In this document: in pieces, positions 1-64,000 of the stretch
How the letters are laid out: every line of letters starts with the position of its first letter
Position numbering within the stretch: the first letter of the stretch is position 1
Virus record (IMG/VR): IMGVR_UViG_3300031669_000001
Coordinates: 281,070-345,069 of that record
Direction: 5' to 3' (one strand)
DNA length: 64,000 nt
Notes under the pieces: model-generated
Seen by the model: the letters and a program-made list of their open reading frames with translations, nothing else
Databases searched by the model: none
Told to the model about the DNA's origin: nothing
Translations under genes and position numbers: made by a program

Positions 1-951
1 GATCGTTTCAATCTCAGGCGCTATCTTCTTCTGAAGAAGGTTCAATTGATTTTCATACTCAAGGTCTGTAGCGCCTCGAAGTCCCCTGAAGATAAACTTT
101 GCGCCTGAGTTTGCTGCGTAACTAACGATCAGTTCGTCGGATGGAATGAAGTCGATTGTGACTCTCGCCATTTGTTCAGGTGACAGGACTTCTTGTAACG
201 TGCACTTTACTAGCTGCGATCTCGTCTCATCATCGAAAAGGTATTTCTTAGATGGGTTTGATGCTACAGCGACGATGATATAGTCCACTATATCAAGCGC
301 TCTTTGAATGACCCAGGTGTGTCCCAGTGTAATCGGATCGAATGATCCAGACACTATACCGATCTTCTTTCCCTTCAGCTGCTTCTTACGCATGAGGTCA
401 AGAGCTTTCTTTATCTCCAATTGAAGATAATTTTCTTCATGTATCGCTCTTATTCCATTGTAGATTATCGCATCGCTAACCGCAAATCTATGTTCGTCTG
501 TAGTTTGAGATTCCATGATAGCCAAAATTTGATCTTGTGATCGTCCATCTCTATCACTCACTCGCTGAATCTGTAAGCTAGGGGGAGACACCACTGAGAT
601 TACAAAGTCAAACCTTGAAATCAACGTTGGAGCGTTCTCAACTAATAACGGGAACTCTAGGATAAAGTCATTCCTTTGCATAAGAGTTTCAATCTTCCTA
701 GAGATTATGTCATGAAAGATGAATTCAAGCTCTTTCATCGCTTGCTTATCTGCAAAAACAATATCACGTATCTTTAATCGATCGCTTGTTCCAAATTCCA
801 GCCTTAAAGCGCTGCATATTTCTGGATTATCATACGCATCCCTTACAAATTCATCTATGCTAAAGACGTGATGATTTGGAAGAGCGTCAGCTAACAACTG
901 ACATACTGTTGATTTGCCTGAACCTATCCCACCTGTTACTACGATCTTCAT
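1..951 (-). CDS. coaE-coaD: Dephospho-CoA kinase / phosphopantetheine adenylyltransferase fusion (CoaE-CoaD), runs off the left edge
   Basis: Not in the ORF track; translated by hand from ATG at 951. It reads MKIVVTGGIGSGKST (CoaE P-loop), LEFPLLVE, QIQRVSDRDG, then in frame KIGIVSGSFDPITLGH and FIFRGLR...DLEYE (CoaD motifs). Confidence 0.9.
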   Translation of the reverse strand, partial: MKIVVTGGIGSGKSTVCQLLADALPNHHVFSIDEFVRDAYDNPEICSALRLEFGTSDRLKIRDIVFADKQAMKELEFIFHDIISRKIETLMQRNDFILEFPLLVENAPTLISRFDFVISVVSPPSLQIQRVSDRDGRSQDQILAIMESQTTDEHRFAVSDAIIYNGIRAIHEENYLQLEIKKALDLMRKKQLKGKKIGIVSGSFDPITLGHTWVIQRALDIVDYIIVAVASNPSKKYLFDDETRSQLVKCTLQEVLSPEQMARVTIDFIPSDELIVSYAANSGAKFIFRGLRGATDLEYENQLNLLQKKIAPEIETI

Positions 952-1238
952 GATATTTTTACCTCGAATGAAGTTTTGATTTCAGCTGGTGTTACCTTCA
1001 GCGCCAAAAAGTTCTTGTCACCATAAGTAGCAGATAAACGTTTTTTGATCTCATCTTCCCATTCTTGCTTTTCGGTGTACGCAACGTACTCTAAAAAGTG
1101 TTCTGTTGAAGCTGGATATCCGTGACCTGGAAAGTCAATGCTTCTCTGATCGCCTGGTATCGAGACAGAACGATTCTCGATGATCGCGTAGTGCTCTGTC
1201 TTTGGCACTTCACTTGTGTTATGGCAATATTTTATCAT
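948..1238 (-). CDS. Hypothetical protein
   Basis: 96-aa ORF with ATGA overlaps to its neighbours. Confidence 0.7.
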   Translation of the reverse strand: MIKYCHNTSEVPKTEHYAIIENRSVSIPGDQRSIDFPGHGYPASTEHFLEYVAYTEKQEWEDEIKKRLSATYGDKNFLALKVTPAEIKTSFEVKIS

Positions 1239-1612
1239 GGCTTTTTAGGTGGTGCTTTAATTGGTTTTGGTGTAGGACGATAATCAAAAATTTCATCTTT
1301 CGATGGAACAACTTCACAATCATCAAACCAGAAGCGGCTCAAACATCCTTTCTCGGTTCTCGGCTCCGTCAAGCTAACGTGATCGATGCTCTGGTCTGTA
1401 TATCTTTTTGATGGTGCTGACCAAAGAGATAATTTTCCGTCTTCATCAATGCAACCTGGTGCATATTCCCAATAAGTTTGTCTCCAGATGTATTGACCAT
1501 TGCTAAGCATCGTCCACGGCCACCAGGCGTAATGCTCTACGCCATAAATTTGTTCACGAAGCTCTAGTTGTCTTTCATAATGCTGCTGTTCAGTTGTTTT
1601 ACCAAAGATCAT
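1235..1612 (-). CDS. Hypothetical protein
   Basis: 125-aa ORF, translationally coupled. Confidence 0.7.
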   Translation of the reverse strand: MIFGKTTEQQHYERQLELREQIYGVEHYAWWPWTMLSNGQYIWRQTYWEYAPGCIDEDGKLSLWSAPSKRYTDQSIDHVSLTEPRTEKGCLSRFWFDDCEVVPSKDEIFDYRPTPKPIKAPPKKP

Positions 1613-1947
1613 TTTATTTCCTTTTCTGATTCTTTTGTTTCCTTTTCTGATTCTTCTGTCAATTCTTCAACTGATTCCTGCATCTCTTCGATCGTCTCGT
1701 TGACTTCTTCCATTGAAGATTTCACCTCTGTAAGCTCTACACCTTGGAGATTTACGGTTAACTGCAGGAAAAGCATTTGATAGATCGCCTCTAGCGATAC
1801 TAACGTAGTGAGAACTAACAGGATATGATCACGTCTGGATACGTCAAATAAGAACCACAGCCCCATTCCAGTGAAGAAGATGGTGTGTAGAATGATGGAT
1901 TGAGTGGTGCCGATCCACTGAGTTATCTTTTTTGCTAAAGCTTCCAT
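1609..1947 (-). CDS. DUF1003-like membrane protein
   Basis: Two hydrophobic helices, LTTLVSLEAIY motif, acidic coiled-coil tail. Confidence 0.65.
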   Translation of the reverse strand: MEALAKKITQWIGTTQSIILHTIFFTGMGLWFLFDVSRRDHILLVLTTLVSLEAIYQMLFLQLTVNLQGVELTEVKSSMEEVNETIEEMQESVEELTEESEKETKESEKEIK

Positions 1948-1955
1948 TTTCCATC

Positions 1956-2273
1956 CTAGTAAAGATTTTCTGAGAAGAGATTACCACCATTCAAGGTGTC
2001 ACCACCACATCTTCTAAAAATTTGACCGTTCTTCTCCGCTATCACCCACGCTTCTTCACGAGTATGAAAGTCACCAAATTGATCTATGAATCCTTGAATA
2101 ACTCGTTGTCGTTCTTTTTCTTCTTTCCAACGATCTCCTAACAAGGCTATCTGCTCTCTCATCGTAGAATCATAGTGACGTGGACCAATTACAACAACGT
2201 CACCACACGCGCAAGCTGCACAAACTATCCTAGGTTCTGCCTTGCCTTCCCAATGTTCAGATCTTTTGATCAT
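1956..2273 (-). CDS. Conserved phage hypothetical protein
   Basis: GPRH...QGFIDQFGDFHTREEAW...LFSENLY pattern. Confidence 0.7.
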   Translation of the reverse strand: MIKRSEHWEGKAEPRIVCAACACGDVVVIGPRHYDSTMREQIALLGDRWKEEKERQRVIQGFIDQFGDFHTREEAWVIAEKNGQIFRRCGGDTLNGGNLFSENLY

Positions 2274-2415
2274 TTTGGATGGAGAACTTCATCCATGACC
2301 ATAAATGTTATGAAGGGACTTAAGAACACTCCGAGCTGTGCACCTATATCTCCATTGTTAAACATCACAAAGCAAAAGTAAACTATCCATGGAATAAAAG
2401 TAGCTATCAAAATCT

Positions 2416-2739
2416 TCATGTCTTCCTTACCCCTTGTTCCCATTTAGTTAACTTTTCAAGTGCTCTGAACTGTAGCAGCATTTCGATTTCTTCGTTTGAC
2501 CACTCGCTATCTTTGTACATCAGGTGAATGATGTCGACGACTGCTGCTATCACATCGACACACTCACCAATGATTCCATCAGGGCCCGGTTGCCGATTCT
2601 TGTGACCGCTAACGATTGCAATCTCTGTTGCAAGTTCTCCTACTTCTTCCATGAGCGTCATCAAGACGTCGCGAGGATCACGACCATTCTTTATCTTGTC
2701 GCTTGTTTCTAGAACTTGCGTTATCAGCGTGTTTGTCAT
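2416..2739 (-). CDS. MazG-like NTP pyrophosphohydrolase
   Basis: LMEEVGELATEI ... GECVDVI motifs. Confidence 0.8.
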   Translation of the reverse strand: MTNTLITQVLETSDKIKNGRDPRDVLMTLMEEVGELATEIAIVSGHKNRQPGPDGIIGECVDVIAAVVDIIHLMYKDSEWSNEEIEMLLQFRALEKLTKWEQGVRKT

Positions 2740-2740
2740 G

Positions 2741-3544
2741 TTAGTTTTTTATAGGTCCATAGCAAAATGAATGTTGTGGAGAACATTTCTCTGGCGCGTC
2801 ATACGGTTTGAACGTAGGGTCAGGTATTGGGTAGTTTGTTTCAGTCTGGTGAACCGCGTTACCGTCAAACATCTGTCCACACGTCTCAGAAACTTTTTCA
2901 GCTGAACCTACAGCGCCACTACATTGATCATTCAACGCTTTTATCTTTGCTTCAAAATCTTTGATGCGCTGTACTAGAGCGTAATACTTTTTGAAATATT
3001 CTTTGCCCCTCGCATTTTCCGCGTAGCCTTTAACATCAAACTCTTTTACTGCTTGATTGAGAGTGGCTGCATCTTGATTGATAGTATCTCGTTCAGCGTT
3101 GACTTTGCTGGCTTCATCATCAACCTTTACCTTCCACTCATTGACTTTGTCAATCATTGGCTGTATTCTGGATCTTTCGCTGCTGCACCAGTTGTACGTG
3201 TTTTGATCAACTGTCCCGCTGCACGTTCCGTTGTAAGAGTCGGCCTGTTGATTCACGTCTTTCGCGTAAGCACGTTGCTGCTTGATTTCAGCAGCAACCT
3301 GATCGGTCCATGCATTGTGCGTAGCAAGATCTTTTTCATGGGTTGTGACTGCGCGCATGAGCAAATCTGCTGTGTCAAGTTGATGAGCTTGTTCGCTTTG
3401 AAGTTTTGTTCCTTCTTTATTCAAGATGTTGATGTCTCGAATCGCGTCATGAATTGACGCGACGTATAGGCTTGCATTGGGAGCTGCGATCGCACATGTA
3501 ATCGATCCCAGCAACAGAACTACGGCTGCTATAATGTATTTCAT
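2741..3544 (-). CDS. Exported coiled-coil protein
   Basis: N-terminal signal peptide, heptad-rich body, Cys pairs. Confidence 0.7.
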   Translation of the reverse strand: MKYIIAAVVLLLGSITCAIAAPNASLYVASIHDAIRDINILNKEGTKLQSEQAHQLDTADLLMRAVTTHEKDLATHNAWTDQVAAEIKQQRAYAKDVNQQADSYNGTCSGTVDQNTYNWCSSERSRIQPMIDKVNEWKVKVDDEASKVNAERDTINQDAATLNQAVKEFDVKGYAENARGKEYFKKYYALVQRIKDFEAKIKALNDQCSGAVGSAEKVSETCGQMFDGNAVHQTETNYPIPDPTFKPYDAPEKCSPQHSFCYGPIKN

Positions 3545-3624
3545 TTTATTCTCCTACTAAAATACGGTTTAATCTTCCTAAGATAGGATGTCTGGCGGTA
3601 AACCGCGGACCGCCAGACATTTTC

Positions 3625-5109
3625 TTACGCGTAGGTGGTATCTGCCCGTGCCCAAGACTGTACTTCATCGAAGTCTTGGAAGCGTTTTTGCGCACCATCT
3701 TTTGACCACAATCTCCAGCCAGGACCATCAACGAAGAAGGAAGCTGGGTTGGCAGTGCAATCACGAACCTCCAACTCACCGCTTTCCAGTTCGAAAGGAC
3801 GAACCAAACCACGCAGAGACTTCTTGCCCAGGTCGGTGATTGGTTCTTTAACCAAAGACCTCCAACCGTTTGCATCCATCATCGCGATTGCCTTCATGCT
3901 GAAGCTGAAGTCATCGCGAGCACCTTCGTGGGTAACACCAGCACCCATACCCAAGGTCAGGCTGTCCATGCTGTAACCTTTGCTAGTGAATCCTTCCAGC
4001 ACTGGCTCGATGGTGTTGATGCGGATTCCATCACCTTGGATGACGGCGGTGCAAGGTGCCAAGACCTTGTAACCGGCTGCATTCTTGTGGACACCGAAGG
4101 TATCTTCGATGTCCTTTGCGACCCGCGCCGGCTCAACAGTTGCATCGCCAGAGTCAGGACGCATGACCATCACACCACCACTGTTCTCGATCTCTTCGCG
4201 GAAGGTTTCACCCATGTACTCACGAACGAAGCGGCGAGCATTGTAGGTGTCGATAACGACGCTCAACAGTGGGATGCCTATGCCGCGCTTAGTACGAGCA
4301 ACAACGGCGTGCAGGCGTTTCACTGCCATCTTCGCGGCGCCGAAGTCATCACGCTTGTCAGCGTCGCTGTGCGCGCACATTACGCTGTGCTCAGTAGCTT
4401 CAACGCTTGAGGTGTATGGCTTGTTGGAGAAAACGGTGTTCTTGTTGAACAGAGCTTTGATGTAACTGTTTGCGCGAGTGCAATCGCTACCATCGAACAT
4501 CGCTGCGTGAGCGATACCCGCGATGACAGCAGCTTCATCTGGACTGTCTGCACCACGATCGCCGAAGTTGTGCAGCTTGTAATTCAGCATTCCCATGTTG
4601 GCGCCGGTCTTCTGCATGTACTTGGCGATGATGATGCGAGCTGCGCGGCAGGTACTTGCTACGGTAGACATCTTCCAGACGGTGCATTGAACGACAGTCT
4701 CGACATAAGTAGGCAACCAGGCAAAGAGATCGTGAGTATTGACGATACCCAGCACTGGAGTTTGAGGCTTGACGATACGACCTTCTTCAACTGCCCATAC
4801 TTCCAGCGGCAGCTTGCCGTCCAAATAGTCGACCATGTACTGCCAGTCGGCGCGGTTGAATTCGTATCCTTGTTGGGTGATTTCGATATCAGCTTCATCG
4901 ACCATCCACTGTTCGATGCGCACTGAAGCCAAAAAGTTTGCTACGTAGGTTTGACCCATCGCGACGATCTTATCTGCGTACTTGCTGGGTTTACGTGGAA
5001 CGATAGCTGCGTAAGAACGCAGAGTTCCGTCGGGCAATTCTTGCCAGTGACCAGCTTTGTAGCTGTCGCAGGCCAGAATAAAGTTGAAGCGCTTTATCAT
5101 TTGTAACAT
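3625..5109 (-). CDS. nadV: Nicotinamide phosphoribosyltransferase (NAMPT)
   Basis: DSYKAGH, LHNFGDRG, ATEHSVM, SVVIDTY, RPDSGD, VIQGDGI, GMG motifs. Confidence 0.93.
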   Translation of the reverse strand: MLQMIKRFNFILACDSYKAGHWQELPDGTLRSYAAIVPRKPSKYADKIVAMGQTYVANFLASVRIEQWMVDEADIEITQQGYEFNRADWQYMVDYLDGKLPLEVWAVEEGRIVKPQTPVLGIVNTHDLFAWLPTYVETVVQCTVWKMSTVASTCRAARIIIAKYMQKTGANMGMLNYKLHNFGDRGADSPDEAAVIAGIAHAAMFDGSDCTRANSYIKALFNKNTVFSNKPYTSSVEATEHSVMCAHSDADKRDDFGAAKMAVKRLHAVVARTKRGIGIPLLSVVIDTYNARRFVREYMGETFREEIENSGGVMVMRPDSGDATVEPARVAKDIEDTFGVHKNAAGYKVLAPCTAVIQGDGIRINTIEPVLEGFTSKGYSMDSLTLGMGAGVTHEGARDDFSFSMKAIAMMDANGWRSLVKEPITDLGKKSLRGLVRPFELESGELEVRDCTANPASFFVDGPGWRLWSKDGAQKRFQDFDEVQSWARADTTYA

Positions 5110-5157
5110 GTCAATCTCCTTGACGTTGTGGTTAAAAAGCGGAGTCTATCTCCACTT
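5110..5157 (-). promoter_or_regulatory. Two-hairpin 5'-UTR element of nadV
   Basis: AAGTGGAG-ATAGA-CTCCGCTT hairpin, then GTCAA-GGAGA-TTGAC hairpin holding the Shine-Dalgarno (SD) directly before ATG. Confidence 0.65.
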
Positions 5158-5254
5158 GGTGGTTACTACTCTTTACTGCCTCTTCTATCAGATGCACCCG
5201 CGTTGAACATCAAGATCAACGCAACTGCAACTAAATAAATTCCAAACCAAATCA

Positions 5255-5614
5255 TTACAGCCCCATAAACTTTGTGATTAGGTAGAACGGCCAAACTTTT
5301 TCCCAAAGCAAATGTTCAAGTGGGAATCCCATCGTTAAACCTGCCCAGAATTGCCAGTTCATCAACATCGTTTTGCAACTGTGGTAACACTTTATAGCGA
5401 AACCTCGATCATCTATATGATAGTGAGGTTCTTGTGGGATGTAATCAGCTCTCATAATTTTAGGTGGGGCTGGAATTCTTCCAGCCTTTATTAGCTCTTG
5501 TTCCATTACATCCAAGGCTTCTCTACTCAATTTTTCACCTCTGCAAACACTACATGAACACGTAAAAGAATGTTGTGTGCCAAATAGAGTCGTACTGCGA
5601 GCTGTGTCAATCAC
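5255..5614 (-). CDS. Hypothetical protein with Cys/His motifs and a C-terminal hydrophobic segment
   Basis: 119-aa ORF. Confidence 0.6.
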   Translation of the reverse strand: MIDTARSTTLFGTQHSFTCSCSVCRGEKLSREALDVMEQELIKAGRIPAPPKIMRADYIPQEPHYHIDDRGFAIKCYHSCKTMLMNWQFWAGLTMGFPLEHLLWEKVWPFYLITKFMGL

Positions 5615-5801
5615 AATGATGTCCTCTTCTTAACTCTTACGTTCTGCGTCTTCAGCAGCTCTTGAAATTCTTTCTTGATGTCATCACATGACTTGTTTGC
5701 TTCGGTGTACACGACATCGTAGAATCGATATTTTCCACCGGTGCTACCGTTTTTCGGTACAAACTTGATCTCATAGAATGGCATTTGAAGTATTATAACA
5801 C

Positions 5802-6044
5802 CTATTCTAATGGAAGTACATACCTTTTTTGGAACTGGAATCCTTCTCCGCGAAGGTAACATCCAAGATATGGACCTCTTTGACCTGGATCACGAGGGAA
5901 ACCTTCTTCGAACAGCTTAACTTCTCCATATCCAAGAGAGTTCAGCCAAGTTTGAAGTTGATCTTTAGTCAAGATATAGTCGTCAAGGTCTTGCCACTCT
6001 GTAACGGGAGTATCACAAAACACTCGACGACTCTGGTACGTCAT
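5802..6044 (-). CDS. Hypothetical protein
   Basis: 80-aa ORF coupled to the ATP-grasp gene. Confidence 0.6.
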   Translation of the reverse strand: MTYQSRRVFCDTPVTEWQDLDDYILTKDQLQTWLNSLGYGEVKLFEEGFPRDPGQRGPYLGCYLRGEGFQFQKRYVLPLE

Positions 6045-6853
6045 CTCTCCATCCCTTCCAACGCCATCACTATCTCCATCACGTTTCCTGCGTAGAAGCC
6101 AGATGCATTGATGGTGTTGATCTCTACTATCTTCATGCCGTCAGGAGTCTCACAGACGTCAAGTACGTAAGCTCTGTGCGGTTGCCATGCACTCGTTGTC
6201 ATGCTCAAGGTGATATCACCAAAGCGGATAACTTGGGCTGCAAACCAACGCACCGCGTCATCAACGACAGGTGAATAGATCACGCGATTGCCTCTTTTGT
6301 AAAGAGAGGCTGTAACAATTTTCTTATCGACTATCCAAAAACGGTACTCAGCAAAGATCTTCTTTGGAGTGCAGACTTGGACGAGAGTGCTAGGCATTAA
6401 GCTGTTACCGTAGTCCAGTTCCAACACGCAAACGTTACGCTGCCAATCCTGAAATTCTTCCCACTCAAAGACCCGGCCAGCGAAGACCTTCGAGTCCTCG
6501 ATAGGACGAATGAACCGCGGCTCATCATCAGTCCAATGCACGTCTTTGAACTGAACAACTTTAGCGTCAGCGTTCAGCATCATGTCACCCCAATGCTGCA
6601 ATTGAATCTCAAAGTTGATAGGCTCGAGATCATACACTCCTGGGTTCCAGTTGTTTGCCTTTGCTGCATGACGCATCGAGTATGATCCAAAGCAGATAAC
6701 TTTGTCCTGCTTGGGTTCAGCGGGCGGTACCAACTCACCGATGAAGGGTACTACCTTGTGAATAGAGTATGGAATCTTGAAGCGATCCAGCGTTCCAACC
6801 AAGTTATCCCACTCGGCTTCATTGAACAAATTTGTTTGTAAAATCCAGTGCAT
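6041..6853 (-). CDS. ATP-grasp domain protein (DUF4343/R2K-like)
   Basis: FIRP..DSKVFAG, EYRFWIV, YVLDVC, KIVEINTINASGFY. Confidence 0.8.
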   Translation of the reverse strand: MHWILQTNLFNEAEWDNLVGTLDRFKIPYSIHKVVPFIGELVPPAEPKQDKVICFGSYSMRHAAKANNWNPGVYDLEPINFEIQLQHWGDMMLNADAKVVQFKDVHWTDDEPRFIRPIEDSKVFAGRVFEWEEFQDWQRNVCVLELDYGNSLMPSTLVQVCTPKKIFAEYRFWIVDKKIVTASLYKRGNRVIYSPVVDDAVRWFAAQVIRFGDITLSMTTSAWQPHRAYVLDVCETPDGMKIVEINTINASGFYAGNVMEIVMALEGMER

Positions 6854-6917
6854 TAGCAGAATACCGAGTAGATCATCATTAACAACGAAATCGTTACGAA
6901 GATTGTGATGAAGAGTT

Positions 6918-7154
6918 TCATCCTAGTTTCCTTAACATGTTTGCGACGCTGTCCTTTGGAATGCAATCTGGGTCGCTCTTTCCACTAGCGACGAGGTTAT
7001 CAATTCCTCTTTCAATGATCATCTTCCGGCCAATTGTGTTCATTGCCCGCATCGCGGTGAATATTCTTTCTGTTGTGATGGAGTTGTGACGCTTTGGATC
7101 TAGTCCATTAGCTTCATTGTAAATTTGCGTCAGCTCTTCATTTGTGAACAACAT
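6918..7154 (-). CDS. Hypothetical protein
   Basis: 78-aa ORF. Confidence 0.6.
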   Translation of the reverse strand: MLFTNEELTQIYNEANGLDPKRHNSITTERIFTAMRAMNTIGRKMIIERGIDNLVASGKSDPDCIPKDSVANMLRKLG

Positions 7155-7186
7155 CTTTCAATCCTTTCAATCCTCTGGGATCGTGT

Positions 7187-8344
7187 TCATAATTTCCCCA
7201 GCATGTACTCGATGATGAAGTAGTGATCTTCGAAGAACATCTCAGGGCTCTTCATCACTTCATCCAATGGAACCCACCAGGCCTTCTCAGCATCATCGTC
7301 ACCCTTAACCTTCGGCAGCGATATCTTGCCGTCTACTACGAAGTCAGGCAGCTTAAACAAAAATCCCTTGGTGACAGTGCGACCGCGTAAGGAACGTTCA
7401 GGATAATCGAAGTCTTCTTTGAAGATCATCGAGCTGCGCAGAATCGGTTCAGGAACCTTGATGCGAGTCTCTTCACGCAGTTCACGGATTGCAGCTTCAA
7501 ACAATCGTTCTTTGGGGTTCAAGAAGCCTCCAGGCAGCGCCCACAAACCTTTTCCAGGACGGCTACGACGTTTAACCAGCAGCACGTGACCAGTTTGGAT
7601 GACGATTGAATCAACCGTCTGGAAGATTGGTTCGTAGCGAAGACCGGGATCATTTTGACCATAAGTTCCAGGATCACGTGGTATGTTCGGTTTACGATAC
7701 TCGATGTTGAAGAGATGCTCTTCACGCAGGTTGTCGTAGAATGGAGTCTCTTCGAAAGCGCGAAGCTCATTAATCGTTTCAGCTGGCAAGAATGCGTTCA
7801 ATAACAATTCTGCGTGGTTAGCGGTGATCTCGTTGCCATCGAATGAACGGCCAAAGTAGATTTCACGGACTGCGGTGGCGGTCAAGAAGCGACTGACTTC
7901 CATATTTTCATCGACCATGTCAGCGATGAAGTTAGGAAAGTACTTCAAGTAGAACGTTGAGGAATCACGATCAGCACCAGTGATTCTGATCTCAATGTCT
8001 TTGGGATTGAGTTTGACTTGCTCAGCGCTATCAACGAACTCGTTGATCACCTTGTTAACGTTTGCTATCCAAAGTTGATCATTGTAGGGGAAGTCTCGAA
8101 TGCCACGCACTGATACCGGTGCATTTTTAGCGTGTGGAGTCCAAGGACGAGATGCCCACTTATCAATGACGCTTGCACGTTCTTCAAACGTCCAGGGATT
8201 TTTGGGATTTCTTGCTTGATTGATGGAACCGATGAGGACCAGCACAGCGTCCGAGCGCTCACGTGCTCGCTTCAGAACTTCTGCATGTCCATTGTGGAAT
8301 GGGGAAAATCGACCGATGTACACGGTCAGTACAAACTTAGCCAT
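7187..8344 (-). CDS. nadM: Bifunctional NMN adenylyltransferase / Nudix ADP-ribose hydrolase
   Basis: IGRFSPFHNGH, KNPWTFEER; Nudix box ALPGGFLNPKERLFEAAIRELREET; FFEDH. Confidence 0.93.
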   Translation of the reverse strand: MAKFVLTVYIGRFSPFHNGHAEVLKRARERSDAVLVLIGSINQARNPKNPWTFEERASVIDKWASRPWTPHAKNAPVSVRGIRDFPYNDQLWIANVNKVINEFVDSAEQVKLNPKDIEIRITGADRDSSTFYLKYFPNFIADMVDENMEVSRFLTATAVREIYFGRSFDGNEITANHAELLLNAFLPAETINELRAFEETPFYDNLREEHLFNIEYRKPNIPRDPGTYGQNDPGLRYEPIFQTVDSIVIQTGHVLLVKRRSRPGKGLWALPGGFLNPKERLFEAAIRELREETRIKVPEPILRSSMIFKEDFDYPERSLRGRTVTKGFLFKLPDFVVDGKISLPKVKGDDDAEKAWWVPLDEVMKSPEMFFEDHYFIIEYMLGKL

Positions 8345-8388
8345 AAGAGCTCCTCTTACGTTGGAAAGTGTGAACGTCTATCGTTCAC
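8344..8388 (-). promoter_or_regulatory. Two-hairpin 5'-UTR element of nadM-Nudix
   Basis: GTGAACG-ATAGA-CGTTCAC hairpin, then TAAGA-GGAGC-TCTTA hairpin covering the SD and the A of ATG. Confidence 0.65.
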
Positions 8389-8631
8389 TGCATATTTACA
8401 TCTTAACACATATTTGAGAAAAAGTACACTAGATTGTCCATTCTTTTTCAAATTTGTTTGCATCTGACTTCAACTTAAATCTGAACTGCCACATGTCAGA
8501 TGCTAGAGTTTTCCACTCGAGATGCCTTGTTCCGACATTTTCATTACACCACCTACCCATCTCTATGCGAATGTCAAGATCGTCAGGTATGATGTTCACC
8601 TGATGTCGCATTGGAGTTGTGTATCTGCAGG

Positions 8632-8880
8632 TCATAGAGCTGACAACATACCTGCAATTTCTTTTATCTGTTCGAAAGCATGAACAATCTCATTCTCACG
8701 ATCCATATCTGTCGTTAACTCTTTAACCTTATCAAGATCAAGAATGTTCTCCATGATCTCAGAATATTCTGAAGCTGTAATTTGATTGCTTTGAAAGGCT
8801 GACATCGCGTTGATTGTAAGATTTGCAGCGCTTTTGATGATTGGATCTGCTGAACGAAGATAGTTACTGAGAATAGTCAT
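8632..8880 (-). CDS. Hypothetical protein
   Basis: 82-aa ORF following the lipoprotein gene. Confidence 0.65.
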   Translation of the reverse strand: MTILSNYLRSADPIIKSAANLTINAMSAFQSNQITASEYSEIMENILDLDKVKELTTDMDRENEIVHAFEQIKEIAGMLSAL

Positions 8881-9271
8881 TGTGTTTGCCTCCTACGGCC
8901 TTTACTATTTCTAGCAGAGAGGATTGTTGAACTTGCAGCTTCAACTTACAATACATCTCTGTAGGTGGTGGAGCATTTCCAGTATAAGATTTGATCATTT
9001 CATCTAAGTCTGCTTTGACTATCTCCGTAGCTTGTATCAGATTCTTTTCACCGCCATGATATTGATCGTAGATAAGGGCTTCATCCAAAGAAGTGATTAC
9101 TTCATGGATGTTATTGACTATGCTTGATGAATCACTACAGTCGGTATTAGAAAGCTGAACAGAAGCTTTCACGTATTTATCGTACAACACGTTATCAAAC
9201 GGCTGTGGAAGTACCGTACAACCAGCTAACAATAAGAGGAGAAAATATTTCACAGTGAAACAATTTGCCAC
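8864..9271 (-). CDS. Putative lipoprotein
   Basis: Lipobox LLAGC after a hydrophobic stretch. Confidence 0.7.
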   Translation of the reverse strand: MANCFTVKYFLLLLLAGCTVLPQPFDNVLYDKYVKASVQLSNTDCSDSSSIVNNIHEVITSLDEALIYDQYHGGEKNLIQATEIVKADLDEMIKSYTGNAPPPTEMYCKLKLQVQQSSLLEIVKAVGGKHNDYSQ

Positions 9272-9504
9272 TTGAAAACTGAGTTCTCAATCACTCCACG
9301 GCTCAAAGTTATCTCTGCATCTTCTCGATTTGAAACTATCGTGAATGAGTCACAAGATCTGAGAAGCTCTTGAATGTTATCTCTTTCTTCTGCGGCTTCT
9401 TCCGATGAAGAAAATAACCCAGTAGCGCTACCTTCAAATTCTCCTACTTTACTGTACACATGAACATGTACCAAGTAGCCATGTTCTACGTCAAGATCAT
9501 CCAT
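9250..9504 (-). CDS. Hypothetical protein
   Basis: 84-aa ORF. Confidence 0.6.
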   Translation of the reverse strand: MDDLDVEHGYLVHVHVYSKVGEFEGSATGLFSSSEEAAEERDNIQELLRSCDSFTIVSNREDAEITLSRGVIENSVFKWQIVSL

Positions 9505-9513
9505 AAAAATTCC

Positions 9514-10224
9514 TCAGTTAACGATTCGTGAAGTGTTTGGTTGAAGCGTGTTACGTCTATTTAAACTTCCATCAGAATCCTTGAACCACGTCGTGTACAT
9601 GATCTGTTGACTCATTGTCTGTAGTTCATTAAATGCGTGGATTACAACTTCAAGTAACTTTTCAGGAGCTACAAAATTTCCAGATCCATCGTTGACGTCA
9701 AGCAAAAGTTTGTGCTTTACCTGGGACTTCTCAAACGCTCTAATGAAGTCCATCTGTTCTTCATCCTTCTTATCGAAGTTGAATGATAACCCATCGTCCT
9801 TGATGAAATCGAAAGATGAAGTGTGAAGAAGAACCAACAACGTGTTATCCAGAAAAGCTGGATAATTTTGCTCTAAGTTGAAAACGTAATCACCTGAATA
9901 ACCGCGGTAGCGATGAGAATAAACTGCTTCTCCGAGGTGAGCCCTGTTCATGATAAATGGAACATCAGTAGACAGCAGCTTCATCATGTCAATGAAAGAA
10001 GCTGCTTGATACAGTTTTTGTGCCAAAGATTTAACGTTTGCCCCATCATAATCATCCGGAACATTCAGGACTTGTCTAGCCTGCTTCACGTAATGATCTA
10101 GAATTTCAGGCTTTTGATAATGGATCTCTTGGAAGAACCCTAAGCGATTTTTGATGCCACTTATGAGCGTGTTCTTTCCAAGGCGATCGATGCCTTCGAT
10201 TATGATAGAATTTAGCATTGTCAA
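9514..10224 (-). CDS. Thymidylate-kinase-like dNMP kinase
   Basis: IIIEGIDRLGKNT P-loop; IMNRAHLGEAVY. Confidence 0.8.
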   Translation of the reverse strand: MTMLNSIIIEGIDRLGKNTLISGIKNRLGFFQEIHYQKPEILDHYVKQARQVLNVPDDYDGANVKSLAQKLYQAASFIDMMKLLSTDVPFIMNRAHLGEAVYSHRYRGYSGDYVFNLEQNYPAFLDNTLLVLLHTSSFDFIKDDGLSFNFDKKDEEQMDFIRAFEKSQVKHKLLLDVNDGSGNFVAPEKLLEVVIHAFNELQTMSQQIMYTTWFKDSDGSLNRRNTLQPNTSRIVN

Positions 10225-10584
10225 TTACATCTTTGTGCCAGGGCGTGCAAGCTTGATGTTGGATGTTTGTTCCAGGTAACCATCTTCAACAGCTTTTTCT
10301 GCTGGGTAAACGGCAGCTGCACAATTTGTGAGGTTGATGGTGAACATTCCATCTTGATTTCCGAGAGACCACGGGAAGAAGGCGATAGCCATTTCATTCT
10401 TGTTGATCTGTTGTGCAGTGATACCGCGAACTTTTTCAATCGTGATGTTGCCTTCTGGTTCCCAAGGACCTTTACCAGTGAATTGATAACCATCTTCTGA
10501 ACCACCAAGCAGTACCTTTTTGTCTTCAACCACGCGACCTAGAATTTCTTCACCACTGTTCAAACGTACGCATACTACTTTCAT
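10225..10584 (-). CDS. Sm-like fold phage protein
   Basis: VRLNSGEEILG start and FFPW, typical of T4-like Sm-like proteins. Confidence 0.6.
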   Translation of the reverse strand: MKVVCVRLNSGEEILGRVVEDKKVLLGGSEDGYQFTGKGPWEPEGNITIEKVRGITAQQINKNEMAIAFFPWSLGNQDGMFTINLTNCAAAVYPAEKAVEDGYLEQTSNIKLARPGTKM

Positions 10585-10617
10585 ATATTTCTCCTGTTAT
10601 TTGTTTGTTGTATTTTA

Positions 10618-10743
10618 TGTCGGCGCGAGCAGGATGCCGGTATTCACTTCGCTAATCTCGCGCTGCTCGGGCGTGGCATCTTTTTCCTCGACGATGCGCT
10701 GCACATCGCCCTGTGCGTCGCGCACGATGCGTCCGTAGCCGTG
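10618..10743 (-). pseudogene. glmU: GC-rich internal fragment of a bacterial glmU gene
   Basis: About 64% GC (77 of 120 bases at 10621-10740); reads [42 protein letters not shown]. Confidence 0.8.
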
Positions 10744-11614
10744 ATGTGAGCCAACGCGTAAATTCAAACTCTTGAGGGATAGCTTCGAATTGACAAGCTC
10801 TCAAGAACTTAACTTCCGCTGGACCACTGATAGGAGGACAAGAAATTTCCTCATAGGGATCTTTTTTGGTAGTTGGTAACGACAGAAAGTTTTCTCTATT
10901 TTCGATTGTCGATCCTGTGATCTTCTCAAGAAGCTCGAAGTGTCGTTCGTAAACGTGAAAAGAATCTGCAGAGTGATGATAGTTACCGTACTTCAACTCT
11001 GGATAAAATTCACGCAATGCATTGAGCACCATCTCATGAGTAAAACTGAAAGCTGGAGCATCATTTGCCATTCCATAGACAGAATCCTGTGAACGCATCC
11101 TAACGCTCATGTTCAGAAAGTTTTCACGAATCCTGAAGTTTAGCGCGTATGTACAAGGGACGTCATTAGTGTCGCTAAGAAGATGATCTCTGCTTAGAAT
11201 CGATATAGAAGCTCTGCGAGAATCTTTGTCATTCTTTAACTGATTGACGACGTTGTCAAATTGACTTACGGGAGTATCTCTGAAGATATATTGCCCGTAG
11301 TTTGAGTTTATGGATCCATCACGATTGATGAGATTGCCCCACATCTTTGCAAAGTCTGCTATGGAAGTATCAAACTTGTCACCTTTCAGGTACCAGAGAA
11401 ATTCTCTCTTGACGTAGTCTAACTTGAAGCCGCGAGATGCAAAGCTTGTGAATCGGACGAAAGGTGGAAGGTTGTAGGTATAGTTTTCTATTTCAATGGA
11501 CTTTTGACCTCGAGGAGATACTCTCTTTCCTCTTGCAATTAAGTCTTCATAGATGTTTCTAAATGTTGATTCGCTACTGACTACATTATCGTTGTGGTGT
11601 CCTGCATTTGACAT
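10652..11614 (-). CDS. Thymidylate-synthase-family enzyme, dCMP hydroxymethylase-like
   Basis: [36 protein letters not shown]; the Arg-rich C-terminal tail derives from the glmU fragment. Confidence 0.82.
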
Positions 11615-11811
11615 TATTCATCCCATCCTGGATAAGGACCTAGTTTTATTGTTCTTGATTGATTTCCATCTTGCCTATTTTGGTATGTCGGGTATTTGAG
11701 GCATTATTTCAGGTGTTCTAAAGCATTCATTTGAATTTCCTTGATGTCGATCATTTCCATGATTTGATCAATTATAACTTCACTGTAGCAAGAAGTAAAT
11801 TATTCCTACAT

Positions 11812-12915
11812 TTATTTTGACAAAGATTTTGATAGATTTTTTGATAATTCATCTTCAATCAATTTAACATTTTTAATCAATCGGGCATCAGTTGGCTCAA
11901 ATTCAAGTGCTTTTTTTGCCAAAGTCAATGATTCTTCTTTAAGACCTAAATTATAAGCTGCTATAGCACAATAATCATAAGGAAAAGAATACCAAGCGGC
12001 GGGCTCACAAATATACGACATCGGCTTCTCGGTGATCTGCAACATTCGTTTCATGGCAAAGTAGAGACCATGCCAATTTTGCATCTGATAGTAAGTTTTT
12101 CCAAGGTCTAACCATGGCTCACGTTCACCAATAGCTTCAGCGCACGCTTTCAAACCCCAAATTTCAGCTTGCTTAACGTCACCCTTTTCAAGGTAGCATC
12201 TAGATAGGAATCTCATAGAAGCGCAACGCTCAGCATCCCACTTAGCACGTGGAAGAGATAGATGTCGCTTCAATTCATCGATAGCTTTGTCATACTGTTT
12301 GTAGTACATGTATTCTCGACCGAGATAGTGAGAATTTCTGTCATCTTCAGGTTCATCTCTACAACCCATCTCCAATAGAGGTAGGTAACTTCCTCTAGAC
12401 TTTGTTTTATCAGGATAATGAAAGAGCGTGAAGTCATGACAGTAAGTTTGAACTTCTTTGATGTCATAGTTGTGAAGAACTTCATGGACAGGTTTTACCC
12501 AACGATAACCTTTGCGAGAGTGAATCTTGTCATACCAAAAAGTGGTCCCAGGTCTACCATCTGGAAGAGTGTTCCAGACGTATTGATAGCGAAGTCTAGT
12601 TGTTTCAGGAGTCCATGCTTTTTCGATCGCAGCTCTCCAACCTGGTGTAAGAACCTCATCAAGATCGATACAGACGCAGACGTCTACATCTTCTGGAACG
12701 AACTGTAATGATGCATTACGAGGAATGTCAAACCTCCACGGCTTCATCTCGATCGAGTGAACTATCGCACCTTCATCCCGAAGCATCTGTACTGTGTTGT
12801 CTGTTGATCCGGTGTCAGCAACCACGATAAGGTCAGCTTCATCTTTGATAGAAGCCATGAAGCGCTTTACAAACTTTTCCTCATTCTTACAGATTGTGTA
12901 AACTGCTATCTTCAT
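11812..12915 (-). CDS. GT2 glycosyltransferase with TPR repeats
   Basis: YTICKNEE, DTGSTD, WRFD..RN, CIDLDE, VHE; helical repeats at the C-terminus. Confidence 0.9.
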   Translation of the reverse strand: MKIAVYTICKNEEKFVKRFMASIKDEADLIVVADTGSTDNTVQMLRDEGAIVHSIEMKPWRFDIPRNASLQFVPEDVDVCVCIDLDEVLTPGWRAAIEKAWTPETTRLRYQYVWNTLPDGRPGTTFWYDKIHSRKGYRWVKPVHEVLHNYDIKEVQTYCHDFTLFHYPDKTKSRGSYLPLLEMGCRDEPEDDRNSHYLGREYMYYKQYDKAIDELKRHLSLPRAKWDAERCASMRFLSRCYLEKGDVKQAEIWGLKACAEAIGEREPWLDLGKTYYQMQNWHGLYFAMKRMLQITEKPMSYICEPAAWYSFPYDYCAIAAYNLGLKEESLTLAKKALEFEPTDARLIKNVKLIEDELSKNLSKSLSK

Positions 12916-13931
12916 TTTGCTTCCTTTATCTGCTTTGTAAGTTGATCAAATCTTGTTCCCCAACAACCTGCGTTATATTCGTAGCCGTATGTACGCTCTG
13001 TGATCTTTGCTGCACGTTCCATTGTAGCAACAGCATCTGATTGTCGACCAGCTTCAAGATAAGTTTGTGCTAGATAAACAACGTATTCACGAACCTTAGG
13101 TGCATGCTTGACTACGTTCATCATGTTCATGATCGCCGAATCATAATCCTTCTGACGCTTGTTGATTCCAGAGAGTTGATAATGTAGAAAGGCCTTATCA
13201 GAATCAGGTAATGTGAGAGCATGCTCAATCGCTTCTGCCGCTTCTCGATAGAAACCTGCGTTGATATATTCACCTGCTAGAAATGAAAATGTCTTCCAAC
13301 GCTTCTTATCTTCGATAGCAGACTGTTTAAGCATCGTAAGATAACTTCCTCTATTCTTTGAGGTGTCTGGTTTTTGAGTCATTTGAATGTCTTTGAGCCA
13401 CCTAACTTCATCAGGCGTACCATCACACTTAACAATATGTTCGTGAACAGGAAGCTTCCACATATAACCATGTCGAGTGTGAATTCTTTCATGCCAATGT
13501 TCACTTACATTGCTGTTAGTTGTCTGCCAATCCCAGATCGTTCTGAACCTGTGGTGATAACGATCATGTGGTTTACCTCTAGCTGCGATATCTTCCTCAA
13601 CTGCAGTCTTTAAGATTTGGTACCAACCAGGCTCCAGCATCTCATCTGCATCAATGGAAACGCAAATATCAACATCACTTGGTAATGACATGAGAGCTGT
13701 ATTGCGCGCATCGTCGAAACGCCACGGACTAACGAATATATTTTTGACGATAAGATTTTTATGTTCTTTGCTTAAATCTGCTAAAATGTCGATTGTCTCA
13801 TCTTTTGATCCAGTATCACAAATTACGATGGAATCAGCTTCTTTTATCGATTCATAACAACGTTTTATGAATTCTTTTTCATCTTTGCAGATCATGTAAA
13901 TGCCTATCTTTACTGTCATTAAATTCTCCAT
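12912..13931 (-). CDS. GT2 glycosyltransferase with TPR repeats (paralog)
   Basis: YMICKDE, DTGSKD, WRFDDARN, SIDADE, VHE. Confidence 0.9.
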   Translation of the reverse strand: MENLMTVKIGIYMICKDEKEFIKRCYESIKEADSIVICDTGSKDETIDILADLSKEHKNLIVKNIFVSPWRFDDARNTALMSLPSDVDICVSIDADEMLEPGWYQILKTAVEEDIAARGKPHDRYHHRFRTIWDWQTTNSNVSEHWHERIHTRHGYMWKLPVHEHIVKCDGTPDEVRWLKDIQMTQKPDTSKNRGSYLTMLKQSAIEDKKRWKTFSFLAGEYINAGFYREAAEAIEHALTLPDSDKAFLHYQLSGINKRQKDYDSAIMNMMNVVKHAPKVREYVVYLAQTYLEAGRQSDAVATMERAAKITERTYGYEYNAGCWGTRFDQLTKQIKEAK

Positions 13932-13997
13932 GCATAAATATAGAAATGATTGTATCTCATCTTAATGAATTTGAACATTTTCTAGAAAGCGTCGTCG

Positions 13998-18230
<4,233 letters not shown>

Positions 18231-18231
18231 C

Positions 18232-19116
18232 ATGCCATTCTTATCTACTTTCGGCACGGCATCTGTTGGAGGTTTTCGTAAAAATAATTTACTGAAACTT
18301 CCTTCAAGTATTACATATTTGATTGTTGCAGGTGGAGGCGGCGGTGCTAAAGATAATTATTCTGGTGGTAGAGGTGCTGGAGGCGGTGGTGCTGGTGGAT
18401 TATTGACGGGTGTAACATCCATTTCTCCCGCTACTTCATACCCTATAACAGTGGGAGCTGGTGGAGCTGGAGCAAATTCTTTAAATGGTTCAAATGGAAC
18501 GAATTCTGTTTTTAATTCATTCATTGCGATAGGAGGCGGTGGAGGCGGTGGAGATAATAGTTCAGGAACACCTTACAATGGTTTAGCAGGAGGTTCAGGA
18601 GGCGGTGCAAGTCAGGGATCACCAGGTCAAACAGGTGGAGCAGGAACAGCTGGTCAAGGAAATGCAGGCGGTAACTCTCCAACAAATTCTCCACCATACT
18701 GTGGAGCTGGTGGAGGTGGAGCTGGTGCCGTTGGATCCAACGGAGGATCATCAATAGGTAATGGAGGTATAGGATTATCGAGTTCTATAAGTGGAGTGTC
18801 GACGTACTATGCAGGCGGTGGTGGAAGTAACAGCGGTCAAGGCGCAACCCCAGGTACTGGAGGAACCGGCGGAGGAGGAACCGGCGGACTTTATGGCGGT
18901 AGTGTAAATGGCATTTCAGGTACTGCAAACACTGGTGGAGGCGGTGGAGGTGGAGCTTACGGTGGTAACGGTGGTAACGGTGGTTCAGGCATTGTTATCT
19001 TAAGCTTCTCTAATAATAGCTCTTTACCAACTAATGTAACAGGATCTCCAACGATAACAAATGTCGGTGGAAATTACATCTACACCTGGACTACTAACGG
19101 TTCCATACAATGGTAA
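18232..19116 (+). CDS. Glycine-rich virion/tail accessory protein
   Basis: YLIVAGGGGG ... GGSGIVI ... YIYTWT glycine-rich domain pattern. Confidence 0.8.
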   Translation: MPFLSTFGTASVGGFRKNNLLKLPSSITYLIVAGGGGGAKDNYSGGRGAGGGGAGGLLTGVTSISPATSYPITVGAGGAGANSLNGSNGTNSVFNSFIAIGGGGGGGDNSSGTPYNGLAGGSGGGASQGSPGQTGGAGTAGQGNAGGNSPTNSPPYCGAGGGGAGAVGSNGGSSIGNGGIGLSSSISGVSTYYAGGGGSNSGQGATPGTGGTGGGGTGGLYGGSVNGISGTANTGGGGGGGAYGGNGGNGGSGIVILSFSNNSSLPTNVTGSPTITNVGGNYIYTWTTNGSIQW

Positions 19117-19143
19117 AATCATAAATAAGTCAAGGAACTCAAT

Positions 19144-21282
19144 ATGACAGTAACTAGCACAACTTTAGGCCCTAACACTGTAAACATCAACATCTCTGGT
19201 GAGTATAATGTTGGAAATATCATCAACGCGATAGACAACGTGTTGACTACTCATAGTTGGGCCCAATTTGATCTCATCACTCCAACAAATGCATCCTACG
19301 CATACCAACGAATCTACAGGTCAACAAACGTAGATGGCACTTTCAAGTACATGCAGCTCTTCTTCTATCCCTGGAAACACAAGATCTTCATCGATTTCTT
19401 TGAGTCGTGGAACGCGACTACTCACGTCGGTACAAATCAATGTTACATGGGTCCAATGGACATAGGTGCTAGCATAGATTATGGACAAACAGCTTGTAAT
19501 ATCTTAATCATGGCAAATTCTCATTGGTGCGTGATGATGTCAAGCTTCACATTGTCATATTCATCAATGACAGCAGATGCTCAATTTGGGCCTTGGGTCG
19601 GTTGCTTTGAAGTAACAAGAGACGCGTTAGAAGATACAATAGCTAATGGAATTCCATGTTGGTTTGCTACTACATCTTTAAAGTTGGCGAACGGTGGAAC
19701 TACTGGAAACAATGGAACAATTCTTGAGAGCGGGTACAATGGAACCGCGCAATTTGCAGTGAGCTTTCCACGCACAAGCTTAGGAACAGGATACACTGCA
19801 TCTATGCACTCTGGTTCAGTGACGCCTTATTTTAGCTCTGGTTGTCCAAATAACAATGCATCAATAGGTGCAATCCTTGGTAACGTGCTAGGTACGGCTT
19901 CAGCATTTTTTAATAATGGTGGAAATTATGCTTGGGATTTTACTAAAAAGATAGCAAGCTTGTTTAGAGTTAACGTTGGCGCTGAACTTCATGGAACAGT
20001 GATCGGTGCAAAGTTGATGTCTAATCAATTTTCTACTCAGGCAAAGGTAACGATGCCTCTTGATGCAAATTACATTTACAGCTCAGTTGGAACGCCCACG
20101 GATCATGTAGTGTTACCTCTTCAAGTTCAAACTTATCGACAGTTAACTATCAACAATCTTCATCAATATAATACAATCAGCGCTGTAGGATTTTCAAATT
20201 CATCGATGACTTACTTCAAAAATATCTTCCTAGCACCAAATGGATATTATTATGTTTGCACGGGTGCATCGATCTACAAGATAAATCCGATATCAGTGCA
20301 AACGCTCGTCATCAGTGGGTTACCTGGTAACTTGATAGATTCCTGTTTTGACGGTCGTTACATTTATACAGTTTCTAACTCTGCTAATGGAAGCGTTTAT
20401 ACCATTGACACCCAAAACTTTGACTCTGTCATCACCAATACAACGGTGGGTGCAAATTTAACGCCTTATAGCATCTGCTGCGATGACGTAAACATTTGGG
20501 TAGGTTGTAGAAATTCCGTTGGACCTGCCATCAATGTTGTCCAAATTACAAAATCTTCGCCAACAGCGGTAGCTTTTACTACCGCCTGTGCAAATTCTGC
20601 ATCGGTTTCTTACCCTCTAACCGTGATACCTGATAATGATGGAAATTGCTTCACAATTGGATCACAGAATATTTGGACAAGTAATAATACTAATGTCCAA
20701 AATTATTCTTGGAAGATAGCCCCAGGTGGTACTACAACGTCTCTATCTAGCGGCGTGTGGAGCCAGATGTGTGGTCAAATGTTAGTAGGTCCAAGAAAGA
20801 TTTTAACCTTTGGCGCGTCAACGTACTCAAACTTTAATTTAATGCTTGTATCATCGCAAACTTTGTCAACAGATACTCTTACACAAAGCACTAGCATTTG
20901 TATGCAAACGTCAGGTTCAAACTATTTCACGAATACAGTAGGCGGTAATAATACAACTACAGGTAATCTTCAAACGATGGCATTAAATCACCCGATAAAG
21001 TTGAGCACGTATGGAAGTACAGTCCTGCTCAATCAAAGTGGTGGTACCTATGGAACTGCTATGTACGTAAATACTGCAGTCAACTCAAACTTAGTGTTCA
21101 ACACTCAAACTTATTTGAATGATCAAACTGTCCAGAGTTGGCAAGGTTTTGGAGAGATGAAGTACAATCAATGGTTTGGATTGAGTGGAAATGGTGGTGG
21201 CTCGCTGGTCGCAGTTTATAACATTTTTAGAGCAGACGACATCAACAGTTACGCATCAGGAAGAATGATCTTACCGTATTAA
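19144..21282 (+). CDS. Putative tail fibre / receptor-binding protein (paralog 1)
   Basis: 712 aa, Thr/Asn/Ser-rich with beta-propeller-like repeats; CATAAATA at 19120-19127. Confidence 0.7.
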   Translation: MTVTSTTLGPNTVNINISGEYNVGNIINAIDNVLTTHSWAQFDLITPTNASYAYQRIYRSTNVDGTFKYMQLFFYPWKHKIFIDFFESWNATTHVGTNQCYMGPMDIGASIDYGQTACNILIMANSHWCVMMSSFTLSYSSMTADAQFGPWVGCFEVTRDALEDTIANGIPCWFATTSLKLANGGTTGNNGTILESGYNGTAQFAVSFPRTSLGTGYTASMHSGSVTPYFSSGCPNNNASIGAILGNVLGTASAFFNNGGNYAWDFTKKIASLFRVNVGAELHGTVIGAKLMSNQFSTQAKVTMPLDANYIYSSVGTPTDHVVLPLQVQTYRQLTINNLHQYNTISAVGFSNSSMTYFKNIFLAPNGYYYVCTGASIYKINPISVQTLVISGLPGNLIDSCFDGRYIYTVSNSANGSVYTIDTQNFDSVITNTTVGANLTPYSICCDDVNIWVGCRNSVGPAINVVQITKSSPTAVAFTTACANSASVSYPLTVIPDNDGNCFTIGSQNIWTSNNTNVQNYSWKIAPGGTTTSLSSGVWSQMCGQMLVGPRKILTFGASTYSNFNLMLVSSQTLSTDTLTQSTSICMQTSGSNYFTNTVGGNNTTTGNLQTMALNHPIKLSTYGSTVLLNQSGGTYGTAMYVNTAVNSNLVFNTQTYLNDQTVQSWQGFGEMKYNQWFGLSGNGGGSLVAVYNIFRADDINSYASGRMILPY

Positions 21283-21294
21283 CAGGAGCAACAA

Positions 21295-23373
21295 ATGACA
21301 ATAACAAGTACCAGCATCGGCACAAACTCCATCGACATCAACATAAACGGTGAGTTAAACTCTGGCGGAATCATCACTGCAGTAGACGCAGCTCTTGTAG
21401 CTCAAGGATGGGCACAATTCGACTTGATCACCCCTACTGGCGCGGCTTTCGCATACCAACGAATCTACAGGTCAACGAACATTGATGGAAGCACCTACAA
21501 GTACATGCAGCTCTTCTTCTATCCTTCAGAAACAAAAATCTTCATCGATTTCTTTGAGTCGTGGAACGCGACTACTCACGTCGGTACAAATCAATGCTTT
21601 TGGGGTCCGATGGACGTAGGTGCATTTGTACAATATTCTTACGCGCTGTGTGACATCATCATCTTGGTATCCCCTCGGTGGGTAGTGTTCCAAACTTTCA
21701 TTAACAATGAACCAGGACCTTGGGTAGGTGCTTTTGAATGTGAACGTGATGCGCCTGAAGATACTCTGTTAGCAGGATTCCCTGCATGGTTTGCAACAAC
21801 TTCTTACATGTTGGGAAGTGGCGCTTCTTGTTACGGTCTTGAATCTGGCGTAGCTGGACAAGCTTCATATAGTGTAGCTTTTCCAAGAAACAATTATGGA
21901 ACGGGATACTTGGCATCGATGTATTCTGGAGTAACTACACCTTATTATGGATCTGGTTCAGTGAGTACAGCAAATCCAGCTACGTGGGCAAGTAATCTCG
22001 CTTCATCTACAGCATCATTTGGAAATTACGCGTGGAATACCGCTAATAAAATTGTTTGTGCATTTAGACCTCGCGTTCAAGCTGAGATTCATGGACGTGC
22101 GATAGGACCAAAAATTACAGGCGGTGCTTATTCTATCTACAACAAGATAAACATGAACGTAGATGCAAGTTACATGTGGGTATCTACAGGTGGAACATCA
22201 ACGGATCATTGGGTTCTTCCTCTTCACAATTTTACATATCGCGGTCCAACACAAACTGTAAACATTCCTCATGCCAGCCTCACGATGATTACAAATTCTA
22301 CAACGATGTACAGGAAGATTTATCTTGCACAAAATGGATATTATTACGCGTTGGCAATCACTGGAGCTCTACATAAGATCAATGTAACTACTTTAGTATT
22401 GAGCGTTGTTGCAAGCACTGGTAACTTGACAGATATATGTTATGATGGACAGTACATCTGGGGTGCAGTGTACGCTGCAAATGGAACATTAATGCAGATA
22501 GATACCAATAACTCTGATACAGTTACTATAGGGGCTGCAGTTGGAGCATCAATGTCGCCTGTATCCATCGCATGTGATGATACAAATATTTGGATTGGTT
22601 GTTATTTCGCTGGGCAAGCAAAGGTGGTGCAGATAGTAAAAGCTACACCATCTGCCGTCGCTTTTACAACATCTTTAACTGGTGCTACCTCAACTCCTTA
22701 TCCAATATCTATCATCGTAGATAATGATGGAAATGCTATGGTTGGAACATCTAATATCTTTTCTAGTGCAAGTCAAAATTTTGGTATAACTTACACTAAC
22801 TTTTTCCAAGTTAAACCAGGTGGAACACAAGTAGCTTTTGGTTTGACTGGACAAGCAGATTGTCAAGGTGTTTTGATGATTGCACCAAGAAAATGTTTGT
22901 TAGTTGATCAATCAAACACTAATAATTCTTCTACTTCATTGTCAGCATATACAGTAAGCACTGATACTAGCACCTTAAGCATCAACATAATTCAAACGCT
23001 AGTAGCAGTTAGCAGTTTGAATAATACTCTTCAATGGTGTGCTAATACAATATCTAATACTAATATGAAGATTAGCATGATAGGTGGAATTCCAAATTGC
23101 ATGTTTGCATCTACTCAAGGTTTAACAAACTTAGGTACATTTTATGTTAACACTCCAATTCACGGTAATGTACCTATAACAGCTATCGCTACTTATATTG
23201 ATTTAGTTTCATCAGAAATAACCACTCCCGTTTGGGGTGAATTTAAGTACAACATGTACTATGGAACTAATAACGTAAATCTTTACGTTTCGACCAGCGT
23301 CTGGCGCGCTGATGATGGATATGCTACAACGGTCGGCGCGGTTGGTGCTGGTCGATTGTTGTTGCCAGTATAA
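21295..23373 (+). CDS. Putative tail fibre / receptor-binding protein (paralog 2)
   Basis: Colinear with 19144-21282 (WAQFDLITPT, KIFIDFFESWNATTHVGTNQC, DHxVLPL). Confidence 0.7.
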   Translation: MTITSTSIGTNSIDININGELNSGGIITAVDAALVAQGWAQFDLITPTGAAFAYQRIYRSTNIDGSTYKYMQLFFYPSETKIFIDFFESWNATTHVGTNQCFWGPMDVGAFVQYSYALCDIIILVSPRWVVFQTFINNEPGPWVGAFECERDAPEDTLLAGFPAWFATTSYMLGSGASCYGLESGVAGQASYSVAFPRNNYGTGYLASMYSGVTTPYYGSGSVSTANPATWASNLASSTASFGNYAWNTANKIVCAFRPRVQAEIHGRAIGPKITGGAYSIYNKINMNVDASYMWVSTGGTSTDHWVLPLHNFTYRGPTQTVNIPHASLTMITNSTTMYRKIYLAQNGYYYALAITGALHKINVTTLVLSVVASTGNLTDICYDGQYIWGAVYAANGTLMQIDTNNSDTVTIGAAVGASMSPVSIACDDTNIWIGCYFAGQAKVVQIVKATPSAVAFTTSLTGATSTPYPISIIVDNDGNAMVGTSNIFSSASQNFGITYTNFFQVKPGGTQVAFGLTGQADCQGVLMIAPRKCLLVDQSNTNNSSTSLSAYTVSTDTSTLSINIIQTLVAVSSLNNTLQWCANTISNTNMKISMIGGIPNCMFASTQGLTNLGTFYVNTPIHGNVPITAIATYIDLVSSEITTPVWGEFKYNMYYGTNNVNLYVSTSVWRADDGYATTVGAVGAGRLLLPV

Positions 23374-23374
23374 C

Positions 23375-23653
23375 ATGATCAACGTTACTACTTACGTTAC
23401 TGATACAGTTGAAGATTTTGCTGCGATAATTGTCACAGGTGAATTTTCACACAGTTTACAGTGGATTTTTGCAAACGGGGCGTCATTAAATATACAAGGA
23501 ATCAGTGACTTTATAAATTTAGCGATTACACCAGATGCAGCTCAAGCCGTTGCTCGTCCGATAGGAACAGGTTTCTTTGGAAGAGTTGCGGAAACTGTAT
23601 CAGATTTGATAACTGGAACAGGTGCGGGTGTGCTGACACAAAGATGGTCTTAA
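23375..23653 (+). CDS. Hypothetical protein, structural operon
   Basis: ATG one base after the previous stop codon. Confidence 0.6.
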   Translation: MINVTTYVTDTVEDFAAIIVTGEFSHSLQWIFANGASLNIQGISDFINLAITPDAAQAVARPIGTGFFGRVAETVSDLITGTGAGVLTQRWS

Positions 23654-23670
23654 ATTAAAGAGGAGAAAAT

Positions 23671-23856
23671 ATGGCAATATCTTACGATCAAGCAAAAACT
23701 ATGATGAATGTACCATACATCTATTACGATGTTCCTGCAACTTATAACCCGATTCAACATCACTACATGATTTATGATGGTACAAAAATCATACTCGGTT
23801 TTGCGCAATCAGAAGATGCATTAGCAAGCTATCAACTTCAAGCTCCACCTCCTTAA
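23671..23856 (+). CDS. Hypothetical protein
   Basis: Strong SD GAGGAG. Confidence 0.65.
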   Translation: MAISYDQAKTMMNVPYIYYDVPATYNPIQHHYMIYDGTKIILGFAQSEDALASYQLQAPPP

Positions 23857-24686
23857 AGCGAGGTTGGAACCTTGAGCTTCTTGTTTTTGATTCCTAAATG
23901 AGCCTGCTTGAGAATGTCCTCATACTTTTCAGCGTGAAGAAATTTAGGGGACCTGATGGCCTTGAGAGTGCCTTCAAAGGTCGATACTTGTTTAGGTGTT
24001 ACTCCGGGACCAAACATCAACTTGGTCACCTTCGTTGGATCATCTGACACTACTTTCTTTTCAATCGTAGCAAAGTTCTTTCCTACCTTACCCTTCACGT
24101 TTACTCTAGACCTAACACCAACCATCAAACCTCTAGCGAGATCGTAGAAGTAACGCTTCACTTCTAGAGGCTCTCCCTTGTCGTCTTTCTTAAGGATTGT
24201 TTGTGGCATGTACTTCGCGATCGCGAAGAAGAGTTCGTTGCGCTGAGCACCTTTAAGACCATCTGCAAGATCTACAGGGTTAGCTTGATAGGACCACTCT
24301 GCGAAGTTGATGTTGTTGACAGGCATCAAGTCAACCTGTACGAGCTTGTCACCAACCGGGTACGCGAAGGAGAATACTCCAATGCCCTTCATGATTCTGG
24401 ATGAGTGATTTCCCGCCAGCTCTTTTAGATGTTCATCGATGACGTTAGGATCACACTCGACCGCAACATCTAGATCTCCAGAGAGATCTGAATCTTGAGG
24501 TTTCTTTCCTGCAGAACCAATCAGCTTCACCTTGCTAGGTGATAGGCTTAGGATCGATTGAATGTTCTTGATAAGTTCAGGAGCAACCTCACGAACTTCA
24601 GCTTGAGTGATCTCTGATACCCCCTTCAAGGCTTTGCCCCCTTCTGTGAGGAGTGAGGGTGATTGGCATAATTCGAGTAGCTTCAT
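23853..24686 (-). CDS. Pol-beta-superfamily nucleotidyltransferase-like protein
   Basis: LIGSAG...SGDLDVAV and VQVDLM carboxylate motifs; late-type GATAAATA upstream. Confidence 0.65.
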   Translation of the reverse strand: MKLLELCQSPSLLTEGGKALKGVSEITQAEVREVAPELIKNIQSILSLSPSKVKLIGSAGKKPQDSDLSGDLDVAVECDPNVIDEHLKELAGNHSSRIMKGIGVFSFAYPVGDKLVQVDLMPVNNINFAEWSYQANPVDLADGLKGAQRNELFFAIAKYMPQTILKKDDKGEPLEVKRYFYDLARGLMVGVRSRVNVKGKVGKNFATIEKKVVSDDPTKVTKLMFGPGVTPKQVSTFEGTLKAIRSPKFLHAEKYEDILKQAHLGIKNKKLKVPTSL

Positions 24687-24763
24687 GTAATCTATTTATC
24701 TGCAAACCAACACCTCCAACCAAAACACTGACCTCTAGATACAGAGATAAGTTGAAACCATTT

Positions 24764-25123
24764 TTAATAGGAATCAGCACAAATGTTGAATGCTTGAGCG
24801 TAAGGGATTCGATAGAGCTTGCAGATTTCATCAAGCGCGAACTTTGGAGTGTTACCTTCTTGAATGTATTCCTTGTAGTCCATCACTATCTTGTGAATGG
24901 ATGATGGAAGTAAATTTCGGAATTCAGGCTCATCATCGCTCATCTTGTGAGTTTGTTTGCCACCTATTTGATTGACCAATTTCCTCGGACGACCTCTGGT
25001 CTTCTTTACATCATTTGATTCTATCGGGTGATCGTGATCCCGAAAAGGTTTTCCAAGAATGTCAGCCCATAAAAGAGCTGAAACGTGAGGGCGAGAGGTG
25101 TCTATTGCAGTATCTTCTGTCAT
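24764..25123 (-). CDS. Hypothetical protein with AT-hook-like motif
   Basis: RGRPRK. Confidence 0.55.
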   Translation of the reverse strand: MTEDTAIDTSRPHVSALLWADILGKPFRDHDHPIESNDVKKTRGRPRKLVNQIGGKQTHKMSDDEPEFRNLLPSSIHKIVMDYKEYIQEGNTPKFALDEICKLYRIPYAQAFNICADSY

Positions 25124-25499
25124 TGTAATCTTTCTTATGGATTTAGTTATTCCAACTTCGTGGATTTACTCAACCGAGAGAATTTGCTGCTAGGTGAGCT
25201 GGAGGTGATGCGTTAAATCAGATGGTGTAATTGTGCTTTTGCTATCATGTCAGAGATAACTTTTTCACCTTTGAATACTTTCTTTAAAAGCTCGTCAGCT
25301 TCGTGATGTTCACGAGTAGCGATCAAATATGCATGATAGACAGCTAAAGTGTCAAAGCAAGATGGTCTTAGGATCTGTGCGGTCTTAGTATTGACTAATG
25401 CTTTTTCTTCTAGGTTAATCTTGATGTGACACATTCCAATTATTCTCATATTTGCTGACGAAATGCAATTGTTGAATTTCATTTCGTCAGCACGCTGGC

Positions 25500-25860
25500 G
25501 AACCAACGTGCTAGTTGTTAGATTTCTTTAATAAGGTAGAAAGCTTTCACCCTCTATTCTAAACCTCAGGCAACAATTAAGCTGCCAGAGCCAGAGCTCC
25601 GTTTGCGTCGTTTGCATTTACATGCTTGTCAGATTTACGGTCTGTACTCACCGAGTTGTAAAATTAAGGTACGTCCCTACTCAATCGAAACCAGGTACAC
25701 CCCCATTAGGGGGCACTAGTTACTTTGATCCGACCTGGGTTCAGGTGTTAATGCGAATCAGGGAGCTCTAGTGCTCGGTGGAGGTGGGGAGAATCGAACT
25801 CCCGTCTTGCGCAGCTTTCGCTTTTTCCTTTCAGCAGTTTCCTGCCATACAACCATCTTT
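25500..25860 (-). ncRNA. ssrA: Circularly permuted (two-piece) tmRNA; outer ends approximate
   Basis: Acceptor piece ends GACGGGAGTTCGATTCTCCCCACCTCCACC at 25777. Coding piece starts GGGGGTGTACCTGGTTTCGA at 25704. G3:U70 pair present; tag ANDANGALALAA-stop at 25615-25577. Confidence 0.9.
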
Positions 25861-26126
25861 ACTACTTGAATCCATTATAACAAATTGATACATGAAAGTA
25901 CATTATTTATTTGCGGGCTTTTGATTCCAATAGATAGTTGCGAGCGTGAGAAGAACACCCACACCCATTCCTAGGAAAAAAGCTGTGGAGTAGCACAGCA
26001 CATACTCTAAAATGATTTCCACGTTAAGCTCCAGCGATCAGAATAGCAAATATTACGAATGCAATGAAGAAATGACCTGTCACCAGGAATAGGAGCGCTA
26101 GGACTGCTAGGATCTGGACAGTATTT

Positions 26127-26681
26127 CTACTCATTTGTTTCTCCATAAAGTGTGTTAGGTAAACCTTTGCGTTGAAGCTTTGCACGAGAACGAGCAATCA
26201 ACGTTTCTGCTGTCGTTGGGTCCTTAACATCTCCAATAGTAATTGGTTTTACAGTCAAAACTTTCTTGACTTTCCTGTCCATGGATCCAACGATTCTTTG
26301 TTGCTTGTGTTTCAGCAGAGTTACCTCTCTGCATCGTCTAACTACGCTCTTGAGCTCGCCTATCAGAACGTTAGACATCAAGTTAATAGAAAGAGCGTCA
26401 GGCATCTCACAGCCGCCGCTACCAATGTACATCTCTTCGCGAAGCAGATTATCGGCGGTGTCTTCGATGTCGAGGCGCAGCTTACTCGATATGAAGTTGA
26501 GAGTTTTTACGCTCAACATTCCAGCCTCAGCTGCGCGGACAGCGTCGGCCATGATTGCTTGGACGCTATGAATCTTCACTGAAAGCTTTCTCGTGTACTT
26601 TGGATCATTGAGAAAGTTCAATCTGTCTGCTAGGTAGATCGCAGCTGGTGTCTTACCAAAGGTGTGCTTATCTAGATTCAT
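26127..26681 (-). CDS. Hypothetical protein
   Basis: 184-aa ORF in a coupled operon. Confidence 0.7.
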   Translation of the reverse strand: MNLDKHTFGKTPAAIYLADRLNFLNDPKYTRKLSVKIHSVQAIMADAVRAAEAGMLSVKTLNFISSKLRLDIEDTADNLLREEMYIGSGGCEMPDALSINLMSNVLIGELKSVVRRCREVTLLKHKQQRIVGSMDRKVKKVLTVKPITIGDVKDPTTAETLIARSRAKLQRKGLPNTLYGETNE

Positions 26682-26986
26682 TTTACTTGTGCCGTAAATT
26701 TTTGTGCTTTTGTTTGGAGTTCCTGAGCAAATGCATTTTGATTCATTCCAGCTATCTCAATGTGTAGCTCACATTTAGCGCCTGTTTCTGCATCAAGAAC
26801 TTCGTCGACGCTGTGGATTCTTCCTTCATTTTTCTCAACAAACAAGAAGTAGCTAAACAGCATCTCTAAAAATTCATCCTTCTTGCTACCAAGCACGCTG
26901 AATACGATGACAAGATCGTTTGCCTTTGGTGCAGGCTTCATCAAAGTTAACTTGATGAATTTTTCCTCATCATTTTTCCAGCTCAT
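26678..26986 (-). CDS. Hypothetical protein
   Basis: 102-aa ORF, ATGA overlaps. Confidence 0.7.
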   Translation of the reverse strand: MSWKNDEEKFIKLTLMKPAPKANDLVIVFSVLGSKKDEFLEMLFSYFLFVEKNEGRIHSVDEVLDAETGAKCELHIEIAGMNQNAFAQELQTKAQKFTAQVK

Positions 26987-27744
26987 TTCTTTCCCTTTAT
27001 AGGCTTTGGTATCGTTACTTTACGAACAGGTTTCACTTTACGCTGTGATCTAAAGGCGCTAGCTATAGTATCAGATGAGCTCCTTACTGGTGAACCTGTT
27101 GAGCTGTATTGTTCACCAGTTTCCAAGTCAACTATCACGTATTTTCCTGGACAATCAGTCGTGATTATGATGTCGACTTCATGATCTAACCCCTCGATGA
27201 CATTACCAGTCAAGAGCTTCCGCTGTAAACCTCCGCTAGCTTTGAGAGCTGATCTTGACGCTTGTACGCCTTCAAGCATCGTGTCAATCTGTGTTTTGTT
27301 ACAAACTTCTTCTGTGATAAGCCTGCGAAGCTTCGTTGAATCCATAGCTTTAACGAACGTTTCTGGCAAATCAGCTGGGCCAGATGCTACATATCGTCCA
27401 GAGGCGGTGATCGTTGGCTGATTATTCACCTTGATCTTACCTAGAACATCGAGAGCCTTTTTAAGTGCAAGCTCTTTCGTTATAACTTCACGAACCTCAA
27501 CCTTCACTTTACACGCTGTGTTGAAGAGCTTGGTAACCCTGATGCGAAGCTCTTTCATAAGATCTGTGTTCTGGTAGTTCACAGAATATTTGTAGCTTGG
27601 ATTTACAGAAAATTGTGCAGACTTAAAAGCCGGCCAAAAATCAATGGTGGATAGCTTTCCCGATGTCATTTGCTTGTACATGTTGTCAGCAACTTGCTGT
27701 AGTTCGTTTTCTGTCCACTTAAACTTATGCGCAGTCTTCGTCAT
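26983..27744 (-). CDS. Hypothetical basic protein
   Basis: 253-aa ORF. Confidence 0.7.
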   Translation of the reverse strand: MTKTAHKFKWTENELQQVADNMYKQMTSGKLSTIDFWPAFKSAQFSVNPSYKYSVNYQNTDLMKELRIRVTKLFNTACKVKVEVREVITKELALKKALDVLGKIKVNNQPTITASGRYVASGPADLPETFVKAMDSTKLRRLITEEVCNKTQIDTMLEGVQASRSALKASGGLQRKLLTGNVIEGLDHEVDIIITTDCPGKYVIVDLETGEQYSSTGSPVRSSSDTIASAFRSQRKVKPVRKVTIPKPIKGKK

Positions 27745-28075
27745 CTTCTTTTTCTCCGGGAGTTAAAAAGTTGTTCCAGCAAAGTTTCATTTCTTCGTTA
27801 AACTCTAACGTTTCGACGTTGAATGGGATTATCTCTAGAGTCTCCAAATCAAGTCTATCAAACCTAATACCCATCAACTCAGCAGCGTAAACAGGAATAG
27901 GTCCATCAAAGATTCCATTATGTTCAGGAACGAAGTCGATTTGGCACTTATCACACCAAAGATGCTTCGCGTATTCTGACCACTGTGTGTTCTCATTACC
28001 ACACTTACAAGGTGCTATGTCATACTTTCTTGGTGGCTGAACGTAGCACCAAGTTCGCTTAATCAGCTCTGCCAT
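27725..28075 (-). CDS. Hypothetical Zn-ribbon protein
   Basis: CKCG ... WCDKC. Confidence 0.65.
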   Translation of the reverse strand: MAELIKRTWCYVQPPRKYDIAPCKCGNENTQWSEYAKHLWCDKCQIDFVPEHNGIFDGPIPVYAAELMGIRFDRLDLETLEIIPFNVETLEFNEEMKLCWNNFLTPGEKEDDEDCA

Positions 28076-28512
28076 GTGGCGATGACGTCTTTCGCGATGC
28101 GCGCAGCGAGTCCGCCGTCATAACGACCCTCGTATTTGAACTTTAGAATCTTGAGCATCTCACCCATTGGCTTATTGGCAACGTCGAAGCCATTCACCTT
28201 GACGATGTCGATCAGAATTTCACGAATCTTTTCTTCGGTGAGTTGTGCAGGCAGGAAAGAATTGATCAGCTCTTTTTCAGTCGTAGCATCAACGAAGCGC
28301 TCATCACCTTCTGCAAGTAGAGGAAGAATTTGATCGAGGTTCTTGATGAACTTCTTTATCACGGCAATTGTTTCTGCATCGGTCGTTTCGCGACCTTCGT
28401 TCTTACCAACCATAGTTGCTTCAGAAAGAAGTGTGATCAGAGAAGCTGCCTTCTTGGATTCGCGATTTTTGCGCGCTGTGATAGACGCGGCTTTAATGTC
28501 ATCGAGAATCAT
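28063..28512 (-). CDS. yqeY: GatB/YqeY domain protein
   Basis: ARKNRE...LITLLSE, FLPAQLTEE, MGEMLKILK...GRYDG. Confidence 0.85.
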   Translation of the reverse strand: MILDDIKAASITARKNRESKKAASLITLLSEATMVGKNEGRETTDAETIAVIKKFIKNLDQILPLLAEGDERFVDATTEKELINSFLPAQLTEEKIREILIDIVKVNGFDVANKPMGEMLKILKFKYEGRYDGGLAARIAKDVIATWQS

Positions 28513-28746
28513 ATCGCGACAGCGTCTGCGTGAATCTTGCCAGGGAATTTTCCTGTTTGTGTGATGTGAATTCCGCGCTCTTTCAGCTCACGAGTCTTTT
28601 CAACCCATTGATGACGAAGGTTACGAGTGACGCGGGATTTGCCGTAGAGAATTTGAGATTGTTTGACAAGCGCTTTTATAGAGTTCATTTTCGTTCTCAT
28701 CTAAATTAGATGAGCTATTATAACACAGAGATCCAAAAAGTACACA

Positions 28747-28778
28747 AGAAAAAGCCCCAGTCTCTTGGCGACTGAGGC
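28747..28778 (-). terminator. Intrinsic terminator
   Basis: GCCTCAGTC-GCCAAGA-GACTGGGGC followed by TTTTTCTT. Confidence 0.7.
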
Positions 28779-28810
28779 GCTGCCACGTTCCAAAGCCTTA
28801 GGCAAAGGAA

Positions 28811-29203
28811 CTATTTAAATACCGAGAGTGAAGCCTTTGCTTTTAGACCTTCATCGTTAGCGCTCTTGATGATCTTGTCGTTCTTCAAGACTACCACGTT
28901 AACTAGCTTGTACATCCCCTTCGACGCACCACTTTGATCGTGAACGCCATGAAATTCTTTACCGATATCCTTTACGTAGCTGTCATAGGCATTACCTGAG
29001 CTAGAGATGAAAGCGAAGCGATTCTTTTCATCAGGCTTCTTGCAGACTAGAATCGTATCTTCGCTATCTTTCCACTCTGAAGCTGCGGTGATAATATCTA
29101 CCGTACGACGACCGTAAAGTGCCATGGTGGCAGGAAGAATTACCCAATCACGAACTCCATAACGACGCTCGTTGAGAGTTAAAAGCTCTAGAAGTAAGTT
29201 CAT
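28811..29203 (-). CDS. Hypothetical protein, possible internal virion protein
   Basis: N-terminal MNLLLELLTLNE leader. Confidence 0.65.
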   Translation of the reverse strand: MNLLLELLTLNERRYGVRDWVILPATMALYGRRTVDIITAASEWKDSEDTILVCKKPDEKNRFAFISSSGNAYDSYVKDIGKEFHGVHDQSGASKGMYKLVNVVVLKNDKIIKSANDEGLKAKASLSVFK

Positions 29204-29694
29204 TTTGAAGCTTCCAGCGTTTCTAAGGCGCTCTTGAGAACAGCCTTACGATCAGCTGAAAGATTTTTACCTGCACGGTTGATGTAGAAGTTTAATGCAG
29301 ATACAGCACCCTTCTTATCAGCGTGAGATGACTTTAACCATTTAACGATAGCCGATGCAGAACCGTCAGCAAACAGTCCTTCTGGAGGATGCTTTTTGGT
29401 TTTAACGTCGCCAGACCACTTCAGCTCCATCAATTGTTCTAATGAAAGATCATCTTCCATGGATTCGTGAAGGCGCTTTTTAGCAGCTTCCAAAGTTGCC
29501 TTGCGATCAGCTGAGAGCTTCTTGCCGGCGCGGTTGATGTAGAAGTTGAGAGCGCCCATTGCGCTCTTAAGATCTTTGTGGGACGACTTCAACCAAGATG
29601 CGATCTCAGCAGCAGATCCAGTTGCAAAAAGATCTTCAGGTGGGTGCTTCTTTGTCTTGACGTCGCCAGACCATTTTAATTCGGATAGTAACAT
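29200..29694 (-). CDS. Tandem DUF3175-like domain protein
   Basis: Two copies of KWSGDVKTKKHPPE...ALNFYINRAGK.LSADRKA. Confidence 0.75.
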   Translation of the reverse strand: MLLSELKWSGDVKTKKHPPEDLFATGSAAEIASWLKSSHKDLKSAMGALNFYINRAGKKLSADRKATLEAAKKRLHESMEDDLSLEQLMELKWSGDVKTKKHPPEGLFADGSASAIVKWLKSSHADKKGAVSALNFYINRAGKNLSADRKAVLKSALETLEASK

Positions 29695-29749
29695 GATGGT
29701 GATCTCCTTATGCGCTTATTTACTATAGGGAGATCGAAACGCGAAAAAT

Positions 29750-30142
29750 TTACAGCAACTTAAGGTGCCCAGTTATCGCGTTAATCTTATCATTCTCTGC
29801 AGGACCAACAGAAATGCATGTATTGGTTGGAACTCCACTGAATTCTGTTAACCCACTATCAGTGATCAGCGAGCAGGTTATTCCAGCAGCTTTAGCCTTC
29901 TCTAATAGTTCAAGAAGCTCGGCTTCACTGTTAACACCGCAACAGATCTTCTTGAACACTCCTTTCATGAGCCACTCATCCATCTCAGGCGTAAGTGGGA
30001 TCATGAGGTAACGTGCTCCTCCATTGGCAACAAAAACACTTCCACTATCAACAACGGGTTTCATAGAAGCGTGAGAACCTTGGGCTACCATCTTACCCTT
30101 GCGCATGTTGAGGTCGGTCCTCATTACAATGACCTGTTTCAT
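29750..30142 (-). CDS. pth2: Peptidyl-tRNA hydrolase, Pth2 family
   Basis: KQVIVMRTDLNMRKGKMVAQGSHA, DSGLTEF, GP...ITGHLKLL. Confidence 0.93.
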   Translation of the reverse strand: MKQVIVMRTDLNMRKGKMVAQGSHASMKPVVDSGSVFVANGGARYLMIPLTPEMDEWLMKGVFKKICCGVNSEAELLELLEKAKAAGITCSLITDSGLTEFSGVPTNTCISVGPAENDKINAITGHLKLL

Positions 30143-30453
30143 TCGTATGAATCTGCCTGTACGAGGATAACTTGGAATTGATTTTTACCAAGCTTGATGT
30201 TAACGCATGAATCACCAACTATCAGCTTTGTGCCGTCCCAACCTTTCTTGCGAAGTCTAACTCCACGCTGAATCTCATCCCAGCGCTCGCGTTTTTCCCT
30301 CACAAACTTTCTATTTCCTTCTCGGTTTATCTCGGCACTTTTCTCAGGATTCTTACGGCGCCAGCGAGCATTTGCTTTTCCACCCGGAGTTTCAGGACGT
30401 ATTTCGCCTTTACGAGGGCGGCCTTTTTTGTAGCCAGTAGGTTTGTAAGCCAT
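30139..30453 (-). CDS. Basic AT-hook-like DNA-binding protein
   Basis: KKGRPRKG; highly basic. Confidence 0.65.
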   Translation of the reverse strand: MAYKPTGYKKGRPRKGEIRPETPGGKANARWRRKNPEKSAEINREGNRKFVREKRERWDEIQRGVRLRKKGWDGTKLIVGDSCVNIKLGKNQFQVILVQADSYE

Positions 30454-30464
30454 TTTTGTACTTT

Positions 30465-30512
30465 CAAAAGAAATAGGGTGTTCATTATATCATGAACACC
30501 CTACAGAGTAAA
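30465..30512 (-). terminator. Terminator hairpin overlapping the -10 box of an early promoter
   Basis: TAGGGTGTTCAT-GATATA-ATGAACACCCTA followed by TTTCTTTTG; TTTACT...TATAAT promoter embedded. Confidence 0.6.
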
Positions 30513-30744
30513 ATTTATTTACGGTTGAATGCGAAAGAATCTTACGTTGGTGAGAATTTGACCATTTGAGGTGCTGAACAAACTTCCATAACCTTCGTAA
30601 CGACAGTCTTTGAAGAGGGTTCTACCGTCTGTAATGACGGTGAATCTACTCTGTCTTTGACCGTGAACTCCATGTAGTTCAAAGTCAATTGGAGTTCCTA
30701 CTGGATATTCTTTGTCGATCTCTAGTATAATTTTTGTCATTTTT

Positions 30745-31002
30745 TTATTCGCAGCTTTGAGCTACAGCTTCAAGTTGAGCTTCATAGCCTTTACGAATTT
30801 CTATCTCGGCTAAAGCTTTCTTCGTTTTGACGAAGACGTCATCCTTTACGTCACCGGTATCTGTCAAGGGCATGACAGGTTTAGGTGGCAAAGTTACCTT
30901 GCAAGGAACCGTAACTAAAACATTGTGATCGACTATTTGTGGTTTTGTAGTTCCACAACCCACCAAAAGTAAGGCGGCTAGTATGGTTATAAGTTTCATC
31001 AT
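30745..31002 (-). CDS. Outer-membrane spanin (Rz1-like lipoprotein)
   Basis: Lipobox LLVGC, Pro-rich PCKVTLPPKP, terminal Cys. Confidence 0.8.
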   Translation of the reverse strand: MMKLITILAALLLVGCGTTKPQIVDHNVLVTVPCKVTLPPKPVMPLTDTGDVKDDVFVKTKKALAEIEIRKGYEAQLEAVAQSCE

Positions 31003-31391
31003 TTTGCTCCTGTGATGTAGTCATTGTACAGAAGATTAGCTGACACACATAAATTCGCTGGAGCTGTAGCTTGAGCTAATAGAATGTCTTGAGCTTTTTT
31101 GCTGTAGTATTTGACTTTTGCATCTGCTGCAGCGAGCGCAACTTTTGCAGCTGCTTCTCTACTTGCTGCATCTGCTGCTAACTTTGCGATAGCGTCAGAG
31201 TCAGCTCTGATTTTCAGAACGAGGCCGTCATTCTGAGATTGAAGCACCGCGGTCGCAGTTACTTGTTGTGTGTATTGCTTGTGATAGTAGTATGTACCAC
31301 CACTCAATGCAGCGATCAAAAGCATGACCGCCAAGCCGATGTAAAGTGAAGTTGATCCACCAGCGAAAAATCCGAATAGCTTGCTGAACAT
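30999..31391 (-). CDS. Inner-membrane spanin (Rz-like)
   Basis: N-terminal transmembrane helix, Ala-rich coiled coil, C-terminal Cys; TATAAATA late promoter at 31419-31426. Confidence 0.8.
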   Translation of the reverse strand: MFSKLFGFFAGGSTSLYIGLAVMLLIAALSGGTYYYHKQYTQQVTATAVLQSQNDGLVLKIRADSDAIAKLAADAASREAAAKVALAAADAKVKYYSKKAQDILLAQATAPANLCVSANLLYNDYITGAK

Positions 31392-31431
31392 TTTAGTCTC
31401 CCTATAATATAGCAAGACTATTTATACGCTT

Positions 31432-31565
31432 TGGTTGTGAAGGTAGGGATCCAACCTACATCTACTGACCCATGGAATCAGCGCTTTTAAGATCTGTATC
31501 TCGGCTACATCGTAACGGATTTTTACCGTTACTCTCTTTTTGTCGGTCACTTTAAGCTACTTCAC
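31432..31565 (-). ncRNA. tRNA-like RNA with ~60-nt D-loop expansion
   Basis: GTGAAG/CTTCAC acceptor, GCTT/AAGC D-stem, CTGAT-TCCATGG-GTCAG arm, GTAGG-TTGGATC-CCTAC T-arm, ACCA end. Confidence 0.65.
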
Positions 31566-31595
31566 TGGTGCGCTCGGGGAGACTCGAACTCCCAC
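31566..31595 (-). pseudogene. Orphan 3' half of a tRNA-Leu
   Basis: GTGGGAGTTCGAGTCTCCCCGAGCGCACCA, resembling the 3' end of the tRNA at 32122-32206. Confidence 0.7.
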
Positions 31596-31606
31596 ATACT
31601 TCTCCG

Positions 31607-32122
31607 TTAACGCGTTGATCCAATCTCCTCGAGAAGTTCTTGTAACGTGATAGATGATTTACTACTCTTCGAGGCATTTGCCTTGTGTGGAATAAACTCA
31701 CAGTTTGCAGGATGAGAGATAATCCTCGGATCTATTTGATTCTTGAATCCAAAATCTATTGATAGTCTGTGATCTCTAACGACTCCGCTAGGATTCGTCT
31801 TCCTTGAATACATTCCATACTTTACTAATAGATCATAACCTTTGATAGTTTCGATTATGCCTGCCAAATTGAAAGTGCATTGCTCTTGATAGATCATCTT
31901 TTTCAATTTTGCTTCGTCGGTAACTTTGCGTTTACCGAGTTTTGTTTCTGACATACTTTGAATTCTGGGGTGACTTTCTTTCGTGAGACCTTTTGACCAA
32001 GTAGTTTTCCCTTTATTTGGAGAAGGTATAGGTTGAAGCCCATTTCGATGAATCAGACACCACCGATAATGAGCGTTCAAAGATTGAGCATTTGGGAAGT
32101 CTCGTTCACATTTACATTTCAT
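31607..32122 (-). CDS. Zn-finger plus HNH-like putative homing endonuclease
   Basis: CKCERDF..QSLNAHYRWC; RDH...HPANC...N..K; its ATG overlaps the tRNA CCA. Confidence 0.7.
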   Translation of the reverse strand: MKCKCERDFPNAQSLNAHYRWCLIHRNGLQPIPSPNKGKTTWSKGLTKESHPRIQSMSETKLGKRKVTDEAKLKKMIYQEQCTFNLAGIIETIKGYDLLVKYGMYSRKTNPSGVVRDHRLSIDFGFKNQIDPRIISHPANCEFIPHKANASKSSKSSITLQELLEEIGSTR

Positions 32123-32206
32123 GGTGCGACTGGGGAGAGTCGAACTCCCATGCCTTTCGGCACACGGACCTCAACCGTGCGCGGCTACCAATTACGCCAC
32201 AGTCGC
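32122..32206 (-). tRNA. tRNA-Leu(GAG), long variable arm
   Basis: CACGG-TTGAGGT-CCGTG; ACCA end. Confidence 0.9.
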
Positions 32207-32208
32207 AT

Positions 32209-32508
32209 TTAGTCTTTTTTACGCCTTATAAACGTTAAGTTACTAAGCAAGATAGCTCTTTCATAATCATCTGGACCTCCAACAAGAATTGAAGTACTAG
32301 ACATTGGATCGACTTTTACTATAGCTTCATCACCATTTTTACCGTGATAGAGATATAAAACGTCACCTTCAATCTTTCCTCCAGAAGATGATTTTGGAAC
32401 TTTTATGAACGTTAATTCACCAACCTCCGGCAAAAATTCATCATCAGTTTGAACTCTATCATATATTTTCGCTTCTTCACCGCCAGCATAAGGACCAAAA
32501 TAATTCAT
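32209..32508 (-). CDS. Hypothetical protein
   Basis: 99-aa ORF with SD. Confidence 0.6.
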   Translation of the reverse strand: MNYFGPYAGGEEAKIYDRVQTDDEFLPEVGELTFIKVPKSSSGGKIEGDVLYLYHGKNGDEAIVKVDPMSSTSILVGGPDDYERAILLSNLTFIRRKKD

Positions 32509-32698
32509 TTATGATTTCCTTCTAATGTGTTACATTCCAGTAGATCCTAAATCCAGCAATTGATCTTCCAGCTACAAACACGATGGTCACATAAGGAGCT
32601 TGATCACGCAACTTACGATCTATCTGAATCGTCGGCAGTGACCAAGCCTCTGGAACGTAAGCGGTCTGTTTTGAAGTTATCTTTTGAAACTCTATCAT

Positions 32699-32911
32699 TT
32701 AGTACAACTTTGGAGGCAACAGATTCGTTGCAAGACGCTTTTGATGGCGCTTCACTGCAGATGCATGCTTGCGCTTGCGTTCTGTTGTTGGCTTCTCATA
32801 AGCTTCACGATCTCTAAGTTCATTCAGCAATCCTGTCTTCTCGACAGCTCGTTTGAACCTGCGCATTGCAGACTCAAACGATTCATGTTCTTTCACATAA
32901 ATTTTTGTCAT
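32699..32911 (-). CDS. rpsU: 30S ribosomal protein bS21
   Basis: [39 protein letters not shown]...LPPKLY. Confidence 0.95.
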
Positions 32912-33250
32912 TTATTCTCCAGTTACGCTTGGATAATCAGCATCGATCATGTCCAGATACGCTAGCGGGCTCATGCCTGGTTCCAAGATCTTGATGTTTG
33001 TGAATCCATTTTCTTCGGTGATCAGTGAATCTTTTTCGTCAATAGAACCACGAAACTTGCCATCACCTTTCTTATGCATGAGCTTTCCCTTTGGACCAGA
33101 GTCAGAGGGATCTACGGAACCCCATTGACGATGCGGATCGCCCATAGGTTCAACAAAGTATTTCTTGCCTGTACGAGGTGAATGATAGATGAAGCGACCC
33201 GTCTCATCAGTATGAGTGAGGAACTTTGTTACAATCTTGGGGTCAATCAT
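32912..33250 (-). CDS. Conserved phage hypothetical protein
   Basis: TDETGRF...RTGKKYFVEP...WGSVDP; the start may extend to 33337. Confidence 0.7.
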   Translation of the reverse strand: MIDPKIVTKFLTHTDETGRFIYHSPRTGKKYFVEPMGDPHRQWGSVDPSDSGPKGKLMHKKGDGKFRGSIDEKDSLITEENGFTNIKILEPGMSPLAYLDMIDADYPSVTGE

Positions 33251-33338
33251 TTTTCTTCTCCATATATCTTCTTCCAAGCAAGCTTCGCAGCGAGCGCGGT
33301 AAGGTACTCCATGTTTACAACTTCCAGTATCTTCCATA

Positions 33339-33464
33339 GGTGCAACGTGAGAGGACTCGAACCTCCATACTCTCCAAGTTCTTGGTTTCCCAAGGTAGTC
33401 GGATCGAACCGACGGTCTCCGGCACCGATTGGGCCGTGCCTACCCCATTGCAGGACCACGTTAC
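33339..33464 (-). ncRNA. tRNA-like RNA with two T-arms
   Basis: GTAACGTG/CACGTTGC-ACC outer stem; GTCGG-TTCGAT-CCGAC and GAGG-TTCGAGT-CCTC arms. Confidence 0.6.
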
Positions 33465-33583
33465 ATAGAATATACCATTAGAGCTGAAGCCAATCGGCAG
33501 ATACCTCTCTCTGTTTTCAGGTTCTTTCCACGGTCTATTCAAGAGCCAATCGAATTCGCGCTTATAGTAACCAATATATCTCC

Positions 33584-33673
33584 TGGCGGAAGATGGAGCA
33601 ATTGAAGCCCAACCTGTTTCCAGGTCGATCTGTTTTCGAGGCAGTCCCGGCACGCCTGTCCGGTTCATCTTCC
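33584..33673 (-). tRNA. tRNA-Ser(CGA), 8/4 fold
   Basis: GGAAGATG/CATCTTCC 8-bp acceptor, GGGC/GCTC 4-bp T-stem, loop CTCGAAA, long variable arm, GCCA. Confidence 0.8.
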
Positions 33674-34107
33674 GTGGCCAGAGGTGGTCATCCTCTGGAT
33701 GTTGCGATCTATGGGTTAGGTCTGACGAAACCTCTAAGACTCTTCTCGCGGCCCTAGTTACGTCCTGCCCCTAGCTTTGACGTTATCTTGGCATTTCCCC
33801 GGCGGGAACGGAACAACTACTGGATCTAATCCTTCACGAGTTATGCGAGTAGTACGCAATACCGTATATCGTTGCCGTGATCCACGACGGAGGTACAGTC
33901 ATCGGCTCCTCAGGTATGTCTTTGATGATGTTGCCAAGCTCGCTCTTGTACCGCCGTTCGGCCTTGAAAACGAAACCTATAGCTCAATCAAACAACACTA
34001 AGCATCCTGAACTACTACAACACTAGATTAAAGAGTGAATCTGCAGATTCGCTGCCCGACACAGTAACATCAGGGGCTGTACCGAGCAATCTTCAAACAT
34101 CATGTTA

Positions 34108-34143
34108 TGGTTGACTGCGAGGGATTCAACCTCTACGCAATCA
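34108..34143 (-). ncRNA. tRNA minihelix (acceptor stem and T-arm only)
   Basis: TGATTGC-GTA-GAGG-TTGAATC-CCTC-GCAGTCA-ACCA. Confidence 0.55.
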
Positions 34144-34146
34144 ATT

Positions 34147-34202
34147 GAGCAGCAAAATTAATGACCTTTGCTTTTATCACTGGGACGGTCAGGCAGGGAC
34201 TC
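34147..34202 (-). repeat. 56-nt element, copy A (candidate small RNA)
   Basis: 51 of 56 bases identical to 36745-36800. Confidence 0.8.
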
Positions 34203-34232
34203 AAATTCTTATTTAATCGAAGCAGCTTCGTC

Positions 34233-34508
34233 TTAGTAATGCTCGCGAGTTACGCTGTACTGCTTTTTTGCTTCTGGGTTAGGAACGCGTTCACCTTCAG
34301 GATTTTCTTCGGTTACATTGATAACCATCGTGAAGTATTCTTCTTCTTTTTGTTTCTTCAACGCATTTGCTTCTCCAACCGTCAAGCATTGTTTCGGACC
34401 GAAAACATATTTGCTACACTTTTTATCCATATCAATGGTTGGATTGCCGTTACGATCTTGTGGACCGTCAGGATGCAATTGCATTACTGATACATGGTAA
34501 GTTGCCAT
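34233..34508 (-). CDS. Hypothetical protein
   Basis: 91-aa ORF downstream of the early promoter at 34542-34570. Confidence 0.65.
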   Translation of the reverse strand: MATYHVSVMQLHPDGPQDRNGNPTIDMDKKCSKYVFGPKQCLTVGEANALKKQKEEEYFTMVINVTEENPEGERVPNPEAKKQYSVTREHY

Positions 34509-34576
34509 TGTTGTGTACTTTCATGTGTAGTTGAGATGATCATTATAACACAAAGAACAAAAAAGTACACATCATT

Positions 34577-34654
34577 TGGTGCGAGTGGAGGGATTCGAAC
34601 CCACACTGTACGACTTCTAAAGCCGTTGCCTCCTACCAATTGCGCTACACTCGC
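34577..34654 (-). tRNA. tRNA-Leu(TAG), short variable arm
   Basis: ACGGC-TTTAGAA-GTCGT; ACCA. Confidence 0.88.
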
Positions 34655-34744
34655 GGCAGAGAATACCAGAATCGAACTGGAAGCCCTCGCGGGCTCACAT
34701 CGCTTTCCAAGCGAGCCTTGTCGACCAGACAAGGATTATTCTCT
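34655..34744 (-). tRNA. tRNA-Ser(GGA), 8/4 fold
   Basis: AGAGAATA/TATTCTCT acceptor, CCAG/CTGG T-stem, 7-bp D-stem, loop TTGGAAA; ends G-CC abutting the next tRNA. Confidence 0.8.
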
Positions 34745-34766
34745 ATTTGTTGTTCCTTAGTAAGCA

Positions 34767-34852
34767 TGGTGGGTGTGAGAGGATTCGAACCTTTCAATGC
34801 TTGCGCGCCGGCATATTGGCCGGTGGGAATCACCATTTCCCCTAGACTACCC
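34767..34852 (-). ncRNA. tRNA-like RNA with 6-nt anticodon loop (anticodon undetermined)
   Basis: CCGGC-CAATAT-GCCGG; bulged acceptor; intact TTCGAAT loop and ACCA. Confidence 0.6.
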
Positions 34853-34853
34853 A

Positions 34854-34937
34854 TGGTGCCGCCGAAGGGATTCGAACCCTCAATGGCCGAAGCTCTCAAC
34901 CTCGTAACTGTGCCAGATTTGTATTAGCCACAGCGGC
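34854..34937 (-). tRNA. tRNA-Leu(GAG), short variable arm, enlarged D-loop
   Basis: CGAGG-TTGAGAG-CTTCG; ACCA. Confidence 0.8.
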
Positions 34938-34938
34938 A

Positions 34939-35562
34939 TTATTTGTTGCTTCTAATACTTTCCACCGTTCCCGGTGACATGTCTCTCATCTGAACTGCTA
35001 ACGCTTTCAACCTCTTGAAAGATGTTGGTAAGCAGTTGTCAGGAACATCTCCAGCCTGTTCAACGATCAGAGCAGCCATCTCACCAAATAGTAACACAGG
35101 CAGGTGAGTCTTACGCATCATGTCATCATGCTTCGCTCCGTCGATCAAAACTCCATTCGCGTGAGTTACGATCTCGTTGCTTATCATTCTGAACAGTTCA
35201 ATAACCTTCGAGCTGTCCCTCGTTGAATGTGTTACGATGCAGGTCCTACCTTCTTTTGGACTGTTAGGCCCAAACATAGGGTGAATTCCTGTAACGTGAT
35301 CACTGTGCGTTAAACAGATCTCGTTAGATCTCCGCTGAACTGAACAAACGTTGATTAGGTGCTTTCCAACGTGCCTTACTGCAACTTCATCAAATGCAGA
35401 GATCGGAACTGCTAGGATGATAAAATCGGCGTCATCTTCATCTACGATCTTGGCGTGTGATTCCAATTCCCTCTTCAAGAATGAACCAAACACTCCCATA
35501 CCAACTATGGCGATCTTCATCTCTGTTGGTGGTGCAGCCGAAAATGGACCTGTATCGTTCAT
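34939..35562 (-). CDS. tyrA: Prephenate dehydrogenase-like protein
   Basis: KIAIVGMGVFG, IILAVP, NVCSVQ, GIHPMFGP, HDDMM; SD GAGGTG before 35562. Confidence 0.82.
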   Translation of the reverse strand: MNDTGPFSAAPPTEMKIAIVGMGVFGSFLKRELESHAKIVDEDDADFIILAVPISAFDEVAVRHVGKHLINVCSVQRRSNEICLTHSDHVTGIHPMFGPNSPKEGRTCIVTHSTRDSSKVIELFRMISNEIVTHANGVLIDGAKHDDMMRKTHLPVLLFGEMAALIVEQAGDVPDNCLPTSFKRLKALAVQMRDMSPGTVESIRSNK

Positions 35563-35585
35563 GATGCACCTCTGGTTATAAAAAT

Positions 35586-35660
35586 TGGCGGGCCTGCAGG
35601 GAATCGAACCCCGCTGTTCGGTTTTGGAGACCGACATAATAGCCGATATATGACAAGCCC
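35586..35660 (-). tRNA. tRNA-Trp(CCA)
   Basis: TCGGT-CTCCAAA-ACCGA; GCCA. Confidence 0.85.
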
Positions 35661-35774
35661 GGTCCGAGGAGCGGGGTTCGAACCCGCATGCCATAGGCGG
35701 GAGATTTTGAGAAACATTCACGTTAGTAAATGTTTGAAAAAGTCTCCTGAGTATACCAGTTTCTCCACCCTCGG
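35661..35774 (-). tRNA. tRNA-Leu(CAA) with ~31-nt insertion/intron in the anticodon loop
   Basis: GGAGA-CT[TTTTCAAACATTTACTAACGTGAATGTTTCT]CAAAA-TCTCC; otherwise a canonical class II body. Confidence 0.75.
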
Positions 35775-35800
35775 ATCAACGTTTCTTTTGGTGCGATATT

Positions 35801-36523
35801 TCAAATTCCAATAGCAAATTTCAAATCTTCACAATCTATCAATCTAATCTTTCCAGAAATAAATTTGGAATAATTTCCAATATTCTTTTCATCTCTAATC
35901 AAATAAATTTTGATATCTGGATGATCTTTAAAAACTTTTTGATATTTTACAATATCTCTTTGTGATAACCAACCTTTGACTTCAATAAAAACATTTTCAA
36001 AAATAGAGAAATCTGGCGTATAAATTTTATGATCCCCATATTTGATTCTTGGCCGAGATATCGAATAACCTAATTCTAAAAGTTTTAATCCTACATTGTA
36101 CTCCCATGTTCCTTGAACTTTAATTCCACCAACTTCAAACCATTTAATATGCGGAGAAGTTTCTAGATATTTAATTCTAGCTTCTGAGATTTTTCTTTTT
36201 GCATCTTCAGAAAGATTAAATCTTCTTCCTAGATTACCTTTACTTATTTTTCTTCTTGTCTCTTCGTGATTTGAAACAATTTCTTCTAATTTCTTTCCCT
36301 TAAATTTGCTAAGTTTGCCTTTGAATCCTGATGGTTCTGGGATTTTGCCATCTCTATGAATTAAACACCATCTATAATGAGAATTTAACGATTGAGAATT
36401 TAAGAATTCCCGTCCACAATCACATTTTAATTCAAACAATAAATTATGAACAATCCTACGATGTTTATTCAAATTTCCATTTGATGAAAATTTTTTATTG
36501 CAATCTTTACATTTTAGATCCAT
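35801..36523 (-). CDS. Zn-finger plus PD-(D/E)xK putative homing endonuclease
   Basis: C2H2 fingers, NUMOD3-like segment, YTPDF..IEVKGW; AT-rich; TATAAATA at 36529-36536. Confidence 0.8.
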   Translation of the reverse strand: MDLKCKDCNKKFSSNGNLNKHRRIVHNLLFELKCDCGREFLNSQSLNSHYRWCLIHRDGKIPEPSGFKGKLSKFKGKKLEEIVSNHEETRRKISKGNLGRRFNLSEDAKRKISEARIKYLETSPHIKWFEVGGIKVQGTWEYNVGLKLLELGYSISRPRIKYGDHKIYTPDFSIFENVFIEVKGWLSQRDIVKYQKVFKDHPDIKIYLIRDEKNIGNYSKFISGKIRLIDCEDLKFAIGI

Positions 36524-36561
36524 AAATCTATTTATAGAAGACCATAGAGTATACCGAATTC

Positions 36562-36648
36562 TGGTGCGCGATGTCGGACTCGAACCGACACGCCCGTGAG
36601 GACCCCGACGTCTAAAGACGGGAAGACTACCAATTCCATCAATCGCGC
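36562..36648 (-). tRNA. tRNA-Leu(TAG), long variable arm
   Basis: Loop TTTAGAC; ACCA. Confidence 0.85.
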
Positions 36649-36655
36649 TTACTTC

Positions 36656-36739
36656 TGGTACCCTCGACCGGATTCGAACCGGTAAAAACTCTAGATTTTA
36701 AATCTAGCGGCTGTGCCAATTTACCTAAGTCACGAGGGC
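36656..36739 (-). tRNA. tRNA-Leu(TAA), short variable arm, enlarged D-loop
   Basis: CTAGA-TTTAAAA-TCTAG; ACCA. Confidence 0.82.
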
Positions 36740-36744
36740 ACATA

Positions 36745-36800
36745 GAGCAGCAATATTTACGACCTTTGCTTTTATCACTGGGACGGTCAAGCAGAGACTC
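36745..36800 (-). repeat. 56-nt element, copy B (candidate small RNA)
   Basis: Fills the gap between tRNA-Trp and tRNA-Leu; matches 34147-34202. Confidence 0.8.
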
Positions 36801-36804
36801 TATT

Positions 36805-36878
36805 TGGCAGGCTGTGAAGGAATCGAACCCTCGTCCGGAGTTTTGGAGGCTCCGTCATTACCACTATGTTAACAACCC
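36805..36878 (-). tRNA. tRNA-Trp(CCA)
   Basis: Loop CTCCAAA; GCCA. Confidence 0.85.
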
Positions 36879-36969
36879 GGCGGAAGATGGCGGATTCGAA
36901 CCCCCTAACCCTTTAACAGGATCAAACAGTTTTCAAGACTGTGCTGCTCTCCGAGACAGTAGATCTTCC
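36879..36969 (-). tRNA. tRNA-Ser(TGA)
   Basis: ACAGT-CTTGAAA-ACTGT, long variable arm; ends G-CC. Confidence 0.85.
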
Positions 36970-37056
36970 GGCGGAAGGTCAGGGAATCGAACCCTCAACC
37001 CTTCCGGGTTGGCGACGGCTTTCAAAACCGTTTGTGTACCATACACGCTACAATCC
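36970..37056 (-). tRNA. tRNA-Ser(TGA) with two acceptor-stem mismatches
   Basis: ACGGT-TTTGAAA-GCCGT; acceptor GGATTGT/ACCTTCC. Confidence 0.7.
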
Positions 37057-37155
37057 GGTGGGCATCCGTGGAGTTACACCACGATTAAGTCTCGTTTTGA
37101 GGCGAGAGGTCGCTGATCTGGCGACTGAGGCAGTTATTACCATCGCTAGATGCCC
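37057..37155 (-). ncRNA. tRNA-like RNA with an extra hairpin
   Basis: GGGCATC/GATGCCC-ACC; GTCGC-CAGATCA-GCGAC and TCTCG-CCTCAAAA-CGAGA arms; CGTGG-TGTAACT-CCACG. Confidence 0.6.
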
Positions 37156-37159
37156 ATAT

Positions 37160-37249
37160 TGGTGGATCACGGACGGAATCGAACCTCATGCCCAGAGGGA
37201 GAAGCTTTACAGGCTTCCGACAGCACCAGCAGTCCTTATTACGCGATCC
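37160..37249 (-). tRNA. tRNA-Tyr(GTA), atypical D-arm
   Basis: GAAGC-CTGTAAA-GCTTC; TAATAAG linker then GACTGC-TGGT-GCTGTC. Confidence 0.78.
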
Positions 37250-37254
37250 ATGTT

Positions 37255-37860
37255 CTAAATCAATTTCAATTCTTTTAGCTTCTTTTTATCCCAGAACTCA
37301 AATTTCACATCAGGATATTTCATTTGCCATTCTTCAAACTTTTCTTTATTAGCTGGTCTCCAATAACCTTTCACTTCAATAATTGTTCCATCTTCTAGAA
37401 CAAAATCTGGTCTGTAAGATCGTTTTCCGTCTAACTTGAAAACAACTTCTCCGTACTTCCAACTAATATCTTGTTCATCAAGATATTTTGCAACTTTTAC
37501 TTCCCAGCTAGAATCCATTCTAATGTTCTTGTAAAGAGATTGTCTATCTCCTCGATGATTTCCGTTCTTATTTCCAATCATCTTTTTTGCAATCTTTTCA
37601 CACGTTGTAAGCGAATGGCTTTTATTCTTGAAAGCTGCGTCATGATCTAGTAGATGACGTTTTACTCCTTCTGAAATATTGCCTATTCTTGGGTCTGTAA
37701 ATTTATTCAATCCTTTAGACCATCCACGATTTAAGAAAATTTTATCGCGAAATTCTTTACTCTTTGGATTTTCTAAGCACCATCTTGTATGATTTGCTTT
37801 CTTCGACTTATCCGCCGAGCTAAATTCAAATTCATTGCTGCAAAATTTACATTTCCACAT
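37255..37860 (-). CDS. Zn-finger plus PD-(D/E)xK putative homing endonuclease
   Basis: CKFC..NHTRWC; DSSWE, YRPDF, IIEVKGY; CATAAATA upstream. Confidence 0.8.
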   Translation of the reverse strand: MWKCKFCSNEFEFSSADKSKKANHTRWCLENPKSKEFRDKIFLNRGWSKGLNKFTDPRIGNISEGVKRHLLDHDAAFKNKSHSLTTCEKIAKKMIGNKNGNHRGDRQSLYKNIRMDSSWEVKVAKYLDEQDISWKYGEVVFKLDGKRSYRPDFVLEDGTIIEVKGYWRPANKEKFEEWQMKYPDVKFEFWDKKKLKELKLI

Positions 37861-37907
37861 ATCTTTTCTCCTGAAACTATTTATGGAAACGGGTTAAACT
37901 AACTAAT

Positions 37908-37996
37908 TGGTCCCCTCAGCCGGATTCGAACCGGCAATACACTTACGTGGCTCTGCAGTCTGAGTGCAGCGACTTTACCAATTTGCCCATGAGGGG
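37908..37996 (-). tRNA. tRNA-Leu(CAG)
   Basis: CTGCA-CTCAGAC-TGCAG; ACCA. Confidence 0.9.
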
Positions 37997-38006
37997 AAAG
38001 TCTATT

Positions 38007-38091
38007 TGGTGCGTCTGCCTGGAATCGAACCAAGATGATCAGAGATAACCGGGTTACAGCCGGTGCCGCCTCCATAACGGTCTACAAACGC
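38007..38091 (-). tRNA. tRNA-Tyr(GTA)
   Basis: ACCGG-CTGTAAC-CCGGT; ACCA. Confidence 0.85.
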
Positions 38092-38092
38092 T

Positions 38093-38181
38093 TGGTGAGT
38101 TGGTAGTGAATCGAACACTATGCCCTAGGGAAGAGTTTTACAGACTCCTGACAGCACCAGCTATCCTTATTGAACCAACTC
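38093..38181 (-). tRNA. tRNA-Tyr(GTA), atypical D-arm
   Basis: GGAGT-CTGTAAA-ACTCT; TTCAATAAG linker then GATAGC-TGGT-GCTGTC. Confidence 0.78.
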
Positions 38182-38184
38182 CAT

Positions 38185-38262
38185 TGGTACCCACGATCGG
38201 ATTCGAACCGACACTGTGTAGTTTTTGAAACTACTGCCTCCTACCAATTGCGCTACGTGGGC
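38185..38262 (-). tRNA. tRNA-Leu(CAA), short variable arm
   Basis: GTAGT-TTCAAAA-ACTAC; ACCA. Confidence 0.88.
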
Positions 38263-38266
38263 ATTC

Positions 38267-38355
38267 TGGTGGAAGGCTGAGTAATCGAAACCCAATCCCT
38301 TTCGGGATCGATCTGTTTAGCAAACAGTCACCGAGACCTCTCGGTTTAACCTTCC
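38267..38355 (-). tRNA. tRNA-Ser(GCT)
   Basis: Loop TTGCTAA, long variable arm GATCCC-GAAA-GGGATT; ACCA. Confidence 0.85.
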
Positions 38356-38386
38356 ATACAACCAAATTTTTAAAGATCTTACTTCT

Positions 38387-38418
38387 AAAACAACAAAGGC
38401 TACCAACTTGGTAGCCTT
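38387..38418 (-). terminator. Attenuator terminator (3:4) ahead of the tRNA array
   Basis: AAGGCTACC-AAGTT-GGTAGCCTT followed by TGTTGTTTT. Confidence 0.8.
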
Positions 38419-38443
38419 AGCTTAATTCGAGAGAAACTTTACT

Positions 38444-38536
38444 TCAAATTCCAGGCTTCTCGCAATCGCTAAGGCTCTTCGTCCACAGATAGGACGATGA
38501 GAGCAAACTTAGATATAAAGAGGAAGTCGTTTTCAT
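38444..38536 (-). CDS. Putative attenuator leader peptide MKTTSSLYLSLLSSSYLWTKSLSDCEKPGI
   Basis: 30 codons; codons 5-18 are exclusively Ser/Leu/Tyr/Trp; overlaps alternative hairpins. Confidence 0.78.
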   Translation of the reverse strand: MKTTSSLYLSLLSSSYLWTKSLSDCEKPGI

Positions 38537-38544
38537 GATAAGTT

Positions 38545-38617
38545 TATTTATATGGGTGCAAAAGTTTTTAAAATTTGACAGTAAAAGCATTATAACATGG
38601 TCTGGAAGAATGTACAC
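38545..38617 (-). promoter_or_regulatory. Tandem early (sigma70-like) and late (TATAAATA) promoters of the tRNA operon
   Basis: GTGTAC...TGTTATAAT at 38617-38589; TATAAATA at 38552-38545. Confidence 0.7.
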
Positions 38618-38790
38618 TTATTTTTGAATCTTTTTTGGCATCTCTCCAGAAGGAACCGGCTTGGTCGGAAACAGCATCGTGCTCATTCGAACATTATCAC
38701 CGATAGTTTGAAAGATCATGCCGCCATTACCATAGATGCGAACTGTTCCATCTTGATGGACCTGAACTTCAACATGAAGAAAGTGTTCCA

Positions 38791-39075
38791 TCATTTCCAG
38801 AGCTTACACTTTGGAAGTTCAGCGAATTCGAATGAATAAACTCTAGCATCGAATATGTGTGTTTCAGTTGTGAGCTTTCCTTCTTGAAAGTGAGCACAAG
38901 CTTTAATGCAATTACCTTTTTGAAAAGGACAACTGGCGCTAAGCATCTTCGTTTCAGCTGTGCTGATCGCAGCGAGTCTCTTTTTCGTCATCTCGGCTTT
39001 ACGAGCTTCTTCGAGCTTTTTCTCGGTAAGCTTTTTAAGCTTTCGCTTTTCAAAAAAGTTTTTGATCAATTTCAT
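38791..39075 (-). CDS. Hypothetical protein
   Basis: 94-aa ORF just after the early promoter at 39082-39110. Confidence 0.6.
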   Translation of the reverse strand: MKLIKNFFEKRKLKKLTEKKLEEARKAEMTKKRLAAISTAETKMLSASCPFQKGNCIKACAHFQEGKLTTETHIFDARVYSFEFAELPKCKLWK

Positions 39076-39129
39076 TCGGCCATTATAACACCACTCTGCA
39101 AAAAGTACACTAATTTGTGTAAATAGAAG

Positions 39130-39504
39130 ATGATATTTTCAGAACTTCTTTTCGAATACTCTTCTGCAAACCCATTCGTTGGGATCGTCTCGATGATAGA
39201 TCTCCGAATTCGCCAAGTAGGAGCAGCGGCTCATGCAAGCAACCATACGTCAGTGTTCATCTCTTCACTTAAAAACCAGCTCAACACTCTCCTCAAATTC
39301 CTGGATTCAGGATCTAATTGGAACGTTCCAGAGCCTAAGCTGAGATCAGACTTACACGCTGCTCTGCCTGAAGTCAAGCGCCACGTCAACGCAGCAATTT
39401 CAGCGTTGACGGCCGGCGATGTAAATAAAGCTAGAGGCCAACTCCTTGCAGCTCGTAAAGTTGCAGTGAAAAGATCTCACCTACAATTTGGGGACATTGA
39501 ATGA
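39130..39504 (+). CDS. Hypothetical late protein
   Basis: TGTAAATA upstream; MIFSELLFE leader. Confidence 0.65.
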   Translation: MIFSELLFEYSSANPFVGIVSMIDLRIRQVGAAAHASNHTSVFISSLKNQLNTLLKFLDSGSNWNVPEPKLRSDLHAALPEVKRHVNAAISALTAGDVNKARGQLLAARKVAVKRSHLQFGDIE

Positions 39505-39725
39505 ATCTATCTCAAGCTAACAAGCAGACGCTGGCAACTTACTGCGCGACAGGTGGAAAGGTTTATGAAGTTGCTTACGATCCAACAATAGTTGGAACTA
39601 AAGGCGGAACATCTACTCCTGAAGCGGATGCGATCGCTGCAGGTTTAATCCAATGGCACAAAGAATCCACGACAAATTTAATAGAAGTGATCTACACTTC
39701 AAGCGTCTGTCCTGCTTACGTATGA
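39501..39725 (+). CDS. Hypothetical protein
   Basis: ATGA overlaps on both sides. Confidence 0.65.
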   Translation: MNLSQANKQTLATYCATGGKVYEVAYDPTIVGTKGGTSTPEADAIAAGLIQWHKESTTNLIEVIYTSSVCPAYV

Positions 39726-40408
39726 TCTCTTTCAAAAATCTACTAACAGATTCTAATGAACAAAGCGCAGGCTTTGAATATCTGCCAAACTCTCGAATGA
39801 TGGGTAACGTCAACGTAAAAGCTGGTAGATACTATCTCATTCCCTTCTCGCTTAGAGCTAGCATGCAGATTATGCCTGTTATCATGAGCGTAAATTCTGA
39901 AATAGGTTTAAAGATAGAACTTATCGAGAGAACCATTATCAACAAAACGTTGGTGTTAGGCCCCAATAATAAAGTTCACTATTCTGTTGGAGTCTATCTT
40001 TATGGTGGATATTGTACCGAGGATAATGAAACGTGGTCTAGCGTTGTAACTTTTGGACGCTGTGGATATTCATCTTTTGCTTACGCGATAGATGAAGTTC
40101 AAGCTGACGGACTTACAATGGCACCAATAGCACAGTCAATTATCGTTCAAGATAATTCTGCTATGTTAGTTGGTGCAAATTACACAGTTGGAGTTTCAAC
40201 GTTACAAAATCAAAGCTACCCTATGAAGCTTGGAGCTAATTGGACGATGCTTTCAGATTGTTTTGATGAAAGCGTTGTGCCAAACATGATGACGGGGAGT
40301 TCTGTGTTAGGAGATGCAAATCCATCCTGGAAGCAATTGGCAGCAGATGGTAGTGATGGGCCTTACCTTGAAAAGGCATTGATAGCCTGTGAGCTATCTC
40401 ACAGTTAA
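39722..40408 (+). CDS. Hypothetical protein, possibly structural
   Basis: Coupled ORF. Confidence 0.65.
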   Translation: MISFKNLLTDSNEQSAGFEYLPNSRMMGNVNVKAGRYYLIPFSLRASMQIMPVIMSVNSEIGLKIELIERTIINKTLVLGPNNKVHYSVGVYLYGGYCTEDNETWSSVVTFGRCGYSSFAYAIDEVQADGLTMAPIAQSIIVQDNSAMLVGANYTVGVSTLQNQSYPMKLGANWTMLSDCFDESVVPNMMTGSSVLGDANPSWKQLAADGSDGPYLEKALIACELSHS

Positions 40409-40552
40409 CAGGATCATTCCTGCGTCACTGGTTTAAGAAAGACATATACCACTATTAACTATGAAGGAACTAGACGTGAACTGTTTACGGCGATGTTTGT
40501 TTATGCTGGATTGAAGCACACTGCAACTATCGAAGATTTTTGGAAAAAGGTT

Positions 40553-40837
40553 TCAGAAAGTTAAGAAAGCTGTAGCATCTGCGAGCTCGGCAATAACGTC
40601 TCCGTGACAGGCCTCAGGAGCGCACCAGCAACCTAGAATCTTTCCGCGCATTCCAGGTAAAAGGTACATCAACTCAACGTTGCCAAGCAGATATTCCCTG
40701 TACTTCTCGATGACTTCACTTCTAGTTCCATCCTTACCAATCTCATAAGGGTTACCCCAAATCGATGGACGTCCAATGTAGACGTCAAACGGATCTCGCT
40801 TAAAGTGAACTACTCGAGTTTTCACTCCAACAACCAA
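40553..40837 (-). CDS. DUF4326 domain protein
   Basis: DVYIGRPSIWGNPY...GKILGCWCAPEACHGDV. Confidence 0.85.
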   Translation of the reverse strand: MVVGVKTRVVHFKRDPFDVYIGRPSIWGNPYEIGKDGTRSEVIEKYREYLLGNVELMYLLPGMRGKILGCWCAPEACHGDVIAELADATAFLTF

Positions 40838-41460
40838 TCATATAGTTGCCTAAAGTCGGGAGATTTTTCGTTAAAGAATCTAGGCCAGCTTTCAAAGTTA
40901 CCTTCATTTTCAAACATAACTAACCAACCGGTAGAGTGACCTGTTCCATAAAAGTCATCGATCTTTTCAGGATCATACTCGATCTTCTTGTCATCTTTGA
41001 CCCAGTGAGTCTTAAACTTCTTGCTCAGCTTTTTAATGGCAGGCACCATCATTTCAGAGTGAACGTCACCTATCATGATCTTCGGTGATTTTTCATGACG
41101 CTTCAAAAACCAAATGAACTTTTCAAGAACGTTCTGTCCTCGAAACTTATTATCGATGTAAGCTACGTTGATCAGCTTTGCATCATAATCTGTATCAGTC
41201 TCAACTTCAAAGAACGCTACACCTGTTTCCTTTTCCATCAATAGATAGATGAACCATTCATCCTCTGGAAACTTATACACTTGAAATTTCTCAATGTCAC
41301 CAACATGTTCATAAGAATGATCTTCGTGAAACGTGATGACATATTTGTCAAAGAATCGCTTGAGGTTGTAAGACAGGTTGCCTGCCTTCATAGTCATTTC
41401 TCTTAATTTCACATCAATCCCACAAACTTTGATAATATTTTCCAAACATTTCGATAGCAA
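40822..41460 (-). CDS. Hypothetical protein, GNAT-like segment; start uncertain
   Basis: AYIDNKFRGQNV resembles GNAT motif A. Confidence 0.55.
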   Translation of the reverse strand: MLSKCLENIIKVCGIDVKLREMTMKAGNLSYNLKRFFDKYVITFHEDHSYEHVGDIEKFQVYKFPEDEWFIYLLMEKETGVAFFEVETDTDYDAKLINVAYIDNKFRGQNVLEKFIWFLKRHEKSPKIMIGDVHSEMMVPAIKKLSKKFKTHWVKDDKKIEYDPEKIDDFYGTGHSTGWLVMFENEGNFESWPRFFNEKSPDFRQLYDWLLE

Positions 41461-42043
41461 CTGTAATTCTGTCTTGATGGGCTCTCATGCCTTCCCAATC
41501 GTACTTTCCTTCTTCCTTCCAACGGACAGGAACGATAGTTTTACCTTCATCCTCTGGATAGTCTGCGAGATCGAGCTGACAAGGAACTTCACAATACTGA
41601 GCTTCCCAATCATAGTTAGGTTGAAGCTGTTCAAACGCCCAGATCATCTCATCCATCATCGCTTCCCACTGTGCATGGCCAGTCTCCCACGCCAGATTAT
41701 CACCCTCTTCGTAGAAGTCGAAGCTACCTTGTGCAGAGTTGCTTGTCTGATCAAACACTGGTAGATTCGGGGATCCATGTTTCTTAATTTTTAACTGCTT
41801 CAGCATGGGAAGAATGATGATAGCGAGAGTATCATCCATGCTCCACGTATCATACTCATCAATCTTAATCTTGATCATTCGACGGCGCTTATCGTGAATC
41901 CATTGACAAACGTCTGTAATCCAATCTGGTAAATTTTTAGCCCAACGATGAGCAGTTTCCTCGCTTACACCAACTTTGGTCAACAGCTCCAAGATTTGGT
42001 AAGGACCCCACCAATTGAGGTATGGACCGATCTTTACTTTCAT
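41414..42043 (-). CDS. Conserved T4-like phage hypothetical protein
   Basis: KIDEYDTWSMDDTLA..ILPMLKQLK..KHGSP ... FGKYYQSLWD. Confidence 0.8.
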   Translation of the reverse strand: MKVKIGPYLNWWGPYQILELLTKVGVSEETAHRWAKNLPDWITDVCQWIHDKRRRMIKIKIDEYDTWSMDDTLAIIILPMLKQLKIKKHGSPNLPVFDQTSNSAQGSFDFYEEGDNLAWETGHAQWEAMMDEMIWAFEQLQPNYDWEAQYCEVPCQLDLADYPEDEGKTIVPVRWKEEGKYDWEGMRAHQDRITVAIEMFGKYYQSLWD

Positions 42044-42277
42044 AGCTGCTTCTCTGTGCGAATTACAACTCGAGTAATAGGATCGATGATCAATCCACGA
42101 ACGAGACCGTTGCCACGACCTTCACCCCTCTTTGTTACGTTAGAAATTAACCACTCAGCATCTTCAGGGCTGAATGTTTTTCTGACGTAAGCTTCATTGA
42201 TCTTCTTCATGTCTTCTCCAAAAGGAAACAAGGGCACATTATGCACCCTTGTTCTTTGCAGCTTCAAGCTCCAGAAT

Positions 42278-42901
42278 CTAAGCCTGCAAAACCCTGGAGT
42301 TTGGGTTCTTGATCTGGCTGATCAGGAATGCCATTTGATCGGCCTTGATGTTGCGACCTTTCATGATCATGTGCTCTGCCTTACATGGTACGTACGGCAG
42401 ATAAACAGGATGCATGTGACCGTCACCTTGCGGGCCTGGGTAACCAGAATGATCGTAAGGAATCTTCTGACCGTGCAGCATGTCACCTTTCAGTGAGTTG
42501 CAGCTCTTGCAAGCTGTAACAACGTTCATCCAGATATCCTTACCACCCTTAGACCTCGGTTGAACGTGGTCACGAGTCAGGTCAACTGCACGATAGATTC
42601 TGGTGCAGTACGCGCAGACGTGGCGGTCACGCTGGAACAGAGACGGGTTCGTAAGAGCCGGGTCCTTGTACTTGCGCGGGTTTGGTGCGCCGTCAACCAC
42701 GATGATCGAGCTGGTCTCAATCTTTGACTGCTCTCCAGTGAAGCGGTTCTTTCCACCGTGGTAAACGATGATAGCTTCACCAAGATGGTCGATAACCTCG
42801 TTGGTTGCTTCGTGCGCAATAGCCTTCTCGATGTCGATCCAGCTGTGCGGGGTCCAGTTACGGTCCAATACTAAAATTTCATCTCTCATTATAAACTCCA
42901 T
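42278..42901 (-). CDS. HNH endonuclease
   Basis: RDRHVCAYC, LTRDHVQPRSKGG, WMNVVTACKSCNSLKG. Confidence 0.9.
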   Translation of the reverse strand: MEFIMRDEILVLDRNWTPHSWIDIEKAIAHEATNEVIDHLGEAIIVYHGGKNRFTGEQSKIETSSIIVVDGAPNPRKYKDPALTNPSLFQRDRHVCAYCTRIYRAVDLTRDHVQPRSKGGKDIWMNVVTACKSCNSLKGDMLHGQKIPYDHSGYPGPQGDGHMHPVYLPYVPCKAEHMIMKGRNIKADQMAFLISQIKNPNSRVLQA

Positions 42902-43000
42902 AACCCGTTACAACGTTGGTGTCTTTCCAACGATCACTAGAGGTGGGCAGTTCCCTTCTAGGATTATTTTCTATTTATTCTTTAGCAAAATGAAAAGTAA

Positions 43001-43031
43001 AAGCACTTTGAGCTTCTCACTCAAAGTGCTT
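43001..43031. terminator. Hairpin terminator after rIIB
   Basis: AAGCACTTTGAG-CTTCTCA-CTCAAAGTGCTT with T-rich flank on the minus strand. Confidence 0.7.
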
Positions 43032-43066
43032 ACTTTCAAACTGAAAGAAGATACTTCAGGAGGATT

Positions 43067-44119
43067 CTACTCTTTTTGCAACTTTGCTACAGCAGCCTTG
43101 ACTACACCGCGTACAGACTTCGTTTCGATGGACATGAAGTAAACTTCAATGAAGTCTGTTCCATTTACGTTAACATCCATGTCAAGCACGAACCGATGGC
43201 CATCAGATTTAACACCGACTCTAACCTTGCCATCGCGGCAGAGGTTGAAGCTTTCTGCCAGCGCTTCCAAGCTAGGACGAAGTCCGCTCTTCACGAAAGT
43301 CACTTCAGGCGCCGAGGCTGCCTTGTTATCTTCATCGATGAACGCATCGTTGAATGCTTCTACCTTCTCGCGATTTACGCTCTTGTACTCTCCAACGACG
43401 TAGTACTCGCTTGCGCGGCCCTTTTGGCAGTTGTAATCCTTAGGGATCGCGAAGATGTGTCGAGGGTTCACCTTGACGATTACCACCTTCGAACCGCTTG
43501 TATCACCGTAGTGAGACAGATATCCCAGAGAAGCAAAGTGCAGACCGCGAGAGCACTCGTTCCGACGATCCGTATCAACTTCTGCCTGCTTCATGCGAAC
43601 AATCTTGCCTGGTGAATTGTCCATGGTACCAGTGTAGATGTCTTTGAAGTCACCTGCAACTTTCTTGTAAGCCAAGACGCAGCCATCGGTTGTGATGGGA
43701 GCTTTTCCAGATGCAAGCCACTCGTACAGTTCACCAGCAACATCCTTCAGAGGATTCTTCTGGATGTTTTCCATCAGGTACATCAGCGCGTTTGCATACT
43801 TCTCACAGCCAGGCTTTCCGAGGTCACGCAAGATGCGGTCAACCAAAGCACCGTCCAGCAGAACTTCCTTGTGGTTGCGAGTGTCTGTGAAATAGACTTT
43901 GCCGTTGCGAACGAATACCTTGCTCTTCGCGTTGCTGCTAACGCCGGTGGCGTTAATTGTCTTTTCGATGCTCATCAGAGATTCCAGCTTTTTGTAGTCG
44001 CGTACCTTCAGCGCTTCCAGGATTGCAGGGAAGTTTTGATGAGAACTCGCGATCGTGCTCTGCTTTCCATCTCTAAAGAGCGTAAGACCACCATCGTGAC
44101 GAGTATAAAAAATTGACAT
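43067..44119 (-). CDS. rIIB: rIIB-like protein
   Basis: PITTDGCVLAYKKV, CSRGLHF, VKVNPRHIFAIPKDYN..KGR. Confidence 0.9.
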   Translation of the reverse strand: MSIFYTRHDGGLTLFRDGKQSTIASSHQNFPAILEALKVRDYKKLESLMSIEKTINATGVSSNAKSKVFVRNGKVYFTDTRNHKEVLLDGALVDRILRDLGKPGCEKYANALMYLMENIQKNPLKDVAGELYEWLASGKAPITTDGCVLAYKKVAGDFKDIYTGTMDNSPGKIVRMKQAEVDTDRRNECSRGLHFASLGYLSHYGDTSGSKVVIVKVNPRHIFAIPKDYNCQKGRASEYYVVGEYKSVNREKVEAFNDAFIDEDNKAASAPEVTFVKSGLRPSLEALAESFNLCRDGKVRVGVKSDGHRFVLDMDVNVNGTDFIEVYFMSIETKSVRGVVKAAVAKLQKE

Positions 44120-44185
44120 GTTGTGTTTCTCCTTTAATCGATTGATGAATTATATCTCAAATCTCACAGAAAGTAAACAACTTTG

Positions 44186-46876
44186 TTAAACGGTTTCAAC
44201 TTCAGCTTCTGCTTCAATTACCGCTTTTTGAATCAAGCTGTCAACTTGCTCGATGTACGAGATCATAGCTTTCAGCTTTACACCTTTATCATAAACGCTA
44301 CCGTAACCAACGTAAGTCAACATTTGATATTGCGCATCGATTTGATCTTGAATATCTTTGGCATTTTGTTCATAATTAACAAAAGTGTGTTTAGCACCTA
44401 TCAAGTTGAACACATCAAGCTTAGCAAACGCCAGAGCAAATTTTGAACTGTTAGTGCGAAGTTCGCGATACTCTGCAAAGATTGACTTGAAGAAGCTACT
44501 AGAACCATTCCAACCATCTGCAAGTTTTAAGTTGCTTGATGACGAGAAGGTATCGTACATGCCTTTGAGATGCCGAACTTTCGACAGTGTCACGATACGG
44601 CTGACGACGTCGATGAACTTCTCATCTTCTTCCATCTTCACAATCTTACCGCTAATCAAAGAGGAGATCGCGGTAAGCTTAACACCTTTCTTCAGGAGAT
44701 AAGCGTGCTGACCTTCATTGATCATCAAGATTGGAAGGATCTTGCGAGTTTTTTGTACGGTCGTCACCACGATATTTCCATTTGCATCGTGGTGACGTTC
44801 ATCTACGTTGTATGTTTGTTCAACTATAGCGTCATTGAACATTCCAAGATGAGATGAGAGGCTCATCAAGAAAGAATTCTTGTAGCAGGATTCTTTCAAG
44901 CTCCCAACATCATCGAAGAACTTAGTACGAACGCGGCGCTTTATAACGAAGAACACTTCTTTGCACGCGCGAAGAGATTCCAAGGTAACTACCTTTTCTT
45001 CGTGCTTTAAATCAAAGTGATTTACCTTGATGCGAGGAGCGTTAACGTCAAAGTAAGCGTCGCCGACAGACATGTCGATTGGATTGCCAATGTGATAGGT
45101 CGCTACGTTGAGCTTCAATGATTCTTTATCCAACTTTACTTTTGCTATTGGTGCGCGAGCGTCTGGAAGATCAGAGAGACGCTTGACAACTGAACCTACC
45201 AGTGAGCTCTTTATCACCGAGGCAAGATCGAGATTTACATCGTCAACAGAGCAGAGCTTCTCGTTGAATTCAACGAAAACGATTTGCGCGTCATTCAGCT
45301 TTTCTGTAGCCAAGACTGTGTGATTTGTAACGATAGCTTTGAAGCGATCGCGACCAGTTCCACCTACGTCGTTGATGATGAACACCAAGGACTTGTAATG
45401 AGAATCTACCTTGAAGTGGTTCACCGTGTAGATGTCAAACTTTTCGATGTTGCTGAGAAATTGATCAAACATGCTTGGTTCGGTTTTAGCGCGCTTTTTC
45501 GAGATCAGATTTGGTCTCCAATCATGATTGGAGATAACTTCTTCTCCAGCATGGATCGTGTAATCGTATGAAGAAGATGAAATAAACAGCTCATGAGCTG
45601 AAGTTTCCTCGATTGACGAAACGGTGAGTGCAGTTGCAGATTCCAGGAAGTAACGGTGCGACCTGCCACGTGAAGCTGCGCTGTACAATCCAAAATCTTG
45701 GTAGAGGTCACGCTTGAACCTGTAGGTTCCGTTGATCAGGTCTTTGATGTAGAAGGAGACTCCTTGAAAGTCGATCTTTTCATCTGTATCTTTGTCTAGC
45801 AGCAGGCGAGTGTACGCATTTTCCTGTTCTTCAGATCCACCGTTGGATTTTATACCAACAACTTTGCGGAATTCTTTGAAAGTTTTTGCGAACTCGTAGT
45901 ACAAAGACAGGTGATCTTTGCTAGCAGCAAATACTTTTTGATAGAAGGAGTCAGCAAGTTCAGCGCGAACAGCTTCGAGACGATTGATCAACTGTTTGCA
46001 AGTAAACTCTGTGTAGGAAAGAGATTCGCGAGAAGCTGCAAACTCCAACGCACCAAGAGGGAACGTAATGATGAACGCATTGTCAGCGATCACCTTCAAG
46101 CTTGCAGGCAAGTTAGGAATCGATCCAGATTCAATAGGATATGCAACGTTACCCATGATCGCGAGAGCTGAATGACGGTCGTAGGAATTTTCAACATTTT
46201 CCAGGAACCAGCCTTTACCATCAACCACCTTTACAGGCTCTGCCAGATCGAGGTCATTTACGTCAACGCCGATCACCAGAGGTTTAACGTTTGCCCAGTA
46301 CTTGTAGATGCGAGCGTAGCGTTTGTAGAAAGCGTAGGTGTCTTCTGGACGAACTGCAAATTCAACGGTAACACCGTCAGAATCTGTGGTAGCTTCTTCA
46401 CCAACTTTAGAACCTTGAGGAGTTCCCTTCTCGTTGATGAAGCAGAAGTAGGTGTACTCGATACCTTTGAAGCGGTTCTTAACGATGAAGGAGCTCTTTG
46501 TGTAAGCGAAAGCTGACTTCGAACCGAGGCCGAGAGCGCCGATAGTTTCTTCATCTTCAGTTTTTGTGGAGCGGCCGTATGTCCAGAAGATCTTACCGAT
46601 CTCAGCAGGGTCAACACCTGTACCCTCGTCAGTAACTGAGAAGGTTGTGTCGAGATAGCTGGGGAGACGTACCGTGAATGGAACATCGCGTTTGCCGACG
46701 GACACGTGAGCGTCGAAGGCATTGCAGATGTACTCGCGAATGACCGCGAGAATTTTGTCTTTGTAGATACCGTCTGAGAGAATCGAGAACATCTTTGCAG
46801 AGTTCTCGATCGTCATGTCTATGCGTTCTTCAGGAAGATCACCTTCAAAACCGTGATTATCAGTAATAAGCTTCAT
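44186..46876 (-). CDS. rIIA: rIIA-like protein (GHKL ATPase N-terminus)
   Basis: ILSDGIYKDKILAVIREYICNAFDAH, GALGLGSKSAFAY, SRESLSY. Confidence 0.92.
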   Translation of the reverse strand: MKLITDNHGFEGDLPEERIDMTIENSAKMFSILSDGIYKDKILAVIREYICNAFDAHVSVGKRDVPFTVRLPSYLDTTFSVTDEGTGVDPAEIGKIFWTYGRSTKTEDEETIGALGLGSKSAFAYTKSSFIVKNRFKGIEYTYFCFINEKGTPQGSKVGEEATTDSDGVTVEFAVRPEDTYAFYKRYARIYKYWANVKPLVIGVDVNDLDLAEPVKVVDGKGWFLENVENSYDRHSALAIMGNVAYPIESGSIPNLPASLKVIADNAFIITFPLGALEFAASRESLSYTEFTCKQLINRLEAVRAELADSFYQKVFAASKDHLSLYYEFAKTFKEFRKVVGIKSNGGSEEQENAYTRLLLDKDTDEKIDFQGVSFYIKDLINGTYRFKRDLYQDFGLYSAASRGRSHRYFLESATALTVSSIEETSAHELFISSSSYDYTIHAGEEVISNHDWRPNLISKKRAKTEPSMFDQFLSNIEKFDIYTVNHFKVDSHYKSLVFIINDVGGTGRDRFKAIVTNHTVLATEKLNDAQIVFVEFNEKLCSVDDVNLDLASVIKSSLVGSVVKRLSDLPDARAPIAKVKLDKESLKLNVATYHIGNPIDMSVGDAYFDVNAPRIKVNHFDLKHEEKVVTLESLRACKEVFFVIKRRVRTKFFDDVGSLKESCYKNSFLMSLSSHLGMFNDAIVEQTYNVDERHHDANGNIVVTTVQKTRKILPILMINEGQHAYLLKKGVKLTAISSLISGKIVKMEEDEKFIDVVSRIVTLSKVRHLKGMYDTFSSSSNLKLADGWNGSSSFFKSIFAEYRELRTNSSKFALAFAKLDVFNLIGAKHTFVNYEQNAKDIQDQIDAQYQMLTYVGYGSVYDKGVKLKAMISYIEQVDSLIQKAVIEAEAEVETV

Positions 46877-47403
46877 TCGTCCACCTTTCTTTAGAAGATG
46901 TGTAATTATAACACAACTGCGAAAAAAGTAAACAGAATTAGTGCTTTTATCGACTATGCAGCGAAACCGTTATCTAATACTACGGTTCTCAAGACATCAT
47001 GCGCGTTTGTGATCACGAGCTTTTTGTCCTTTACAAACTGTAGAATTTGAGCGAGAGATGCTCGTTGAATGATGATCTTGTCTTCGATCAAGCTGTGCAG
47101 TTGGCCGTACAGAATTGCTCGGCCGAATTGATACTCACCTTGGATGTAGCGTATCTCTACGTGTGATGGATCTATAGTTGTCATTTTATGCCTCTGATTT
47201 GTTTTGTGGTGCTTCTTATTTATAACGATCAGAAGTTAGATTTTATGAGATTTTTCTTAACGATATCGAAAGCTTCGGTAGCCTTTACCAAGAATTCTTC
47301 TTTTGTATCTGTGACTTTAAATCGAATCACACACTCGTAAAGAGTTCCACCATTCTTACCATCGGCGTCATTGTCTATCACAGCAAGCGTTATTAAAGTT
47401 TCT

Positions 47404-48180
47404 TTATTCATTGTCTACCCCAGTTATAACCTTCACCAAGTGCGATTTAACCATCTCCCAATTTCTGTCGTTTGCTTTATTCAGAGCCCACTCAGTGTGC
47501 CAATTAGTTTCATTGTCTTGGAATGTCTTACAACCTTGAGCGAACTCTGATCGAGTGTACGTTGTACACTTCATGAGTTCGATCTCATCTTTAAGACCGA
47601 GATATTGTTTACGCAACTGCGCGGGAGATTCTTCGTAAGGTTGCATCAAATCTGCGTCGCGAATGATTCTCTCTGTCATGATCGATGGTTCATAAATGAA
47701 GGGATATTGCGTTACTTTGATGACGTTAAACGCAGTGGCAGATGCCAACGAACTCAATCCAAGCAATCTCGATTGGGCGTAGGCCTGCGCAACTTTCAAT
47801 CCTTCAAGCGCCATCTTGATATTTTCAGAGTCAACAAGCTTTCCACCTGAATGATTGAAGTCATGAAGCAGCGCGCCAGCGCAGAGACCTCTAAGTTCTT
47901 CGCCTTCTATCTTGCTGTGCCAAGCACCTTCATAACAGTTCAACAACACACATTCAGAATGATACAGATTGTGGTAAGGCAAATCGTTGCTTTTGTTGAA
48001 TGACACTAAGAACTCGTAAAATGGTTCCAAGTTTAAGCGATCAACTACAACTTCAACAGCAACCTTACCTAAGGACTGAAGTCGATATGCTTTGATCGCT
48101 CTGAAGATCTTCATGTCTAGCTCCAAAGCATCTTCAATATTCATCGGTTTCTTAAATTCGAGAGTTGCCATTATTTCCAC
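47404..48180 (-). CDS. HD-domain phosphohydrolase
   Basis: PYHNLYH, LLHDFNHSG, IRDADL. Confidence 0.85.
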   Translation of the reverse strand: MEIMATLEFKKPMNIEDALELDMKIFRAIKAYRLQSLGKVAVEVVVDRLNLEPFYEFLVSFNKSNDLPYHNLYHSECVLLNCYEGAWHSKIEGEELRGLCAGALLHDFNHSGGKLVDSENIKMALEGLKVAQAYAQSRLLGLSSLASATAFNVIKVTQYPFIYEPSIMTERIIRDADLMQPYEESPAQLRKQYLGLKDEIELMKCTTYTRSEFAQGCKTFQDNETNWHTEWALNKANDRNWEMVKSHLVKVITGVDNE

Positions 48181-48743
48181 GTGTCCTTATACTTTTTACA
48201 ATCTTCCACCGGAACACTTGAAGTAAAGCCGAGCTCAGTGAACAGACGGTGACAAAATTTGTAGGTGAATTCAAAGATTCGAGGGCTGTTGTTAGTAGCG
48301 TTTCCTGCGATGTTGATGATGTAGGAATGATCTGTAAGGAATTTGTGACGCTCATAGCGAGATTTTGTGCCACTGATGACCCAATTCGCGTCAAAGTTGT
48401 TCAAGCATCCTTCCATGTCAGAAGGGTCAAACTTCAAGGGGAAGTGAGTGATCTCAAACTTTTTGCATTGATTGAGCGTCAATTTGGTACCTGCAGAGTT
48501 CATGTCTTCTGAAAGAACGAGAGTTATGTTTGAACTCTTCAAGTTCTCGATAGTCCGTTCTCGATAACCTGAGCTCCAATGCTCTTTTATGCCAAATGTT
48601 TCAGCCATTTCGGGGTGATTACCGTTAACAGTTCTGAAACCGTGAGGAGCAAGACCACCTGTCGGTATTCCAAAGTGCTTAGCAGCCCACAATCCAGCAA
48701 CGTCGGCACCTGTTTGAGCACCAGAGATGACACGAAGACTCAT
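48171..48743 (-). CDS. SLOG-superfamily (cpYpsA / molybdenum-carrier-like) protein
   Basis: VISGAQTGADVAGL, RTIENL, GTKLT, INIAGN. Confidence 0.8.
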   Translation of the reverse strand: MSLRVISGAQTGADVAGLWAAKHFGIPTGGLAPHGFRTVNGNHPEMAETFGIKEHWSSGYRERTIENLKSSNITLVLSEDMNSAGTKLTLNQCKKFEITHFPLKFDPSDMEGCLNNFDANWVISGTKSRYERHKFLTDHSYIINIAGNATNNSPRIFEFTYKFCHRLFTELGFTSSVPVEDCKKYKDTWK

Positions 48744-48902
48744 GAAGTAATCCTTACGCACATTTAAGGTAGACATTATATCATAGACGATGAAAAAAGT
48801 AAAATCTTTGTTTGGGGTGCCGAGAAACAGTAAATATCTGACAACAGAACAAAACAAAGCTGAGAGGGCTGCATTACAAAACTAATCCCAGCGAGGAAAA
48901 AC

Positions 48903-49184
48903 ATGGAAGAATTGATTAGCTTTATCTTTACCGATCCTACAAAATTAGGAATGGTGGGGCTTATGATGCTCATTACATTAGGCACCCTATGGATGATGGA
49001 TCGTAGAGACAAAGATCATAAGGCAGATATAAAGGACTTGATAGATCAGGCTCAAAAGCAGAATGAAGAGAACAAGAAGGACTTGATGCAAATTATCCAG
49101 AAGTATCAAGAAGGACAGATAAGCGTAATCCAGGCGATTAACGAGATTAAAATCCTTCTTGCAACCATCGGCGCTAAATTATAA
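48903..49184 (+). CDS. Single-TM holin-like protein
   Basis: One N-terminal transmembrane helix followed by a coiled coil. Confidence 0.5.
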   Translation: MEELISFIFTDPTKLGMVGLMMLITLGTLWMMDRRDKDHKADIKDLIDQAQKQNEENKKDLMQIIQKYQEGQISVIQAINEIKILLATIGAKL

Positions 49185-49200
49185 TAGCAGGGAATTTGAC

Positions 49201-49863
49201 ATGGATTTTTCAAGAAGTGCTATGAAACAGAAGAGAGTTTTGAGAATGAAAGCTCTAGAAGATGCAGCTACCATCAATAGGAAAATAATTGACGGAAAGC
49301 TAAAAGAAGCTAGCATCATTGATCAACAATTAACAAATTTGTTGAATGATACCAAGACTTTGACAAAGACAGTCAGAGAGAAGCTTAGCGGTCGTCTCAA
49401 GATCAACTCTAAAACGTTAAAGTCTATCTGTCGTAGAATCAACGAGGGAGTTGTAATCTTAAACAGTGATGGAATCGTATTAGAGGCTAATAAGGCCTTT
49501 GAAGATTTATTCTTGGATGGAGAAAGTATTGTAAATTCAAAATTCAAATCAATCTGTTCCAAGCTTGAGCCTACAACAGAAGATGGCAAAAAATATTCTT
49601 TGACTCCTAACTTTAAACAACTTGCGCAAAGAATCTTTGACTCTAAAGATTTTACAACTCCAATTCAAGCTGAAATTTCATTGTTTGTTAATCAGAAAAA
49701 TCATCCTGAGCAAAGCAAGTGCATTTTCTCTCTTAGTGTATTAGACAATGATCCAACTGAAGTGGATGATGTAACTTTCATGCTATTTTTCAAATGCTTA
49801 AATCGTTCGTCAGATAGAGAACGTAGGCACAAAGATAGACAGCTCACTCAATCTTCTTTGTAA
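49201..49863 (+). CDS. PAS-domain protein
   Basis: INEGVVILNSDGIVLEANKAFEDLF. Confidence 0.7.
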   Translation: MDFSRSAMKQKRVLRMKALEDAATINRKIIDGKLKEASIIDQQLTNLLNDTKTLTKTVREKLSGRLKINSKTLKSICRRINEGVVILNSDGIVLEANKAFEDLFLDGESIVNSKFKSICSKLEPTTEDGKKYSLTPNFKQLAQRIFDSKDFTTPIQAEISLFVNQKNHPEQSKCIFSLSVLDNDPTEVDDVTFMLFFKCLNRSSDRERRHKDRQLTQSSL

Positions 49864-50297
49864 TCGATTGGGAAGCAGGTTTTGTCGTGAAACTTCGACC
49901 AGGCCATCGAGAAGAAGTTTTGTTTATCAGCTAAAGCTGGATTCTTTTCTAACTCAATCTTCTTCTTATTCTGATAATGTTCTAACGTTTTAAAAACTGC
50001 CCAAGCAAGAGCTGCGATCACCGCAAGTCCAACTATCGACAATAAAAATCCTTTAGTTTGATCATCCATCGGCAAGATGCCGTAATGAATCGACGCCAAT
50101 ACCCATGAAGCCACGTGTGCTATCGGCTTTAAAAATATAAAATACAGAATGATCATAAACAACATAATGTTCATTAAGCCTTTGCCCATCTTCCTAAGGT
50201 AGGTGCAGAAATCTTGTGGCTTGTTGTACCACGTATTGTCACCTCCCGTCGCGTAAAAGCTTACAAGTCTGTAGTGCCACGATTTTTCATTCCACAT
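49848..50297 (-). CDS. Membrane protein
   Basis: SWHYRL..DFCTYLRK; two transmembrane helices. Confidence 0.7.
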   Translation of the reverse strand: MWNEKSWHYRLVSFYATGGDNTWYNKPQDFCTYLRKMGKGLMNIMLFMIILYFIFLKPIAHVASWVLASIHYGILPMDDQTKGFLLSIVGLAVIAALAWAVFKTLEHYQNKKKIELEKNPALADKQNFFSMAWSKFHDKTCFPIDYKED

Positions 50298-50661
50298 TTC
50301 TATTACCTCTTTCCATTGCCTGTTTCAACGATACAGCGGCGAGCGTCGCCTTGTGAACTTCGACAAAAATTGGATCGTCAACTTCTATAGAATGGATTCC
50401 ACTTTCCAACATCTGGACGATTGCTTTAGCAATCTCAAGACTTCTATCTTGACATGGATTCATTAAATCTCTTTTGAGATCGTATGCTAGAATGTTCTCT
50501 AATTCAGTCTTGAAATCCAACCCATTGGTAGGAGTTGAATGTTTCATATCCTGTCGAAGTTCAATTCTAATCTTCAGCTTCGACTGTACGTCGTTGATGT
50601 CAACGGCGTACAGCGGTTCAAAGCTTTCCTTGTCTACAGCGAGATCGAGCGCGATCTTCAA
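50287..50661 (-). CDS. Hypothetical protein
   Basis: 124-aa ORF. Confidence 0.65.
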   Translation of the reverse strand: MKIALDLAVDKESFEPLYAVDINDVQSKLKIRIELRQDMKHSTPTNGLDFKTELENILAYDLKRDLMNPCQDRSLEIAKAIVQMLESGIHSIEVDDPIFVEVHKATLAAVSLKQAMERGNRNVE

Positions 50662-50663
50662 TC

Positions 50664-52214
50664 TTAACTCGCGTTGAACAGCTTTGTTGCGATGCTGTCA
50701 CCTTCACGAGTGAAGCGAACGAACTGGAAGATCCTTTCAGACCAGCCAGACAGCTGAGTCCAACCACTCCACTCTGAAATCGGCGTGGTGTTACCCGAGT
50801 TCAGGTTGACTGCAACCTTGACGCAATCAGACGAGAAGATATTCTGACCACGAGAGCTCAGACGGTTTACTTCCATGTCAGACAGGATGACGACGGTGTC
50901 TGGCTCGAAGCCGAGGCCTGACTTCATGTCGAAGGCAGACTGCAGGTTTGTACCACCACCTGCGTTGCGCGCCATGATCTTTTCATACAGCGTAAAGATC
51001 GAGTCAGAGCTGTTCAAGTCTACGTGTTGAGCGTAGTTATCGAACATCGTGAACTTTGCTTCGAAAGCGTCCTTGGAAGCCTTCATCAGCGCGGCGCTGA
51101 AGATTGCACCGACCTTGATCGGAGAGTTGTTGTTGCTGCTAATGTCGTTACGACCGTACTGGTAACCAATACCACCCATGGAACCCGAAGAATCCAGGAT
51201 GATCCAGACGCGCTTGCCGAGTTCTGGGATGTTCTTGATCGAGAGCTCTGTTGCCTCAGTGATCGCATTCAGAACGACAGTTGGAACACCGCTAGCCTTC
51301 GCAACATCGTGTGCGTTGATGAAGCCGAACGGCAGCTGCTTGGACTTCGAAACACCGACTGGATCCTTGATGCGGTTAGCAACGGTAACCCAAGTCTCGT
51401 CAGAGATTCCAGCTTCCTTCATGTTACGAAGGTTACGGATCAGAGCCATGTAGCCCATCGAACCAGATCCAACGCGGTTGATCAGCTCAGTCCACAGCGC
51501 AGCCTTTGACTTCTGCTCTTCCTTAGGCAGCTGACCATTCTTGGACAGCTCAACTTCCCAAGTGTAAGGCGACTCGAGAGTCTCTGCCATGATCTTGTTG
51601 AAGAGCTCAGCGTGAACTTCATCAGCTGGCTTTGGGTGAACGATGCGAAGCAGATCACGGAAGCGCAGGCCTTCGGAACGGTTGTACTTACCTAGCTGGT
51701 ACGCGTCAAACTTGTTGAACGCGAGAGCGACACCCTTCTTGATCGCCAGAGGAATCTTGGTCTTGGAACCAAAGGTCGTCAGCGAGTAAGCGTACATGTC
51801 TGTAAGTTCGTCAGCGCGCTGGATCAGGTAACCGATGGCTTCCTTGAAGTTTTCCAGAACGAGGTTCTTGTCGCGCAGGATCTTTGCGAGTTCAACAACC
51901 ATAACGATTGGCATCGTACGGATGAACATCTCTTCACGGGCGAAGCGCGCAACGTTCAGCGCGTAGCGTGCACCCTTCAATCCATGTGTCGAAACGACTT
52001 GGTCGAGAGCTGTGACCATGCGCTTGACCTTCGCGTTAGCGGACTCGTAATACGAATCATTGCCATAAAGCGTGCTAACTAACGTCTCGAACAGAATCTG
52101 CTCAGGCCCTTTTACAGCCTGCAGGTTGCCATTTTTGGACAACGCTTTGCCGAATGGCGCTACAGGAGTAGCTGCAGTTGGTGAGAGGGTCTTCTTAACG
52201 TTTAGCTTTGACAT
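50664..52214 (-). CDS. TROVE/Ro60 (Rsr-like) RNA-binding protein with vWA domain
   Basis: FDAYQLGKY, LRIVHPKP, TWEVELS, MGYMALIRNLRN, ILDSSGSM, GGTN, ILSDME. Confidence 0.9.
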   Translation of the reverse strand: MSKLNVKKTLSPTAATPVAPFGKALSKNGNLQAVKGPEQILFETLVSTLYGNDSYYESANAKVKRMVTALDQVVSTHGLKGARYALNVARFAREEMFIRTMPIVMVVELAKILRDKNLVLENFKEAIGYLIQRADELTDMYAYSLTTFGSKTKIPLAIKKGVALAFNKFDAYQLGKYNRSEGLRFRDLLRIVHPKPADEVHAELFNKIMAETLESPYTWEVELSKNGQLPKEEQKSKAALWTELINRVGSGSMGYMALIRNLRNMKEAGISDETWVTVANRIKDPVGVSKSKQLPFGFINAHDVAKASGVPTVVLNAITEATELSIKNIPELGKRVWIILDSSGSMGGIGYQYGRNDISSNNNSPIKVGAIFSAALMKASKDAFEAKFTMFDNYAQHVDLNSSDSIFTLYEKIMARNAGGGTNLQSAFDMKSGLGFEPDTVVILSDMEVNRLSSRGQNIFSSDCVKVAVNLNSGNTTPISEWSGWTQLSGWSERIFQFVRFTREGDSIATKLFNAS

Positions 52215-52621
52215 GATGTTTTCCTTTAATTAAATGCTGCGAGGGACACGCGTCCCTTCGAGTTAGTTTACTACAATTATTTTACTGCGTTTACGAGGGT
52301 GATGAATGCCGCGGCTACGCAGATGATAGCTACAGAGCCCAAAAAAGCTGCAGGCCAACCGAGATGATCACCCATTGAAGAGACCGCTTGAACTGCTCCT
52401 ACTGCACTTGATGCCATTTTATTCCTTACGAATCCTGTGAATCAATCTTGAAAATTCATTTACCGCTTCCGCACTTTGTTCGCTGCGCGGTTCATTCAGA
52501 AACATGTTCGCTGTCGCGAGCGCTTGTAACAGATCATCTCGATCTTTTTGTACCTTCAACGCTGCAGTTCGAAAGCGAACTATTTCTTCAACCGTTACAA
52601 CTGGAAAATCTTCGAGTTTCA

Positions 52622-52903
52622 TCAGTTGTAACTCCTTGCATTGAACTTCAAACCCAAAGTTTTGAGTTCTTTCATCGCGCCTTTGAAATAGTTGTAGCGA
52701 GCGCGAAGCTTAGCACCACGTATTTCACCGTCGCAAGACAGGTTCTCTGGAGAGAGATTGCTGTCCAACCGATCCCAAAGCTTCTGAGCATCTTCATCGG
52801 TGATGGCTTTGACATTAACGACTTTGTCGTTGAAAAATACAGCCATGCGGTTTTCGTTTTCTACAAATTTAGAGAGGTTCTTCAGTTTAGTAGCATCTGC
52901 CAT
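52622..52903 (-). CDS. Conserved phage hypothetical protein
   Basis: LSPENLSCDGE motif; early promoter at 52937-52965. Confidence 0.7.
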   Translation of the reverse strand: MADATKLKNLSKFVENENRMAVFFNDKVVNVKAITDEDAQKLWDRLDSNLSPENLSCDGEIRGAKLRARYNYFKGAMKELKTLGLKFNARSYN

Positions 52904-53733
52904 TTTTCCCTCCGGAGAAGTATTTACGATAGGGCTATTATATCAAAACGTGGAGAAAAGTACACACTTTTTTGAGCGTTAATAACAGAACCACCAACCA
53001 CACTTTCCATCTGAACACTTCATACCGCCACCTGAAGCACTTACAGTCTGACTACCACAACTAGGACACAATTCATTTTCTGGATCAATGTAAGGTTCAC
53101 CCACTTCGACGTAGATCATCTTATACTTTTGAAATTGACCGTTAGCCAATTGCTTAATTCTGGTTTGTGAAGCTTCATACTTCTCTAGCAATAGCTCCTC
53201 TAACATAGTTCATCGTCCAGTAAATTGAATTCTTGTTGAAGCTGCAGTACCTCTCGCCAATGATACTCTGTCCAAACATCTCCAGGGTTCAGATCTACCA
53301 AAGCTTGAATTCTACTTTTGATAGACTCCAATTTTTGAACATTAACGTTAGCTCTAAAGTAGAGATGATCGTCCTTTCTAGGCCACTTGAAATTGCAATG
53401 ATCACCATGACATTCGCCTATCAATTCCTTTTCAGGTGATGTGCAATTTGATGTTCCAAACCTAAAGTCACCACACTCAGGGCAATGAAATTCTTCCATC
53501 ACACTTCTCCATCATGAATGTGAGATAGAGGCACTTTGAAGATTTGCGCGGCCTGCCTACGAGCATCACCAATCGTCGCAGCGATGACGGGGATCCAGCT
53601 CTTCCCCCAAGGTTCTTTAAGACCACCTTGTGATTTGAAGAATTCACCTTCCTTAACGAACAGCGCGTTTCCGCTGTTGCAATTTACGAAGTGTGTTGCG
53701 TTGTCTTTGGTTATTTCCATGATCCTCTCCAAA

Positions 53734-55443
53734 TTAAAATACCAATCTTTGTTTAAACCAGTCAGGTAGCTTTCGCTCCCACTGTCCGTAAAACCACTTA
53801 AACTTGTCATCGAGAATGTAGGTGACTGAAGTATCAGTCTCGTGTCTCGTTGATCTACCACTTGCTTGCAGGATAGAAAGCCACATTTTGTTCGTGTACC
53901 AGTCGCCATCAAGATCAGACTTAACCTTCACCCTGACGTCTCCGAGGTTAGCCCATGGAAGTTTAATGATCACCTGGAATGTAGACAGATCATCATGGAG
54001 GTCAATTCCCTCCATCATTGATGGACTCAATAACACACTACCGTAAGTGCCGCCTTGAGTCTCATGTATCTCCAGAAGCTCATCGTTCTTATATTTCTTC
54101 GGGTAAGTGTTCTTTCCCATATCTGCGTTAGACAGCACGTCCATGTCTTTGCAGAGAAGTCTCTTACGATTTTTAGTTGAGACTCCCATGTAAACGTGGT
54201 TAGTCAGCTTGTGAGAGTTGGCATGGACGATACCGCGTTCACCTTCGTGGATCTTCAGAATCTCGTCTATCAAGCCACCAACTTTCTTGATGTTCCGATC
54301 GTAGTTGTCTCTACTTAGGTTGATCGAAGGCATCACGATCACAGGAGAGTGCTTTGGATCGAATGGAGAGTCAGTCTCTATGAAGAGACACTCATCGTCC
54401 TCGATGCCGAGTTCCTTACAAAATTCCTTCTTCGTTCCTAGCGTTGCAGATAGGAATACGAACTTGTCTGCAAGCTTTCCAAAGTACTCGTGAAAGAGAA
54501 AGTCACCATAGATCGGTGCTAGCTTTAAAATGTTGGCATCGTGTTGCTTGGTGATGATCCAGCGTCTTATCAATTCCTCAGTAGTCGAGTGTGTGTTGAA
54601 GAAGATGTTCAGAGGTTGAATGGCTTTGTCGAGTTGATACATCCTCGAGTTCAACTTCTTAACCTTCTCTGCAGTCTTAGCATTGAATCCTTTCGCCCAC
54701 TCTCTCGGATCCATTCCAAAGAGTCTAGCTTTTGGAAACTCGCGTTCCATCTGCTGTTTAAGCTCGATTGCCTTTTCCATCAAAGCGTCGCGAATCTCGA
54801 TCACCTTCATGTAATCCTCTTCAGGACGTCCAGTAAAGGAGATACCGTTTGTCTTTACGCCGAAGTCATCGTGAAGCTTCTGAGGATCAACATTAGACTC
54901 AGAAAAAGATACGAGGTGATTCTCGATGTTGTGTGCTTCATCAAAGATAACAACGCTGCGTTCAACCCACGGAGATTCTTCCTCGCTTGCGAAACCACAA
55001 TGCGTGCTATAAAGCAGGTACACTGGGTTGGTGATCATCGCTTTGGAACTTAAAGCTAAGTTCTTTTGGTTGATGTATGGACAGATGTGATTGTCCTTGC
55101 ATTGTTGGTAAAGAGCTGGGTTAGCTGTACACGGTGCAGCATCTACGGTGAACGAATCATTTACCGCGCAGGTGTAGTTTCCTCTTCCCTTCAAGTTGAT
55201 CAACTCTGACCAGCTCTTCATGTATTGGTCCTGTAGCTGAAGAGTTGAAGTCAACATGTAAGCATTATTGACGCTGTCAGCTATTGACGTTGCGATGTAG
55301 GTCTTTCCTACGCCTGTAGGAAGAGAAAGCGCAAAGTATTTGTAGTCGTTCCAATTTGCGTGAATCTTTTCTACAACGTCAATCTGTTGTTGACGGGGTT
55401 TAATGTGATGCTTTTCAAAAAACTTCAAGGGATGAGTGTACAT
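53734..55443 (-). CDS. DinG/Rad3-like SF2 helicase
   Basis: LPTGVGKT, LKGRGNYTC, IFDEAH, LSATL, EGIDL, QASGRSTR. Confidence 0.9.
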   Translation of the reverse strand: MYTHPLKFFEKHHIKPRQQQIDVVEKIHANWNDYKYFALSLPTGVGKTYIATSIADSVNNAYMLTSTLQLQDQYMKSWSELINLKGRGNYTCAVNDSFTVDAAPCTANPALYQQCKDNHICPYINQKNLALSSKAMITNPVYLLYSTHCGFASEEESPWVERSVVIFDEAHNIENHLVSFSESNVDPQKLHDDFGVKTNGISFTGRPEEDYMKVIEIRDALMEKAIELKQQMEREFPKARLFGMDPREWAKGFNAKTAEKVKKLNSRMYQLDKAIQPLNIFFNTHSTTEELIRRWIITKQHDANILKLAPIYGDFLFHEYFGKLADKFVFLSATLGTKKEFCKELGIEDDECLFIETDSPFDPKHSPVIVMPSINLSRDNYDRNIKKVGGLIDEILKIHEGERGIVHANSHKLTNHVYMGVSTKNRKRLLCKDMDVLSNADMGKNTYPKKYKNDELLEIHETQGGTYGSVLLSPSMMEGIDLHDDLSTFQVIIKLPWANLGDVRVKVKSDLDGDWYTNKMWLSILQASGRSTRHETDTSVTYILDDKFKWFYGQWERKLPDWFKQRLVF

Positions 55444-55583
55444 TGCGTCTCCAGTAAGGAGACCATTATAACATGCATGCACTGCAAAGGATATTTAGCC
55501 CAGTAAATGATGAGCTGCGATAACGATTCCAAGACAAACGCATGTTATCATGTTGCACACCATCACAAATAAAATCATTTTGT

Positions 55584-56108
55584 TCATGCTTTTCCTGCAG
55601 CGTCAACGTGAGCTTGAACGTCTTCAATCAGCTCTTTTAAATCAATCATAGCAGACTTCAGGTTGATTCCTTGTTGAGATGAGATGTCAACCCTGTTGCT
55701 TGAAGGATCTTGCGTCATTATGAAAGAATCAAACGACAGCTTTAGAACTTGAGAAAATTCTTCAAGTGGCAAGATGAACATCGCGTAATCTATCTTCGCT
55801 TCAGGAATCAATTGGTCTATGTGATCGCAAAGCTTTAGCGAATCCTTGCGAAGACGCTCCGTGATGTATGCTAACACCTTTGGGCTTCTAGAAAATTCTT
55901 CACAGAGAATCGCAGTCTTCAACATTTCACCATACAGCTCTACAACTTCCTTGCGAATGCATCTAGCGATGACGAAGCTTCTCAAAGAAACACCGGGGTT
56001 CTGATAGATTGCATCTCTTCCTGAGAGATTTTCCATCATAGCGTAAAAGTGATCTGGAAGCCTAGCCATTGCTAGGAGGTAGTTTACGTTAAAAGTTTTT
56101 GAGATCAC
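55584..56108 (-). CDS. Hypothetical protein
   Basis: 174-aa ORF. Confidence 0.65.
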   Translation of the reverse strand: MISKTFNVNYLLAMARLPDHFYAMMENLSGRDAIYQNPGVSLRSFVIARCIRKEVVELYGEMLKTAILCEEFSRSPKVLAYITERLRKDSLKLCDHIDQLIPEAKIDYAMFILPLEEFSQVLKLSFDSFIMTQDPSSNRVDISSQQGINLKSAMIDLKELIEDVQAHVDAAGKA

Positions 56109-56489
56109 TAGTCATCCTCGTCATCATCGCTAAAGCTAAAGCCTGCAGCTTCCAGATCAAAGTCATCTGGAAATGTAAGCGTTTCAGCGGAGCCTTCATT
56201 TTGGTAGTATTCCTCTTGTTCGAGAAGTTCTTCTACTGTCTTCTCGTTCCTATACCATCGAACGTGCGCGGAACCATCTCCACCATCGCAAATCAAACCA
56301 TAAATTTTCATTTCATCACTCCAATTAGCATAAGTACTAAACCAGTTACAAATTCTAATATGCCTAACAGCGCCCAGTATGCGTAACTATTATCACCATG
56401 TGGGAATGGAGTGTACAACGTCCTATAAACAAAGTGCGTTGACTGTGCTGAAAGAATAAAACAACCAATTGCTAGGAAAATGAAGAGGT

Positions 56490-58907
56490 TCATTTCTTCG
56501 CAACTTCATTTCCAGTAACGAAACCCATTCCATTACGCTCAAGACCGATCAGCTTCGCTTTTGATTCCATGTCAAGACGATCCAACCAGGTTTCAACATC
56601 CAACTGTTCATCGAGCAGATTAGCTTGACGACGAACAGTTGCAAAGTCACCAGGAGTCAAGTGTTTAATGGTTGCAAGTTCGATCTTCAGATCTTCCTTT
56701 TCAGCCTCAGTGAAAGCTTCGTAGTCACACTTCGATTCATTGATGAACATCGACAAACGTTGTTCATTGGTCAGCGCTTTGAATTCCAGCTTGAACGTGA
56801 ATCGACGAAGTGCAGCTGCATCTAGAGAAGTCATCAGGTTAGTGGCGCAGATGAACAGACCTTGGAAACGTTCCATGCGTTGCAACAGCTCATTGACCTG
56901 AGTAACTTCCCAGCTCTTCGAAGCCATCGAACGATCACGAAGGAAGCTGTCAGCTTCGTCGAGAAGTAGGATGGCGCCTTCAGATTTTGCTTCATCAAAC
57001 ATTGCCGCGATGTTCTTTTCTGTTTCACCGAGGTACATGTTGAGCAGCGCAGAAGCAGGCTTGATCAAGAGAGGCTTGTCCAACTCCATCGCGATGAACT
57101 CTGCAAGTTGGGTCTTACCCGTACCAGGAGCACCGTAAAGACACAAGGTGCCAGTTGTCTTGCGCTTCAATGCTTGGATAATCTTGTCGATAGGCATGCC
57201 GCCGGCAAGGTTCAGGTAATCGAGGCTGTACTTCGTGACGCTGTCACGAAGCTCTTCCATCTTATCACGATCTAGCGCCCGTTGGCTATTTGCTATCAAG
57301 TGAAATAAGCTTTCTTCTCCATGCTCACCTTCACGCTTTAACATTTGAACAGTGCGCGCTGCAGACTTTACCTGCTCTACGTTGATCTCAATGTACTTTG
57401 AAAGTTTAATGGCAACGTCATTGTTGAAGCCGAGAGTATCAACTACACCCTTAACTTCTTCGCGACGATCTGCACGTGAGCCGCCTTTCAGTTCAACGTG
57501 GAACAAGAACTTACCGACATTTTCTGTCGTGATGGAACTTGGTGACGTAACTAACCAGATAGTTGGAACTGGGTTGCGAATCAAGAGCAGCTCATCGCTG
57601 TCCAAATCTTCATCTTTTGTCCCAGTCAGCCCATCATCTCCAAACATGTCCAGCATCCAAGATGGACGATGGCGGCTTTTTGTTAAAGCTTGCTCTGTCT
57701 TTTCAACGATCAGGATGATTGGATCACCCATATCATCTGAAAGCTTCTTGACATGTTGTTGGGCGACGTAACAAATGCTTGGTATGTCAGTAGATCGTGC
57801 ATCACGAGTCCTAACTACCATGCTTTTCAATTTCATCTTCTCAAGAAGGTTTACAACGTAGTTCGTTTTGTCTATCTTGGATGAACCGTAGATCATCACG
57901 TTTAAACCATGTTGATCTTCTACCTTGATACCCTCTTCAGGATTCGCTTTAGCTCTTCCTGAAATTTGAGCTACGTCGTAGGCGCGTTCCAAGAATTCTT
58001 GGAGAAGTTCTTCATCTTTCACGTTTGCTTTTGCGATTGAACCAGAGAACGTCTTCTTGTTGCTGTGCTTGAATTCGTCAACGAAGCGCGCAAAGAATTT
58101 TGCATCTGTATCTGTGTAGTTTGAGATCGCGTATACCCAAAACTCAGACATGTTTGACATGCGCTTGCTCTTTGCGTCATAATTGACGATACCGAGAGCG
58201 ATCGGAGCACTGCGCTCTGACAAAGCTTCATCGATACCTAAGATAGTGATGTCATTTTCTCCAAGCATCACCTTGTAAAAATGCTCAAATAGCGTAGGAT
58301 TCTTGGTGATAGTGAACAAGAAGTCACGGAAGATCGTTGCACGAATGTCAGTGGAGAACATCAAGTTCAGCTCGAGCAACTTGCACTCAGCCTCTGTCAA
58401 TCCAATGGTATCAGACAGTCGTTCGAGGTTGAGAGTGATGGACGAAATTCTGTTCGAGTAGGATTCTTCCATCGCGCTGTACATCTCGTTCGCGATTTTA
58501 TCCAGAGCCGCGCAGGATTCATGTGAGGATTTATAGCTCATTGTGAGCTCACGGTAGATCGCAGATGAGATGAAGAAGTCTTTGACGTACGTAGTGGTGA
58601 TATTTTCGCTGAATTGAGTGCGAAGATTGTTGACGATTTGCATCAACTTTTCTTGCTTCTCCAGAGAGCTGAGAGCATTCTCAGGATTGAATTCATCAGT
58701 GTCGATGTCAGGCAGAATCTTCTTGATGATAGGCGTCAACCTATCGTTACCAAAGTCACGAGGCATACCTTGTAACAGAGATGTGAAATACGTCGAGAAG
58801 ACGTACTCATCCATCAAGATGAATGGAGCGCAGACTTTATCTCCAGCGAGATTGATCAAGTAACGGAGGAGTTGAACTGGGTATTCATGTTTTTGCTCGA
58901 GACTCAT
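56490..58907 (-). CDS. AAA+ ATPase (degenerate first and intact second AAA module)
   Basis: YGAPGTGKT, LLDEADSFL, ATN, LDAAALRRF. Confidence 0.9.
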   Translation of the reverse strand: MSLEQKHEYPVQLLRYLINLAGDKVCAPFILMDEYVFSTYFTSLLQGMPRDFGNDRLTPIIKKILPDIDTDEFNPENALSSLEKQEKLMQIVNNLRTQFSENITTTYVKDFFISSAIYRELTMSYKSSHESCAALDKIANEMYSAMEESYSNRISSITLNLERLSDTIGLTEAECKLLELNLMFSTDIRATIFRDFLFTITKNPTLFEHFYKVMLGENDITILGIDEALSERSAPIALGIVNYDAKSKRMSNMSEFWVYAISNYTDTDAKFFARFVDEFKHSNKKTFSGSIAKANVKDEELLQEFLERAYDVAQISGRAKANPEEGIKVEDQHGLNVMIYGSSKIDKTNYVVNLLEKMKLKSMVVRTRDARSTDIPSICYVAQQHVKKLSDDMGDPIILIVEKTEQALTKSRHRPSWMLDMFGDDGLTGTKDEDLDSDELLLIRNPVPTIWLVTSPSSITTENVGKFLFHVELKGGSRADRREEVKGVVDTLGFNNDVAIKLSKYIEINVEQVKSAARTVQMLKREGEHGEESLFHLIANSQRALDRDKMEELRDSVTKYSLDYLNLAGGMPIDKIIQALKRKTTGTLCLYGAPGTGKTQLAEFIAMELDKPLLIKPASALLNMYLGETEKNIAAMFDEAKSEGAILLLDEADSFLRDRSMASKSWEVTQVNELLQRMERFQGLFICATNLMTSLDAAALRRFTFKLEFKALTNEQRLSMFINESKCDYEAFTEAEKEDLKIELATIKHLTPGDFATVRRQANLLDEQLDVETWLDRLDMESKAKLIGLERNGMGFVTGNEVAKK

Positions 58908-59353
58908 TTTATGCCTTTATGATTATTGAGAGGAATTTTACAGCGCACTTTCTACTTCATGTTCCTTTACTGTGATCCAGGTAACGCTTGGATCAACTTC
59001 TACGATATAAACTGGAATGTCATCGTCAGTTCCCAGACATTTGATGATACCTATCTCACCAGATTGAAGACGAACCTTGTTATTGATGTTGAATCGGTGA
59101 CGATAATGTTCACGAAGCCACTTCTGATTTTCATTCATGCGTGTTCTCCAGATAATTTATAAAACGTAACCTTCATTAAATCCAAGATCAAGCTTCTTAG
59201 CGTTGTAGATAGCTGCATCTAAGATTTGAGATACAGTAAAAGCGGTGTAAGCTCTTGCAATTTCATCATTACTATTACCACCACATTGAGCAAATACTAC
59301 AGAAGTCCAATCTTCAATGAACTTCTTCCGCATTGCAACTTTTTCAGCTCTAG

Positions 59354-59854
59354 TCATGTTTTGTAACCCTTACGGATCTCTTCTATGATCTCGATAGCGT
59401 CCCAAACGTCACCGTTGAAGAGGATCGCTAGACCACCTTTGTCAGCCCACATCGCGCAATTTTCTGGGTGATCATCGATCAAAACCTTGTTAGGACCCGA
59501 GTGAAGTTGCTTGTCTTTACGAGGAAGAACGATGGTCTCATATTCTGGACCGAATTTCTTAGCTACCCACTCACGCTTTTGATTGCGAGAACGTTCACCA
59601 GGAGGTGCGCCAGTCAGGAACTTTGGGTTAAATTGCTTCGTGTATTCCCAGAGGTGTTCAGCGTTAGGCATGAACTCTAGCTTGGCGAAGAAGTCTCTGT
59701 CAGCCATGATGAACTTCCACATACCTTTGTCAAACTGGTGTGGGTAGCGTCCAGAAATATCGTAGACTCTTTTGTTGAAGTCAGCGAATACACCGTCTAG
59801 GTCCAGGTAAAACTGTTCGAATGGATTGAAATCTATTTTTGGTATTTTTTTCAT
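59354..59854 (-). CDS. HAD-family 5'(3')-nucleotidase-like protein
   Basis: YLDLDGVFADF, K..W, LIDD. Confidence 0.85.
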   Translation of the reverse strand: MKKIPKIDFNPFEQFYLDLDGVFADFNKRVYDISGRYPHQFDKGMWKFIMADRDFFAKLEFMPNAEHLWEYTKQFNPKFLTGAPPGERSRNQKREWVAKKFGPEYETIVLPRKDKQLHSGPNKVLIDDHPENCAMWADKGGLAILFNGDVWDAIEIIEEIRKGYKT

Positions 59855-59895
59855 AGGGCATTATAACAAATCATAAGGATAAAGTACACATCAAC

Positions 59896-60141
59896 TTATT
59901 TGCTTTTCTTGACAGAAACGTAAGTGCCGCTAGTGTGCTTGATTAACTTGAAAGCATTTTTTTAATGCTCGTGCAAACTCGTCTGCCAGTTCTTCTGAAG
60001 TAAAGCATTCTAGTTCATCTTGTGTATCTGAACTAAATGCGCCATGCCTAGATTCCCATCGAACTTCCCAAAGTTGAACAGCGTCAACCGTTTTTTTTTG
60101 TTTGTGAATGGAACCAGTAGCGACTTAAAGTTGAGATTCAT
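59896..60141 (-). pseudogene. Small gene broken by two homopolymer frameshifts
   Basis: A9 and A7 runs; correcting both gives one continuous ORF ending ...LKNAFKLIKHTSGTYVSVKKSK. Confidence 0.5.
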
Positions 60142-60552
60142 TTTATTCCTCGTCTTGTTGATAATTCGGCTTTCAAACCTTTGTAAGCTTTCGTTTCACT
60201 GTAATCGTACGCATCAGCTGCTTCCAACATCTCAATGCAATTTTCAATGTGCAATGTGGACATGTCCTTCATCTTGATGATCATCATGTCAAACGTTAAC
60301 CATTCGTCATCATTGTTCAATCGATGATCTTTCCAAACATTTACATCGAACATCTAATTCTCCGATTTCATCGCAGCAACTAAGCTATCGAAATACTTGT
60401 CATCTTCATCTTCACCAGACACTACTAGCACGTCGAACAATTGACTGATGGCGAAGGAATATCCTTGAGACCAAGTAAGTCGATCCTTTTCTGAGACGCC
60501 TACAACTTCTGGAGGTTGAGTTATTCCACCAAAGAGTTGCTGGAATTGTTCT

Positions 60553-60906
60553 TCAGTTAACTTCATATTCGTAAGGTGCTCGATCTTCCCTTGGGCCTTT
60601 GTGATGGCTTAGAGCGTATTCATCGAAGTAAACAACCGTCCAATCTGGAAGATCTTGTTTTATCATCTTTGCAATCTCGAGACCACGCTCAGAAAAAGCT
60701 TTGATGTCGAAAGCTGGAGTTTTCCTTTCGATGAATGGAAGGTAGTCATCATTTAGTTCATATTCATGGCACCAATCTTTTAGTGCCTTGACAGTTTTTG
60801 GAGATAGCTTGTAACTTTCAACGCAAGCATTTACACCATCCTCATCCCACAGCCCAGTGGAACAATAATCTGCCATCACCCGAACATACTTGATAACCAT
60901 TCCCAT
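60553..60906 (-). CDS. Hypothetical protein
   Basis: 117-aa ORF with SD. Confidence 0.7.
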   Translation of the reverse strand: MGMVIKYVRVMADYCSTGLWDEDGVNACVESYKLSPKTVKALKDWCHEYELNDDYLPFIERKTPAFDIKAFSERGLEIAKMIKQDLPDWTVVYFDEYALSHHKGPREDRAPYEYEVN

Positions 60907-61057
60907 GCTATCTCCTTAAACAAAGACCCAATTTACAGAATATCTTCTTTTGCCGCATCGAGTGCAAGTATGTGTACGCTCCACGTCATTTCCGCGGAAG
61001 CATCTGATCTCCACGAGATAGTCGTGACATCCAAAAAGGCATTTGATATTTTTCATA

Positions 61058-61256
61058 GGCGCGTCTGGGCTGGATTCGAACCAACCTACCTCCGACTTAT
61101 TAGGCCGGTGCTCTACTCTACAGTAAGGATCTTGATGTTAGACAGCGTGGCCAACGCTGTGGCTGATCAAAATCTTTTTGTCAGAGTCACATCACATCGT
61201 AAGGTGGAGCTCGAGATACCTTAGTCTGCTTGTGAATACCAATGAGCTACAAACGC
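61058..61256 (-). ncRNA. 199-nt tRNA-like RNA with ~120-nt D-loop expansion, anticodon position AAT
   Basis: GCGTTTG/CAGACGC, GCTC/GAGC, CCGGC-CTAATAA-GTCGG, GGTTGG-TTCGAAT-CCAGCC. Confidence 0.75.
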
Positions 61257-61497
61257 ATTTCTTCCAACGTTAATTTTTACCAGCGTCACGTTCTTCCATC
61301 GCCGAGCTGAGTCCATCAGCTAGACAATTTGCACCGGCGTAGATGCCAGCTGTATAAAACACGAGAGCGATTGTTTCCCAGTTTTCACCGAGCTCCACGC
61401 TTTCCTCGGGGTAATCTTCTGCAAGACCTTTTTCAAGAATTTTGTGACACTCTTGAGGGGTAGGTAGGTGTATTCTTGTATCTGCCATTTTGTTTTC

Positions 61498-61935
61498 CTA
61501 TTTCTTTAAGAGTTTAAATTCGCCAGCTAGTGTCAATGAAGCTACGCTTCTAAACATGCTGCTTATGAGCACAACCTTATCCTTGAGCTTGTTAGATTCA
61601 ACAGGCTTGTGAGGTGGATCAAGTGAGAGCGTAACGTGGTAGAAGCTGCCGTCCGCGCGATCGGTTTCATTCTCGACGTTGGGGCCGCTGATAGCAACAG
61701 CTAGAGCTTCAATGCCGTCTCCCTTAGCGTAACCGTAAGCAGTAACAACGGGTGTTGGTGTCAACATCCGCTTGTACTTTTCAAAGTTGTCCTTTGTCAA
61801 GTTAAACTCGATCGTCACGTGATGACAGATCACCTTTGAAAAACGCGGAGTAAACAGGGCCAATGCATTTGCTCTGCTCTTTTCAGAGAGTTCAAATGCA
61901 AGGTAATAACCAGGTACCCAATTTATGTTTTTCAT
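61498..61935 (-). CDS. 2H phosphoesterase
   Basis: Two HxT motifs: HHVTI and YHVTL. Confidence 0.75.
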   Translation of the reverse strand: MKNINWVPGYYLAFELSEKSRANALALFTPRFSKVICHHVTIEFNLTKDNFEKYKRMLTPTPVVTAYGYAKGDGIEALAVAISGPNVENETDRADGSFYHVTLSLDPPHKPVESNKLKDKVVLISSMFRSVASLTLAGEFKLLKK

Positions 61936-61940
61936 ATAAA

Positions 61941-62002
61941 TATTATATCACAATAATTTAGAAAGTACATATATTATATCACAATAATTTAGAAAGTACA
62001 TA
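61941..62002. repeat. Exact 31-bp tandem duplication of an early promoter
   Basis: (tattatatcacaataatttagaaagtacata)x2. Confidence 0.9.
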
Positions 62003-62007
62003 TTTTA

Positions 62008-62688
62008 ATGCAATTCTCAACATATCTTTATATCAAACGACATTCAATAACTGGTAAGTGCTATTTTGGAAAAACAACTCAAAAAGATCCAGTAAAATAT
62101 CTCGGATCTGGATTACATTGGAAACGACATATTTCATTACACGGTAAAGAACATATCCAAACTCTTTGGTATAAACTATATACAGATCAAGCTGAATGCA
62201 CTAGAGTAGCTTTGCTATTTTCTGAACAACAAGACATAGTAAAATCTAATTTGTGGTTAAATCTTAAACCGGAAAATGGAATAGACGGTGCTACCAAGGG
62301 AACAAAACTTTCTACAGAACATAAAGCAAAACTTTCATTAGCAAATAAGGGTTTTATAGCTTCAAAAGAAACAAGAATTAAATTATCTAATGCAGCAAAA
62401 GGTAAAAAACTTTCTGCGGAACATAGAGCAAAAATTTCTGCATCGCATAAAGGACAAAGTCATTCTAAAGAAGCAAAAGCAAAAATTTCAGCTTCTTCCA
62501 AAGGAAAAATTCTATCAGAAGAAACTAAAACAAAACTTTCAATTTCACTCAAAGGTAAACAGCGATCTGCAGAAACCAAAGCCAAAATGTCAGCCTCTTT
62601 TAAGGGACGAATTCTATCAGAAGAAACTAAAGCAAAAATTTCTGCTGGACGTAGAAAAATTATTCAATCTCCGGAGCTTCACCGGTAA
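62008..62688 (+). mobile_element. Free-standing GIY-YIG (Seg-like) homing endonuclease with NUMOD3 repeats
   Basis: YLYIK..TGKCYFGKT..YLGSG; repeated SEETKAKIS...KG; AT-rich; inverted relative to its neighbours. Confidence 0.85.
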
Positions 62689-62863
62689 CCTGTGGGTTAC
62701 AGGCTATAGCCAAATCACGGCGGCCGGCCAGGAGGAAGTCGGCAACTTCTTCAGGCAGACGTTCACGCTTGACCTTCTTGAGAGCGCGGAATACTGCACG
62801 AGCAGAGTCTTCCACGGTGCCAGATTTTTCCATCAGGCTGCCGAGCAGTTCATTGCGAGAAGC
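62682..62863. repeat. Direct repeat copy 1 (orphan 3' gene fragment)
   Basis: 181 of 182 bases identical to 63819-64000. Confidence 0.92.
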
Positions 62864-62869
62864 TACGGT

Positions 62870-63331
62870 TTAGCTCCAAGTGCAGTGTTTCTCAGCTATA
62901 TGTTCGTTTCCGTCATACTCTGAAATTTCATAATCAACACCATCAGGGATTTCAACAATTTTCAGTTCAGCACAACCACCACTTGCGCGCTCTGAGCCTA
63001 ATTCTTCAACAACCTGAATAAGTAATTTATCTGCCCTATCATCAGGTCGGTTAGATATACTGTGCTTGTCATACGATTCGCCGCTTGCTTTCTTTTGAGC
63101 ATCAGTCATTTCATTCCAATTAACTTGTGAATTTAACACTTCGTTAGGATTTGGAATATCAAAAGCAGTCCAAAAAACATCCCTACCTGTCTGTTCTTCA
63201 GCGGGAATGTATCTATTCTGGAAGTCAGAAGTGAAGAAGTAGCACTCTCGCCCCTGCAACTCCGCAAGCCTTTTCGTTGCTTTACGTGACAAACTAAATC
63301 CTCCGAAACACTTATTGATAACTACTTTCAT
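62870..63331 (-). CDS. Conserved phage hypothetical protein
   Basis: KVVINKCFGGFSLS ... LIQVVEELG ... EYDGNEHIAEKH.TW. Confidence 0.8.
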   Translation of the reverse strand: MKVVINKCFGGFSLSRKATKRLAELQGRECYFFTSDFQNRYIPAEEQTGRDVFWTAFDIPNPNEVLNSQVNWNEMTDAQKKASGESYDKHSISNRPDDRADKLLIQVVEELGSERASGGCAELKIVEIPDGVDYEISEYDGNEHIAEKHCTWS

Positions 63332-63793
63332 CGCAATCTCCAATCCGTTAAATATTCCCGCACGCAAAAAGTGCGCTGCTCAAATCATCCCTTGATGTGC
63401 TTCACTCTCAGTCGGCTCAATCGGCATAATGCAAAACCCACCAGGTATAGCAGAGGCTTTTCCTGATTCATACCCAAAGATCACGGCCTTCCGCATCTCA
63501 AATGACATGGCGAGTGTCACCAAGAGTCATAGTGTGAGGAGGCGGCTTATGCAAATCACACCATGCTTGCCAAACAGCCAATAGTTCTTCTGCCGGATAA
63601 CACAACGTCTCGAATTATGACACAACTATTTGCTAATCTGGTAATTGTTCAGACCAGCAATTAGACCACTTACGATTCGATTCTTCAAACAAGGCTTTAG
63701 CTCTCAACTCTTCCAGCGTTTCGCCGGTAATTACTATCGAATCTTCTACGCCATCTTGATCTTCACCATGAATGCGAAATTCGTACATAGCAA

Positions 63794-64000
63794 TTACTCT
63801 GGTGCGTCAGCAGGATCGCCGGTAACCTGTGGGTTGCAGGCTATAGCCAAATCACGGCGGCCGGCCAGGAGGAAGTCGGCAACTTCTTCAGGCAGACGTT
63901 CACGCTTGACCTTCTTGAGAGCGCGGAATACTGCACGAGCAGAGTCTTCCACGGTGCCAGATTTTTCCATCAGGCTGCCGAGCAGTTCATTGCGAGAAGC
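63794..64000 (-). CDS. 3' end of a gene entering from the right edge; contains repeat copy 2
   Basis: ASRNELLGSLMEKSG...NPQVTGDPADAPE-stop. Confidence 0.65.
   Translation of the reverse strand, partial: ASRNELLGSLMEKSGTVEDSARAVFRALKKVKRERLPEEVADFLLAGRRDLAIACNPQVTGDPADAPE

What the first reader, a model, noticed from the sequence alone, without database searches (positions are those of the whole stretch)
31432..61256. Family of tRNA-scaffold RNAs carrying large structured D-loop inserts
Seen: two loci 30 kb apart (31432-31565 and 61058-61256) keep acceptor, D, anticodon and T stems but have ~60-nt and ~120-nt hairpin-rich inserts in the D-loop. The inserts share GTGAC(T)C(T)GACAAAAAGA, TTACGATGT and AGATC(C)TTA. 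The anticodon loops are odd (TCCATGG; CTAATAA, giving AAT, which is rare in bacteria). Inference: a ncRNA class using a tRNA chassis to display a cargo domain, such as a nuclease decoy or protein ligand, or a new type of D-loop intron.
Basis: partly seen in the sequence, partly recalled or inferred. Interest (0 to 1): 0.8.

Follow-up and report, generated by a model that had tools for sequence, protein, structure and literature searches.

The report
Phage tRNA-shaped RNAs with D-loop modules
A giant soil phage and a few relatives encode an RNA that is a complete tRNA frame with a conserved 125-base two-hairpin module at one exact spot of the D-loop; no curated family matches it, it sits among RNA-repair genes, and whether the module is kept or spliced out is untested.

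Summary
Both loci lie on the minus strand and are complete tRNA cloverleaves interrupted in the D-loop. L1 (31432-31566) carries 67 nt and L2 (61058-61256) carries 124 nt. ARAGORN and Rfam miss both, but ARAGORN calls them tRNAs once the insert is cut out in silico.

L2 is a real structured RNA family. I found five distinct members in three diverged lineages of uncultivated jumbo phages, always between a tRNA-ligase-type 2H phosphoesterase gene and an NT5C/AAA/helicase/TROVE(Ro60) block. Of 54 modelled pairs, 34 show compensatory changes, including the helices inside the insert.

The insert always sits between G19 and A21. It has two hairpin domains, with an invariant GGCC loop and a loop palindrome that changes but stays palindromic.

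L1 is a shorter, degenerate paralogue. It shares significant but non-collinear motifs with L2 and is deleted in the closest relative.

My best reading is a tRNA-derived ncRNA that keeps the module (about 0.45). The main rival is a new kind of tRNA intron. That rival is strengthened by hairpin inserts in the anticodon loops of other tRNA genes in this phage clade. Expression and splicing could not be tested.

The parts
61058..61256 (-). L2: tRNA-frame RNA with a D-loop module, the window's member of a five-member family
   Evidence: Sequence. The MFE fold is a cloverleaf plus two hairpins. A covariance model built only from relatives L110/L121 finds it full-length at 77.1 bits, E=4e-21. Covariation.
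61115..61238 (-). L2 insert (124 nt) between G19 and A21 of the D-loop
   Evidence: In the alignment of five members the 5' D-loop A-N-N-G-G and the A before the GAGC strand are kept in all, and the insert always lies between them.
61188..61234 (-). Domain A: a three-tier hairpin (CACA/TGTG, GCA/TGT, TAAGGT/ACCTTA). Its 12-nt loop holds the palindromes CTCGAG (61210-61215) and GAGCTC (61207-61212).
   Evidence: Independent MFE folds of L2, L110 and L121 give the same architecture. Helix 4 has 5 of 6 pairs with double changes. The loop palindrome is CUCGAG, CUUAAG or UCUAGA in the different lineages.
61115..61187 (-). Domain B: a long interrupted hairpin with the apical stem ACAGCG/CGCTGT and the loop TTGGCCA (61148-61154). 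It includes the motif GTGACTCTGACAAAAAGA (61173-61190).
   Evidence: Helix 5 has 12 of 15 pairs and helix 6 has 4 of 5 pairs with double changes. GGCC in the apical loop is invariant in all five members.
61068..61086 (-). T arm with a 6-bp stem (GGTTGG/CCAGCC) and the loop TTCGAAT. Acceptor plus T stack is 13 bp, not 12.
   Evidence: The sixth pair (G-C) is present in all five members, and the other T-stem pairs covary.
61092..61108 (-). Anticodon arm CCGGC-CTAATAA-GTCGG (anticodon AAU)
   Evidence: Homologues carry UCU instead, with a covarying stem.
31432..31566 (-). L1: a degenerate paralogue with a tRNA frame (CAT anticodon, T loop TTGGATC, encoded ACCA) and a 67-nt D-loop insert
   Evidence: The L2-type model aligns its frame only, at 19.5 bits. 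No homologue was found. It is deleted in L148/L149.
31487..31553 (-). L1 insert: GTGACCGACAAAAAGA, hairpin GTAACGG/CCGTTAC, GATGT, AGATCTTA
   Evidence: On the + strand the hairpin plus TCTCTTTTTG scores as terminator-like.
61498..61935 (-). Upstream neighbour: a 145-aa 2H phosphoesterase of the tRNA-ligase CPD type, with two HxT motifs (HHVTIEF, YHVTLS)
   Evidence: Motifs are invariant in six homologues. Nearest atlas clusters carry PF08302 tRNA_lig_CPD, 2H-SAK and Acb1, with TM 0.65-0.75. Pfam itself gave no hit. My own AF2 model was poor, pLDDT 53.
50664..52214 (-). TROVE/Ro60-like gene, 8.8 kb from L2 on the same strand. No canonical YrlA RNA was detected in the window.
   Evidence: Pfam TROVE 2.7e-25. 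Rfam YrlA is absent at E<=10 in the whole window, but the same model hits beside the Ro gene of Brevundimonas phage Marchewka.

Best explanation
L2 is the window's member of a small family of phage-encoded, tRNA-derived non-coding RNAs.

Shown:
- A full tRNA frame carries a 120-125-nt two-hairpin module inserted exactly at the variable pocket of the D-loop, between G19 and A21.
- The frame has a 7-bp acceptor, D stem, G18G19, A21, anticodon arm, T loop, discriminator G, and CCA or CC.
- The whole fold, module included, is maintained by compensatory substitutions.

Inferred:
- The RNA is cut out of a polycistronic transcript by the host tRNA end-processing enzymes. No minus-strand promoter-like site was found next to it, and it abuts ORFs on both sides.
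- The module stays in the mature RNA, projecting from the tRNA elbow.
- Its two conserved loops (invariant GGCC, and a 6-nt palindrome) make RNA-RNA kissing contacts (homodimers) or bind a protein.
- The RNA works within the surrounding RNA-repair and translation-conflict gene block (2H/CPD, NT5C/HAD, AAA, helicase, TROVE/Ro60), possibly as the tRNA-like partner of the phage Ro60.

L1 is a shortened, decaying paralogue at the end of the tRNA cluster and is probably dispensable.
For: Family and structure:
- A model built from relatives alone retrieves L2 at 77 bits, against 29.5 bits or less for ordinary tRNAs.
- Five distinct members were found.
- 93.5% of cells are paired, and 34 of 54 pairs have double changes. 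No shuffle out of 500 reaches this, and slid controls give 4-9. Every insert helix covaries.

The insert site is the one D-loop position that tolerates extra residues, and G18G19 and A21 are kept around it in all five members. That fits an L-shape maintained with the module in place.

Loops are conserved while stems change:
- GGCC is invariant in the domain B loop.
- The domain A loop palindrome changes by symmetric double substitutions (CUCGAG, CUUAAG, UCUAGA). The chance of a 6-nt palindrome is 0.09-0.21 per loop.

Non-tRNA features:
- The acceptor/T stack is 13 bp in all members.
- L137 has A33 instead of U33.
- Anticodon identity is not conserved (AAU vs UCU).

Negative searches: no group I, ribozyme or other Rfam family hit at E<=5-10.

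Context: synteny between the 2H/CPD and NT5C genes holds in all lineages that have the RNA. TROVE is within 9 kb in the two long contigs, and no YrlA was detected. PMC7824862 notes that jumbo-phage TROVE proteins are expected to work with a tRNA-like partner.

Precedent: T4 species 1 RNA (rnaC) is a stable tRNA-cluster RNA with a T arm, an anticodon-like arm and a long hairpin where the D arm should be.
Against: - There is no expression or end-mapping data. RNA contigs of the only listed run cover the upstream ORFs but not L2.
- Two of the three lineages keep fully canonical anticodon loops (CU-AAU-AA, UU-UCU-AA), as expected of working tRNAs. The L110-type frame resembles a genuine phage tRNA-Arg(UCU).
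- Other tRNA genes of the same phage clade carry 22-31-nt hairpin inserts in the anticodon loop, and an uninterrupted allele of one of them exists in this window. This suggests the clade can remove inserts.
- The neighbouring CPD-type 2H enzyme is a tRNA-splicing/repair healing enzyme.
- The RNA is absent from several relatives that keep the same gene block, so it is accessory.
- Sequence conservation is inconsistent: RNA 94% vs gene 61% in one pair, but RNA 77% vs gene 87% in another.
- Only five sequences are available, and the alignment was fitted to the model.
- The Ro60 link rests on proximity alone.
Confidence: 0.45

Rival explanations
1. The loci are genuine tRNA genes (Arg-UCU or Ile-AAU for L2-type, Met/Ile-CAU for L1) interrupted by a new kind of intron at D-loop position 20. 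An unidentified endonuclease would remove it. The ends would then be healed and sealed by phage enzymes: the adjacent CPD-type 2H phosphoesterase, a kinase and an RNA ligase. The conserved intron structure would be the splicing signal, or the excised RNA would have a function of its own.
For: - After excision the frames are called as tRNAs.
- Anticodon loops are canonical in four of five L2-type members.
- The L110-type frame resembles a phage tRNA-Arg(UCU), with the same TTTCTAA loop and G73-CCA.
- The same clade has 22-31-nt hairpin inserts inside the anticodon loops of Leu and Trp tRNA genes. The window's own tRNA-Leu(GAG) is the uninterrupted allele of a gene interrupted in L148 and L150.
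- The gene directly upstream of L2 is of the fungal tRNA-ligase CPD type.
- An RNA ligase gene lies in the L137 neighbourhood.
Against: - No protein-spliced tRNA intron turned up for bacteria or phages in the held literature. D-loop introns appeared only for archaea and a red alga.
- By inspection there is no bulge-helix-bulge at the junctions.
- No group I or self-cleaving ribozyme hit was found.
- No splicing endonuclease was found among the window ORFs scanned.
- The 13-bp acceptor/T stack, A34 in the AAU versions and A33 in L137 are poor features for an elongator tRNA.
- Conserved loop sequences and loop palindromes are not what a mere spacer needs.
- The insert sits at the only structurally tolerant D-loop position in every member.
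Confidence: 0.3
2. The RNA is specifically the Y-RNA equivalent of the phage Ro60/TROVE protein. This is a sub-case of the best explanation. The D-loop module would carry the Ro-binding helix and the tRNA frame would be the effector-binding domain. That is the same two-module logic as YrlA, wired through the D-loop instead of the anticodon stem.
For: - TROVE lies on the same strand 8.8 kb away, and the synteny is conserved in L110.
- No YrlA was found in the window, although the Rfam model finds one beside the Ro gene of another jumbo phage.
- Domain B is a long helix with an A-rich internal loop, loosely like a Y-RNA stem.
- The literature expects a tRNA-like partner.
Against: - YrlA genes lie within 4 kb of rsr, whereas this RNA is 8.8 kb away.
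- The GNCGAAN0-1G motif is not present. The nearest strings, UACGAUG and UACGUUAG, are not conserved in L121, L135 or L137.
- Only 64 kb of a 345-kb genome was searched for YrlA.
- Co-occurrence with TROVE could not be tested on the short contigs.
Confidence: 0.15
3. The loci are decaying tRNA genes that picked up selfish or accidental DNA insertions, so the RNAs have no function of their own. For L1 in particular, the insert's hairpin plus T-run could be a leftover plus-strand terminator.
For: - L1 has no homologue, has a non-canonical T loop (TTGGATC) and anticodon loop, and is almost wholly deleted in the closest relative.
- Its hairpin followed by TCTCTTTTTG scores as a + strand terminator.
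- The tRNA cluster is full of odd tRNA-like genes and homing-endonuclease ORFs.
- L2-type RNAs are missing from several relatives.
Against: - For L2-type, compensatory changes occur in every helix across three lineages, loops are invariant and the insertion site is exact. None of this is expected of junk.
- The inserts have no target-site duplication or terminal inverted repeats.
- No + strand genes converge on L1.
Confidence: 0.1

Closest known systems
Bacteriophage T4 species 1 RNA (rnaC), a small stable RNA of the T4 tRNA cluster
   Same: It is phage-encoded and sits in or at the end of a tRNA gene cluster beside homing-endonuclease genes. It has a canonical T arm (GGGTTCGAATCCC) and an anticodon-arm-like hairpin. 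It has about 60 extra structured nucleotides in the D region, and its function is unknown (the stability and processing history is from my own knowledge of the T4 literature).
   Different: T4 rnaC has no D stem, G18G19 or A21. A long hairpin replaces the D arm rather than being inserted at position 20. No sequence or model similarity was found: the L2 model gives no hit in the T4 tRNA region. L2 lies in an RNA-repair gene block, not in the tRNA cluster.
YrlA (Rfam RF02553), bacterial and phage Y RNA with a tRNA-like domain that partners Ro60
   Same: It combines a tRNA-like module (the D arm GUAGCUCA..GGUAGAGC and T arm are near-identical to consensus) with a long helical module. It is encoded in genomes with a TROVE/Ro60 gene, and it is found in phages.
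   Different: YrlA is circularly permuted: the T arm comes before the D arm, the acceptor is closed by a loop, the ends lie in the Ro-binding stem, and there is no free CCA as a rule. Here the order is that of a normal tRNA with free acceptor ends, an intact anticodon arm and the extra module in the D-loop. There is no Rfam hit at E<=10, and the RNA is 8.8 kb from rsr rather than within 4 kb.
Non-canonical tRNA introns of archaea and Cyanidioschyzon merolae, including D-loop or D-arm positions
   Same: An insertion in the D region of an otherwise complete tRNA gene. The frame is recognisable only after excision.
   Different: Those introns are short, are defined by a bulge-helix-bulge motif, and are cut by EndA/TSEN. 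Here no BHB is evident, the host domain is bacterial or phage, the insert is 124 nt with conserved loops, and no endonuclease was found.
Bacterial group I introns in tRNA genes (e.g. tRNA-Leu UAA)
   Same: Interruption of a bacterial or phage tRNA gene by structured RNA. The 22-nt inserts of the clade's tRNA-Leu sit at 34/35, the same site as the cyanobacterial Leu intron (the site is from my own knowledge).
   Different: Group I introns are over 200 nt with a conserved catalytic core and lie in the anticodon loop. No Intron_gpI hit was found, and inserts of 124, 67 and 22-31 nt are far too small.
ROOL / GOLLD large ornate phage RNAs
   Same: They are phage or prophage ncRNAs often found beside tRNA genes, and they multimerise through loop contacts (my own knowledge). 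This resembles the palindromic-loop dimer idea proposed here.
   Different: They are 500-800 nt, have no tRNA frame, and are Rfam families that did not hit. Multimerisation of L2 is only inferred.

Membership tests
tRNA (Rfam RF00005 / ARAGORN) | Scores at or above the family threshold as a contiguous cloverleaf | tested here: not met
   L2 gives only a 16.9-bit partial hit against a gathering score of 29, and L1 gives none. ARAGORN finds nothing, even with the intron option. Both are called only after the insert is removed in silico.
tRNA (Rfam RF00005 / ARAGORN) | Four arms with conserved tertiary residues (U8, A14, G18G19, A21, T-loop TTCRA) | tested here: met
   All are present in the five L2-type members around the insert. 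L1 lacks G18G19 and has the T loop TTGGATC.
tRNA (Rfam RF00005 / ARAGORN) | 12-bp acceptor/T stack and a 7-nt anticodon loop with U33 | tested here: not met
   The stack is 13 bp (7+6) in all five. U33 is present in four, L137 has A33, and L1 has C33.
tRNA (Rfam RF00005 / ARAGORN) | Aminoacylation and decoding | not testable with these tools
YrlA / bacterial Y RNA (RF02553) | Match to the covariance model | tested here: not met
   No hit at E<=10 anywhere in the window. The same model gives 32.6 bits beside the Ro gene of phage Marchewka, so it can detect phage YrlA.
YrlA / bacterial Y RNA (RF02553) | Permuted order (T arm, closed acceptor stem, D arm) with the ends in the Ro-binding stem | tested here: not met
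   L2 has normal tRNA order and open acceptor ends.
YrlA / bacterial Y RNA (RF02553) | Encoded within about 4 kb of rsr on the same strand | tested here: not met
   Same strand, but 8.8 kb away (61058 vs 52214). The criterion is from PMC4201824.
YrlA / bacterial Y RNA (RF02553) | Binds Ro60 | not testable with these tools
   Needs pull-down or EMSA.
Group I intron | Catalytic core (P3-P9) recognised by Rfam Intron_gpI, size over ~200 nt | tested here: not met
   No hit at E<=5-10. The inserts are 124 and 67 nt.
BHB (archaeal/eukaryal-type) tRNA intron | Bulge-helix-bulge at the two junctions | tested here: inconclusive
   By inspection of the folds, 9 unpaired nt lie on the 5' side and 1 nt on the 3' side, with no 3-4-3 motif. 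No dedicated BHB search tool was available.
BHB (archaeal/eukaryal-type) tRNA intron | EndA/TSEN-type endonuclease encoded or available | tested here: inconclusive
   None was found among about 58 window ORFs scanned with Pfam or PHROGs. The other 281 kb of the genome was not seen.
Small self-cleaving ribozymes (hammerhead, twister, pistol, hatchet, HDV-like) | Match to any Rfam ribozyme model in or beside the insert | tested here: not met
   None at E<=5 over 60500-61800 and 31000-39000.
T4 rnaC-like stable RNA | Sequence or structure homology to T4 species 1 RNA | tested here: not met
   No hit of the L2 model in the T4 tRNA region. The only shared string is a 7-mer, at chance level. The resemblance is architectural.

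The most novel reading that the evidence does not exclude
These RNAs define a new class of phage ribonucleoprotein scaffold. An intact tRNA body is recognised and matured by the host tRNA machinery. From its elbow it carries a self-associating two-hairpin module, whose palindromic CUYRAG and GGCC loops dimerise the RNA. The RNA recruits the phage Ro60 and RNA-repair enzymes to damaged tRNAs. It would therefore be a Y-RNA-like adaptor that arose independently of YrlA by insertion into D-loop position 20.

Equally unexcluded is the first protein- or self-spliced D-loop tRNA intron in the bacterial or phage world. That would be part of a clade-wide system that also splices hairpin introns from anticodon loops.
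Probability: 0.2. Interest if true: 0.85.

Novelty: new variant of a known kind. Interest (0 to 1): 0.7.

Why it matters
tRNA-like non-coding RNAs (tmRNA, YrlA, T4 species 1 RNA) are few, and each has taught something about how cells and phages reuse the tRNA fold.

This family shows a third topology: a complete tRNA with free ends and a large conserved module grafted at the D-loop variable pocket. It sits inside a jumbo-phage gene block for RNA repair and translation conflict.

If the module is retained, this is a natural 'tRNA scaffold' RNA, a possible missing partner for phage Ro60 proteins, and a candidate self-associating RNA.

If the module is spliced out, it would be the first D-loop tRNA intron outside archaea and eukaryotes. 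Together with the anticodon-loop hairpin inserts found in the same clade, it would point to an undescribed phage tRNA-splicing pathway that uses Trl1-type healing enzymes.

Either outcome can be tested directly with a Northern blot or junction RT-PCR.

Tried and rejected
1. Exact-motif scan of IMG/VR with GTGACN{1,4}GACAAAAAGA gave over 108 loci. All were chance except the source contig.
2. T-arm and D-arm/insert-start patterns, and a structure-spaced pattern (TAGCTCA..GG / GGCC / AGAGC / TTCRAWT), found only the source contig and two contigs of one relative in IMG/VR. In 185,579 species genomes they found only tandem-tRNA chance hits.
3. The L1 T-arm pattern gave chance hits in coding DNA. 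BLAST of L1 against phage GenBank found nothing.
4. RNA evidence: one metatranscriptome run holds 33% of the words of 60500-62000, but its contigs stop at 61286. None was listed for L1. This is uninformative.
5. Pairing of the domain B loop UGGC with the RNA's own 3' GCCA (T-box-like) is complementary in only 2 of 5 members beyond the GGC/GCC core, so covariation does not support it.
6. The Ro-binding motif GNCGAAN0-1G has only loose look-alikes, and they are not conserved.
7. An A20 (ArgRS identity) correlation with the UCU anticodon was dropped after the five-member alignment showed that base belongs to the variable start of the insert.
8. 'Strong purifying selection on the insert' was inferred from L110 vs L121 (94% RNA vs ~61-70% gene). 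It was withdrawn as a general claim because win vs L135 shows the reverse (77% vs 87%). Lateral exchange of the RNA gene is the likelier reading of the first pair.
9. A third copy at 23635-23732 (+), suggested by two motif matches, is a coding region.
10. The AF2 model of the 2H protein was too poor (pLDDT 53) for a fold search, and the PDB profile search was empty.
11. The MAFFT/RNAalifold alignment of the inserts was structurally wrong and was replaced by a model-guided alignment.

Full report
**What the window is.** The window is the last 64 kb of a 345,069-bp viral contig from a soil metagenome (IMGVR_UViG_3300031669_000001 = Ga0307375_10000004). Its genes mark a jumbo phage:
- rIIA, NAMPT plus NMNAT-Nudix, thymidylate synthase, and a collagen-repeat protein.
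- Homing endonucleases, PTH2, and YqeY.
- A permuted tmRNA that scores best against the betaproteobacterial model.
- A dense tRNA cluster.

The nearest deposited TROVE proteins are about 30% identical. They come from Caulobacter, Brevundimonas and Xanthomonas phages.

**The observation.** Both loci are on the minus strand.

L2 (61256->61058) reads as follows:
- Acceptor GCGTTTG, then TA.
- GCTC-ATTGG, a 124-nt insert, then A-GAGC.
- Anticodon arm CCGGC-CTAATAA-GTCGG, variable region AGGTA.
- T arm GGTTGG-TTCGAAT-CCAGCC, acceptor strand CAGACGC, then G-CC.

Unconstrained folding gives this cloverleaf with the insert as two hairpins (z = -2.74).

L1 (31566->31432) has these parts:
- Acceptor AGTGAAG/CTTCACA and D stem GCTT/AAGC around 67 nt.
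- Anticodon loop TCCATGG and T arm GTAGG-TTGGATC-CCTAC.
- An encoded ACCA.

The L1 MFE is not a clean cloverleaf. ARAGORN and Rfam call neither locus. With the insert removed in silico, ARAGORN at a 90% threshold calls Ile(aat) and Met(cat).

The shared motifs are real. There is an exact 10-mer and an exact 9-mer, and two matches of 9 or more occur in 0.02% of dinucleotide shuffles. They are not collinear.

**L2 has homologues, and the fold covaries.** The syntenic position in a related contig (L110 = L113) holds a 202-nt RNA. It has the same frame, a different acceptor stem and anticodon arm (TCT), and a diverged insert.

Protein-guided searches with the upstream gene gave three more members:
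- L121.
- L135/L136, from the homologue search and the look-ups.
- L137 = L120 = L138, from the same route.

A covariance model built only from L110 and L121 retrieves window L2 full-length at 77.1 bits (E = 4e-21). Ordinary tRNAs reach at most 29.5 bits because they lack the insert.

On the five-member, model-guided alignment, 93.5% of cells pair. Of 54 pairs, 34 show changes on both sides. No shuffle out of 500 reaches this, and controls with the partner slid by 1-3 columns give 4-9. The four helices inside the insert contribute 24 of those pairs.

Two caveats apply. The five sequences come from three lineages, and the alignment was fitted to the model. However, independent MFE folds of three members give the same architecture.

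No other Rfam family matches any member. One copy gives a marginal tRNA hit over its last 72 nt.

**Anatomy of the family.** Five features are common to all members.
- The insert lies exactly between G19 and A21. A14-N-N-G18-G19 and A21 are kept in all five. This is the D-loop variable pocket (positions 20, 20a, 20b). From general tRNA structural knowledge, it is the only D-loop site where extra residues are tolerated.
- Domain A is a tiered hairpin. Its loop always contains a 6-nt palindrome that differs between lineages by symmetric double changes: CUCGAG in the window, CUUAAG in L135, L110 and L121, and UCUAGA in L137. The chance of a palindrome is 0.09-0.21 per loop.
- Domain B is a long interrupted hairpin. 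Its apical loop is U(U/A)GGCC(A/G), with GGCC invariant, while the closing stem covaries in 4 of 5 pairs.
- The T stem has six pairs, giving a 13-bp acceptor/T stack in every member.
- The discriminator is G, followed by CCA or CC.

The anticodon is AAU in the window and L135, and UCU in L110, L121 and L137. L137 has A33.

**Context.** The RNA always lies between a 130-145-aa protein and an NT5C/HAD gene. These are followed by an ~800-aa AAA ATPase and a DEAD_2 helicase. In the two long contigs, TROVE/Ro60 lies 8-9 kb away.

The small protein has two invariant HxT motifs. Its nearest atlas clusters carry PF08302 (fungal tRNA-ligase cyclic phosphodiesterase), 2H-SAK and Acb1. I therefore read it as a 2H phosphoesterase that acts on 2',3'-cyclic phosphate ends.

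L2 abuts ORFs on both sides, and no minus-strand sigma-70-like site is nearby. It is probably cut from a polycistronic transcript.

Several relatives keep the gene block but lack the RNA. Rfam's YrlA model is silent across the window at E<=10. It does detect a YrlA beside the Ro gene of Brevundimonas phage Marchewka.

**L1.** The L2-type model aligns only the L1 frame, at 19.5 bits. That frame shares GTAGCT, AGCGCT and the 13-mer AGATGTAGGTTGG with L2-type RNAs, the last one in a different structural register.

No homologue was found. In the closest relative (L148/L149; the flanking protein is 89% identical) only the first 15 nt, GTGAAGTAGCTTAAA, remain. They are fused to the next gene's upstream region.

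I conclude that L1 is a shortened, probably decaying paralogue. Its motif sharing with L2 is specific to this lineage.

**A second phenomenon that bears on the interpretation.** Other tRNA genes of this clade carry hairpin inserts in the anticodon loop:
- Window 35661-35774 (31 nt).
- L130:3120-3221 (28 nt).
- The tRNA-Leu(GAG) of L148, L149 and L150 (22 nt, between nt 34 and 35).

The window's own tRNA-Leu(GAG) at 32122-32206 is uninterrupted. In the window that gene is followed by an HNH ORF and then by a duplicated tRNA 3' half of the other allele type, which looks like a homing-endonuclease cassette.

Interrupted tRNA genes are therefore common in this clade. That raises the prior for some removal pathway. 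The held literature turned up protein-spliced D-loop introns only in archaea and a red alga.

**Weighing the readings.**

Points for a retained module:
- The insertion site is exact and structurally tolerant.
- The loops are invariant or palindromic, which a spacer does not need.
- The acceptor/T stack is 13 bp.
- Non-decoder features are present (A34, A33).
- No splicing signal or ribozyme match was found.
- T4 species 1 RNA is a precedent.

Points for an intron:
- Most members have canonical anticodon loops.
- The L110-type frame resembles a real phage tRNA-Arg(UCU).
- The clade has anticodon-loop inserts.
- The adjacent healing enzyme is of the Trl1 CPD type.

Conservation rates cut both ways. 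The only RNA data were uninformative.

| Reading | Probability |
|---|---|
| Retained-module ncRNA (Ro60 partnership is a sub-case, about 0.15) | about 0.45 |
| Intron | about 0.30 |
| Non-functional relic (much higher for L1 alone) | about 0.10 |

That L2-type RNAs are a genuine structured RNA family I hold at about 0.9.

**Comparison and novelty.** The family works like other tRNA-mimic ncRNAs. It fails the tested membership criteria of tRNA (contiguous model score, 12-bp stack), YrlA (model, topology, distance to rsr), group I introns and the ribozyme families. It has only an architectural likeness to T4 rnaC.

I class it as a new variant of a known kind: a tRNA-derived ncRNA. So far it is confined to one group of uncultivated jumbo phages.

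Noticed in passing
window 35661-35774 (-); L130:3120-3221 (-); L148:599-705; L149:2964-3070; L150:~1849-1955: Other tRNA genes of this phage clade carry 22-31-nt hairpin inserts inside the anticodon loop: Leu-CAA-like, Trp-CCA and Leu-GAG. The 22-nt insert of tRNA-Leu(GAG) sits between nt 34 and 35 in the relatives, while the window's orthologue (32122-32206) is uninterrupted. These could be mini-introns or anticodon-masking hairpins. No BHB is evident.
   Followed up: partly
window 31566-32206 (-): A 171-aa HNH-type ORF (31607-32122) starts on the CCA of tRNA-Leu(GAG). It ends inside a duplicated tRNA 3' half (31566-31606) whose acceptor strand CGAGCGC matches the allele seen in L150, not the window's own tRNA. 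This looks like a homing-endonuclease cassette that brought its own tRNA copy.
   Followed up: partly
L148:690-760 and L149:3055-3125 versus window 31420-31570: In the closest relative, L1 is reduced to its first 15 nt (GTGAAGTAGCTTAAA), joined directly to the upstream region of the next gene. This is a clean ~125-nt deletion.
   Followed up: yes
window 32100-38360 (-): The tRNA cluster is dominated by Leu, Ser, Tyr and Trp genes. It contains several tRNA-like genes that ARAGORN misses (for example 38266-38356, 38093-38181, 37165-37248, 34657-34745, 36655-36740, 33337-33465). Some are directly abutting, and nearly all have an encoded CCA. The relative L130 has the same odd set plus further irregular tRNA-like genes (L130:1635-1790).
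   Followed up: partly
window 25486-25868 (-): The phage encodes a permuted (two-piece) tmRNA with the tag ANDANGALALAA, scoring best against the betaproteobacterial model. PTH2 (29750-30142) and a YqeY-like gene (28063-28512) lie nearby. A relative (L137) encodes SmpB, an RNA ligase and a metallophosphatase, and relatives L148-L151 encode ribosomal protein S21.
   Followed up: no
window 47400-61935 (-): A gene block typical of RNA-repair and conflict systems: cpYpsA SLOG (48171-48857), TROVE/Ro60 (50664-52214), DEAD_2 helicase (53734-55482), 805-aa AAA ATPase (56490-58907), NT5C/HAD (59354-59854) and tRNA-ligase-CPD-like 2H phosphoesterase (61498-61935). No YrlA-type Y RNA was detected.
   Followed up: partly
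L110:1184-1381 versus L121:781-978: The RNA gene is 94% identical between two phages whose adjacent 2H gene is only 61-70% identical at the DNA level, and the identity block ends at the RNA's ends. The window and L135 show the opposite (RNA 77%, gene 87%). This suggests lateral exchange of the RNA gene as a cassette.
   Followed up: partly
window 31512-31544 (+): On the + strand, the L1 hairpin GTAACGG-ATTTTTA-CCGTTAC followed by TCTCTTTTTG scores as an intrinsic terminator. The shared motif GACAAAAAGA is this T-run read from the other strand. No + strand gene converges on it.
   Followed up: no
window 62008-62688 (+); 35801-36523 (-); 37255-37860 (-); 42278-42901 (-): Further free-standing homing-endonuclease-like ORFs: a NUMOD3 repeat protein, two Phage_endo_I-like proteins (one with an N-terminal C2H2 zinc finger) between tRNA genes, and an HNH protein.
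   Followed up: no
window 3625-8344 (-); 13998-18230 (+); 44186-46876 (-): An NAD salvage pair (NAMPT, NMNAT-Nudix), a 1410-aa collagen-repeat protein followed by a glycine-rich-domain protein, and an rIIA homologue.
   Followed up: no

What the first reader, a model, noticed from the sequence alone, without database searches (positions are those of the whole stretch)
33675..34107. About 430 nt of non-coding, hairpin-rich sequence bracketed by CCA-ended mini-stems
Seen: there is no long minus-strand ORF in an otherwise dense genome. The segment follows a minihelix ending ACCA and ends with CCAGAGG-ATGACCA-CCTCTGG-CCA one base before tRNA-Ser. It contains GCCGAACG...CTTGGC, resembling the Ro60-binding helix of bacterial Y RNAs. 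A further ~110-nt gap (33470-33583) carries CGATTGGCT twice. Inference: one large or several small ncRNAs released by tRNA processing.
Basis: inference. Interest (0 to 1): 0.6.

Follow-up and report, generated by a model that had tools for sequence, protein, structure and literature searches.

The report
Abundant structured phage RNA beside tRNAs
Inside the tRNA gene cluster of a 345-kb soil jumbo phage lies a gene for a folded RNA of about 390 bases that makes no protein, keeps its base pairs in related phages, and is about fifty times more abundant than neighbouring messages in a soil RNA sample. Its function is unknown.

Summary
The main inference, one large ncRNA, holds; several details do not.

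- **Not coding.** Window 33675-34107 has stops in all six frames in every homologue, and the indels are not multiples of three.
- **Expressed.** A soil metatranscriptome holds a contig identical to window 33703-34089 at depth 275. Flanking phage mRNA contigs are at 3.5-5.4 and the adjacent tRNA-like pieces at 0. A sequencing adapter is fused at the 33703 end.
- **Conserved and structured.** Four more lineages carry it (L018, L022, L023-25 and IMG/VR record G005). Base-pair-preserving changes occur in many helices, including a long-range pseudoknot.
- **No known family.** Nothing in Rfam matches at E<=10.
- **Modular.** In G005 the two domains sit in separate units between tRNAs.
- **Flanks.** The 3' hairpin is conserved where tRNA-Ser follows. 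Its CCA tail (ACA in L022) and the ACCA minihelix are lineage-specific.
- **Ro60 helix.** The helix as drawn is not supported and the motif occurs at chance frequency. Yet the phage does encode a Ro60/Rsr orthologue 17 kb away, and the only other phage record with that protein also has this RNA.

Best reading: a new, stable, ornate phage ncRNA cut out of the tRNA operon, function unknown.

The parts
33703..34089 (-). Mature non-coding RNA as seen in RNA data, about 387 nt. The 5' end is near 34089 and the 3' end is at 33703 or 33704.
   Evidence: record 12 of RNA run X2: a 411-nt contig made of 24 nt of Illumina adapter plus window 33703-34089, with 0 differences, at depth 275.2. Neighbouring phage contigs are at 3.5-5.4 and 33340-33702 and 34090-34146 are at 0. 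No ORF is conserved.
34052..34088 (-). 5'-terminal 11-bp hairpin, present only in the window and L018.
   Evidence: MFE and centroid. In L018 a G-to-A change turns a U.G pair into U-A. Absent in L022 and L023.
33874..34050 (-). 5' domain. It contains hairpin H1 (34050-34037); hairpin X (34016-34001), whose loop 34011-34006 pairs with 33914-33909 (pseudoknot PK1); helix 33973-33967/33946-33940; candidate pseudoknot PK2 (33967-33963 with 33938-33934); and helix 33906-33899/33880-33874.
   Evidence: PK1 is 100% paired in 5 sequences, with two adjacent pairs changed on both sides in G005. Seven of 35 pairs are compensatory, matched by 0 of 500 shuffles.
33705..33871 (-). 3' domain: a multi-branch fold closed by helix 33871-33868/33708-33705. 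The RNA ends 1-2 nt after this helix.
   Evidence: Covariance model R1 and alignment A7 of 5 sequences: 96% of cells paired, 9 of 46 pairs compensatory, matched by 0 of 500 shuffles; slid controls give 0-2. Single copy in the genome.
33675..33698 (-). 7-bp G+C-rich hairpin (33698-33678) plus CCA (33677-33675). It lies outside the abundant RNA and one base before tRNA-Ser. Candidate processing signal.
   Evidence: the stem is invariant in 4 lineages, one loop position varies, and CCA is ACA in L022. G005 unit B has a non-homologous hairpin in the same place before its tRNA. No RNA coverage.
33584..33673 (-). tRNA-Ser(CGA)-like gene of class II, with a 4-bp T stem, a C.A mismatch at 31-39 and an encoded CCA.
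   Evidence: cloverleaf with 14 of 28 pairs compensatory. 90% identical over 51 nt to unannotated tRNA-Ser genes of Caulobacter phiCbK-like phages. Missed by ARAGORN and Rfam.
34108..34143 (-). tRNA minihelix (acceptor-like stem, T-like arm, ACCA), upstream of the RNA. Present only in the window and L018.
   Evidence: L018 changes G to A, turning a U.G pair into U-A. Absent in L022, L023 and G005.
34145..34204 (-). Conserved structured leader element of about 60 nt. A second copy lies at 36800-36745 and a third in G005.
   Evidence: (91% identical second copy). The closing stem covaries (UUGAG/CUCAA, AUAGAG/CUCUAU, CAUGAGG/CCUCAUG) and 4 of 14 pairs are compensatory. The second copy is transcribed as a tRNA spacer (record 13).
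33466..33583 (-). Spacer with the 9-nt repeat. Dispensable and not part of the RNA.
   Evidence: Deleted exactly in L018. No RNA coverage. The repeat is at chance level.
33339..33464 (-). 126-nt tRNA-like RNA with an 8-bp acceptor stem, a D arm, no anticodon loop, two T-arm-like hairpins and an ACC end.
   Evidence: 33 pairs, 7 of them compensatory, across the window, L018 and L026.
34541..34551 (-). Extended -10 promoter-like motif TGTGTTATAAT upstream of the 91-aa gene. Candidate start of the transcript that runs into the RNA (inferred).
   Evidence: Sequence read. The 8-mers TGTGTTAT and GTGTTATA are 13-fold enriched upstream of the phage's ORFs. The consensus scan found no sigma-70 site in 32800-35000.

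Best explanation
Window 34089-33703 (minus strand) is the gene of a stable, highly expressed, two-domain, pseudoknotted non-coding RNA of about 387 nt that belongs to the tRNA operon of a 345-kb soil jumbo phage.

**Shown**
- It does not code for protein.
- It is conserved, with base-pair-preserving changes.
- It is abundant as RNA.
- Its ends fall between the flanking tRNA-like elements.

**Inferred**
- It is transcribed together with the upstream 91-aa gene, the leader element and the minihelix.
- The host's tRNA-maturation nucleases cut it free. RNase P would cut at tRNA-Ser and probably at the tailed hairpin. An RNase E-type cut would fall in the A/U-rich stretch after the ACCA minihelix.
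- It then persists because both ends sit against helices.
- It most likely acts in trans as a folded scaffold or decoy for a protein of the phage's translation and RNA-repair module. The candidate named here is the phage's own Ro60/Rsr. This last step is a guess.
For: **Expression and ends.**: depth 275 against 3.5-5.4 for the flanks, adapter fused at 33703, and no coverage of the flanking tRNA-like pieces.

**Non-coding.**: at least 4 stops in every frame of every homologue, and indels of 1, 2, 8, 11, 12 and 34 nt.

**Conservation.** 75-89% identity over the core in L018, L022 and L023. A divergent copy in G005 scores 63 bits, E 5e-15.

**Structure.**
- 11 of 92 pairs are compensatory.
- In the 3' domain, 9 of 46 pairs are compensatory.
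- In the 5' domain, 7 of 35 pairs are compensatory, including pseudoknot PK1.

**Operon context.** tRNAs or tRNA-like elements flank every unit.

**Module context.** The same window holds a permuted tmRNA and a bS21 gene. A CCA-adding-enzyme family gene lies elsewhere in the genome. A TROVE/Rsr gene lies at window 50664-52214, and the only IMG/VR relative of that Rsr also has the RNA.
Against: - The RNA evidence comes from assembled contigs of one small run, not raw reads. The strand is inferred only from adapter orientation, the 5' end is only a contig end, and no silent control stretch could be laid.
- MFE is no lower than in shuffles.
- Only five lineages are known, all fairly close, and the structures were derived from the same alignments that were then counted.
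- The minihelix, the 5' hairpin and the CCA tail are not conserved, so they cannot be essential to maturation.
- The observed 3' end lies 4-5 nt upstream of where RNase P would cut the hairpin.
- A related lineage (L026/L016) has tRNA-Ser without the RNA.
- Nothing bears directly on function. The co-occurrence with Rsr rests on two related phages.
Confidence: 0.6

Rival explanations
1. It is a giant Y-RNA-like partner of the phage's Ro60/Rsr protein, tethering or gating that ring protein as bacterial YrlA and Yrn1 do.
For: - The genome encodes a TROVE/Rsr orthologue at window 50664-52214.
- The one other IMG/VR record with a close Rsr (67% aa identity) also carries the RNA about 15 kb away.
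- GCCGAACG fits the GNCGAAN0-1G motif of PMC4201824.
- The RNA sits among tRNA-like elements.
- No canonical YrlA was found anywhere in the genome, so the Rsr partner is still unassigned.
Against: - The motif is at chance frequency, lies about 128 nt from the 5' end, and is lost in L022 and G005.
- No T- or D-arm module is visible and no RF02553 hit occurs at E<=10.
- The RNA is three to four times larger than known Y RNAs.
- It lies 16.6 kb from rsr, not adjacent.
- Co-occurrence in two related phages is simply shared ancestry.
Confidence: 0.12
2. It is a cis-acting leader that controls maturation or yield of the tRNA that follows it, and it accumulates only as a by-product.
For: The core plus hairpin is always immediately upstream of a tRNA: tRNA-Ser in four lineages, and tRNA-Leu or an odd tRNA in G005.
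Against: - A by-product would not be expected to keep about 170 nt per domain of covarying structure and a pseudoknot, or to outnumber mRNAs 50-fold.
- The downstream tRNA differs between lineages.
- The L026 lineage makes the same tRNA-Ser without it.
Confidence: 0.1
3. It is an RNA-only self-assembling particle of the GOLLD/ROOL kind, a large ornate phage RNA beside tRNA islands.
For: - It has the same genomic habitat, phage tRNA islands.
- It has a complex pseudoknotted fold with long invariant unpaired stretches.
- It is very abundant.
- Hairpin H1 has a self-complementary loop in two independent lineages: UGCA in the window and GGCC in L022 and G005.
Against: - No Rfam match to GOLLD, ROOL, OLE or raiA at E<=10.
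- It is about half the size of ROOL.
- The H1 loop is not self-complementary in L023.
- No evidence on multimers is available.
Confidence: 0.08
4. It is a functionless transcribed spacer or the decayed remains of tRNA genes or a lost ORF.
For: - MFE is not unusual.
- The flanks contain decayed or odd tRNA-like pieces.
- The L026 lineage has a 57-aa ORF in the same place, and L023 has a copy of that ORF with an in-frame TAG.
Against: - Its identity matches that of the neighbouring protein gene (77-82% against 75-77%).
- Compensatory changes occur in many helices.
- Indels arrive as self-contained hairpins.
- It is very abundant as RNA.
Confidence: 0.05
5. It encodes one or more small proteins.
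For: Short ATG frames of 26 aa (from 34103) and 22 aa (33902-33834) exist.
Against: The first starts outside the RNA and is frameshifted in L018. The second loses its ATG in L022. All frames are closed in all homologues.
Confidence: 0.02

Closest known systems
GOLLD and ROOL RNAs (large ornate RNAs of phages and prophages)
   Same: Phage-encoded, located at tRNA islands, large for a bacterial-world ncRNA, multi-helix pseudoknotted fold, function unknown (bioRxiv 10.1101/2024.12.08.627333).
   Different: No sequence or structure match in Rfam. About 390 nt, against more than 800 nt for many GOLLD RNAs and about 580 nt for ROOL (from memory). Known so far only in a handful of soil jumbo-phage contigs. 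Multimer formation untested.
Phage T4 RNA C and RNA D (species 1 and 2 RNAs of the T4 tRNA region)
   Same: Stable non-tRNA RNAs transcribed from the tRNA region of a T4-like phage, with roles still unknown (PMC3014915). This phage is T4-like in that it has an rIIA homologue.
   Different: The T4 RNAs are described as small, about 120-140 nt from memory. No BLAST similarity was found to any of 50,697 phage records apart from the tRNA-Ser part.
Bacterial Y RNAs (YrlA, Yrn1) with Ro60/Rsr
   Same: A Ro60 orthologue is encoded in the same phage. The context is tRNA-like, and a GNCGAANG motif is present. Some Y RNAs are cut by RNase P and receive CCA (PMC4201824).
   Different: The motif is at chance level and not conserved. 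There is no tRNA-like T/D module and no model hit. The RNA is far larger and not adjacent to rsr.
MALAT1-mascRNA type maturation (3' end made by RNase P at a downstream tRNA-like structure)
   Same: A long stable RNA whose 3' end lies just upstream of a tRNA or tRNA-like element. This comparison rests on general knowledge.
   Different: That is a eukaryotic nuclear system. Here the observed end is about 30 nt upstream of the tRNA, with a hairpin in between, and cleavage has not been shown.

Membership tests
Bacterial Y RNA / YrlA (Rfam RF02553) | Match to the YrlA covariance model (tRNA-like T and D arms plus the stem) | tested here: not met
   No hit at E<=10 in 33200-34600. The genome-wide RF02553 search gives only weak tRNA-type hits elsewhere, the best at 30 bits against a gathering score of 69.
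Bacterial Y RNA / YrlA (Rfam RF02553) | GNCGAAN0-1G motif near the 5' end, conserved | tested here: not met
   Present at 33962-33955 but about 128 nt from the 5' end. The motif occurs 294 times in the genome against about 337 expected. It reads GCCTTACG in L022 and is absent in G005.
Bacterial Y RNA / YrlA (Rfam RF02553) | Encoded next to an rsr (Ro60/TROVE) gene | tested here: inconclusive
   rsr exists at 50664-52214 but lies 16.6 kb away. The spacing is similar in G005.
Bacterial Y RNA / YrlA (Rfam RF02553) | Bound by Rsr | not testable with these tools
   Needs immunoprecipitation or a gel shift.
GOLLD / ROOL / OLE / raiA large RNAs | Match to the family covariance model | tested here: not met
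   cmscan of all 4227 Rfam families with permissive filters at E<=10 returned only two unrelated chance hits.
GOLLD / ROOL / OLE / raiA large RNAs | Located in phage or prophage tRNA islands | tested here: met
GOLLD / ROOL / OLE / raiA large RNAs | Homo-oligomeric assembly | not testable with these tools
   Needs biophysics or cryo-EM.
T4 RNA C / RNA D | Sequence similarity to the T4 tRNA-region stable RNAs | tested here: not met
   blastn at word size 11 against 50,697 phage records found only the tRNA-Ser segment, in Caulobacter phages.
T4 RNA C / RNA D | Stable RNA made from the tRNA transcription unit of a T4-like phage | tested here: inconclusive
   Abundant RNA between tRNA-like genes. 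Co-transcription and processing are inferred, not shown.
Group I intron / RNase P RNA | Model match, plus exon context for the intron or the P4 core motifs for RNase P | tested here: not met
   No Rfam hit. L022 has no upstream exon-like sequence. The RNA is more abundant than its flanks.
tRNA (for the flanking 33673-33584 element) | Cloverleaf with covariation and an anticodon loop | tested here: met
   14 of 28 pairs compensatory, a CUCGAAA loop and a long variable arm. It scores below the ARAGORN and Rfam thresholds.

The most novel reading that the evidence does not exclude
This would be the founding member of a new class of ornate, pseudoknotted, modular phage RNAs that are cut out of tRNA operons and serve as the RNA partner of a phage-encoded Ro60 ring protein. 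In effect it would be a 'giant Y RNA' used during host take-over or RNA repair. Alternatively, it could form an RNA-only assembly like ROOL or GOLLD.
Probability: 0.15. Interest if true: 0.8.

Novelty: new variant of a known kind. Interest (0 to 1): 0.66.

Why it matters
Large, highly structured RNAs of unknown function beside phage tRNA islands (GOLLD, ROOL, T4 RNA C and D) remain an open problem. This is a further, unrelated family in the same habitat. It comes with direct evidence of very high expression in nature, a covariation-supported pseudoknot, and two domains that can be split between separate units.

It sits in a phage that also encodes a Ro60 orthologue, a tmRNA, ribosomal protein bS21, a CCA-adding enzyme and dozens of tRNAs. 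That makes it a candidate RNA component of the translation and RNA-repair toolkit of jumbo phages. It is small enough (about 390 nt) for structure probing or cryo-EM.

Tried and rejected
- **Rfam.** The gathering-threshold scan of the whole window and E<=10 scans of 33200-34600, 24000-40000 and 46000-58000 gave nothing for the region.
- **YrlA model genome-wide.** Only weak tRNA-type hits.
- **GNCGAANG motif.** At chance level.
- **Thermodynamic stability.** Not significant.
- **Promoter and terminator consensus scan.** No promoter, and terminators only at chance level.
- **Repeats.** Nothing beyond chance except the 56-nt element.
- **Coding.** Rejected.
- **Group I intron, RNase P RNA and anti-Shine-Dalgarno mimicry.** Considered by eye. 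Dropped for lack of a model match or conservation.
- **Gap upstream of rsr as a Y RNA site.** It holds an ORF tail, a terminator-like hairpin and a ribosome-binding site.
- **Homologue hunts that failed.**
  - The 91-aa protein alone found nothing in viral contigs.
  - Four IMG/VR relatives of the 112-aa protein and CcrRogue lack the RNA by BLAST, nhmmer and CM.
  - Loci L020, L021, L029-L032 and L045 lack it.
  - Exact-pattern scans of viral contigs, genome contigs and metagenome contigs returned only the source contig.
- **Caveat on those negatives.** A later pattern that G005 demonstrably contains also returned nothing. Negatives from the pattern scans are therefore unreliable.
- **P0002 contig.** Its DNA could not be fetched.

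Full report
**Setting.** The window is bases 281070-345069 of a 345,069-bp IMG/VR virus record with direct terminal repeats, from soil. The phage is T4-like in having an rIIA homologue. Around the finding all genes run on the minus strand. ARAGORN and Rfam find a permuted tmRNA and about a dozen tRNAs between 25 and 38 kb. Low-G+C homing-endonuclease-like ORFs are interspersed among them. A bS21 gene lies at 32699-32911.

**The observation.**
- On the minus strand the 91-aa gene ends at 34233.
- Next comes a 60-nt conserved element (34204-34145), then a tRNA minihelix ending in ACCA (34143-34108).
- Then comes the ORF-free stretch.
- Then a 7-bp hairpin (33698-33678) is followed by CCA and one spacer base.
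- A class-II tRNA-Ser(CGA)-like gene follows (33673-33584). The tRNA finders miss it. It folds as a cloverleaf with 14 of 28 pairs changed on both sides among six homologues. Its first 51 nt are 90% identical to one of three unannotated tRNA-Ser genes in Caulobacter phiCbK-like phages.
- 'Hairpin-rich' is not. The MFE is no lower than that of dinucleotide shuffles, with z-scores of +0.26 and +0.36.
- The 9-nt repeat in the 110-nt gap is one of seven such short direct-repeat families in 1.1 kb.
- That gap is deleted exactly in L018, where tRNA-Ser abuts the next tRNA-like RNA. It has no RNA coverage.

**It is an RNA, and an abundant one.**
- One soil metatranscriptome (X2) holds this phage. Five of its contigs match protein-coding flanks with 0 differences at depth 3.5-5.4.
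- One 411-nt contig equals window 33703-34089 with 0 differences at depth 275.
- No contig covers 33340-33702 or 34090-34146, which hold the tRNA-like pieces, hairpin and minihelix. These would be lost as small RNAs.
- At the 33703 end the contig runs into the Illumina read-1 adapter. Many short inserts must therefore end exactly there. Because the adapter's last T coincides with the base at 33703, the end is 33703 or 33704.
- The adapter orientation fits a minus-strand RNA in a dUTP-type library. That is my inference, because contigs do not give strand.
- The 3' end lies 1-2 nt after the helix that closes the 3' domain (33871-33868 with 33708-33705) and 4-5 nt before the hairpin.
- The 5' contig end (34089) lies 19 nt after the minihelix's ACCA, at GA|UU in an A/U-rich stretch, and at the foot of an 11-bp hairpin. 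An RNase E-type cut there is inferred from general knowledge of that enzyme's preference.

**It is conserved and not coding.**
- I found relatives through the flanking proteins and fetched their contigs.
  - L018 is 94.5% identical over 979 nt.
  - L022 is 82% identical.
  - L023, L024 and L025 are 77% identical.
- The neighbouring 91-aa gene is 75-77% identical at the DNA level in L022 and L023-25, so the RNA is at least as constrained as coding sequence.
- Every frame of every homologue has 4-10 stops, and indels are 1, 2, 8, 11, 12 and 34 nt long.
- The 34-nt insertion of L022 is a self-contained hairpin.
- L018 differs from the window mostly in the 3' half, where it resembles L022. This looks like a recombination mosaic.

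**Structure.**
- RNAalifold on the four-sequence core gives 92 pairs, 11 of them with changes on both sides.
- The count gives 96.7% of cells paired and a covariation score of 0.230, against 0.162 in shuffles (matched by 0 of 500). Slid registers give 0-2 compensatory pairs.
- A covariance model of the 3' domain (R1) finds a single copy in the phage.
- I found a fifth lineage only after noticing the Ro60 gene. The sole IMG/VR relative of that protein (L047, record G005) carries an R1 hit of 63 bits, E 5e-15.
- With five sequences the 3' domain has 9 of 46 compensatory pairs, matched by 0 of 500 shuffles.
- In the 5' domain, the loop of hairpin X (34011-34006) pairs with 33914-33909, about 95 nt downstream. 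In G005 two adjacent pairs of this helix changed on both sides (A-U to G-C, G-C to U-A), while the hairpin stem itself also covaries. This is a pseudoknot.
- A second crossing helix (33967-33963 with 33938-33934) is kept in four of five lineages.
- These structures were derived from the alignments they were counted on, and five related sequences are few. The pseudoknot and helices 4, 16 and 17 are the best supported.

**Modularity and what is essential.** In G005 the order on the coding strand is as follows:
1. A 96-aa homologue of the 91-aa gene.
2. The 60-nt leader element.
3. About 170 nt of unrelated sequence.
4. tRNA-Ser(UGA).
5. About 170 nt of unrelated sequence plus the 3'-domain homologue.
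6. tRNA-Leu(UAG).
7. A unit with the 5'-domain homologue and only a stub of the 3' domain.
8. A different G+C-rich hairpin.
9. An odd tRNA.

The two domains are therefore separable modules, and each unit lies between tRNAs.

- The ACCA minihelix and the 5' hairpin exist only in the window and L018.
- The CCA after the 3' hairpin is ACA in L022.
- The L026/L016 lineage has the same tRNA-Ser preceded by a 57-aa ORF and no RNA. L023 keeps a copy of that ORF with an in-frame TAG upstream of the RNA.
- 'Bracketed by CCA-ended mini-stems' therefore describes this phage, not the family.
- What is constant is a folded RNA followed by a hairpin and a tRNA.

**What it is not.**
- No Rfam family matches at E<=10. 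That set includes GOLLD, ROOL, OLE, raiA, RNase P, group I introns, 6S, SRP and YrlA.
- No phage record other than the tRNA-Ser match shows similarity.
- There is no paralogue in the genome.

**The Ro60 thread.**
Chen et al. define the bacterial motif as GNCGAAN0-1G near the 5' end, next to a tRNA-like module, in RNAs encoded beside rsr (PMC4201824).
- The octamer fits, but the motif is as frequent as chance in this genome. It is internal and is lost in two lineages. No YrlA-like module is present.
- On the other hand, the phage really does encode a TROVE/Rsr protein (window 50664-52214; 89.9 bits). A few jumbo phages are known to do so (PMC7824862).
- No canonical Y RNA was found in the genome, and the only other record with that Rsr has the RNA.
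- I therefore keep 'Rsr partner' as a minority hypothesis of about 0.12. It is not a membership claim.

**Mechanism proposed (inferred).**
- Transcription starts upstream, perhaps at the TGTGTTATAAT motif at 34551-34541. Its 8-mers are 13-fold enriched before this phage's ORFs.
- The precursor runs through the leader element, the minihelix, the RNA, the hairpin and tRNA-Ser.
- RNase P cuts at the tRNA, and possibly at the tailed hairpin, which resembles minimal RNase P substrates (general knowledge).
- An RNase E-type cut follows the minihelix, and exonucleases trim back to the closing helices.
- The compact RNA accumulates. Its trans function is unknown.

**Novelty.** This is a new RNA family of a known kind: a large structured RNA of unknown function in a phage tRNA island. 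It stands out for natural-sample expression evidence, a covarying pseudoknot and domain modularity.

Noticed in passing
window 50664-52214 (-): A 516-aa TROVE-domain protein, a Ro60/Rsr orthologue, is encoded by the phage. No canonical YrlA RNA was found in the genome. Its 67%-identical relative in L047 spans 2251 nt for 516 aa, so that copy seems to be interrupted by an insertion of about 700 nt.
   Followed up: partly
window 33339-33464 (-): A 126-nt tRNA-like RNA with an 8-bp acceptor stem, a D arm, a short hairpin instead of an anticodon arm, two T-arm-like hairpins and an ACC end. It is conserved, with 7 compensatory pairs, in L018 and L026. No tRNA finder calls it.
   Followed up: partly
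window 34145-34204 (-) and 36745-36800 (-); L048 2119-2166 (-): A structured element of about 60 nt has a near-invariant interior and a covarying closing stem. It is found after the 91/96-aa gene and between tRNA-Trp and a tRNA-Leu(UAA)-like gene. It is transcribed as a spacer in the metatranscriptome. Its function is unknown.
   Followed up: partly
L003 2770-3048 (Caulobacter phage CcrRogue, record 51055-51335 region): Three tandem class-II tRNA-Ser genes (anticodons CGA, GGA, GCT) and further tRNA-like elements lie in a 1.1-kb stretch of the phiCbK-like tRNA cluster that carries no annotation.
   Followed up: partly
window 25486-25868 (-), 32699-32911 (-); genome 207991-208350; genome 223-241 kb: The phage carries a permuted tmRNA, a ribosomal protein bS21 gene, a gene of the CCA-adding-enzyme family, and a second large tRNA island with 39 tRNA genes called in the five loci scanned, including odd ones such as an anticodon call of '???'.
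   Followed up: no
window 31607-32122, 35801-36523, 37255-37860 (-): Low-G+C (27-37%) ORFs with zinc-finger or endonuclease signatures sit between tRNA genes. They look like homing endonuclease insertions, as with segB in the T4 tRNA region.
   Followed up: no
L018 1165-1345 vs window 33890-33705: L018 is 98-100% identical to the window in the flanks but about 18% different in the 3' half of the RNA, where it resembles L022. This is a recombination mosaic inside the RNA gene.
   Followed up: partly
L023 1461-1640; L026 1064-1237: A 57-aa ORF lies between the 75-aa gene and tRNA-Ser in L026. L023 has a homologue with a CAG-to-TAG change, directly upstream of the RNA core.
   Followed up: no
Viral contigs pattern scan: A degenerate pattern that the G005 sequence (L048 1555-1585) fits exactly returned no hit. 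Negative results from the collection pattern scans should not be taken as absence.
   Followed up: no
window 34939-35721 (-): The 260-aa ORF call overlaps tRNA-Trp (35586-35660). The real gene is probably shorter and has a weak prephenate-dehydrogenase-like N-terminal domain match.
   Followed up: no

What the first reader, a model, noticed from the sequence alone, without database searches (positions are those of the whole stretch)
35661..35774. tRNA-Leu(CAA) with a miniature hairpin intron
Seen: ~31 nt forming AAACATTTAC-TAAC-GTGAATGTTT interrupt the anticodon loop, and removal restores CT-CAA-AA. Known: this is far too short for the group I introns of bacterial tRNAs. Inference: it needs protein-catalysed cutting and ligation, and could be a tRNA activated only when a nuclease cuts it.
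Basis: partly seen in the sequence, partly recalled or inferred. Interest (0 to 1): 0.6.

Follow-up and report, generated by a model that had tools for sequence, protein, structure and literature searches.

The report
Phage tRNA hairpin mini-intron family
A jumbo phage's leucine tRNA gene is split by a 31-base hairpin belonging to a previously undescribed, phage-only family of tiny tRNA introns; RNA data suggest precise removal, implying tRNA splicing in a bacterial virus without a self-splicing ribozyme.

Summary
Window 35661-35774 (minus strand) is a type II tRNA-Leu gene in a 345-kb jumbo phage, interrupted by 31 nt (35709-35739) that form a 10-bp hairpin.

- **Anticodon.** A metatranscriptome contig, 100% identical to the phage, skips exactly these 31 nt. 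The resulting loop is CUU|AAAA, so the anticodon is UAA, not CAA. The insert lies between U34 and A35. Intron-less relatives carry the same CUUAAAA loop.
- **Family.** I found 18 further distinct phage tRNA genes with 28-36-nt inserts: 14 Leu-UAA, one Leu-UAG, two CAU and one Trp. The inserts have a 9-12 bp (mostly 10-bp) stem. In the 15 with 10-bp stems, 149 of 150 pair positions can pair, with extensive covariation and a conserved U·G at pair 8. All intron-bearing genes keep intact cloverleaves.
- **Distribution.** The same pattern gave 13 of 13 true hits in viral contigs and 0 of 14 in 185,579 prokaryotic genomes.
- **What it is not.** It is not a group I intron, and it lacks the archaeal bulge-helix-bulge (BHB) geometry. 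The phage has no EndA or RtcB.
- **Enzymes present.** The phage encodes a T4-type Rnl1 ligase, a kinase and a phosphatase. Homing-endonuclease genes often flank the introns.

The most likely mechanism is cutting by an unknown nuclease followed by Rnl1 sealing. Splicing rests on one contig, and no paper describing this was found.

The parts
35661..35774 (-). Interrupted type II tRNA-Leu(UAA) gene (114 nt; 83 nt after removal of the insert). It ends in ACC and directly abuts the next tRNA.
   Evidence: ARAGORN with introns allowed; fold; 7/7 acceptor and 5/5 T-stem pairs, A73, long variable arm; 62 of 86 aligned columns identical to intron-less tRNA-Leu(UAA) of phage RsoM2USA.
35740..35774 (-). 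5' exon (tRNA positions 1-34), ending ...GGAGA-CUU.
   Evidence: The 14 loose letters of the RNA contig equal window 35740-35753.
35709..35739 (-). 31-nt mini-intron UUUC-AAACAUUUAC-UAAC-GUGAAUGUUU-CUC, lying between U34 and A35.
   Evidence: Skipped in RNA run X2 contig 11, present in DNA run X1 at depth 190 with no joint. Homologous introns at the same site in 14 other Leu-UAA genes.
35726..35735 (-). 5' arm of the 10-bp intron hairpin. U at 35728 forms the family-conserved U·G wobble with G at 35719.
35722..35725 (-). Tetraloop UAAC, the commonest loop in the family.
35712..35721 (-). 3' arm of the intron hairpin.
35661..35708 (-). 3' exon (AAAA-UCUCC ... ACC).
   Evidence: RNA contig matches 35081-35708 at 100% identity.
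35586..35660 (-). tRNA-Trp(CCA), abutting and on the same RNA contig. Its counterpart in related phage contig L002 carries a 28-nt hairpin insert of the same family.
35801..36523 (-). P0002: two C2H2 zinc fingers plus a T7-endonuclease-I-like PD-(D/E)XK domain. Putative free-standing homing endonuclease, ending 27 nt upstream of the interrupted tRNA.
   Evidence: Pfam, PDB and PHROG matches. Absent from a relative about 90% identical that still keeps the intron (X4 joint 35768->36573).
37255..37860 (-). P0003: paralogous endonuclease-I-like putative homing endonuclease inside the tRNA cluster.

Best explanation
The gene encodes tRNA-Leu(UAA). It is interrupted between U34 and A35 by a member of a phage-specific family of 28-36-nt hairpin mini-introns. 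Family features are a 4-5-nt 5' tail ending in C, a stem of about 10 bp with a U·G wobble at pair 8, a loop that is often UAAC or GAAA, and a 3-nt 3' tail.

Proposed mechanism:
1. The insert is transcribed with the tRNA cluster.
2. An unidentified endonuclease cuts the RNA at both junctions. It probably reads the hairpin together with the anticodon arm.
3. The tRNA halves stay held together by the anticodon stem.
4. The phage's T4-type RNA repair set joins them: a P-loop kinase and a HAD phosphatase if the ends need healing, and Rnl1 for sealing. This restores the loop CUUAAAA.

At the DNA level the insert probably persists and spreads because it disrupts the anticodon-loop target of free-standing homing endonucleases that populate phage tRNA clusters. 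Known parallels are collaborative homing and the T4 gene 60 insert.

Shown: the insert, its family, its covariation, its restriction to phages, intact tRNA bodies, one RNA contig with the exact junction, and the presence of Rnl1, kinase and phosphatase.

Inferred: that removal happens in RNA, that a protein nuclease does the cutting, that Rnl1 does the joining, and the role in immunity to homing endonucleases.
For: **Exact junction in RNA.** X2 contig 11 (642 nt) matches 35081-35708 at 100% identity and continues with window 35740-35753. DNA run X1 (depth 190) shows only the unspliced form and no joint. X2 coverage is patchy, 0 to 275x, as expected of RNA. The junction has no microhomology, which argues against a reverse-transcriptase jump.

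**Persistence.** A relative about 90% identical (X4) keeps a 31-nt insert. A 100%-identical intron-less DNA strain is therefore less likely than splicing.

**Family.**
- 14 other distinct Leu-UAA genes, one Leu-UAG and two CAU genes carry inserts at N34|A35, plus one Trp gene.
- In the 15 introns with 10-bp stems, 149 of 150 stem cells pair. Shuffling the 3' arms gives 96.7 ± 5.4, and 0 of 2000 shuffles reach the observed value. U·G at pair 8 occurs in 13 of 15.
- Own versus L029 shows three double compensatory changes.

**Genes remain functional.** Intron-bearing genes keep 7/7 acceptor and 5/5 T-stem pairs, with covariation between genes.

**Phage-only.** 13 of 13 true hits in viral contigs versus 0 of 14 in 185,579 genomes.

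**Enzymes.**
- Rnl1 scores 84-86 bits, and an adjacent AAA_33 kinase and NT5C/HAD phosphatase are present.
- Rnl1 occurs in 5 of 15 intron-bearing records (4.2 genome equivalents) versus 1 of 49 intron-less controls (17.4 equivalents), Fisher p = 0.002.

**Homing endonuclease genes next to introns.** P0002 in this phage; GIY-YIG genes at L029, L041 and L039; a relative of a NUMOD3-motif protein encoded in this window, at G013.

**Presence/absence polymorphism.** PA5oct tRNA-Leu is 91% identical to the L036 exons but has no intron.
Against: - Splicing rests on a single low-depth (about 4x) assembled contig with only 14 nt beyond the junction. No raw reads were available, and an intron-less strain in that sample is not excluded.
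- No nuclease candidate was found. EndA, RtcB and Tpt1 are absent, and a 2H-phosphoesterase hit is marginal.
- The two cuts follow no known enzyme's geometry. The Trp insert cannot lie at 34/35.
- The Rnl1 association is confounded by lineage, because the control phages share few genes with this phage.
- The phage also has an uninterrupted type I-like tRNA with anticodon UAA (36655-36737), so the interrupted gene need not be essential.
- Homing endonuclease genes are common in phage tRNA clusters anyway.
Confidence: 0.6

Rival explanations
1. The insert is never removed from RNA. The gene is a disabled or decoy tRNA, or a DNA-level element. The joined contig comes from an intron-less strain, or from DNA in the RNA library.
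For: Only one contig at depth about 4 shows the junction. Intron-less alleles do exist among relatives. A second tRNA with anticodon UAA is present.
Against: - Across at least 19 genes the tRNA bodies stay intact with compensatory changes.
- The hairpin covaries with G·U pairs that work only on the sense RNA strand.
- A 90%-diverged relative keeps the insert, whereas the joined contig is 100% identical to this phage.
- DNA at depth 190 shows no joint.
Confidence: 0.13
2. RNA-catalysed removal. The hairpin, with its conserved U·G, the C before the stem and the flanking loop, forms a very small self-cleaving or self-splicing motif, possibly with a ligase only for sealing.
For: Conserved nucleotides go beyond what pairing requires: U·G in 13 of 15, and C in the 5' tail next to the stem in every intron at 34/35. 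No nuclease was found. A kinase/phosphatase/ligase set fits the cyclic-phosphate ends that ribozymes leave.
Against: 31 nt is smaller than any known self-cleaving class. There is no Rfam match, no terminal G as in group I, and the flank sequences differ between subtypes.
Confidence: 0.1
3. Archaeal/eukaryal-type splicing: an EndA-like enzyme recognises a bulge-helix-bulge (BHB) motif and gives tRNA-Leu(CAA). This is the reading of the first reader and of ARAGORN.
For: In this gene alone, CUU / UUUC:AAAA / CUC can be drawn as 3-nt bulge, 4-bp helix, 3-nt bulge. Cuts after the second bulge base would give CU|CAAAA (my reading).
Against: - The bulges lie 5' of the central helix on both strands, the opposite handedness to BHB as defined in PMC4090602.
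- The helix is not conserved in other family members.
- The observed junction is UAA.
- PF01974 and PF01139 are absent.
Confidence: 0.03
4. Defence-triggered activation. The tRNA matures only after a host anticodon nuclease cuts it and the phage repair enzymes reseal it.
For: The phage has a T4-like repair kit, and T4 Rnl1/Pnkp counter anticodon nucleases (established knowledge).
Against: Two precise cuts are needed. Host nucleases vary, whereas the intron family spans many phage lineages. No data link it to defence.
Confidence: 0.05

Closest known systems
Group I intron of cyanobacterial and plastid tRNA-Leu(UAA)
   Same: Same gene type and, from established knowledge, the same insertion point between U34 and A35 of the anticodon. 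It occurs in the bacterial world and is linked to homing endonucleases.
   Different: Those introns are over 200 nt, self-splicing ribozymes with a P3-P8 core and a terminal G. Here the insert is 31 nt with one hairpin, has no Rfam match and ends in C.
Archaeal and eukaryal protein-spliced tRNA introns (BHB motif, EndA/TSEN plus RtcB or Trl1)
   Same: A short intron in the anticodon loop, presumably removed by two endonuclease cuts and a ligase. Rnl1 with a kinase resembles the fungal Trl1 heal-and-seal logic.
   Different: There is no BHB geometry. The position is 34/35, not 37/38. The phage has no EndA or RtcB, and the host is bacterial (PMC4090602).
T4 Pnkp/Rnl1 anticodon-loop repair
   Same: The phage encodes an Rnl1-family ligase and a kinase/phosphatase. 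The substrate would be two tRNA halves held by the anticodon stem with a break in the 7-nt loop.
   Different: T4 repairs a single defensive cut. Here two programmed cuts would excise 31 nt. The kinase and phosphatase are separate genes.
Collaborative homing (free-standing endonuclease plus ORF-less intron) and the T4 gene 60 bypass insert with MobA
   Same: A small non-coding insert in a conserved gene next to a free-standing homing endonuclease gene, with presence/absence polymorphism (PMC3984707).
   Different: The insert is neither a ribozyme nor a ribosomal bypass. Cleavage of the intron-less allele by P0002 is untested.

Membership tests
Bacterial type II tRNA-Leu | Cloverleaf with long variable arm, A73, and a 7-nt anticodon loop once the insert is removed | tested here: met
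   7/7 acceptor pairs, 5/5 T-stem pairs, variable arm CGCCUAUGGCAU, A73, loop CUUAAAA.
Group I intron | Conserved catalytic core (P3-P8), typically over 200 nt | tested here: not met
   31 nt with a single hairpin. No Rfam hit, even at E <= 10.
Group I intron | Terminal guanosine at the intron 3' end | tested here: not met
   The intron ends in C. Other family members end in A, C, G or U.
Group I intron | Self-splicing in vitro | not testable with these tools
   Needs transcription and splicing assays.
BHB (archaeal/eukaryal) tRNA intron | Two 3-nt bulges separated by a 4-bp helix at the splice sites | tested here: not met
   The only drawable version has the bulges on the wrong side of the helix and is not conserved in the family (definition from PMC4090602).
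BHB (archaeal/eukaryal) tRNA intron | EndA/TSEN endonuclease available | tested here: not met
   PF01974 has no match in the complete phage genome. The host genome is unknown.
BHB (archaeal/eukaryal) tRNA intron | RtcB or Trl1-type ligase | tested here: inconclusive
   RtcB is absent and Tpt1 is absent. An Rnl1-family ligase, to which the Trl1 ligase domain belongs, is present.
T4-type heal-and-seal RNA repair | Rnl1-family ligase | tested here: met
   PF09511 at 84-86 bits, 408-aa ORF, weak match to T4_Rnl1_C.
T4-type heal-and-seal RNA repair | Polynucleotide 5'-kinase / 3'-phosphatase | tested here: inconclusive
   Adjacent AAA_33 kinase (55.7 bits) and NT5C/HAD phosphatase (37.9 bits) as separate genes. 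Their specificity is unknown.
Homing-endonuclease-associated insert (collaborative homing type) | Free-standing endonuclease gene next to the insert | tested here: met
   P0002 ends 27 nt upstream. GIY-YIG genes, or a relative of a NUMOD3-motif protein, lie next to four other introns.
Homing-endonuclease-associated insert (collaborative homing type) | The endonuclease cuts the insert-less allele at the insertion site | not testable with these tools
   Needs a cleavage assay.

The most novel reading that the evidence does not exclude
Jumbo phages carry a mobile family of hairpin mini-introns at tRNA position 34/35. A dedicated, still unknown phage (or universal bacterial) endonuclease together with Rnl1 splices them. 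This would be the first enzymatic, non-ribozyme tRNA splicing pathway in the bacterial world, and it would give phage Rnl1/Pnkp-type enzymes a routine job beyond repairing defence damage.
Probability: 0.45. Interest if true: 0.92.

Novelty: categorically new. Interest (0 to 1): 0.86.

Why it matters
Textbook knowledge holds that bacterial and phage tRNA introns are self-splicing group I ribozymes, and that protein-dependent tRNA splicing belongs to archaea and eukaryotes (PMC4090602).

A conserved, covarying, phage-only family of roughly 30-nt introns would change this in four ways:
- It adds a third kind of tRNA intron.
- It predicts a new RNA endonuclease.
- It offers a routine substrate for the widespread phage Rnl1 and kinase/phosphatase genes.
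- It suggests that conflict with homing endonucleases can drive intron gain in tRNA genes.

Practically, standard tRNA finders miss or mislabel these genes. ARAGORN called them Phe-AAA, Arg-UCU, Pyl, Stop and Ile-AAU, so phage tRNA repertoires and apparent suppressor tRNAs are being misannotated.

Tried and rejected
- **BHB model.** Wrong handedness and not conserved in the family.
- **RNase III-type cut with 2-nt 3' overhang.** It fits only the Trp insert, not the Leu introns (reasoning).
- **Repeated or mobile palindrome within the genome.** The hairpin is unique.
- **Splicing enzymes in the phage.** EndA, RtcB and Tpt1 are absent, and a 2H-phosphoesterase hit is marginal at 14.6 bits.
- **P0002 and P0003 as splicing nucleases.** Their zinc fingers plus endonuclease I domain point to DNA. 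Other introns are flanked by unrelated endonuclease families, and G001 with the Trp intron has no P0002 homologue.
- **Abundant RNA at 33703-34089 as a trans-acting ribozyme.** It shows no notable fold and has no Rfam hit.
- **P0001 (prephenate-dehydrogenase-like) as an anchor for relatives.** Its homologues are mostly bacterial.
- **Conserved neighbour gene, and presence/absence profiling for a nuclease.** Only homing endonucleases and lineage markers emerged, because the control phages are too unrelated.
- **Cultured phages.** None carries the intron.
- **Further family members.** Intron-allowing ARAGORN runs over 728 kb of DNA around intron-less tRNA-Leu genes (80 loci), and over 1.14 Mb of seven control genomes, found none.
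- **Literature.** Eight searches found no description.

Full report
**Context.** The window is the last 64 kb of a 345,069-bp IMG/VR virus record with direct terminal repeats, rated 100% complete. The genome carries about 54 tRNA genes and a permuted tmRNA. By Rnl1 similarity its nearest cultured relative is the 344-kb Ralstonia jumbo phage RsoM2USA, at 41% identity. The finding lies in a minus-strand tRNA cluster rich in Leu, Ser, Tyr and Trp genes.

**The observation.** On the minus strand, 35774..35661 reads as follows:
- acceptor stem CCGAGGG/UCCUCGG
- a 3-bp D stem
- anticodon stem GGAGA/UCUCC
- variable arm CGCCUAUGGCAU
- T arm GCGGG-UUCGAAC-CCCGC
- discriminator A73, then CC

Between the two strands of the anticodon stem lie 38 nt instead of 7.

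ARAGORN finds the gene only when introns are allowed. Default ARAGORN and Rfam miss it. The 10-bp hairpin AAACAUUUAC/GUGAAUGUUU with loop UAAC appears in the minimum-energy fold, with z = -3.41 for the whole gene. It occurs nowhere else in the genome.

**Which 31 nt are removed.** The sequence allows two readings. Removing UUUC...CUC gives CUUAAAA and anticodon UAA. Three lines of evidence favour UAA:
1. In soil metatranscriptome run X2, a 642-nt contig matches 35081-35708 without a mismatch. It then continues with AAGTCTCCTGAGTA, which is window 35740-35753. This joins GGAGACUU to AAAAUCUCC.
2. The closest intron-less relatives have the loop CUUAAAA and covarying stems. They are in RsoM2USA (62 of 86 aligned columns identical) and in the related contig L002.
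3. In every other family member only the UAA-type reading restores a normal loop.

The intron is therefore 35709-35739, between U34 and A35.

**Is it spliced in RNA?** Evidence for splicing:
- The junction has no flanking microhomology, so a reverse-transcriptase jump is unlikely. It also recreates exactly the loop seen in the intron-less relatives.
- X2 coverage of the locus runs from 0 to 275x. One contig begins at an adapter, which marks a defined RNA end. This pattern is RNA-like.
- DNA run X1, the probable source at depth 190, shows only the uninterrupted insert and no joint.
- A lake-water relative about 90% identical (X4) keeps an insert of the same length, so the insert predates that divergence. 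The joined contig, by contrast, is 100% identical to this phage.

Caveats are that this is one contig at depth about 4, with 14 nt beyond the junction. The data are Logan contigs, not raw reads. An intron-less strain in that sample cannot be excluded.

**A family, not a one-off.**
- A metagenome scan anchored on this anticodon stem found three more interrupted tRNA-Leu(UAA) genes: L026, L027 and L029.
- A looser pattern with a free anticodon stem returned 13 loci in IMG/VR. All 13 are tRNA-Leu(UAA) genes with complementary anticodon stems and a 31-36-nt insert at U34|A35.
- The same pattern in one genome from each of 185,579 prokaryotic species gave 14 hits, none of them real.
- Scanning whole fragments added a tRNA-Leu(UAG) in G004 and two tRNA(CAU) genes in G007 and G013, all interrupted at N34|A35.
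- L002 has a 28-nt insert in the counterpart of this window's neighbouring tRNA-Trp, at 35/36 to 37/38.
- A further 728 kb of phage DNA around those intron-less tRNA-Leu genes held no other member.

**Architecture**.
- In the 18 introns at 34/35 the 5' tail is 4-5 nt. It always has a C within one nucleotide of the stem, at intron position 4 in all but one.
- The stem is 10 bp in nearly all.
- The loop is 3-8 nt, most often UAAC or a GNRA-like loop.
- The 3' tail is 3 nt, or 4 nt in two cases.
- Flank motifs define three subtypes: YUUC...CUN (this gene), CUACG...AAA and UURCA...GAY. Each subtype occurs on different tRNA backbones and, for all three, in different tRNA species, which suggests mobility.
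- Among 15 introns with 10-bp stems, 149 of 150 cells pair. Shuffling the 3' arms gives 96.7 ± 5.4, and 0 of 2000 shuffles reach 149.
- Eight of the ten stem positions show three or more pair types.
- Pair 8 is U·G in 13 of 15.
- Own versus L029 differ by three double compensatory changes.
- The G·U pairs mean the structure is selected on the sense RNA strand.
- Intron-bearing genes keep perfect acceptor and T stems that covary between genes. They are therefore under tRNA-type selection.

**What it is not.**
- *Group I intron:* the insert is too small, lacks a core, ends in C and has no Rfam match. From general knowledge, U34|A35 of tRNA-Leu(UAA) is also the site of the classic cyanobacterial and plastid group I intron.
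- *BHB intron:* in this gene one can draw CUU / UUUC:AAAA / CUC. However, both bulges lie 5' of the central helix, opposite to the BHB defined in PMC4090602. The helix is not conserved in other members, and canonical cuts would give CAA, contrary to the data.
- *Known splicing enzymes:* PF01974 (EndA), PF01139 (RtcB) and PF01885 (Tpt1) are absent.

**Enzymes that could finish the job.** Outside the window the phage encodes:
- a 408-aa Rnl1-family ligase (PF09511, 84-86 bits)
- two PF09414 RNA ligases
- an AAA_33 kinase next to an NT5C/HAD phosphatase

Homologues of the kinase or the phosphatase lie within a few kb of Rnl1 in two other intron-bearing fragments.

Rnl1 is found in 5 of 15 intron-bearing records, which amount to 4.2 genome equivalents. 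This is consistent with nearly every carrier genome having it. Among 49 intron-less controls (17.4 equivalents) it is found in 1, giving Fisher p = 0.002. The controls share few genes with this phage, so lineage is a confounder.

No nuclease candidate emerged from neighbourhood or profile comparisons.

**DNA-level biology.** P0002 has two C2H2 zinc fingers and a T7-endonuclease-I-like domain. It ends 27 nt upstream of the tRNA, and P0003 is a paralogue. The X4 relative lacks P0002 but keeps the intron. Other introns are flanked by different endonuclease-like genes:
- GIY-YIG (SegE-like) genes lie next to L029, 0.5 kb from L041 and 2.2 kb from L039.
- A gene related to a NUMOD3-motif protein of this window lies 240 nt from the G013 tRNA(CAU).
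- PA5oct-type cultured phages have a tRNA-Leu 91% identical to the L036 exons but without an intron.

This matches the logic of collaborative homing (PMC3984707) and of the T4 gene 60 insert: a small insert breaks an endonuclease target and travels with it. This role is inferred, not shown.

**Mechanism proposed.**
1. The cluster is transcribed. The RNA contig runs from the joined tRNA through tRNA-Trp into the next ORF.
2. A nuclease recognising the hairpin and anticodon arm makes two cuts, at U34|U and C|A35.
3. The ends are healed if needed, and Rnl1 seals them.

My estimates are about 0.75 that the insert is removed in RNA, and about 0.45 that the route is a protein nuclease plus Rnl1.

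**Literature.** Eight full-text searches found no description of such introns. Reviews state that bacterial tRNA introns are group I (PMC4090602, PMC3984707).

**Verdict.** The feature belongs to a new, phage-restricted class of tRNA mini-introns whose splicing machinery is unknown.

Noticed in passing
window 33703-34089: RNA run X2 has a 387-nt contig at depth 275, against about 4 elsewhere, with an adapter at 33703 marking a defined RNA end. There is no minus-strand ORF, no Rfam hit and no unusual fold (z = 0.36). It is an abundant RNA of unknown nature.
   Followed up: partly
window 38185-38262, 34577-34654, 36655-36737 (minus strand): Three tRNAs with Leu anticodons (CAA, UAG, UAA) but short variable arms, that is, type I bodies. 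The UAA one is missed by ARAGORN. Their amino-acid identity is unclear.
   Followed up: partly
G000 229500-229592 and 231918-232011 (outside the window): A 93-nt tRNA(UUU) and a 94-nt tRNA(GUU) with long variable arms, that is, type II-like bodies carrying Lys and Asn anticodons.
   Followed up: no
G000 202917-202992 and 201885-202901 (outside the window): A suppressor tRNA(CUA) lies next to a 338-aa protein with a C-terminal Macro domain. Homologues occur in 4 of 9 intron-bearing fragments and in 0 of 7 controls.
   Followed up: partly
window 34657-34745, 34857-34937, 37165-37248 (minus strand): tRNA-like genes below the Rfam thresholds and missed by ARAGORN: anticodon GGA; GAG with a 21-nt D-arm region; and GUA.
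   Followed up: no
window 25486-25868, 28063-28512, 29750-30142, 3625-5109, 7187-8344: A translation and NAD module: permuted tmRNA, a YqeY-like protein, peptidyl-tRNA hydrolase PTH2, NAMPT and NMNAT-NUDIX.
   Followed up: no
L062 6780-7490 and 8132-8728 (G008): The Rnl1 homologue of another intron-bearing phage is split into two ORFs about 640 nt apart, possibly by an intron or an endonuclease insertion.
   Followed up: no
window 240-1928 and 25974-27245: With no limit on intron length, ARAGORN calls tRNAs with 1.2-1.6-kb 'introns'. These are most likely false positives.
   Followed up: no
L113 3375-3495, L132 9357-9480, L179 10195-10315: Three unrelated phage contigs share a homologous tRNA-like gene with an insert of about 45 nt, of a different kind, in the anticodon/variable region.
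   Followed up: no
L063 17996-18115, L064 16648-16768, G008 14843-14962, G012 36198-36318: ARAGORN labels family members as Phe(AAA), Arg(UCU), Pyl(CUA) and Stop(UUA) because it picks the wrong intron boundaries. This is a source of false suppressor or odd tRNA calls in phage annotation.
   Followed up: yes

What the first reader, a model, noticed from the sequence alone, without database searches (positions are those of the whole stretch)
38387..38617. Codon-sampling leader-peptide attenuator controlling the phage tRNA operon
Seen: after early and late promoters comes ORF 38536-38444: ATG AAA ACG ACT TCC TCT TTA TAT CTA AGT TTG CTC TCA TCG TCC TAT CTG TGG ACG AAG AGC CTT AGC GAT TGC GAG AAG CCT GGA ATT TGA. 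It uses each of the six Leu codons exactly once and all six Ser codons, plus Tyr and Trp. Codons 5-18 are only Ser, Leu, Tyr or Trp, exactly the specificities of the downstream tRNAs. The RNA has mutually exclusive pairings: 1:2 (38504-38492 with 38484-38474), 2:3 antiterminator (AGCCTTAGC 38476-38468 with GCTAAGGCT 38421-38413) and 3:4 terminator (38418-38396 plus a U-rich tail) about 30 nt before the first tRNA. Known: this is the layout of trp/his/leu attenuators, which control amino-acid biosynthesis or synthetase genes. Inference: stalling at any depleted or cleaved host isoacceptor triggers read-through into the replacement tRNAs, making an inducible counter-defence sensor. I do not know of this being described for phage tRNA arrays. 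Caveat: no clear SD, so translation may be near-leaderless from the late promoter.
Basis: partly seen in the sequence, partly recalled or inferred. Interest (0 to 1): 0.95.

Follow-up and report, generated by a model that had tools for sequence, protein, structure and literature searches.

The report
Leader-peptide attenuator gating phage tRNA genes
A 30-codon mini-gene and a switchable RNA hairpin sit in front of this giant phage's tRNA gene array, and the mini-gene is built from the very amino acids whose tRNAs lie downstream, so the phage probably measures its tRNA supply by translation and makes more tRNA when decoding stalls, a use of attenuation that I could not find described.

Summary
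The window is the last 64 kb of a 345-kb metagenomic jumbo phage, a distant relative of Ralstonia phage RsoM2USA.

ORF 38536-38444 (- strand) has a 14-codon run of only Ser, Leu, Tyr and Trp. This is the longest such run in all six frames of the genome, where 0.003 are expected. The tRNA array behind it holds only those four specificities.

I found 11 more leaders of the same build in 8 related phage genomes or contigs. One lies in the same genome, ahead of the tRNA cluster for the other 16 amino acids, and its peptide contains all 16.

Where relatives divide tRNAs differently between clusters, the leader peptides change with them. Of 99 cluster specificities, 95 are represented in the cognate leader.

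In 10 leaders folded and 2 read by eye, the terminator's 5' arm can instead pair with the 3' part of the ORF. Both helices show compensatory changes.

Sampling of every synonymous codon occurs only in this copy. The counter-defence role is untested, and there is no RNA or ribosome evidence yet.

Best reading: a ribosome-mediated attenuator acting as a tRNA-supply feedback sensor. It is a new variant of a known mechanism.

The parts
38589..38616 (-). Sigma-70-like promoter (TGTACA, 16 nt, TG-TATAAT) just after the stop of the upstream 58-aa ORF
   Evidence: Consensus scan, 10 of 12 matches with a TG extension. Function is not tested.
38545..38552 (-). TATAAATA box, inferred to be a T4-type late promoter, 8 nt before the leader ATG. 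A T4-like start would give a 0-3 nt 5' UTR.
   Evidence: Read from the sequence. The same box lies 5 or 8 nt before the ATG in W2, G2_1, L136 and L137, and further upstream in both RsoM2USA leaders. Genome-wide the motif is strand-biased (23 against 2) but not enriched overall.
38444..38536 (-). Leader ORF of 30 codons plus TGA (leader W1)
   Evidence: The frame is kept through a 3-nt indel in relative G002. It is also kept through 3 inserted nt in the ORF tail of a variant in soil run X2.
38483..38524 (-). Sensing block: codons 5-18, only Ser, Leu, Tyr and Trp
   Evidence: Longest such run in six frames of the genome. Over 10 leaders, 83% of residues before region 2 belong to the downstream tRNA set, against 39% from region 2 onward.
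38474..38504 (-). Hairpin 1 (38504-38492 pairs with 38484-38474). It lies inside the sensing block and may act as a pause or anti-antiterminator hairpin.
   Evidence: Folds. One compensatory C-G to A-U change in G002, read from the alignment. Other leaders have a hairpin at this position with different sequence. It overlaps region 2 by 3 nt here and by 5 nt in L138.
38468..38476 (-). Region 2 (AGCCUUAGC, codons 21-23): 5' arm of the antiterminator
   Evidence: Pairs with region 3 when the terminator 3' arm is absent. Covariation: 97% of cells paired, 4 pairs changed on both sides, 0 of 500 shuffles as good.
38422..38467 (-). Apical part of the antiterminator hairpin. It holds the ORF tail and the stop codon (38446-38444).
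   Evidence: Folds. In the X2 variant the peptide tail changes while the inner helix is kept by compensatory changes.
38413..38421 (-). Region 3 (GCUAAGGCU): pairs with region 2 or, through AAGGCU, with region 4
   Evidence: Alignment column 135 covaries with its partner in region 2 and with its partner in region 4.
38385..38418 (-). Intrinsic terminator: 10-bp hairpin at 38418-38396 plus tail UGUUGUUUUAG
   Evidence: Terminator scan. Covariation: 100% of cells paired, 3 pairs changed on both sides. A GUUGUUUU-like tail recurs in most leaders.
32122..38360 (-). Regulated tRNA array for Leu, Ser, Tyr and Trp only, interrupted by endonuclease-like ORFs. The first element (38360-38272) is tRNA-Ser(GCU)-like.
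   Evidence: ARAGORN and Rfam. The first element is not called by either tool. Its positional homolog in L137 is called tRNA-Ser(gct).

Best explanation
This is a ribosome-mediated (leader-peptide) transcription attenuator placed between a late-type promoter and a phage tRNA gene array. It works as a feedback sensor of tRNA supply.

Shown by sequence, folding and comparison:
- There is a short ORF whose central codons are those decoded by the tRNAs encoded downstream.
- There is a hairpin with a U-tract terminator.
- A segment at the 3' end of the ORF (region 2) can pair with the terminator's 5' arm (region 3).

Inferred mechanism:
- The mRNA starts at or within 3 nt of the AUG and is translated without a Shine-Dalgarno sequence.
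- If all the needed charged tRNAs are plentiful, the ribosome runs through region 2 to the stop codon inside the antiterminator hairpin. This keeps region 2 unpaired while RNA polymerase makes regions 3 and 4. The terminator forms and transcription stops before the tRNAs.
- If any of the sampled tRNAs is scarce, the ribosome stalls in the sensing block upstream of region 2. Scarcity could arise early in infection, from a mismatch in codon usage with the host, or from tRNA loss.
- When the ribosome stalls, region 2 pairs with region 3 as region 3 emerges. The terminator cannot form and polymerase reads into the tRNA array.
- The new tRNAs then restore fast leader translation and shut the gate again.
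For: 1. Within the genome. The S/L/Y/W run is unique in the genome, and the array behind it encodes only Leu, Ser, Tyr and Trp tRNAs. A second leader of the same build lies at genome 232632 (-), with the same TATAAATA box, an MKTT start and a GUUGUUUU-tailed terminator. It heads the cluster for the other 16 amino acids. Its 42 residues contain all 16, no Ser, Tyr or Trp, and one Leu. The probability of both features in random windows is below 1e-4.

2. Across phages. I compared 12 leaders in 9 genomes or contigs.
- RsoM2USA's Leu/Ser/Tyr/Trp cluster also holds His, Val, Glu, Cys and Pro tRNAs, and its leader gains H, V, E, C and P.
- L138 has no tRNA-Trp, and its leader has no Trp codon.
- In G016 the Trp tRNA heads the other cluster, and that cluster's leader has Trp.
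- G016b and G020 have mixed clusters (V, Y, A, S, C, T, L, P, G, with K and M in G020), and their leaders match.
- Overall, 95 of 99 cluster specificities appear in the cognate leader (Fisher 1e-15). Permuting clusters among leaders never reached the observed fit in 200,000 trials. For pairs in one genome the in-set fraction is 0.59-0.98 with the leader's own cluster and 0.02-0.48 when swapped.
- Matching residues lie before region 2 (83% against 39% after it).

3. Structure. In all 10 leaders folded, RNA lacking the terminator 3' arm pairs 5-13 nt of the terminator 5' arm with the ORF 3' part or its stop codon. The full RNA forms the terminator in 9 of the 10. This pairing beats shuffled ORFs with p at or below 0.0125 in 7 of the 8 leaders tested. 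Both helices show two-sided compensatory changes, and one region-3 column covaries with both of its partners.

4. Reading frame. Indels inside the ORF are multiples of 3. The peptide tail is free to change while its helix is kept.

5. Known families. No Rfam family matches the leader at E up to 1.
Against: - There is no direct evidence of transcription start, termination, read-through or translation. The only RNA run found covers a tRNA, not the leader.
- There is no Shine-Dalgarno sequence, so translation rests on the leaderless inference. TATAAATA is not enriched genome-wide.
- At equilibrium the terminator wins in 9 of 10 leaders, so the switch must be kinetic.
- Hairpin 1 barely competes with region 2 in this copy. 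The state without any ribosome is therefore unclear.
- The last sensing codons (Trp at 38485-38483) lie only 6 nt before region 2. A ribosome stalled there might cover part of region 2.
- Two leaders (G2_1, L138) have poor U-tracts.
- One leader (L227) samples 16 amino acids while only 9 specificities follow it.
- G016b and G020 have sigma-70-like promoters between the terminator and the tRNAs. There the gate can control only part of tRNA expression.
- The leaders are related by descent, so the statistics overstate independence.
Confidence: 0.75

Rival explanations
1. It is the same attenuator hardware, but it reports general translation capacity or amino-acid starvation rather than the supply of the particular tRNAs encoded downstream. 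Any slowing of ribosomes would open the gate.
For: In this copy the antiterminator forms by default in naked RNA that lacks arm 4. Absence of translation for any reason should therefore also give read-through. Leader L227 samples more amino acids than its cluster supplies.
Against: A general sensor has no need for its codons to track cluster content. Yet 95 of 99 specificities are represented, and composition shifts with each repartition of tRNAs. Extra tRNA would not relieve amino-acid starvation.
Confidence: 0.12
2. It is a structured non-coding RNA or a processing and stability element of the tRNA precursor, comparable in position to the small stable RNAs of the T4 tRNA region. On this view the ORF is incidental.
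For: The fold is strong (z = -4.1) with a four-way-junction-like MFE. There is no Shine-Dalgarno sequence, and the element lies next to tRNAs.
Against: An incidental ORF would not keep its frame through indels. It would not carry the longest S/L/Y/W run in the genome, and it would not change composition in step with tRNA content in 12 cases. Covariation supports two mutually exclusive helices, not one static fold.
Confidence: 0.05
3. The ORF encodes a functional micro-protein, for example a small hydrophobic peptide. The hairpin is then just the terminator of that gene or of the upstream operon.
For: The S/L/Y/W-rich peptide could be membrane-active. Short late genes with TATAAATA close to the ATG are common in T4-like phages.
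Against: The peptide sequence is not conserved; only its composition is. The sister leaders are hydrophilic and sample 9-16 different amino acids. The peptide tail drifts freely while the RNA helix is kept. No Pfam match was found for the neighbouring small ORFs.
Confidence: 0.04
4. The match between leader and tRNA set is a chance or compositional artefact, and the hairpins are ordinary terminators.
For: The sample is small and the phages are related. The tRNA sets were taken from ARAGORN calls, and I chose the cluster limits myself.
Against: Each leader alone has P of about 2e-4 or less against random windows. Pairs within one genome discriminate own from swapped clusters. The position at the head of clusters was not even counted in these tests.
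Confidence: 0.04

Closest known systems
Leader-peptide attenuators of amino-acid operons in Enterobacteria (trp, his, leu, thr, ilvGMEDA, pheA). This comparison rests on my own knowledge of these textbook systems.
   Same: A short leader ORF rich in regulatory codons. A terminator hairpin with a U-tract. An antiterminator that shares bases with the terminator 5' arm. The terminator is the more stable fold, so the choice is kinetic and set by ribosome position. Several amino acids can be sensed by one leader, as in thr and ilv.
   Different: The regulated genes are tRNAs, not biosynthetic enzymes. The sensed quantity would be the product class itself (decoding capacity), which gives direct feedback. 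One leader samples up to 16 amino acids. The mRNA is leaderless or nearly so, from a phage late-type promoter. The stop codon lies inside the antiterminator hairpin rather than before region 2. The 1:2 competition is weak. The element is viral. There is no sequence or Rfam relationship.
pheST (pheM) attenuator of E. coli phenylalanyl-tRNA synthetase (own knowledge)
   Same: Leader-peptide attenuation applied to a component of the translation apparatus rather than to a biosynthetic pathway.
   Different: It senses one amino acid or tRNA and controls a synthetase protein. Here many specificities are sensed and the tRNA genes themselves are controlled.
T-box riboswitches (Rfam RF00230)
   Same: A terminator/antiterminator decision that depends on the tRNA pool.
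   Different: A T-box binds one uncharged tRNA directly through a specifier codon and the T-box sequence, without translation. No T-box match is present here, and there is a translated-looking ORF instead.
T4 tRNA gene cluster with its small stable RNAs (own knowledge)
   Same: A phage tRNA array with an adjacent small structured RNA, and TATAAATA-type late promoters in the phage.
   Different: No leader peptide or attenuator is known there to my knowledge. The present element has coding-frame and composition constraints.

Membership tests
Ribosome-mediated leader-peptide transcription attenuators | Short ORF in the transcribed leader, enriched in codons for the sensed amino acids or tRNAs | tested here: met
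   A 14-codon S/L/Y/W block, unique in the genome. The same principle holds in 11 further leaders.
Ribosome-mediated leader-peptide transcription attenuators | Intrinsic terminator between the leader ORF and the regulated genes | tested here: met
   A 10-bp G+C-containing hairpin plus a U-rich tail at 38418-38385. It is conserved with compensatory changes. Termination activity itself was not measured.
Ribosome-mediated leader-peptide transcription attenuators | Antiterminator helix mutually exclusive with the terminator, with its 5' arm within reach of the translating ribosome | tested here: met
   Region 2 (codons 21-23) pairs with region 3 and shares 6 nt with the terminator arm. Covariation supports it. 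The pairing is present in all 10 leaders folded.
Ribosome-mediated leader-peptide transcription attenuators | Upstream 1:2 hairpin that sequesters region 2 when the leader is not being translated (pause or anti-antiterminator) | tested here: inconclusive
   Hairpin 1 exists and shows one compensatory change, but it overlaps region 2 by only 3 nt here (1 nt in G002, 5 nt in L138). Naked RNA lacking arm 4 still forms the 2:3 helix.
Ribosome-mediated leader-peptide transcription attenuators | The leader is translated, and read-through rises when the cognate charged tRNA is limiting | not testable with these tools
   The only RNA run found does not cover the leader. This needs Term-seq, ribosome profiling or reporters.
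Curated Rfam leader families (Trp, His, Leu, Thr leaders and similar) | Match to a family covariance model | tested here: not met
   cmscan of 25000-40000 at E up to 1 lists only tRNA, tmRNA and chance hits. Nothing falls on 38385-38620.
T-box riboswitch | Specifier loop and conserved T-box sequence (match to RF00230) | tested here: not met
   No hit.

The most novel reading that the evidence does not exclude
A lineage of jumbo phages gates late transcription of each tRNA gene cluster with a leaderless mini-ORF that acts as a test message. The ORF contains at least one codon for nearly every tRNA specificity in that cluster. A single ribosome run therefore checks the whole set. Any shortfall opens the gate, whether it comes from codon-usage mismatch with the host, host shut-off, or tRNA cleavage by a defence nuclease. 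This would be the first leader-peptide attenuator known to control tRNA genes, the first that samples up to 16 amino acids at once, and a built-in sensor that could make phage tRNA supply inducible by tRNA-targeting immunity.
Probability: 0.6. Interest if true: 0.92.

Novelty: new variant of a known kind. Interest (0 to 1): 0.88.

Why it matters
Why phages carry tRNA genes has been argued for decades, with codon compensation and escape from tRNA-cleaving defences as the main proposals. How those genes are regulated has hardly been asked.

A leader peptide whose codons mirror the downstream tRNA set would mean the phage measures decoding capacity directly and makes tRNA on demand. That makes the question testable. 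The leader states which tRNAs the phage treats as limiting, and read-through can be measured under codon-usage mismatch or under anticodon-nuclease attack.

It also extends classical attenuation in three ways. It would apply to RNA genes, to viruses, and to sensing many amino acids in a single leader.

Finally, it offers a compact, programmable part for synthetic biology: recode the leader to choose what is sensed. One member sits in a cultured phage (RsoM2USA), so experiments are possible now.

Tried and rejected
Searches for relatives that failed or added little:
- DNA similarity of 38300-39100 against the phage collection gave no match.
- Relatives of the upstream 94-aa ORF in IMG/VR: none.
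- An exact scan for the terminator stem: none.
- The metagenome scan with a leader pattern returned only the source contig.
- The scan for TATAAATA-N-ATCATGAAAAC in IMG/VR gave 48 hits. Only the already known relative was real; the rest were unrelated ORFs beginning MKT.
- Relatives of a 353-aa gene upstream of the second leader: none.

What worked instead was finding related contigs through two conserved helicases and then reading the heads of their tRNA clusters.

Phages where no leader was found:
- Xanthomonas phage XacN1, where tRNAs are interspersed with ORFs.
- A 281-kb AT-rich contig, G009.
- The detector I wrote is crude and also missed one true case. These are therefore not proofs of absence.

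Ideas rejected or weakened:
- Sampling of every synonymous codon is not conserved.
- TATAAATA as a clearly enriched late promoter is not supported. The motif is only strand-biased.
- An N-terminally extended ORF from GTG 38617 is unlikely. That start lies upstream of both putative transcription starts, and its apparent conservation follows from promoter conservation.

RNA evidence: no reads on the leader.

Literature: five full-text searches and the RsoM2USA genome paper (PMC8504454) gave no mention of promoters, terminators or leader peptides at phage tRNA clusters.

Full report
**What the window is.** The window is the last 64 kb of a single 345,069-bp virus contig with 42.8% G+C. The metagenome scan identified it as a JGI metagenome contig. 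It encodes rIIA-like, TROVE/Ro60-like and helicase proteins and a permuted tmRNA. ARAGORN also tRNAs in the genome. The nearest named phage is Ralstonia jumbo phage RsoM2USA, with 42.6% identity over a 582-aa helicase.

The tRNA genes are sorted. Those for 16 amino acids lie at genome 221-232 kb, a few Gly and Met genes lie at 240-241 kb, and the array in the window (38360-32122, - strand) holds only Leu, Ser, Tyr and Trp.

**Checking the observation.**
- The ORF runs from 38536 to 38444 and has the codons as written.
- A sigma-70-like promoter lies at 38616-38589, and TATAAATA at 38552-38545.
- A 10-bp hairpin at 38418-38396 is followed by a U-rich tail.
The RNA folds much better than shuffles (z = -4.1).
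- The block of 14 consecutive Ser, Leu, Tyr or Trp codons is the longest in all six frames of the genome. The next longest is 9, and 0.003 are expected.
- No Rfam family matches the leader.

**A second copy in the same genome.** I looked at the head of the other large tRNA cluster, outside the window at genome 232632 on the - strand. It has the same device: CATATAAATA, 5 nt, then ATG AAA ACT ACC and onward, 43 codons in all. A hairpin with a GUUGUUUU tail follows.

Its peptide is MKTTITMKPFTQHARDCRINREVNQPAVNERVKNLVIGAGTQN. It contains all 16 amino acids served by that cluster, no Ser, Tyr or Trp, and a single Leu. The window's leader is MKTTSSLYLSLLSSSYLWTKSLSDCEKPGI. The two leaders therefore split the amino-acid alphabet the same way the two tRNA clusters do.

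**Relatives.** Direct DNA and neighbour-protein searches failed. I reached related contigs through two helicases and read the heads of their tRNA clusters. The leaders found are listed below. Downstream tRNA sets come from ARAGORN.

| Leader | Source | Peptide | Downstream tRNA set |
|---|---|---|---|
| G2_1 | G002 (L003) | MKTTLLSYLSLLLSSSYWLTMSPSCLEGINKV | L, S, Y, W |
| L136 | G003 | MKNFVSLLSLSYWSLSYLGQGLDVPTEGWDL | L, S, Y, W |
| L137 | G004 | MKNFNSYLSSLSYLSSYLWGRGLSYLVTE | L, S, Y, W |
| L138 | G005 | MKNTSLSYLSSSSLYSDGGFCMIG | L, S, Y, with no Trp tRNA |
| Rs_a | RsoM2USA | MTSHWHSYSLPVSSLELYCLEVEMT | P, C, E, Y, L, W, S, H, V |
| Rs_b | RsoM2USA | MFNAFNNNQRQNQAAMFDVRAIAFNAKNDIKGVALVE | M, I, N, Q, K, R, F, A, V, P, D, T |
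| L227 | G013 | all 16 non-S/L/Y/W amino acids, plus one Leu and one Trp | V, R, N, A, P, I, Q, C, M |
| G016a | G016 (L224) | GTG start; includes Trp | W, F, E, K, N, R, H, Q, D, V, I, A, T |
| G016b | G016 (L225) | (M)NALLTLTAVCLPGSGSSALVPAVYTRKGTQG | V, Y, A, S, C, T, L, P, G, I |
| G020 | G020 (L229) | MKNKEVIMLSIRTLSLPLVTSVACGGAYSPKLRKKSP | V, Y, K, A, P, T, L, S, G, C, M |

In addition, a closer variant of the window's own leader is present in soil run X2.

**Composition follows the tRNA set.** Over the 12 leaders, 95 of the 99 amino-acid specificities present in a cluster occur in its leader. The presence/absence table reads 95, 72, 4, 69 (Fisher 1e-15). Reassigning clusters to leaders at random never reached the observed fit in 200,000 trials.

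For the three genomes with two leaders, the fraction of residues in the tRNA set is 0.59-0.98 for the leader's own cluster and 0.02-0.48 for the swapped one. The most informative cases are the differences between phages:
- H, V, E, C and P appear in the RsoM2USA leader whose cluster gained those tRNAs.
- Trp is absent from the leader of the cluster that lacks tRNA-Trp.
- Trp is present in the G016 leader whose cluster begins with tRNA-Trp.

Matching residues form a block between codon 5 or so and region 2 (83% in set). The tail from region 2 onward is only 39% in set.

The leaders are homologous and the phages related, so these P values overstate independence. The qualitative pattern does not depend on them. 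One leader, L227, is broader than its cluster (55% in set).

**The RNA switch.** For 10 leaders I folded the RNA from the start codon, both with and without the 3' arm of the terminator.
- Without the 3' arm, in every case 5-13 nt of the terminator's 5' arm pair with a segment in the last part of the ORF or across its stop codon. This forms a long hairpin with the stop codon inside or at its base.
- With the 3' arm, the terminator is the minimum-energy fold in 9 of the 10. This is also the energetic relation in the classical trp leader (my own knowledge), where the choice is kinetic.
- The ORF-to-arm complementarity beats shuffled ORFs in 7 of the 8 leaders tested (p from below 0.0005 to 0.0125). 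Rs_a gave 0.095.

On an alignment of the four closest Leu/Ser/Tyr/Trp leaders:
- The antiterminator helix is 97% paired, with four pairs changed on both sides (0 of 500 shuffles as good; slid controls 6-56% paired).
- The terminator helix is 100% paired, with three such pairs.
- One region-3 position (A in the window, G in G002) is matched by U to C changes in both region 2 and region 4.

In the X2 variant, all 22 substitutions and 4 inserted nucleotides fall between region 2 and the terminator loop. The peptide tail changes from DCEKPGI to FCEITLKI with the frame kept, and the inner helix is restored by compensatory changes. The tail is therefore constrained as RNA and the block before it as codons. 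G016b and G020 show the same region 2, 3 and 4 layout by eye.

**Translation start.** None of the TATAAATA-proximal leaders has a Shine-Dalgarno sequence. The spacing from TATAAATA to the ATG is exactly 5 nt (W2, L137) or 8 nt (W1, G2_1, L136). With the T4 late-promoter geometry (my own knowledge, not tested here), the transcript would begin at the A of the AUG or 3 nt before it, giving a leaderless message.

Leaders with a longer 5' UTR (both in RsoM2USA and both in G016) have AGGA 7-13 nt upstream of the start. TATAAATA is strongly strand-biased in the genome (23 against 2) but not more frequent than expected. Its promoter role therefore rests on conservation at the leaders.

**Likely mechanism and its weak points.** The mechanism I favour is the one given under best explanation. 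Fast translation through region 2 allows the terminator to form, and stalling in the sensing block allows the antiterminator to form. Because the regulated product is the tRNA set being sampled, this is a direct negative feedback on decoding capacity.

The weak points are these:
- It is unknown what happens on untranslated RNA, because hairpin 1 competes little with region 2 here.
- The last sensing codons lie close to region 2.
- Two leaders have poor U-tracts.
- In G016b and G020, sigma-70-like promoters lie between the terminator and the tRNAs. The gate can then act only on transcripts from the upstream late-type promoter.
Simple supply feedback, for example for a 43% G+C phage in a G+C-rich host as discussed for RsoM2USA in PMC8504454, is the more economical reading.
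- Use of every synonymous Leu and Ser codon is confined to the window's copy.

**Comparison with known systems, and novelty.** In layout this works like the amino-acid operon attenuators. It meets their structural criteria apart from a convincing 1:2 competitor. It belongs to no curated RNA family and is not a T-box.

What differs is what is controlled (tRNA genes), who carries it (a virus), how many specificities one leader samples (3 to 16), and the leaderless start. Five full-text searches and the RsoM2USA genome paper gave no description of leader peptides or attenuators at phage tRNA clusters. The library is incomplete, so I cannot exclude an earlier report. I rate it a new variant of a known kind, of high interest, and testable now in a cultured phage.

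Noticed in passing
window 25486-25888 (-): Phage-encoded permuted (two-piece) tmRNA with tag ANDANGALALAA. Rfam tmRNA_permuted scores 84.5 bits, above its cut-off. This is notable next to a device that would rely on ribosome stalling.
   Followed up: no
window 50664-52214 (-): Protein with a TROVE (Ro60-like) domain, Pfam E = 2.7e-25. I did not look for a partner Y-like RNA nearby.
   Followed up: no
window 38360-38272 and 38181-38095 (-): Two tRNA-like elements in the array that default ARAGORN and Rfam do not call. The first looks like tRNA-Ser(GCU) with an odd 6-bp D arm. Its positional homolog in L137 is called tRNA-Ser(gct).
   Followed up: partly
window 37255-37860 and 35801-36523 (-): Endonuclease-like ORFs interrupt the tRNA array. 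They have weak Phage_endo_I matches, and one has a C2H2 zinc finger. They are probably homing endonucleases.
   Followed up: no
whole genome (G000): tRNA genes are sorted by type. The long-variable-arm tRNAs (Leu, Ser, Tyr) plus Trp sit in one array, the other 16 amino acids in another, and a CUA suppressor stands alone at 202.9 kb. Relatives sort them differently (G016, G020, RsoM2USA).
   Followed up: partly
window 38385-38365 (-); L003, L137, L138, L225 and L229 between terminator and first tRNA: A motif resembling CTTTAACAATTTGG or CTTTGACAATTTGG recurs between the attenuator terminator and the first tRNA in several relatives. It could be a promoter -35 region or a processing signal.
   Followed up: no
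window 38533-38526 with 38392-38385 (-); the same in the second leader at genome ~232629 and ~232450: Codons 2-4 (AAAACGAC or AAAACUACC) are complementary to the terminator tail GUUGUUUU and pair with it in the MFE folds. This would join the 5' and 3' ends of the terminated leader RNA. It may be a chance pairing of an A run with a U run.
   Followed up: no
genome ~232900-232700 (-) (L063) and L003 ~2010-1955 (-): Long near-perfect hairpins that begin GGAAACATT and end AATGTTTCC lie upstream of the second leader and of the G002 leader. Their function is unknown.
   Followed up: no
L061 ~11964-11842 (-), RsoM2USA record ~111,963-111,841: An unannotated small, very basic ORF (40 aa, rich in Lys, Arg and Gly) with a Shine-Dalgarno sequence lies between the Rs_a terminator and tRNA-Pro.
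   Followed up: no
window 34939-35559 (-): An ORF with a weak match to the prephenate dehydrogenase N-terminal domain lies inside the tRNA array. The longer GTG-started ORF listed for it overlaps tRNA-Trp.
   Followed up: no
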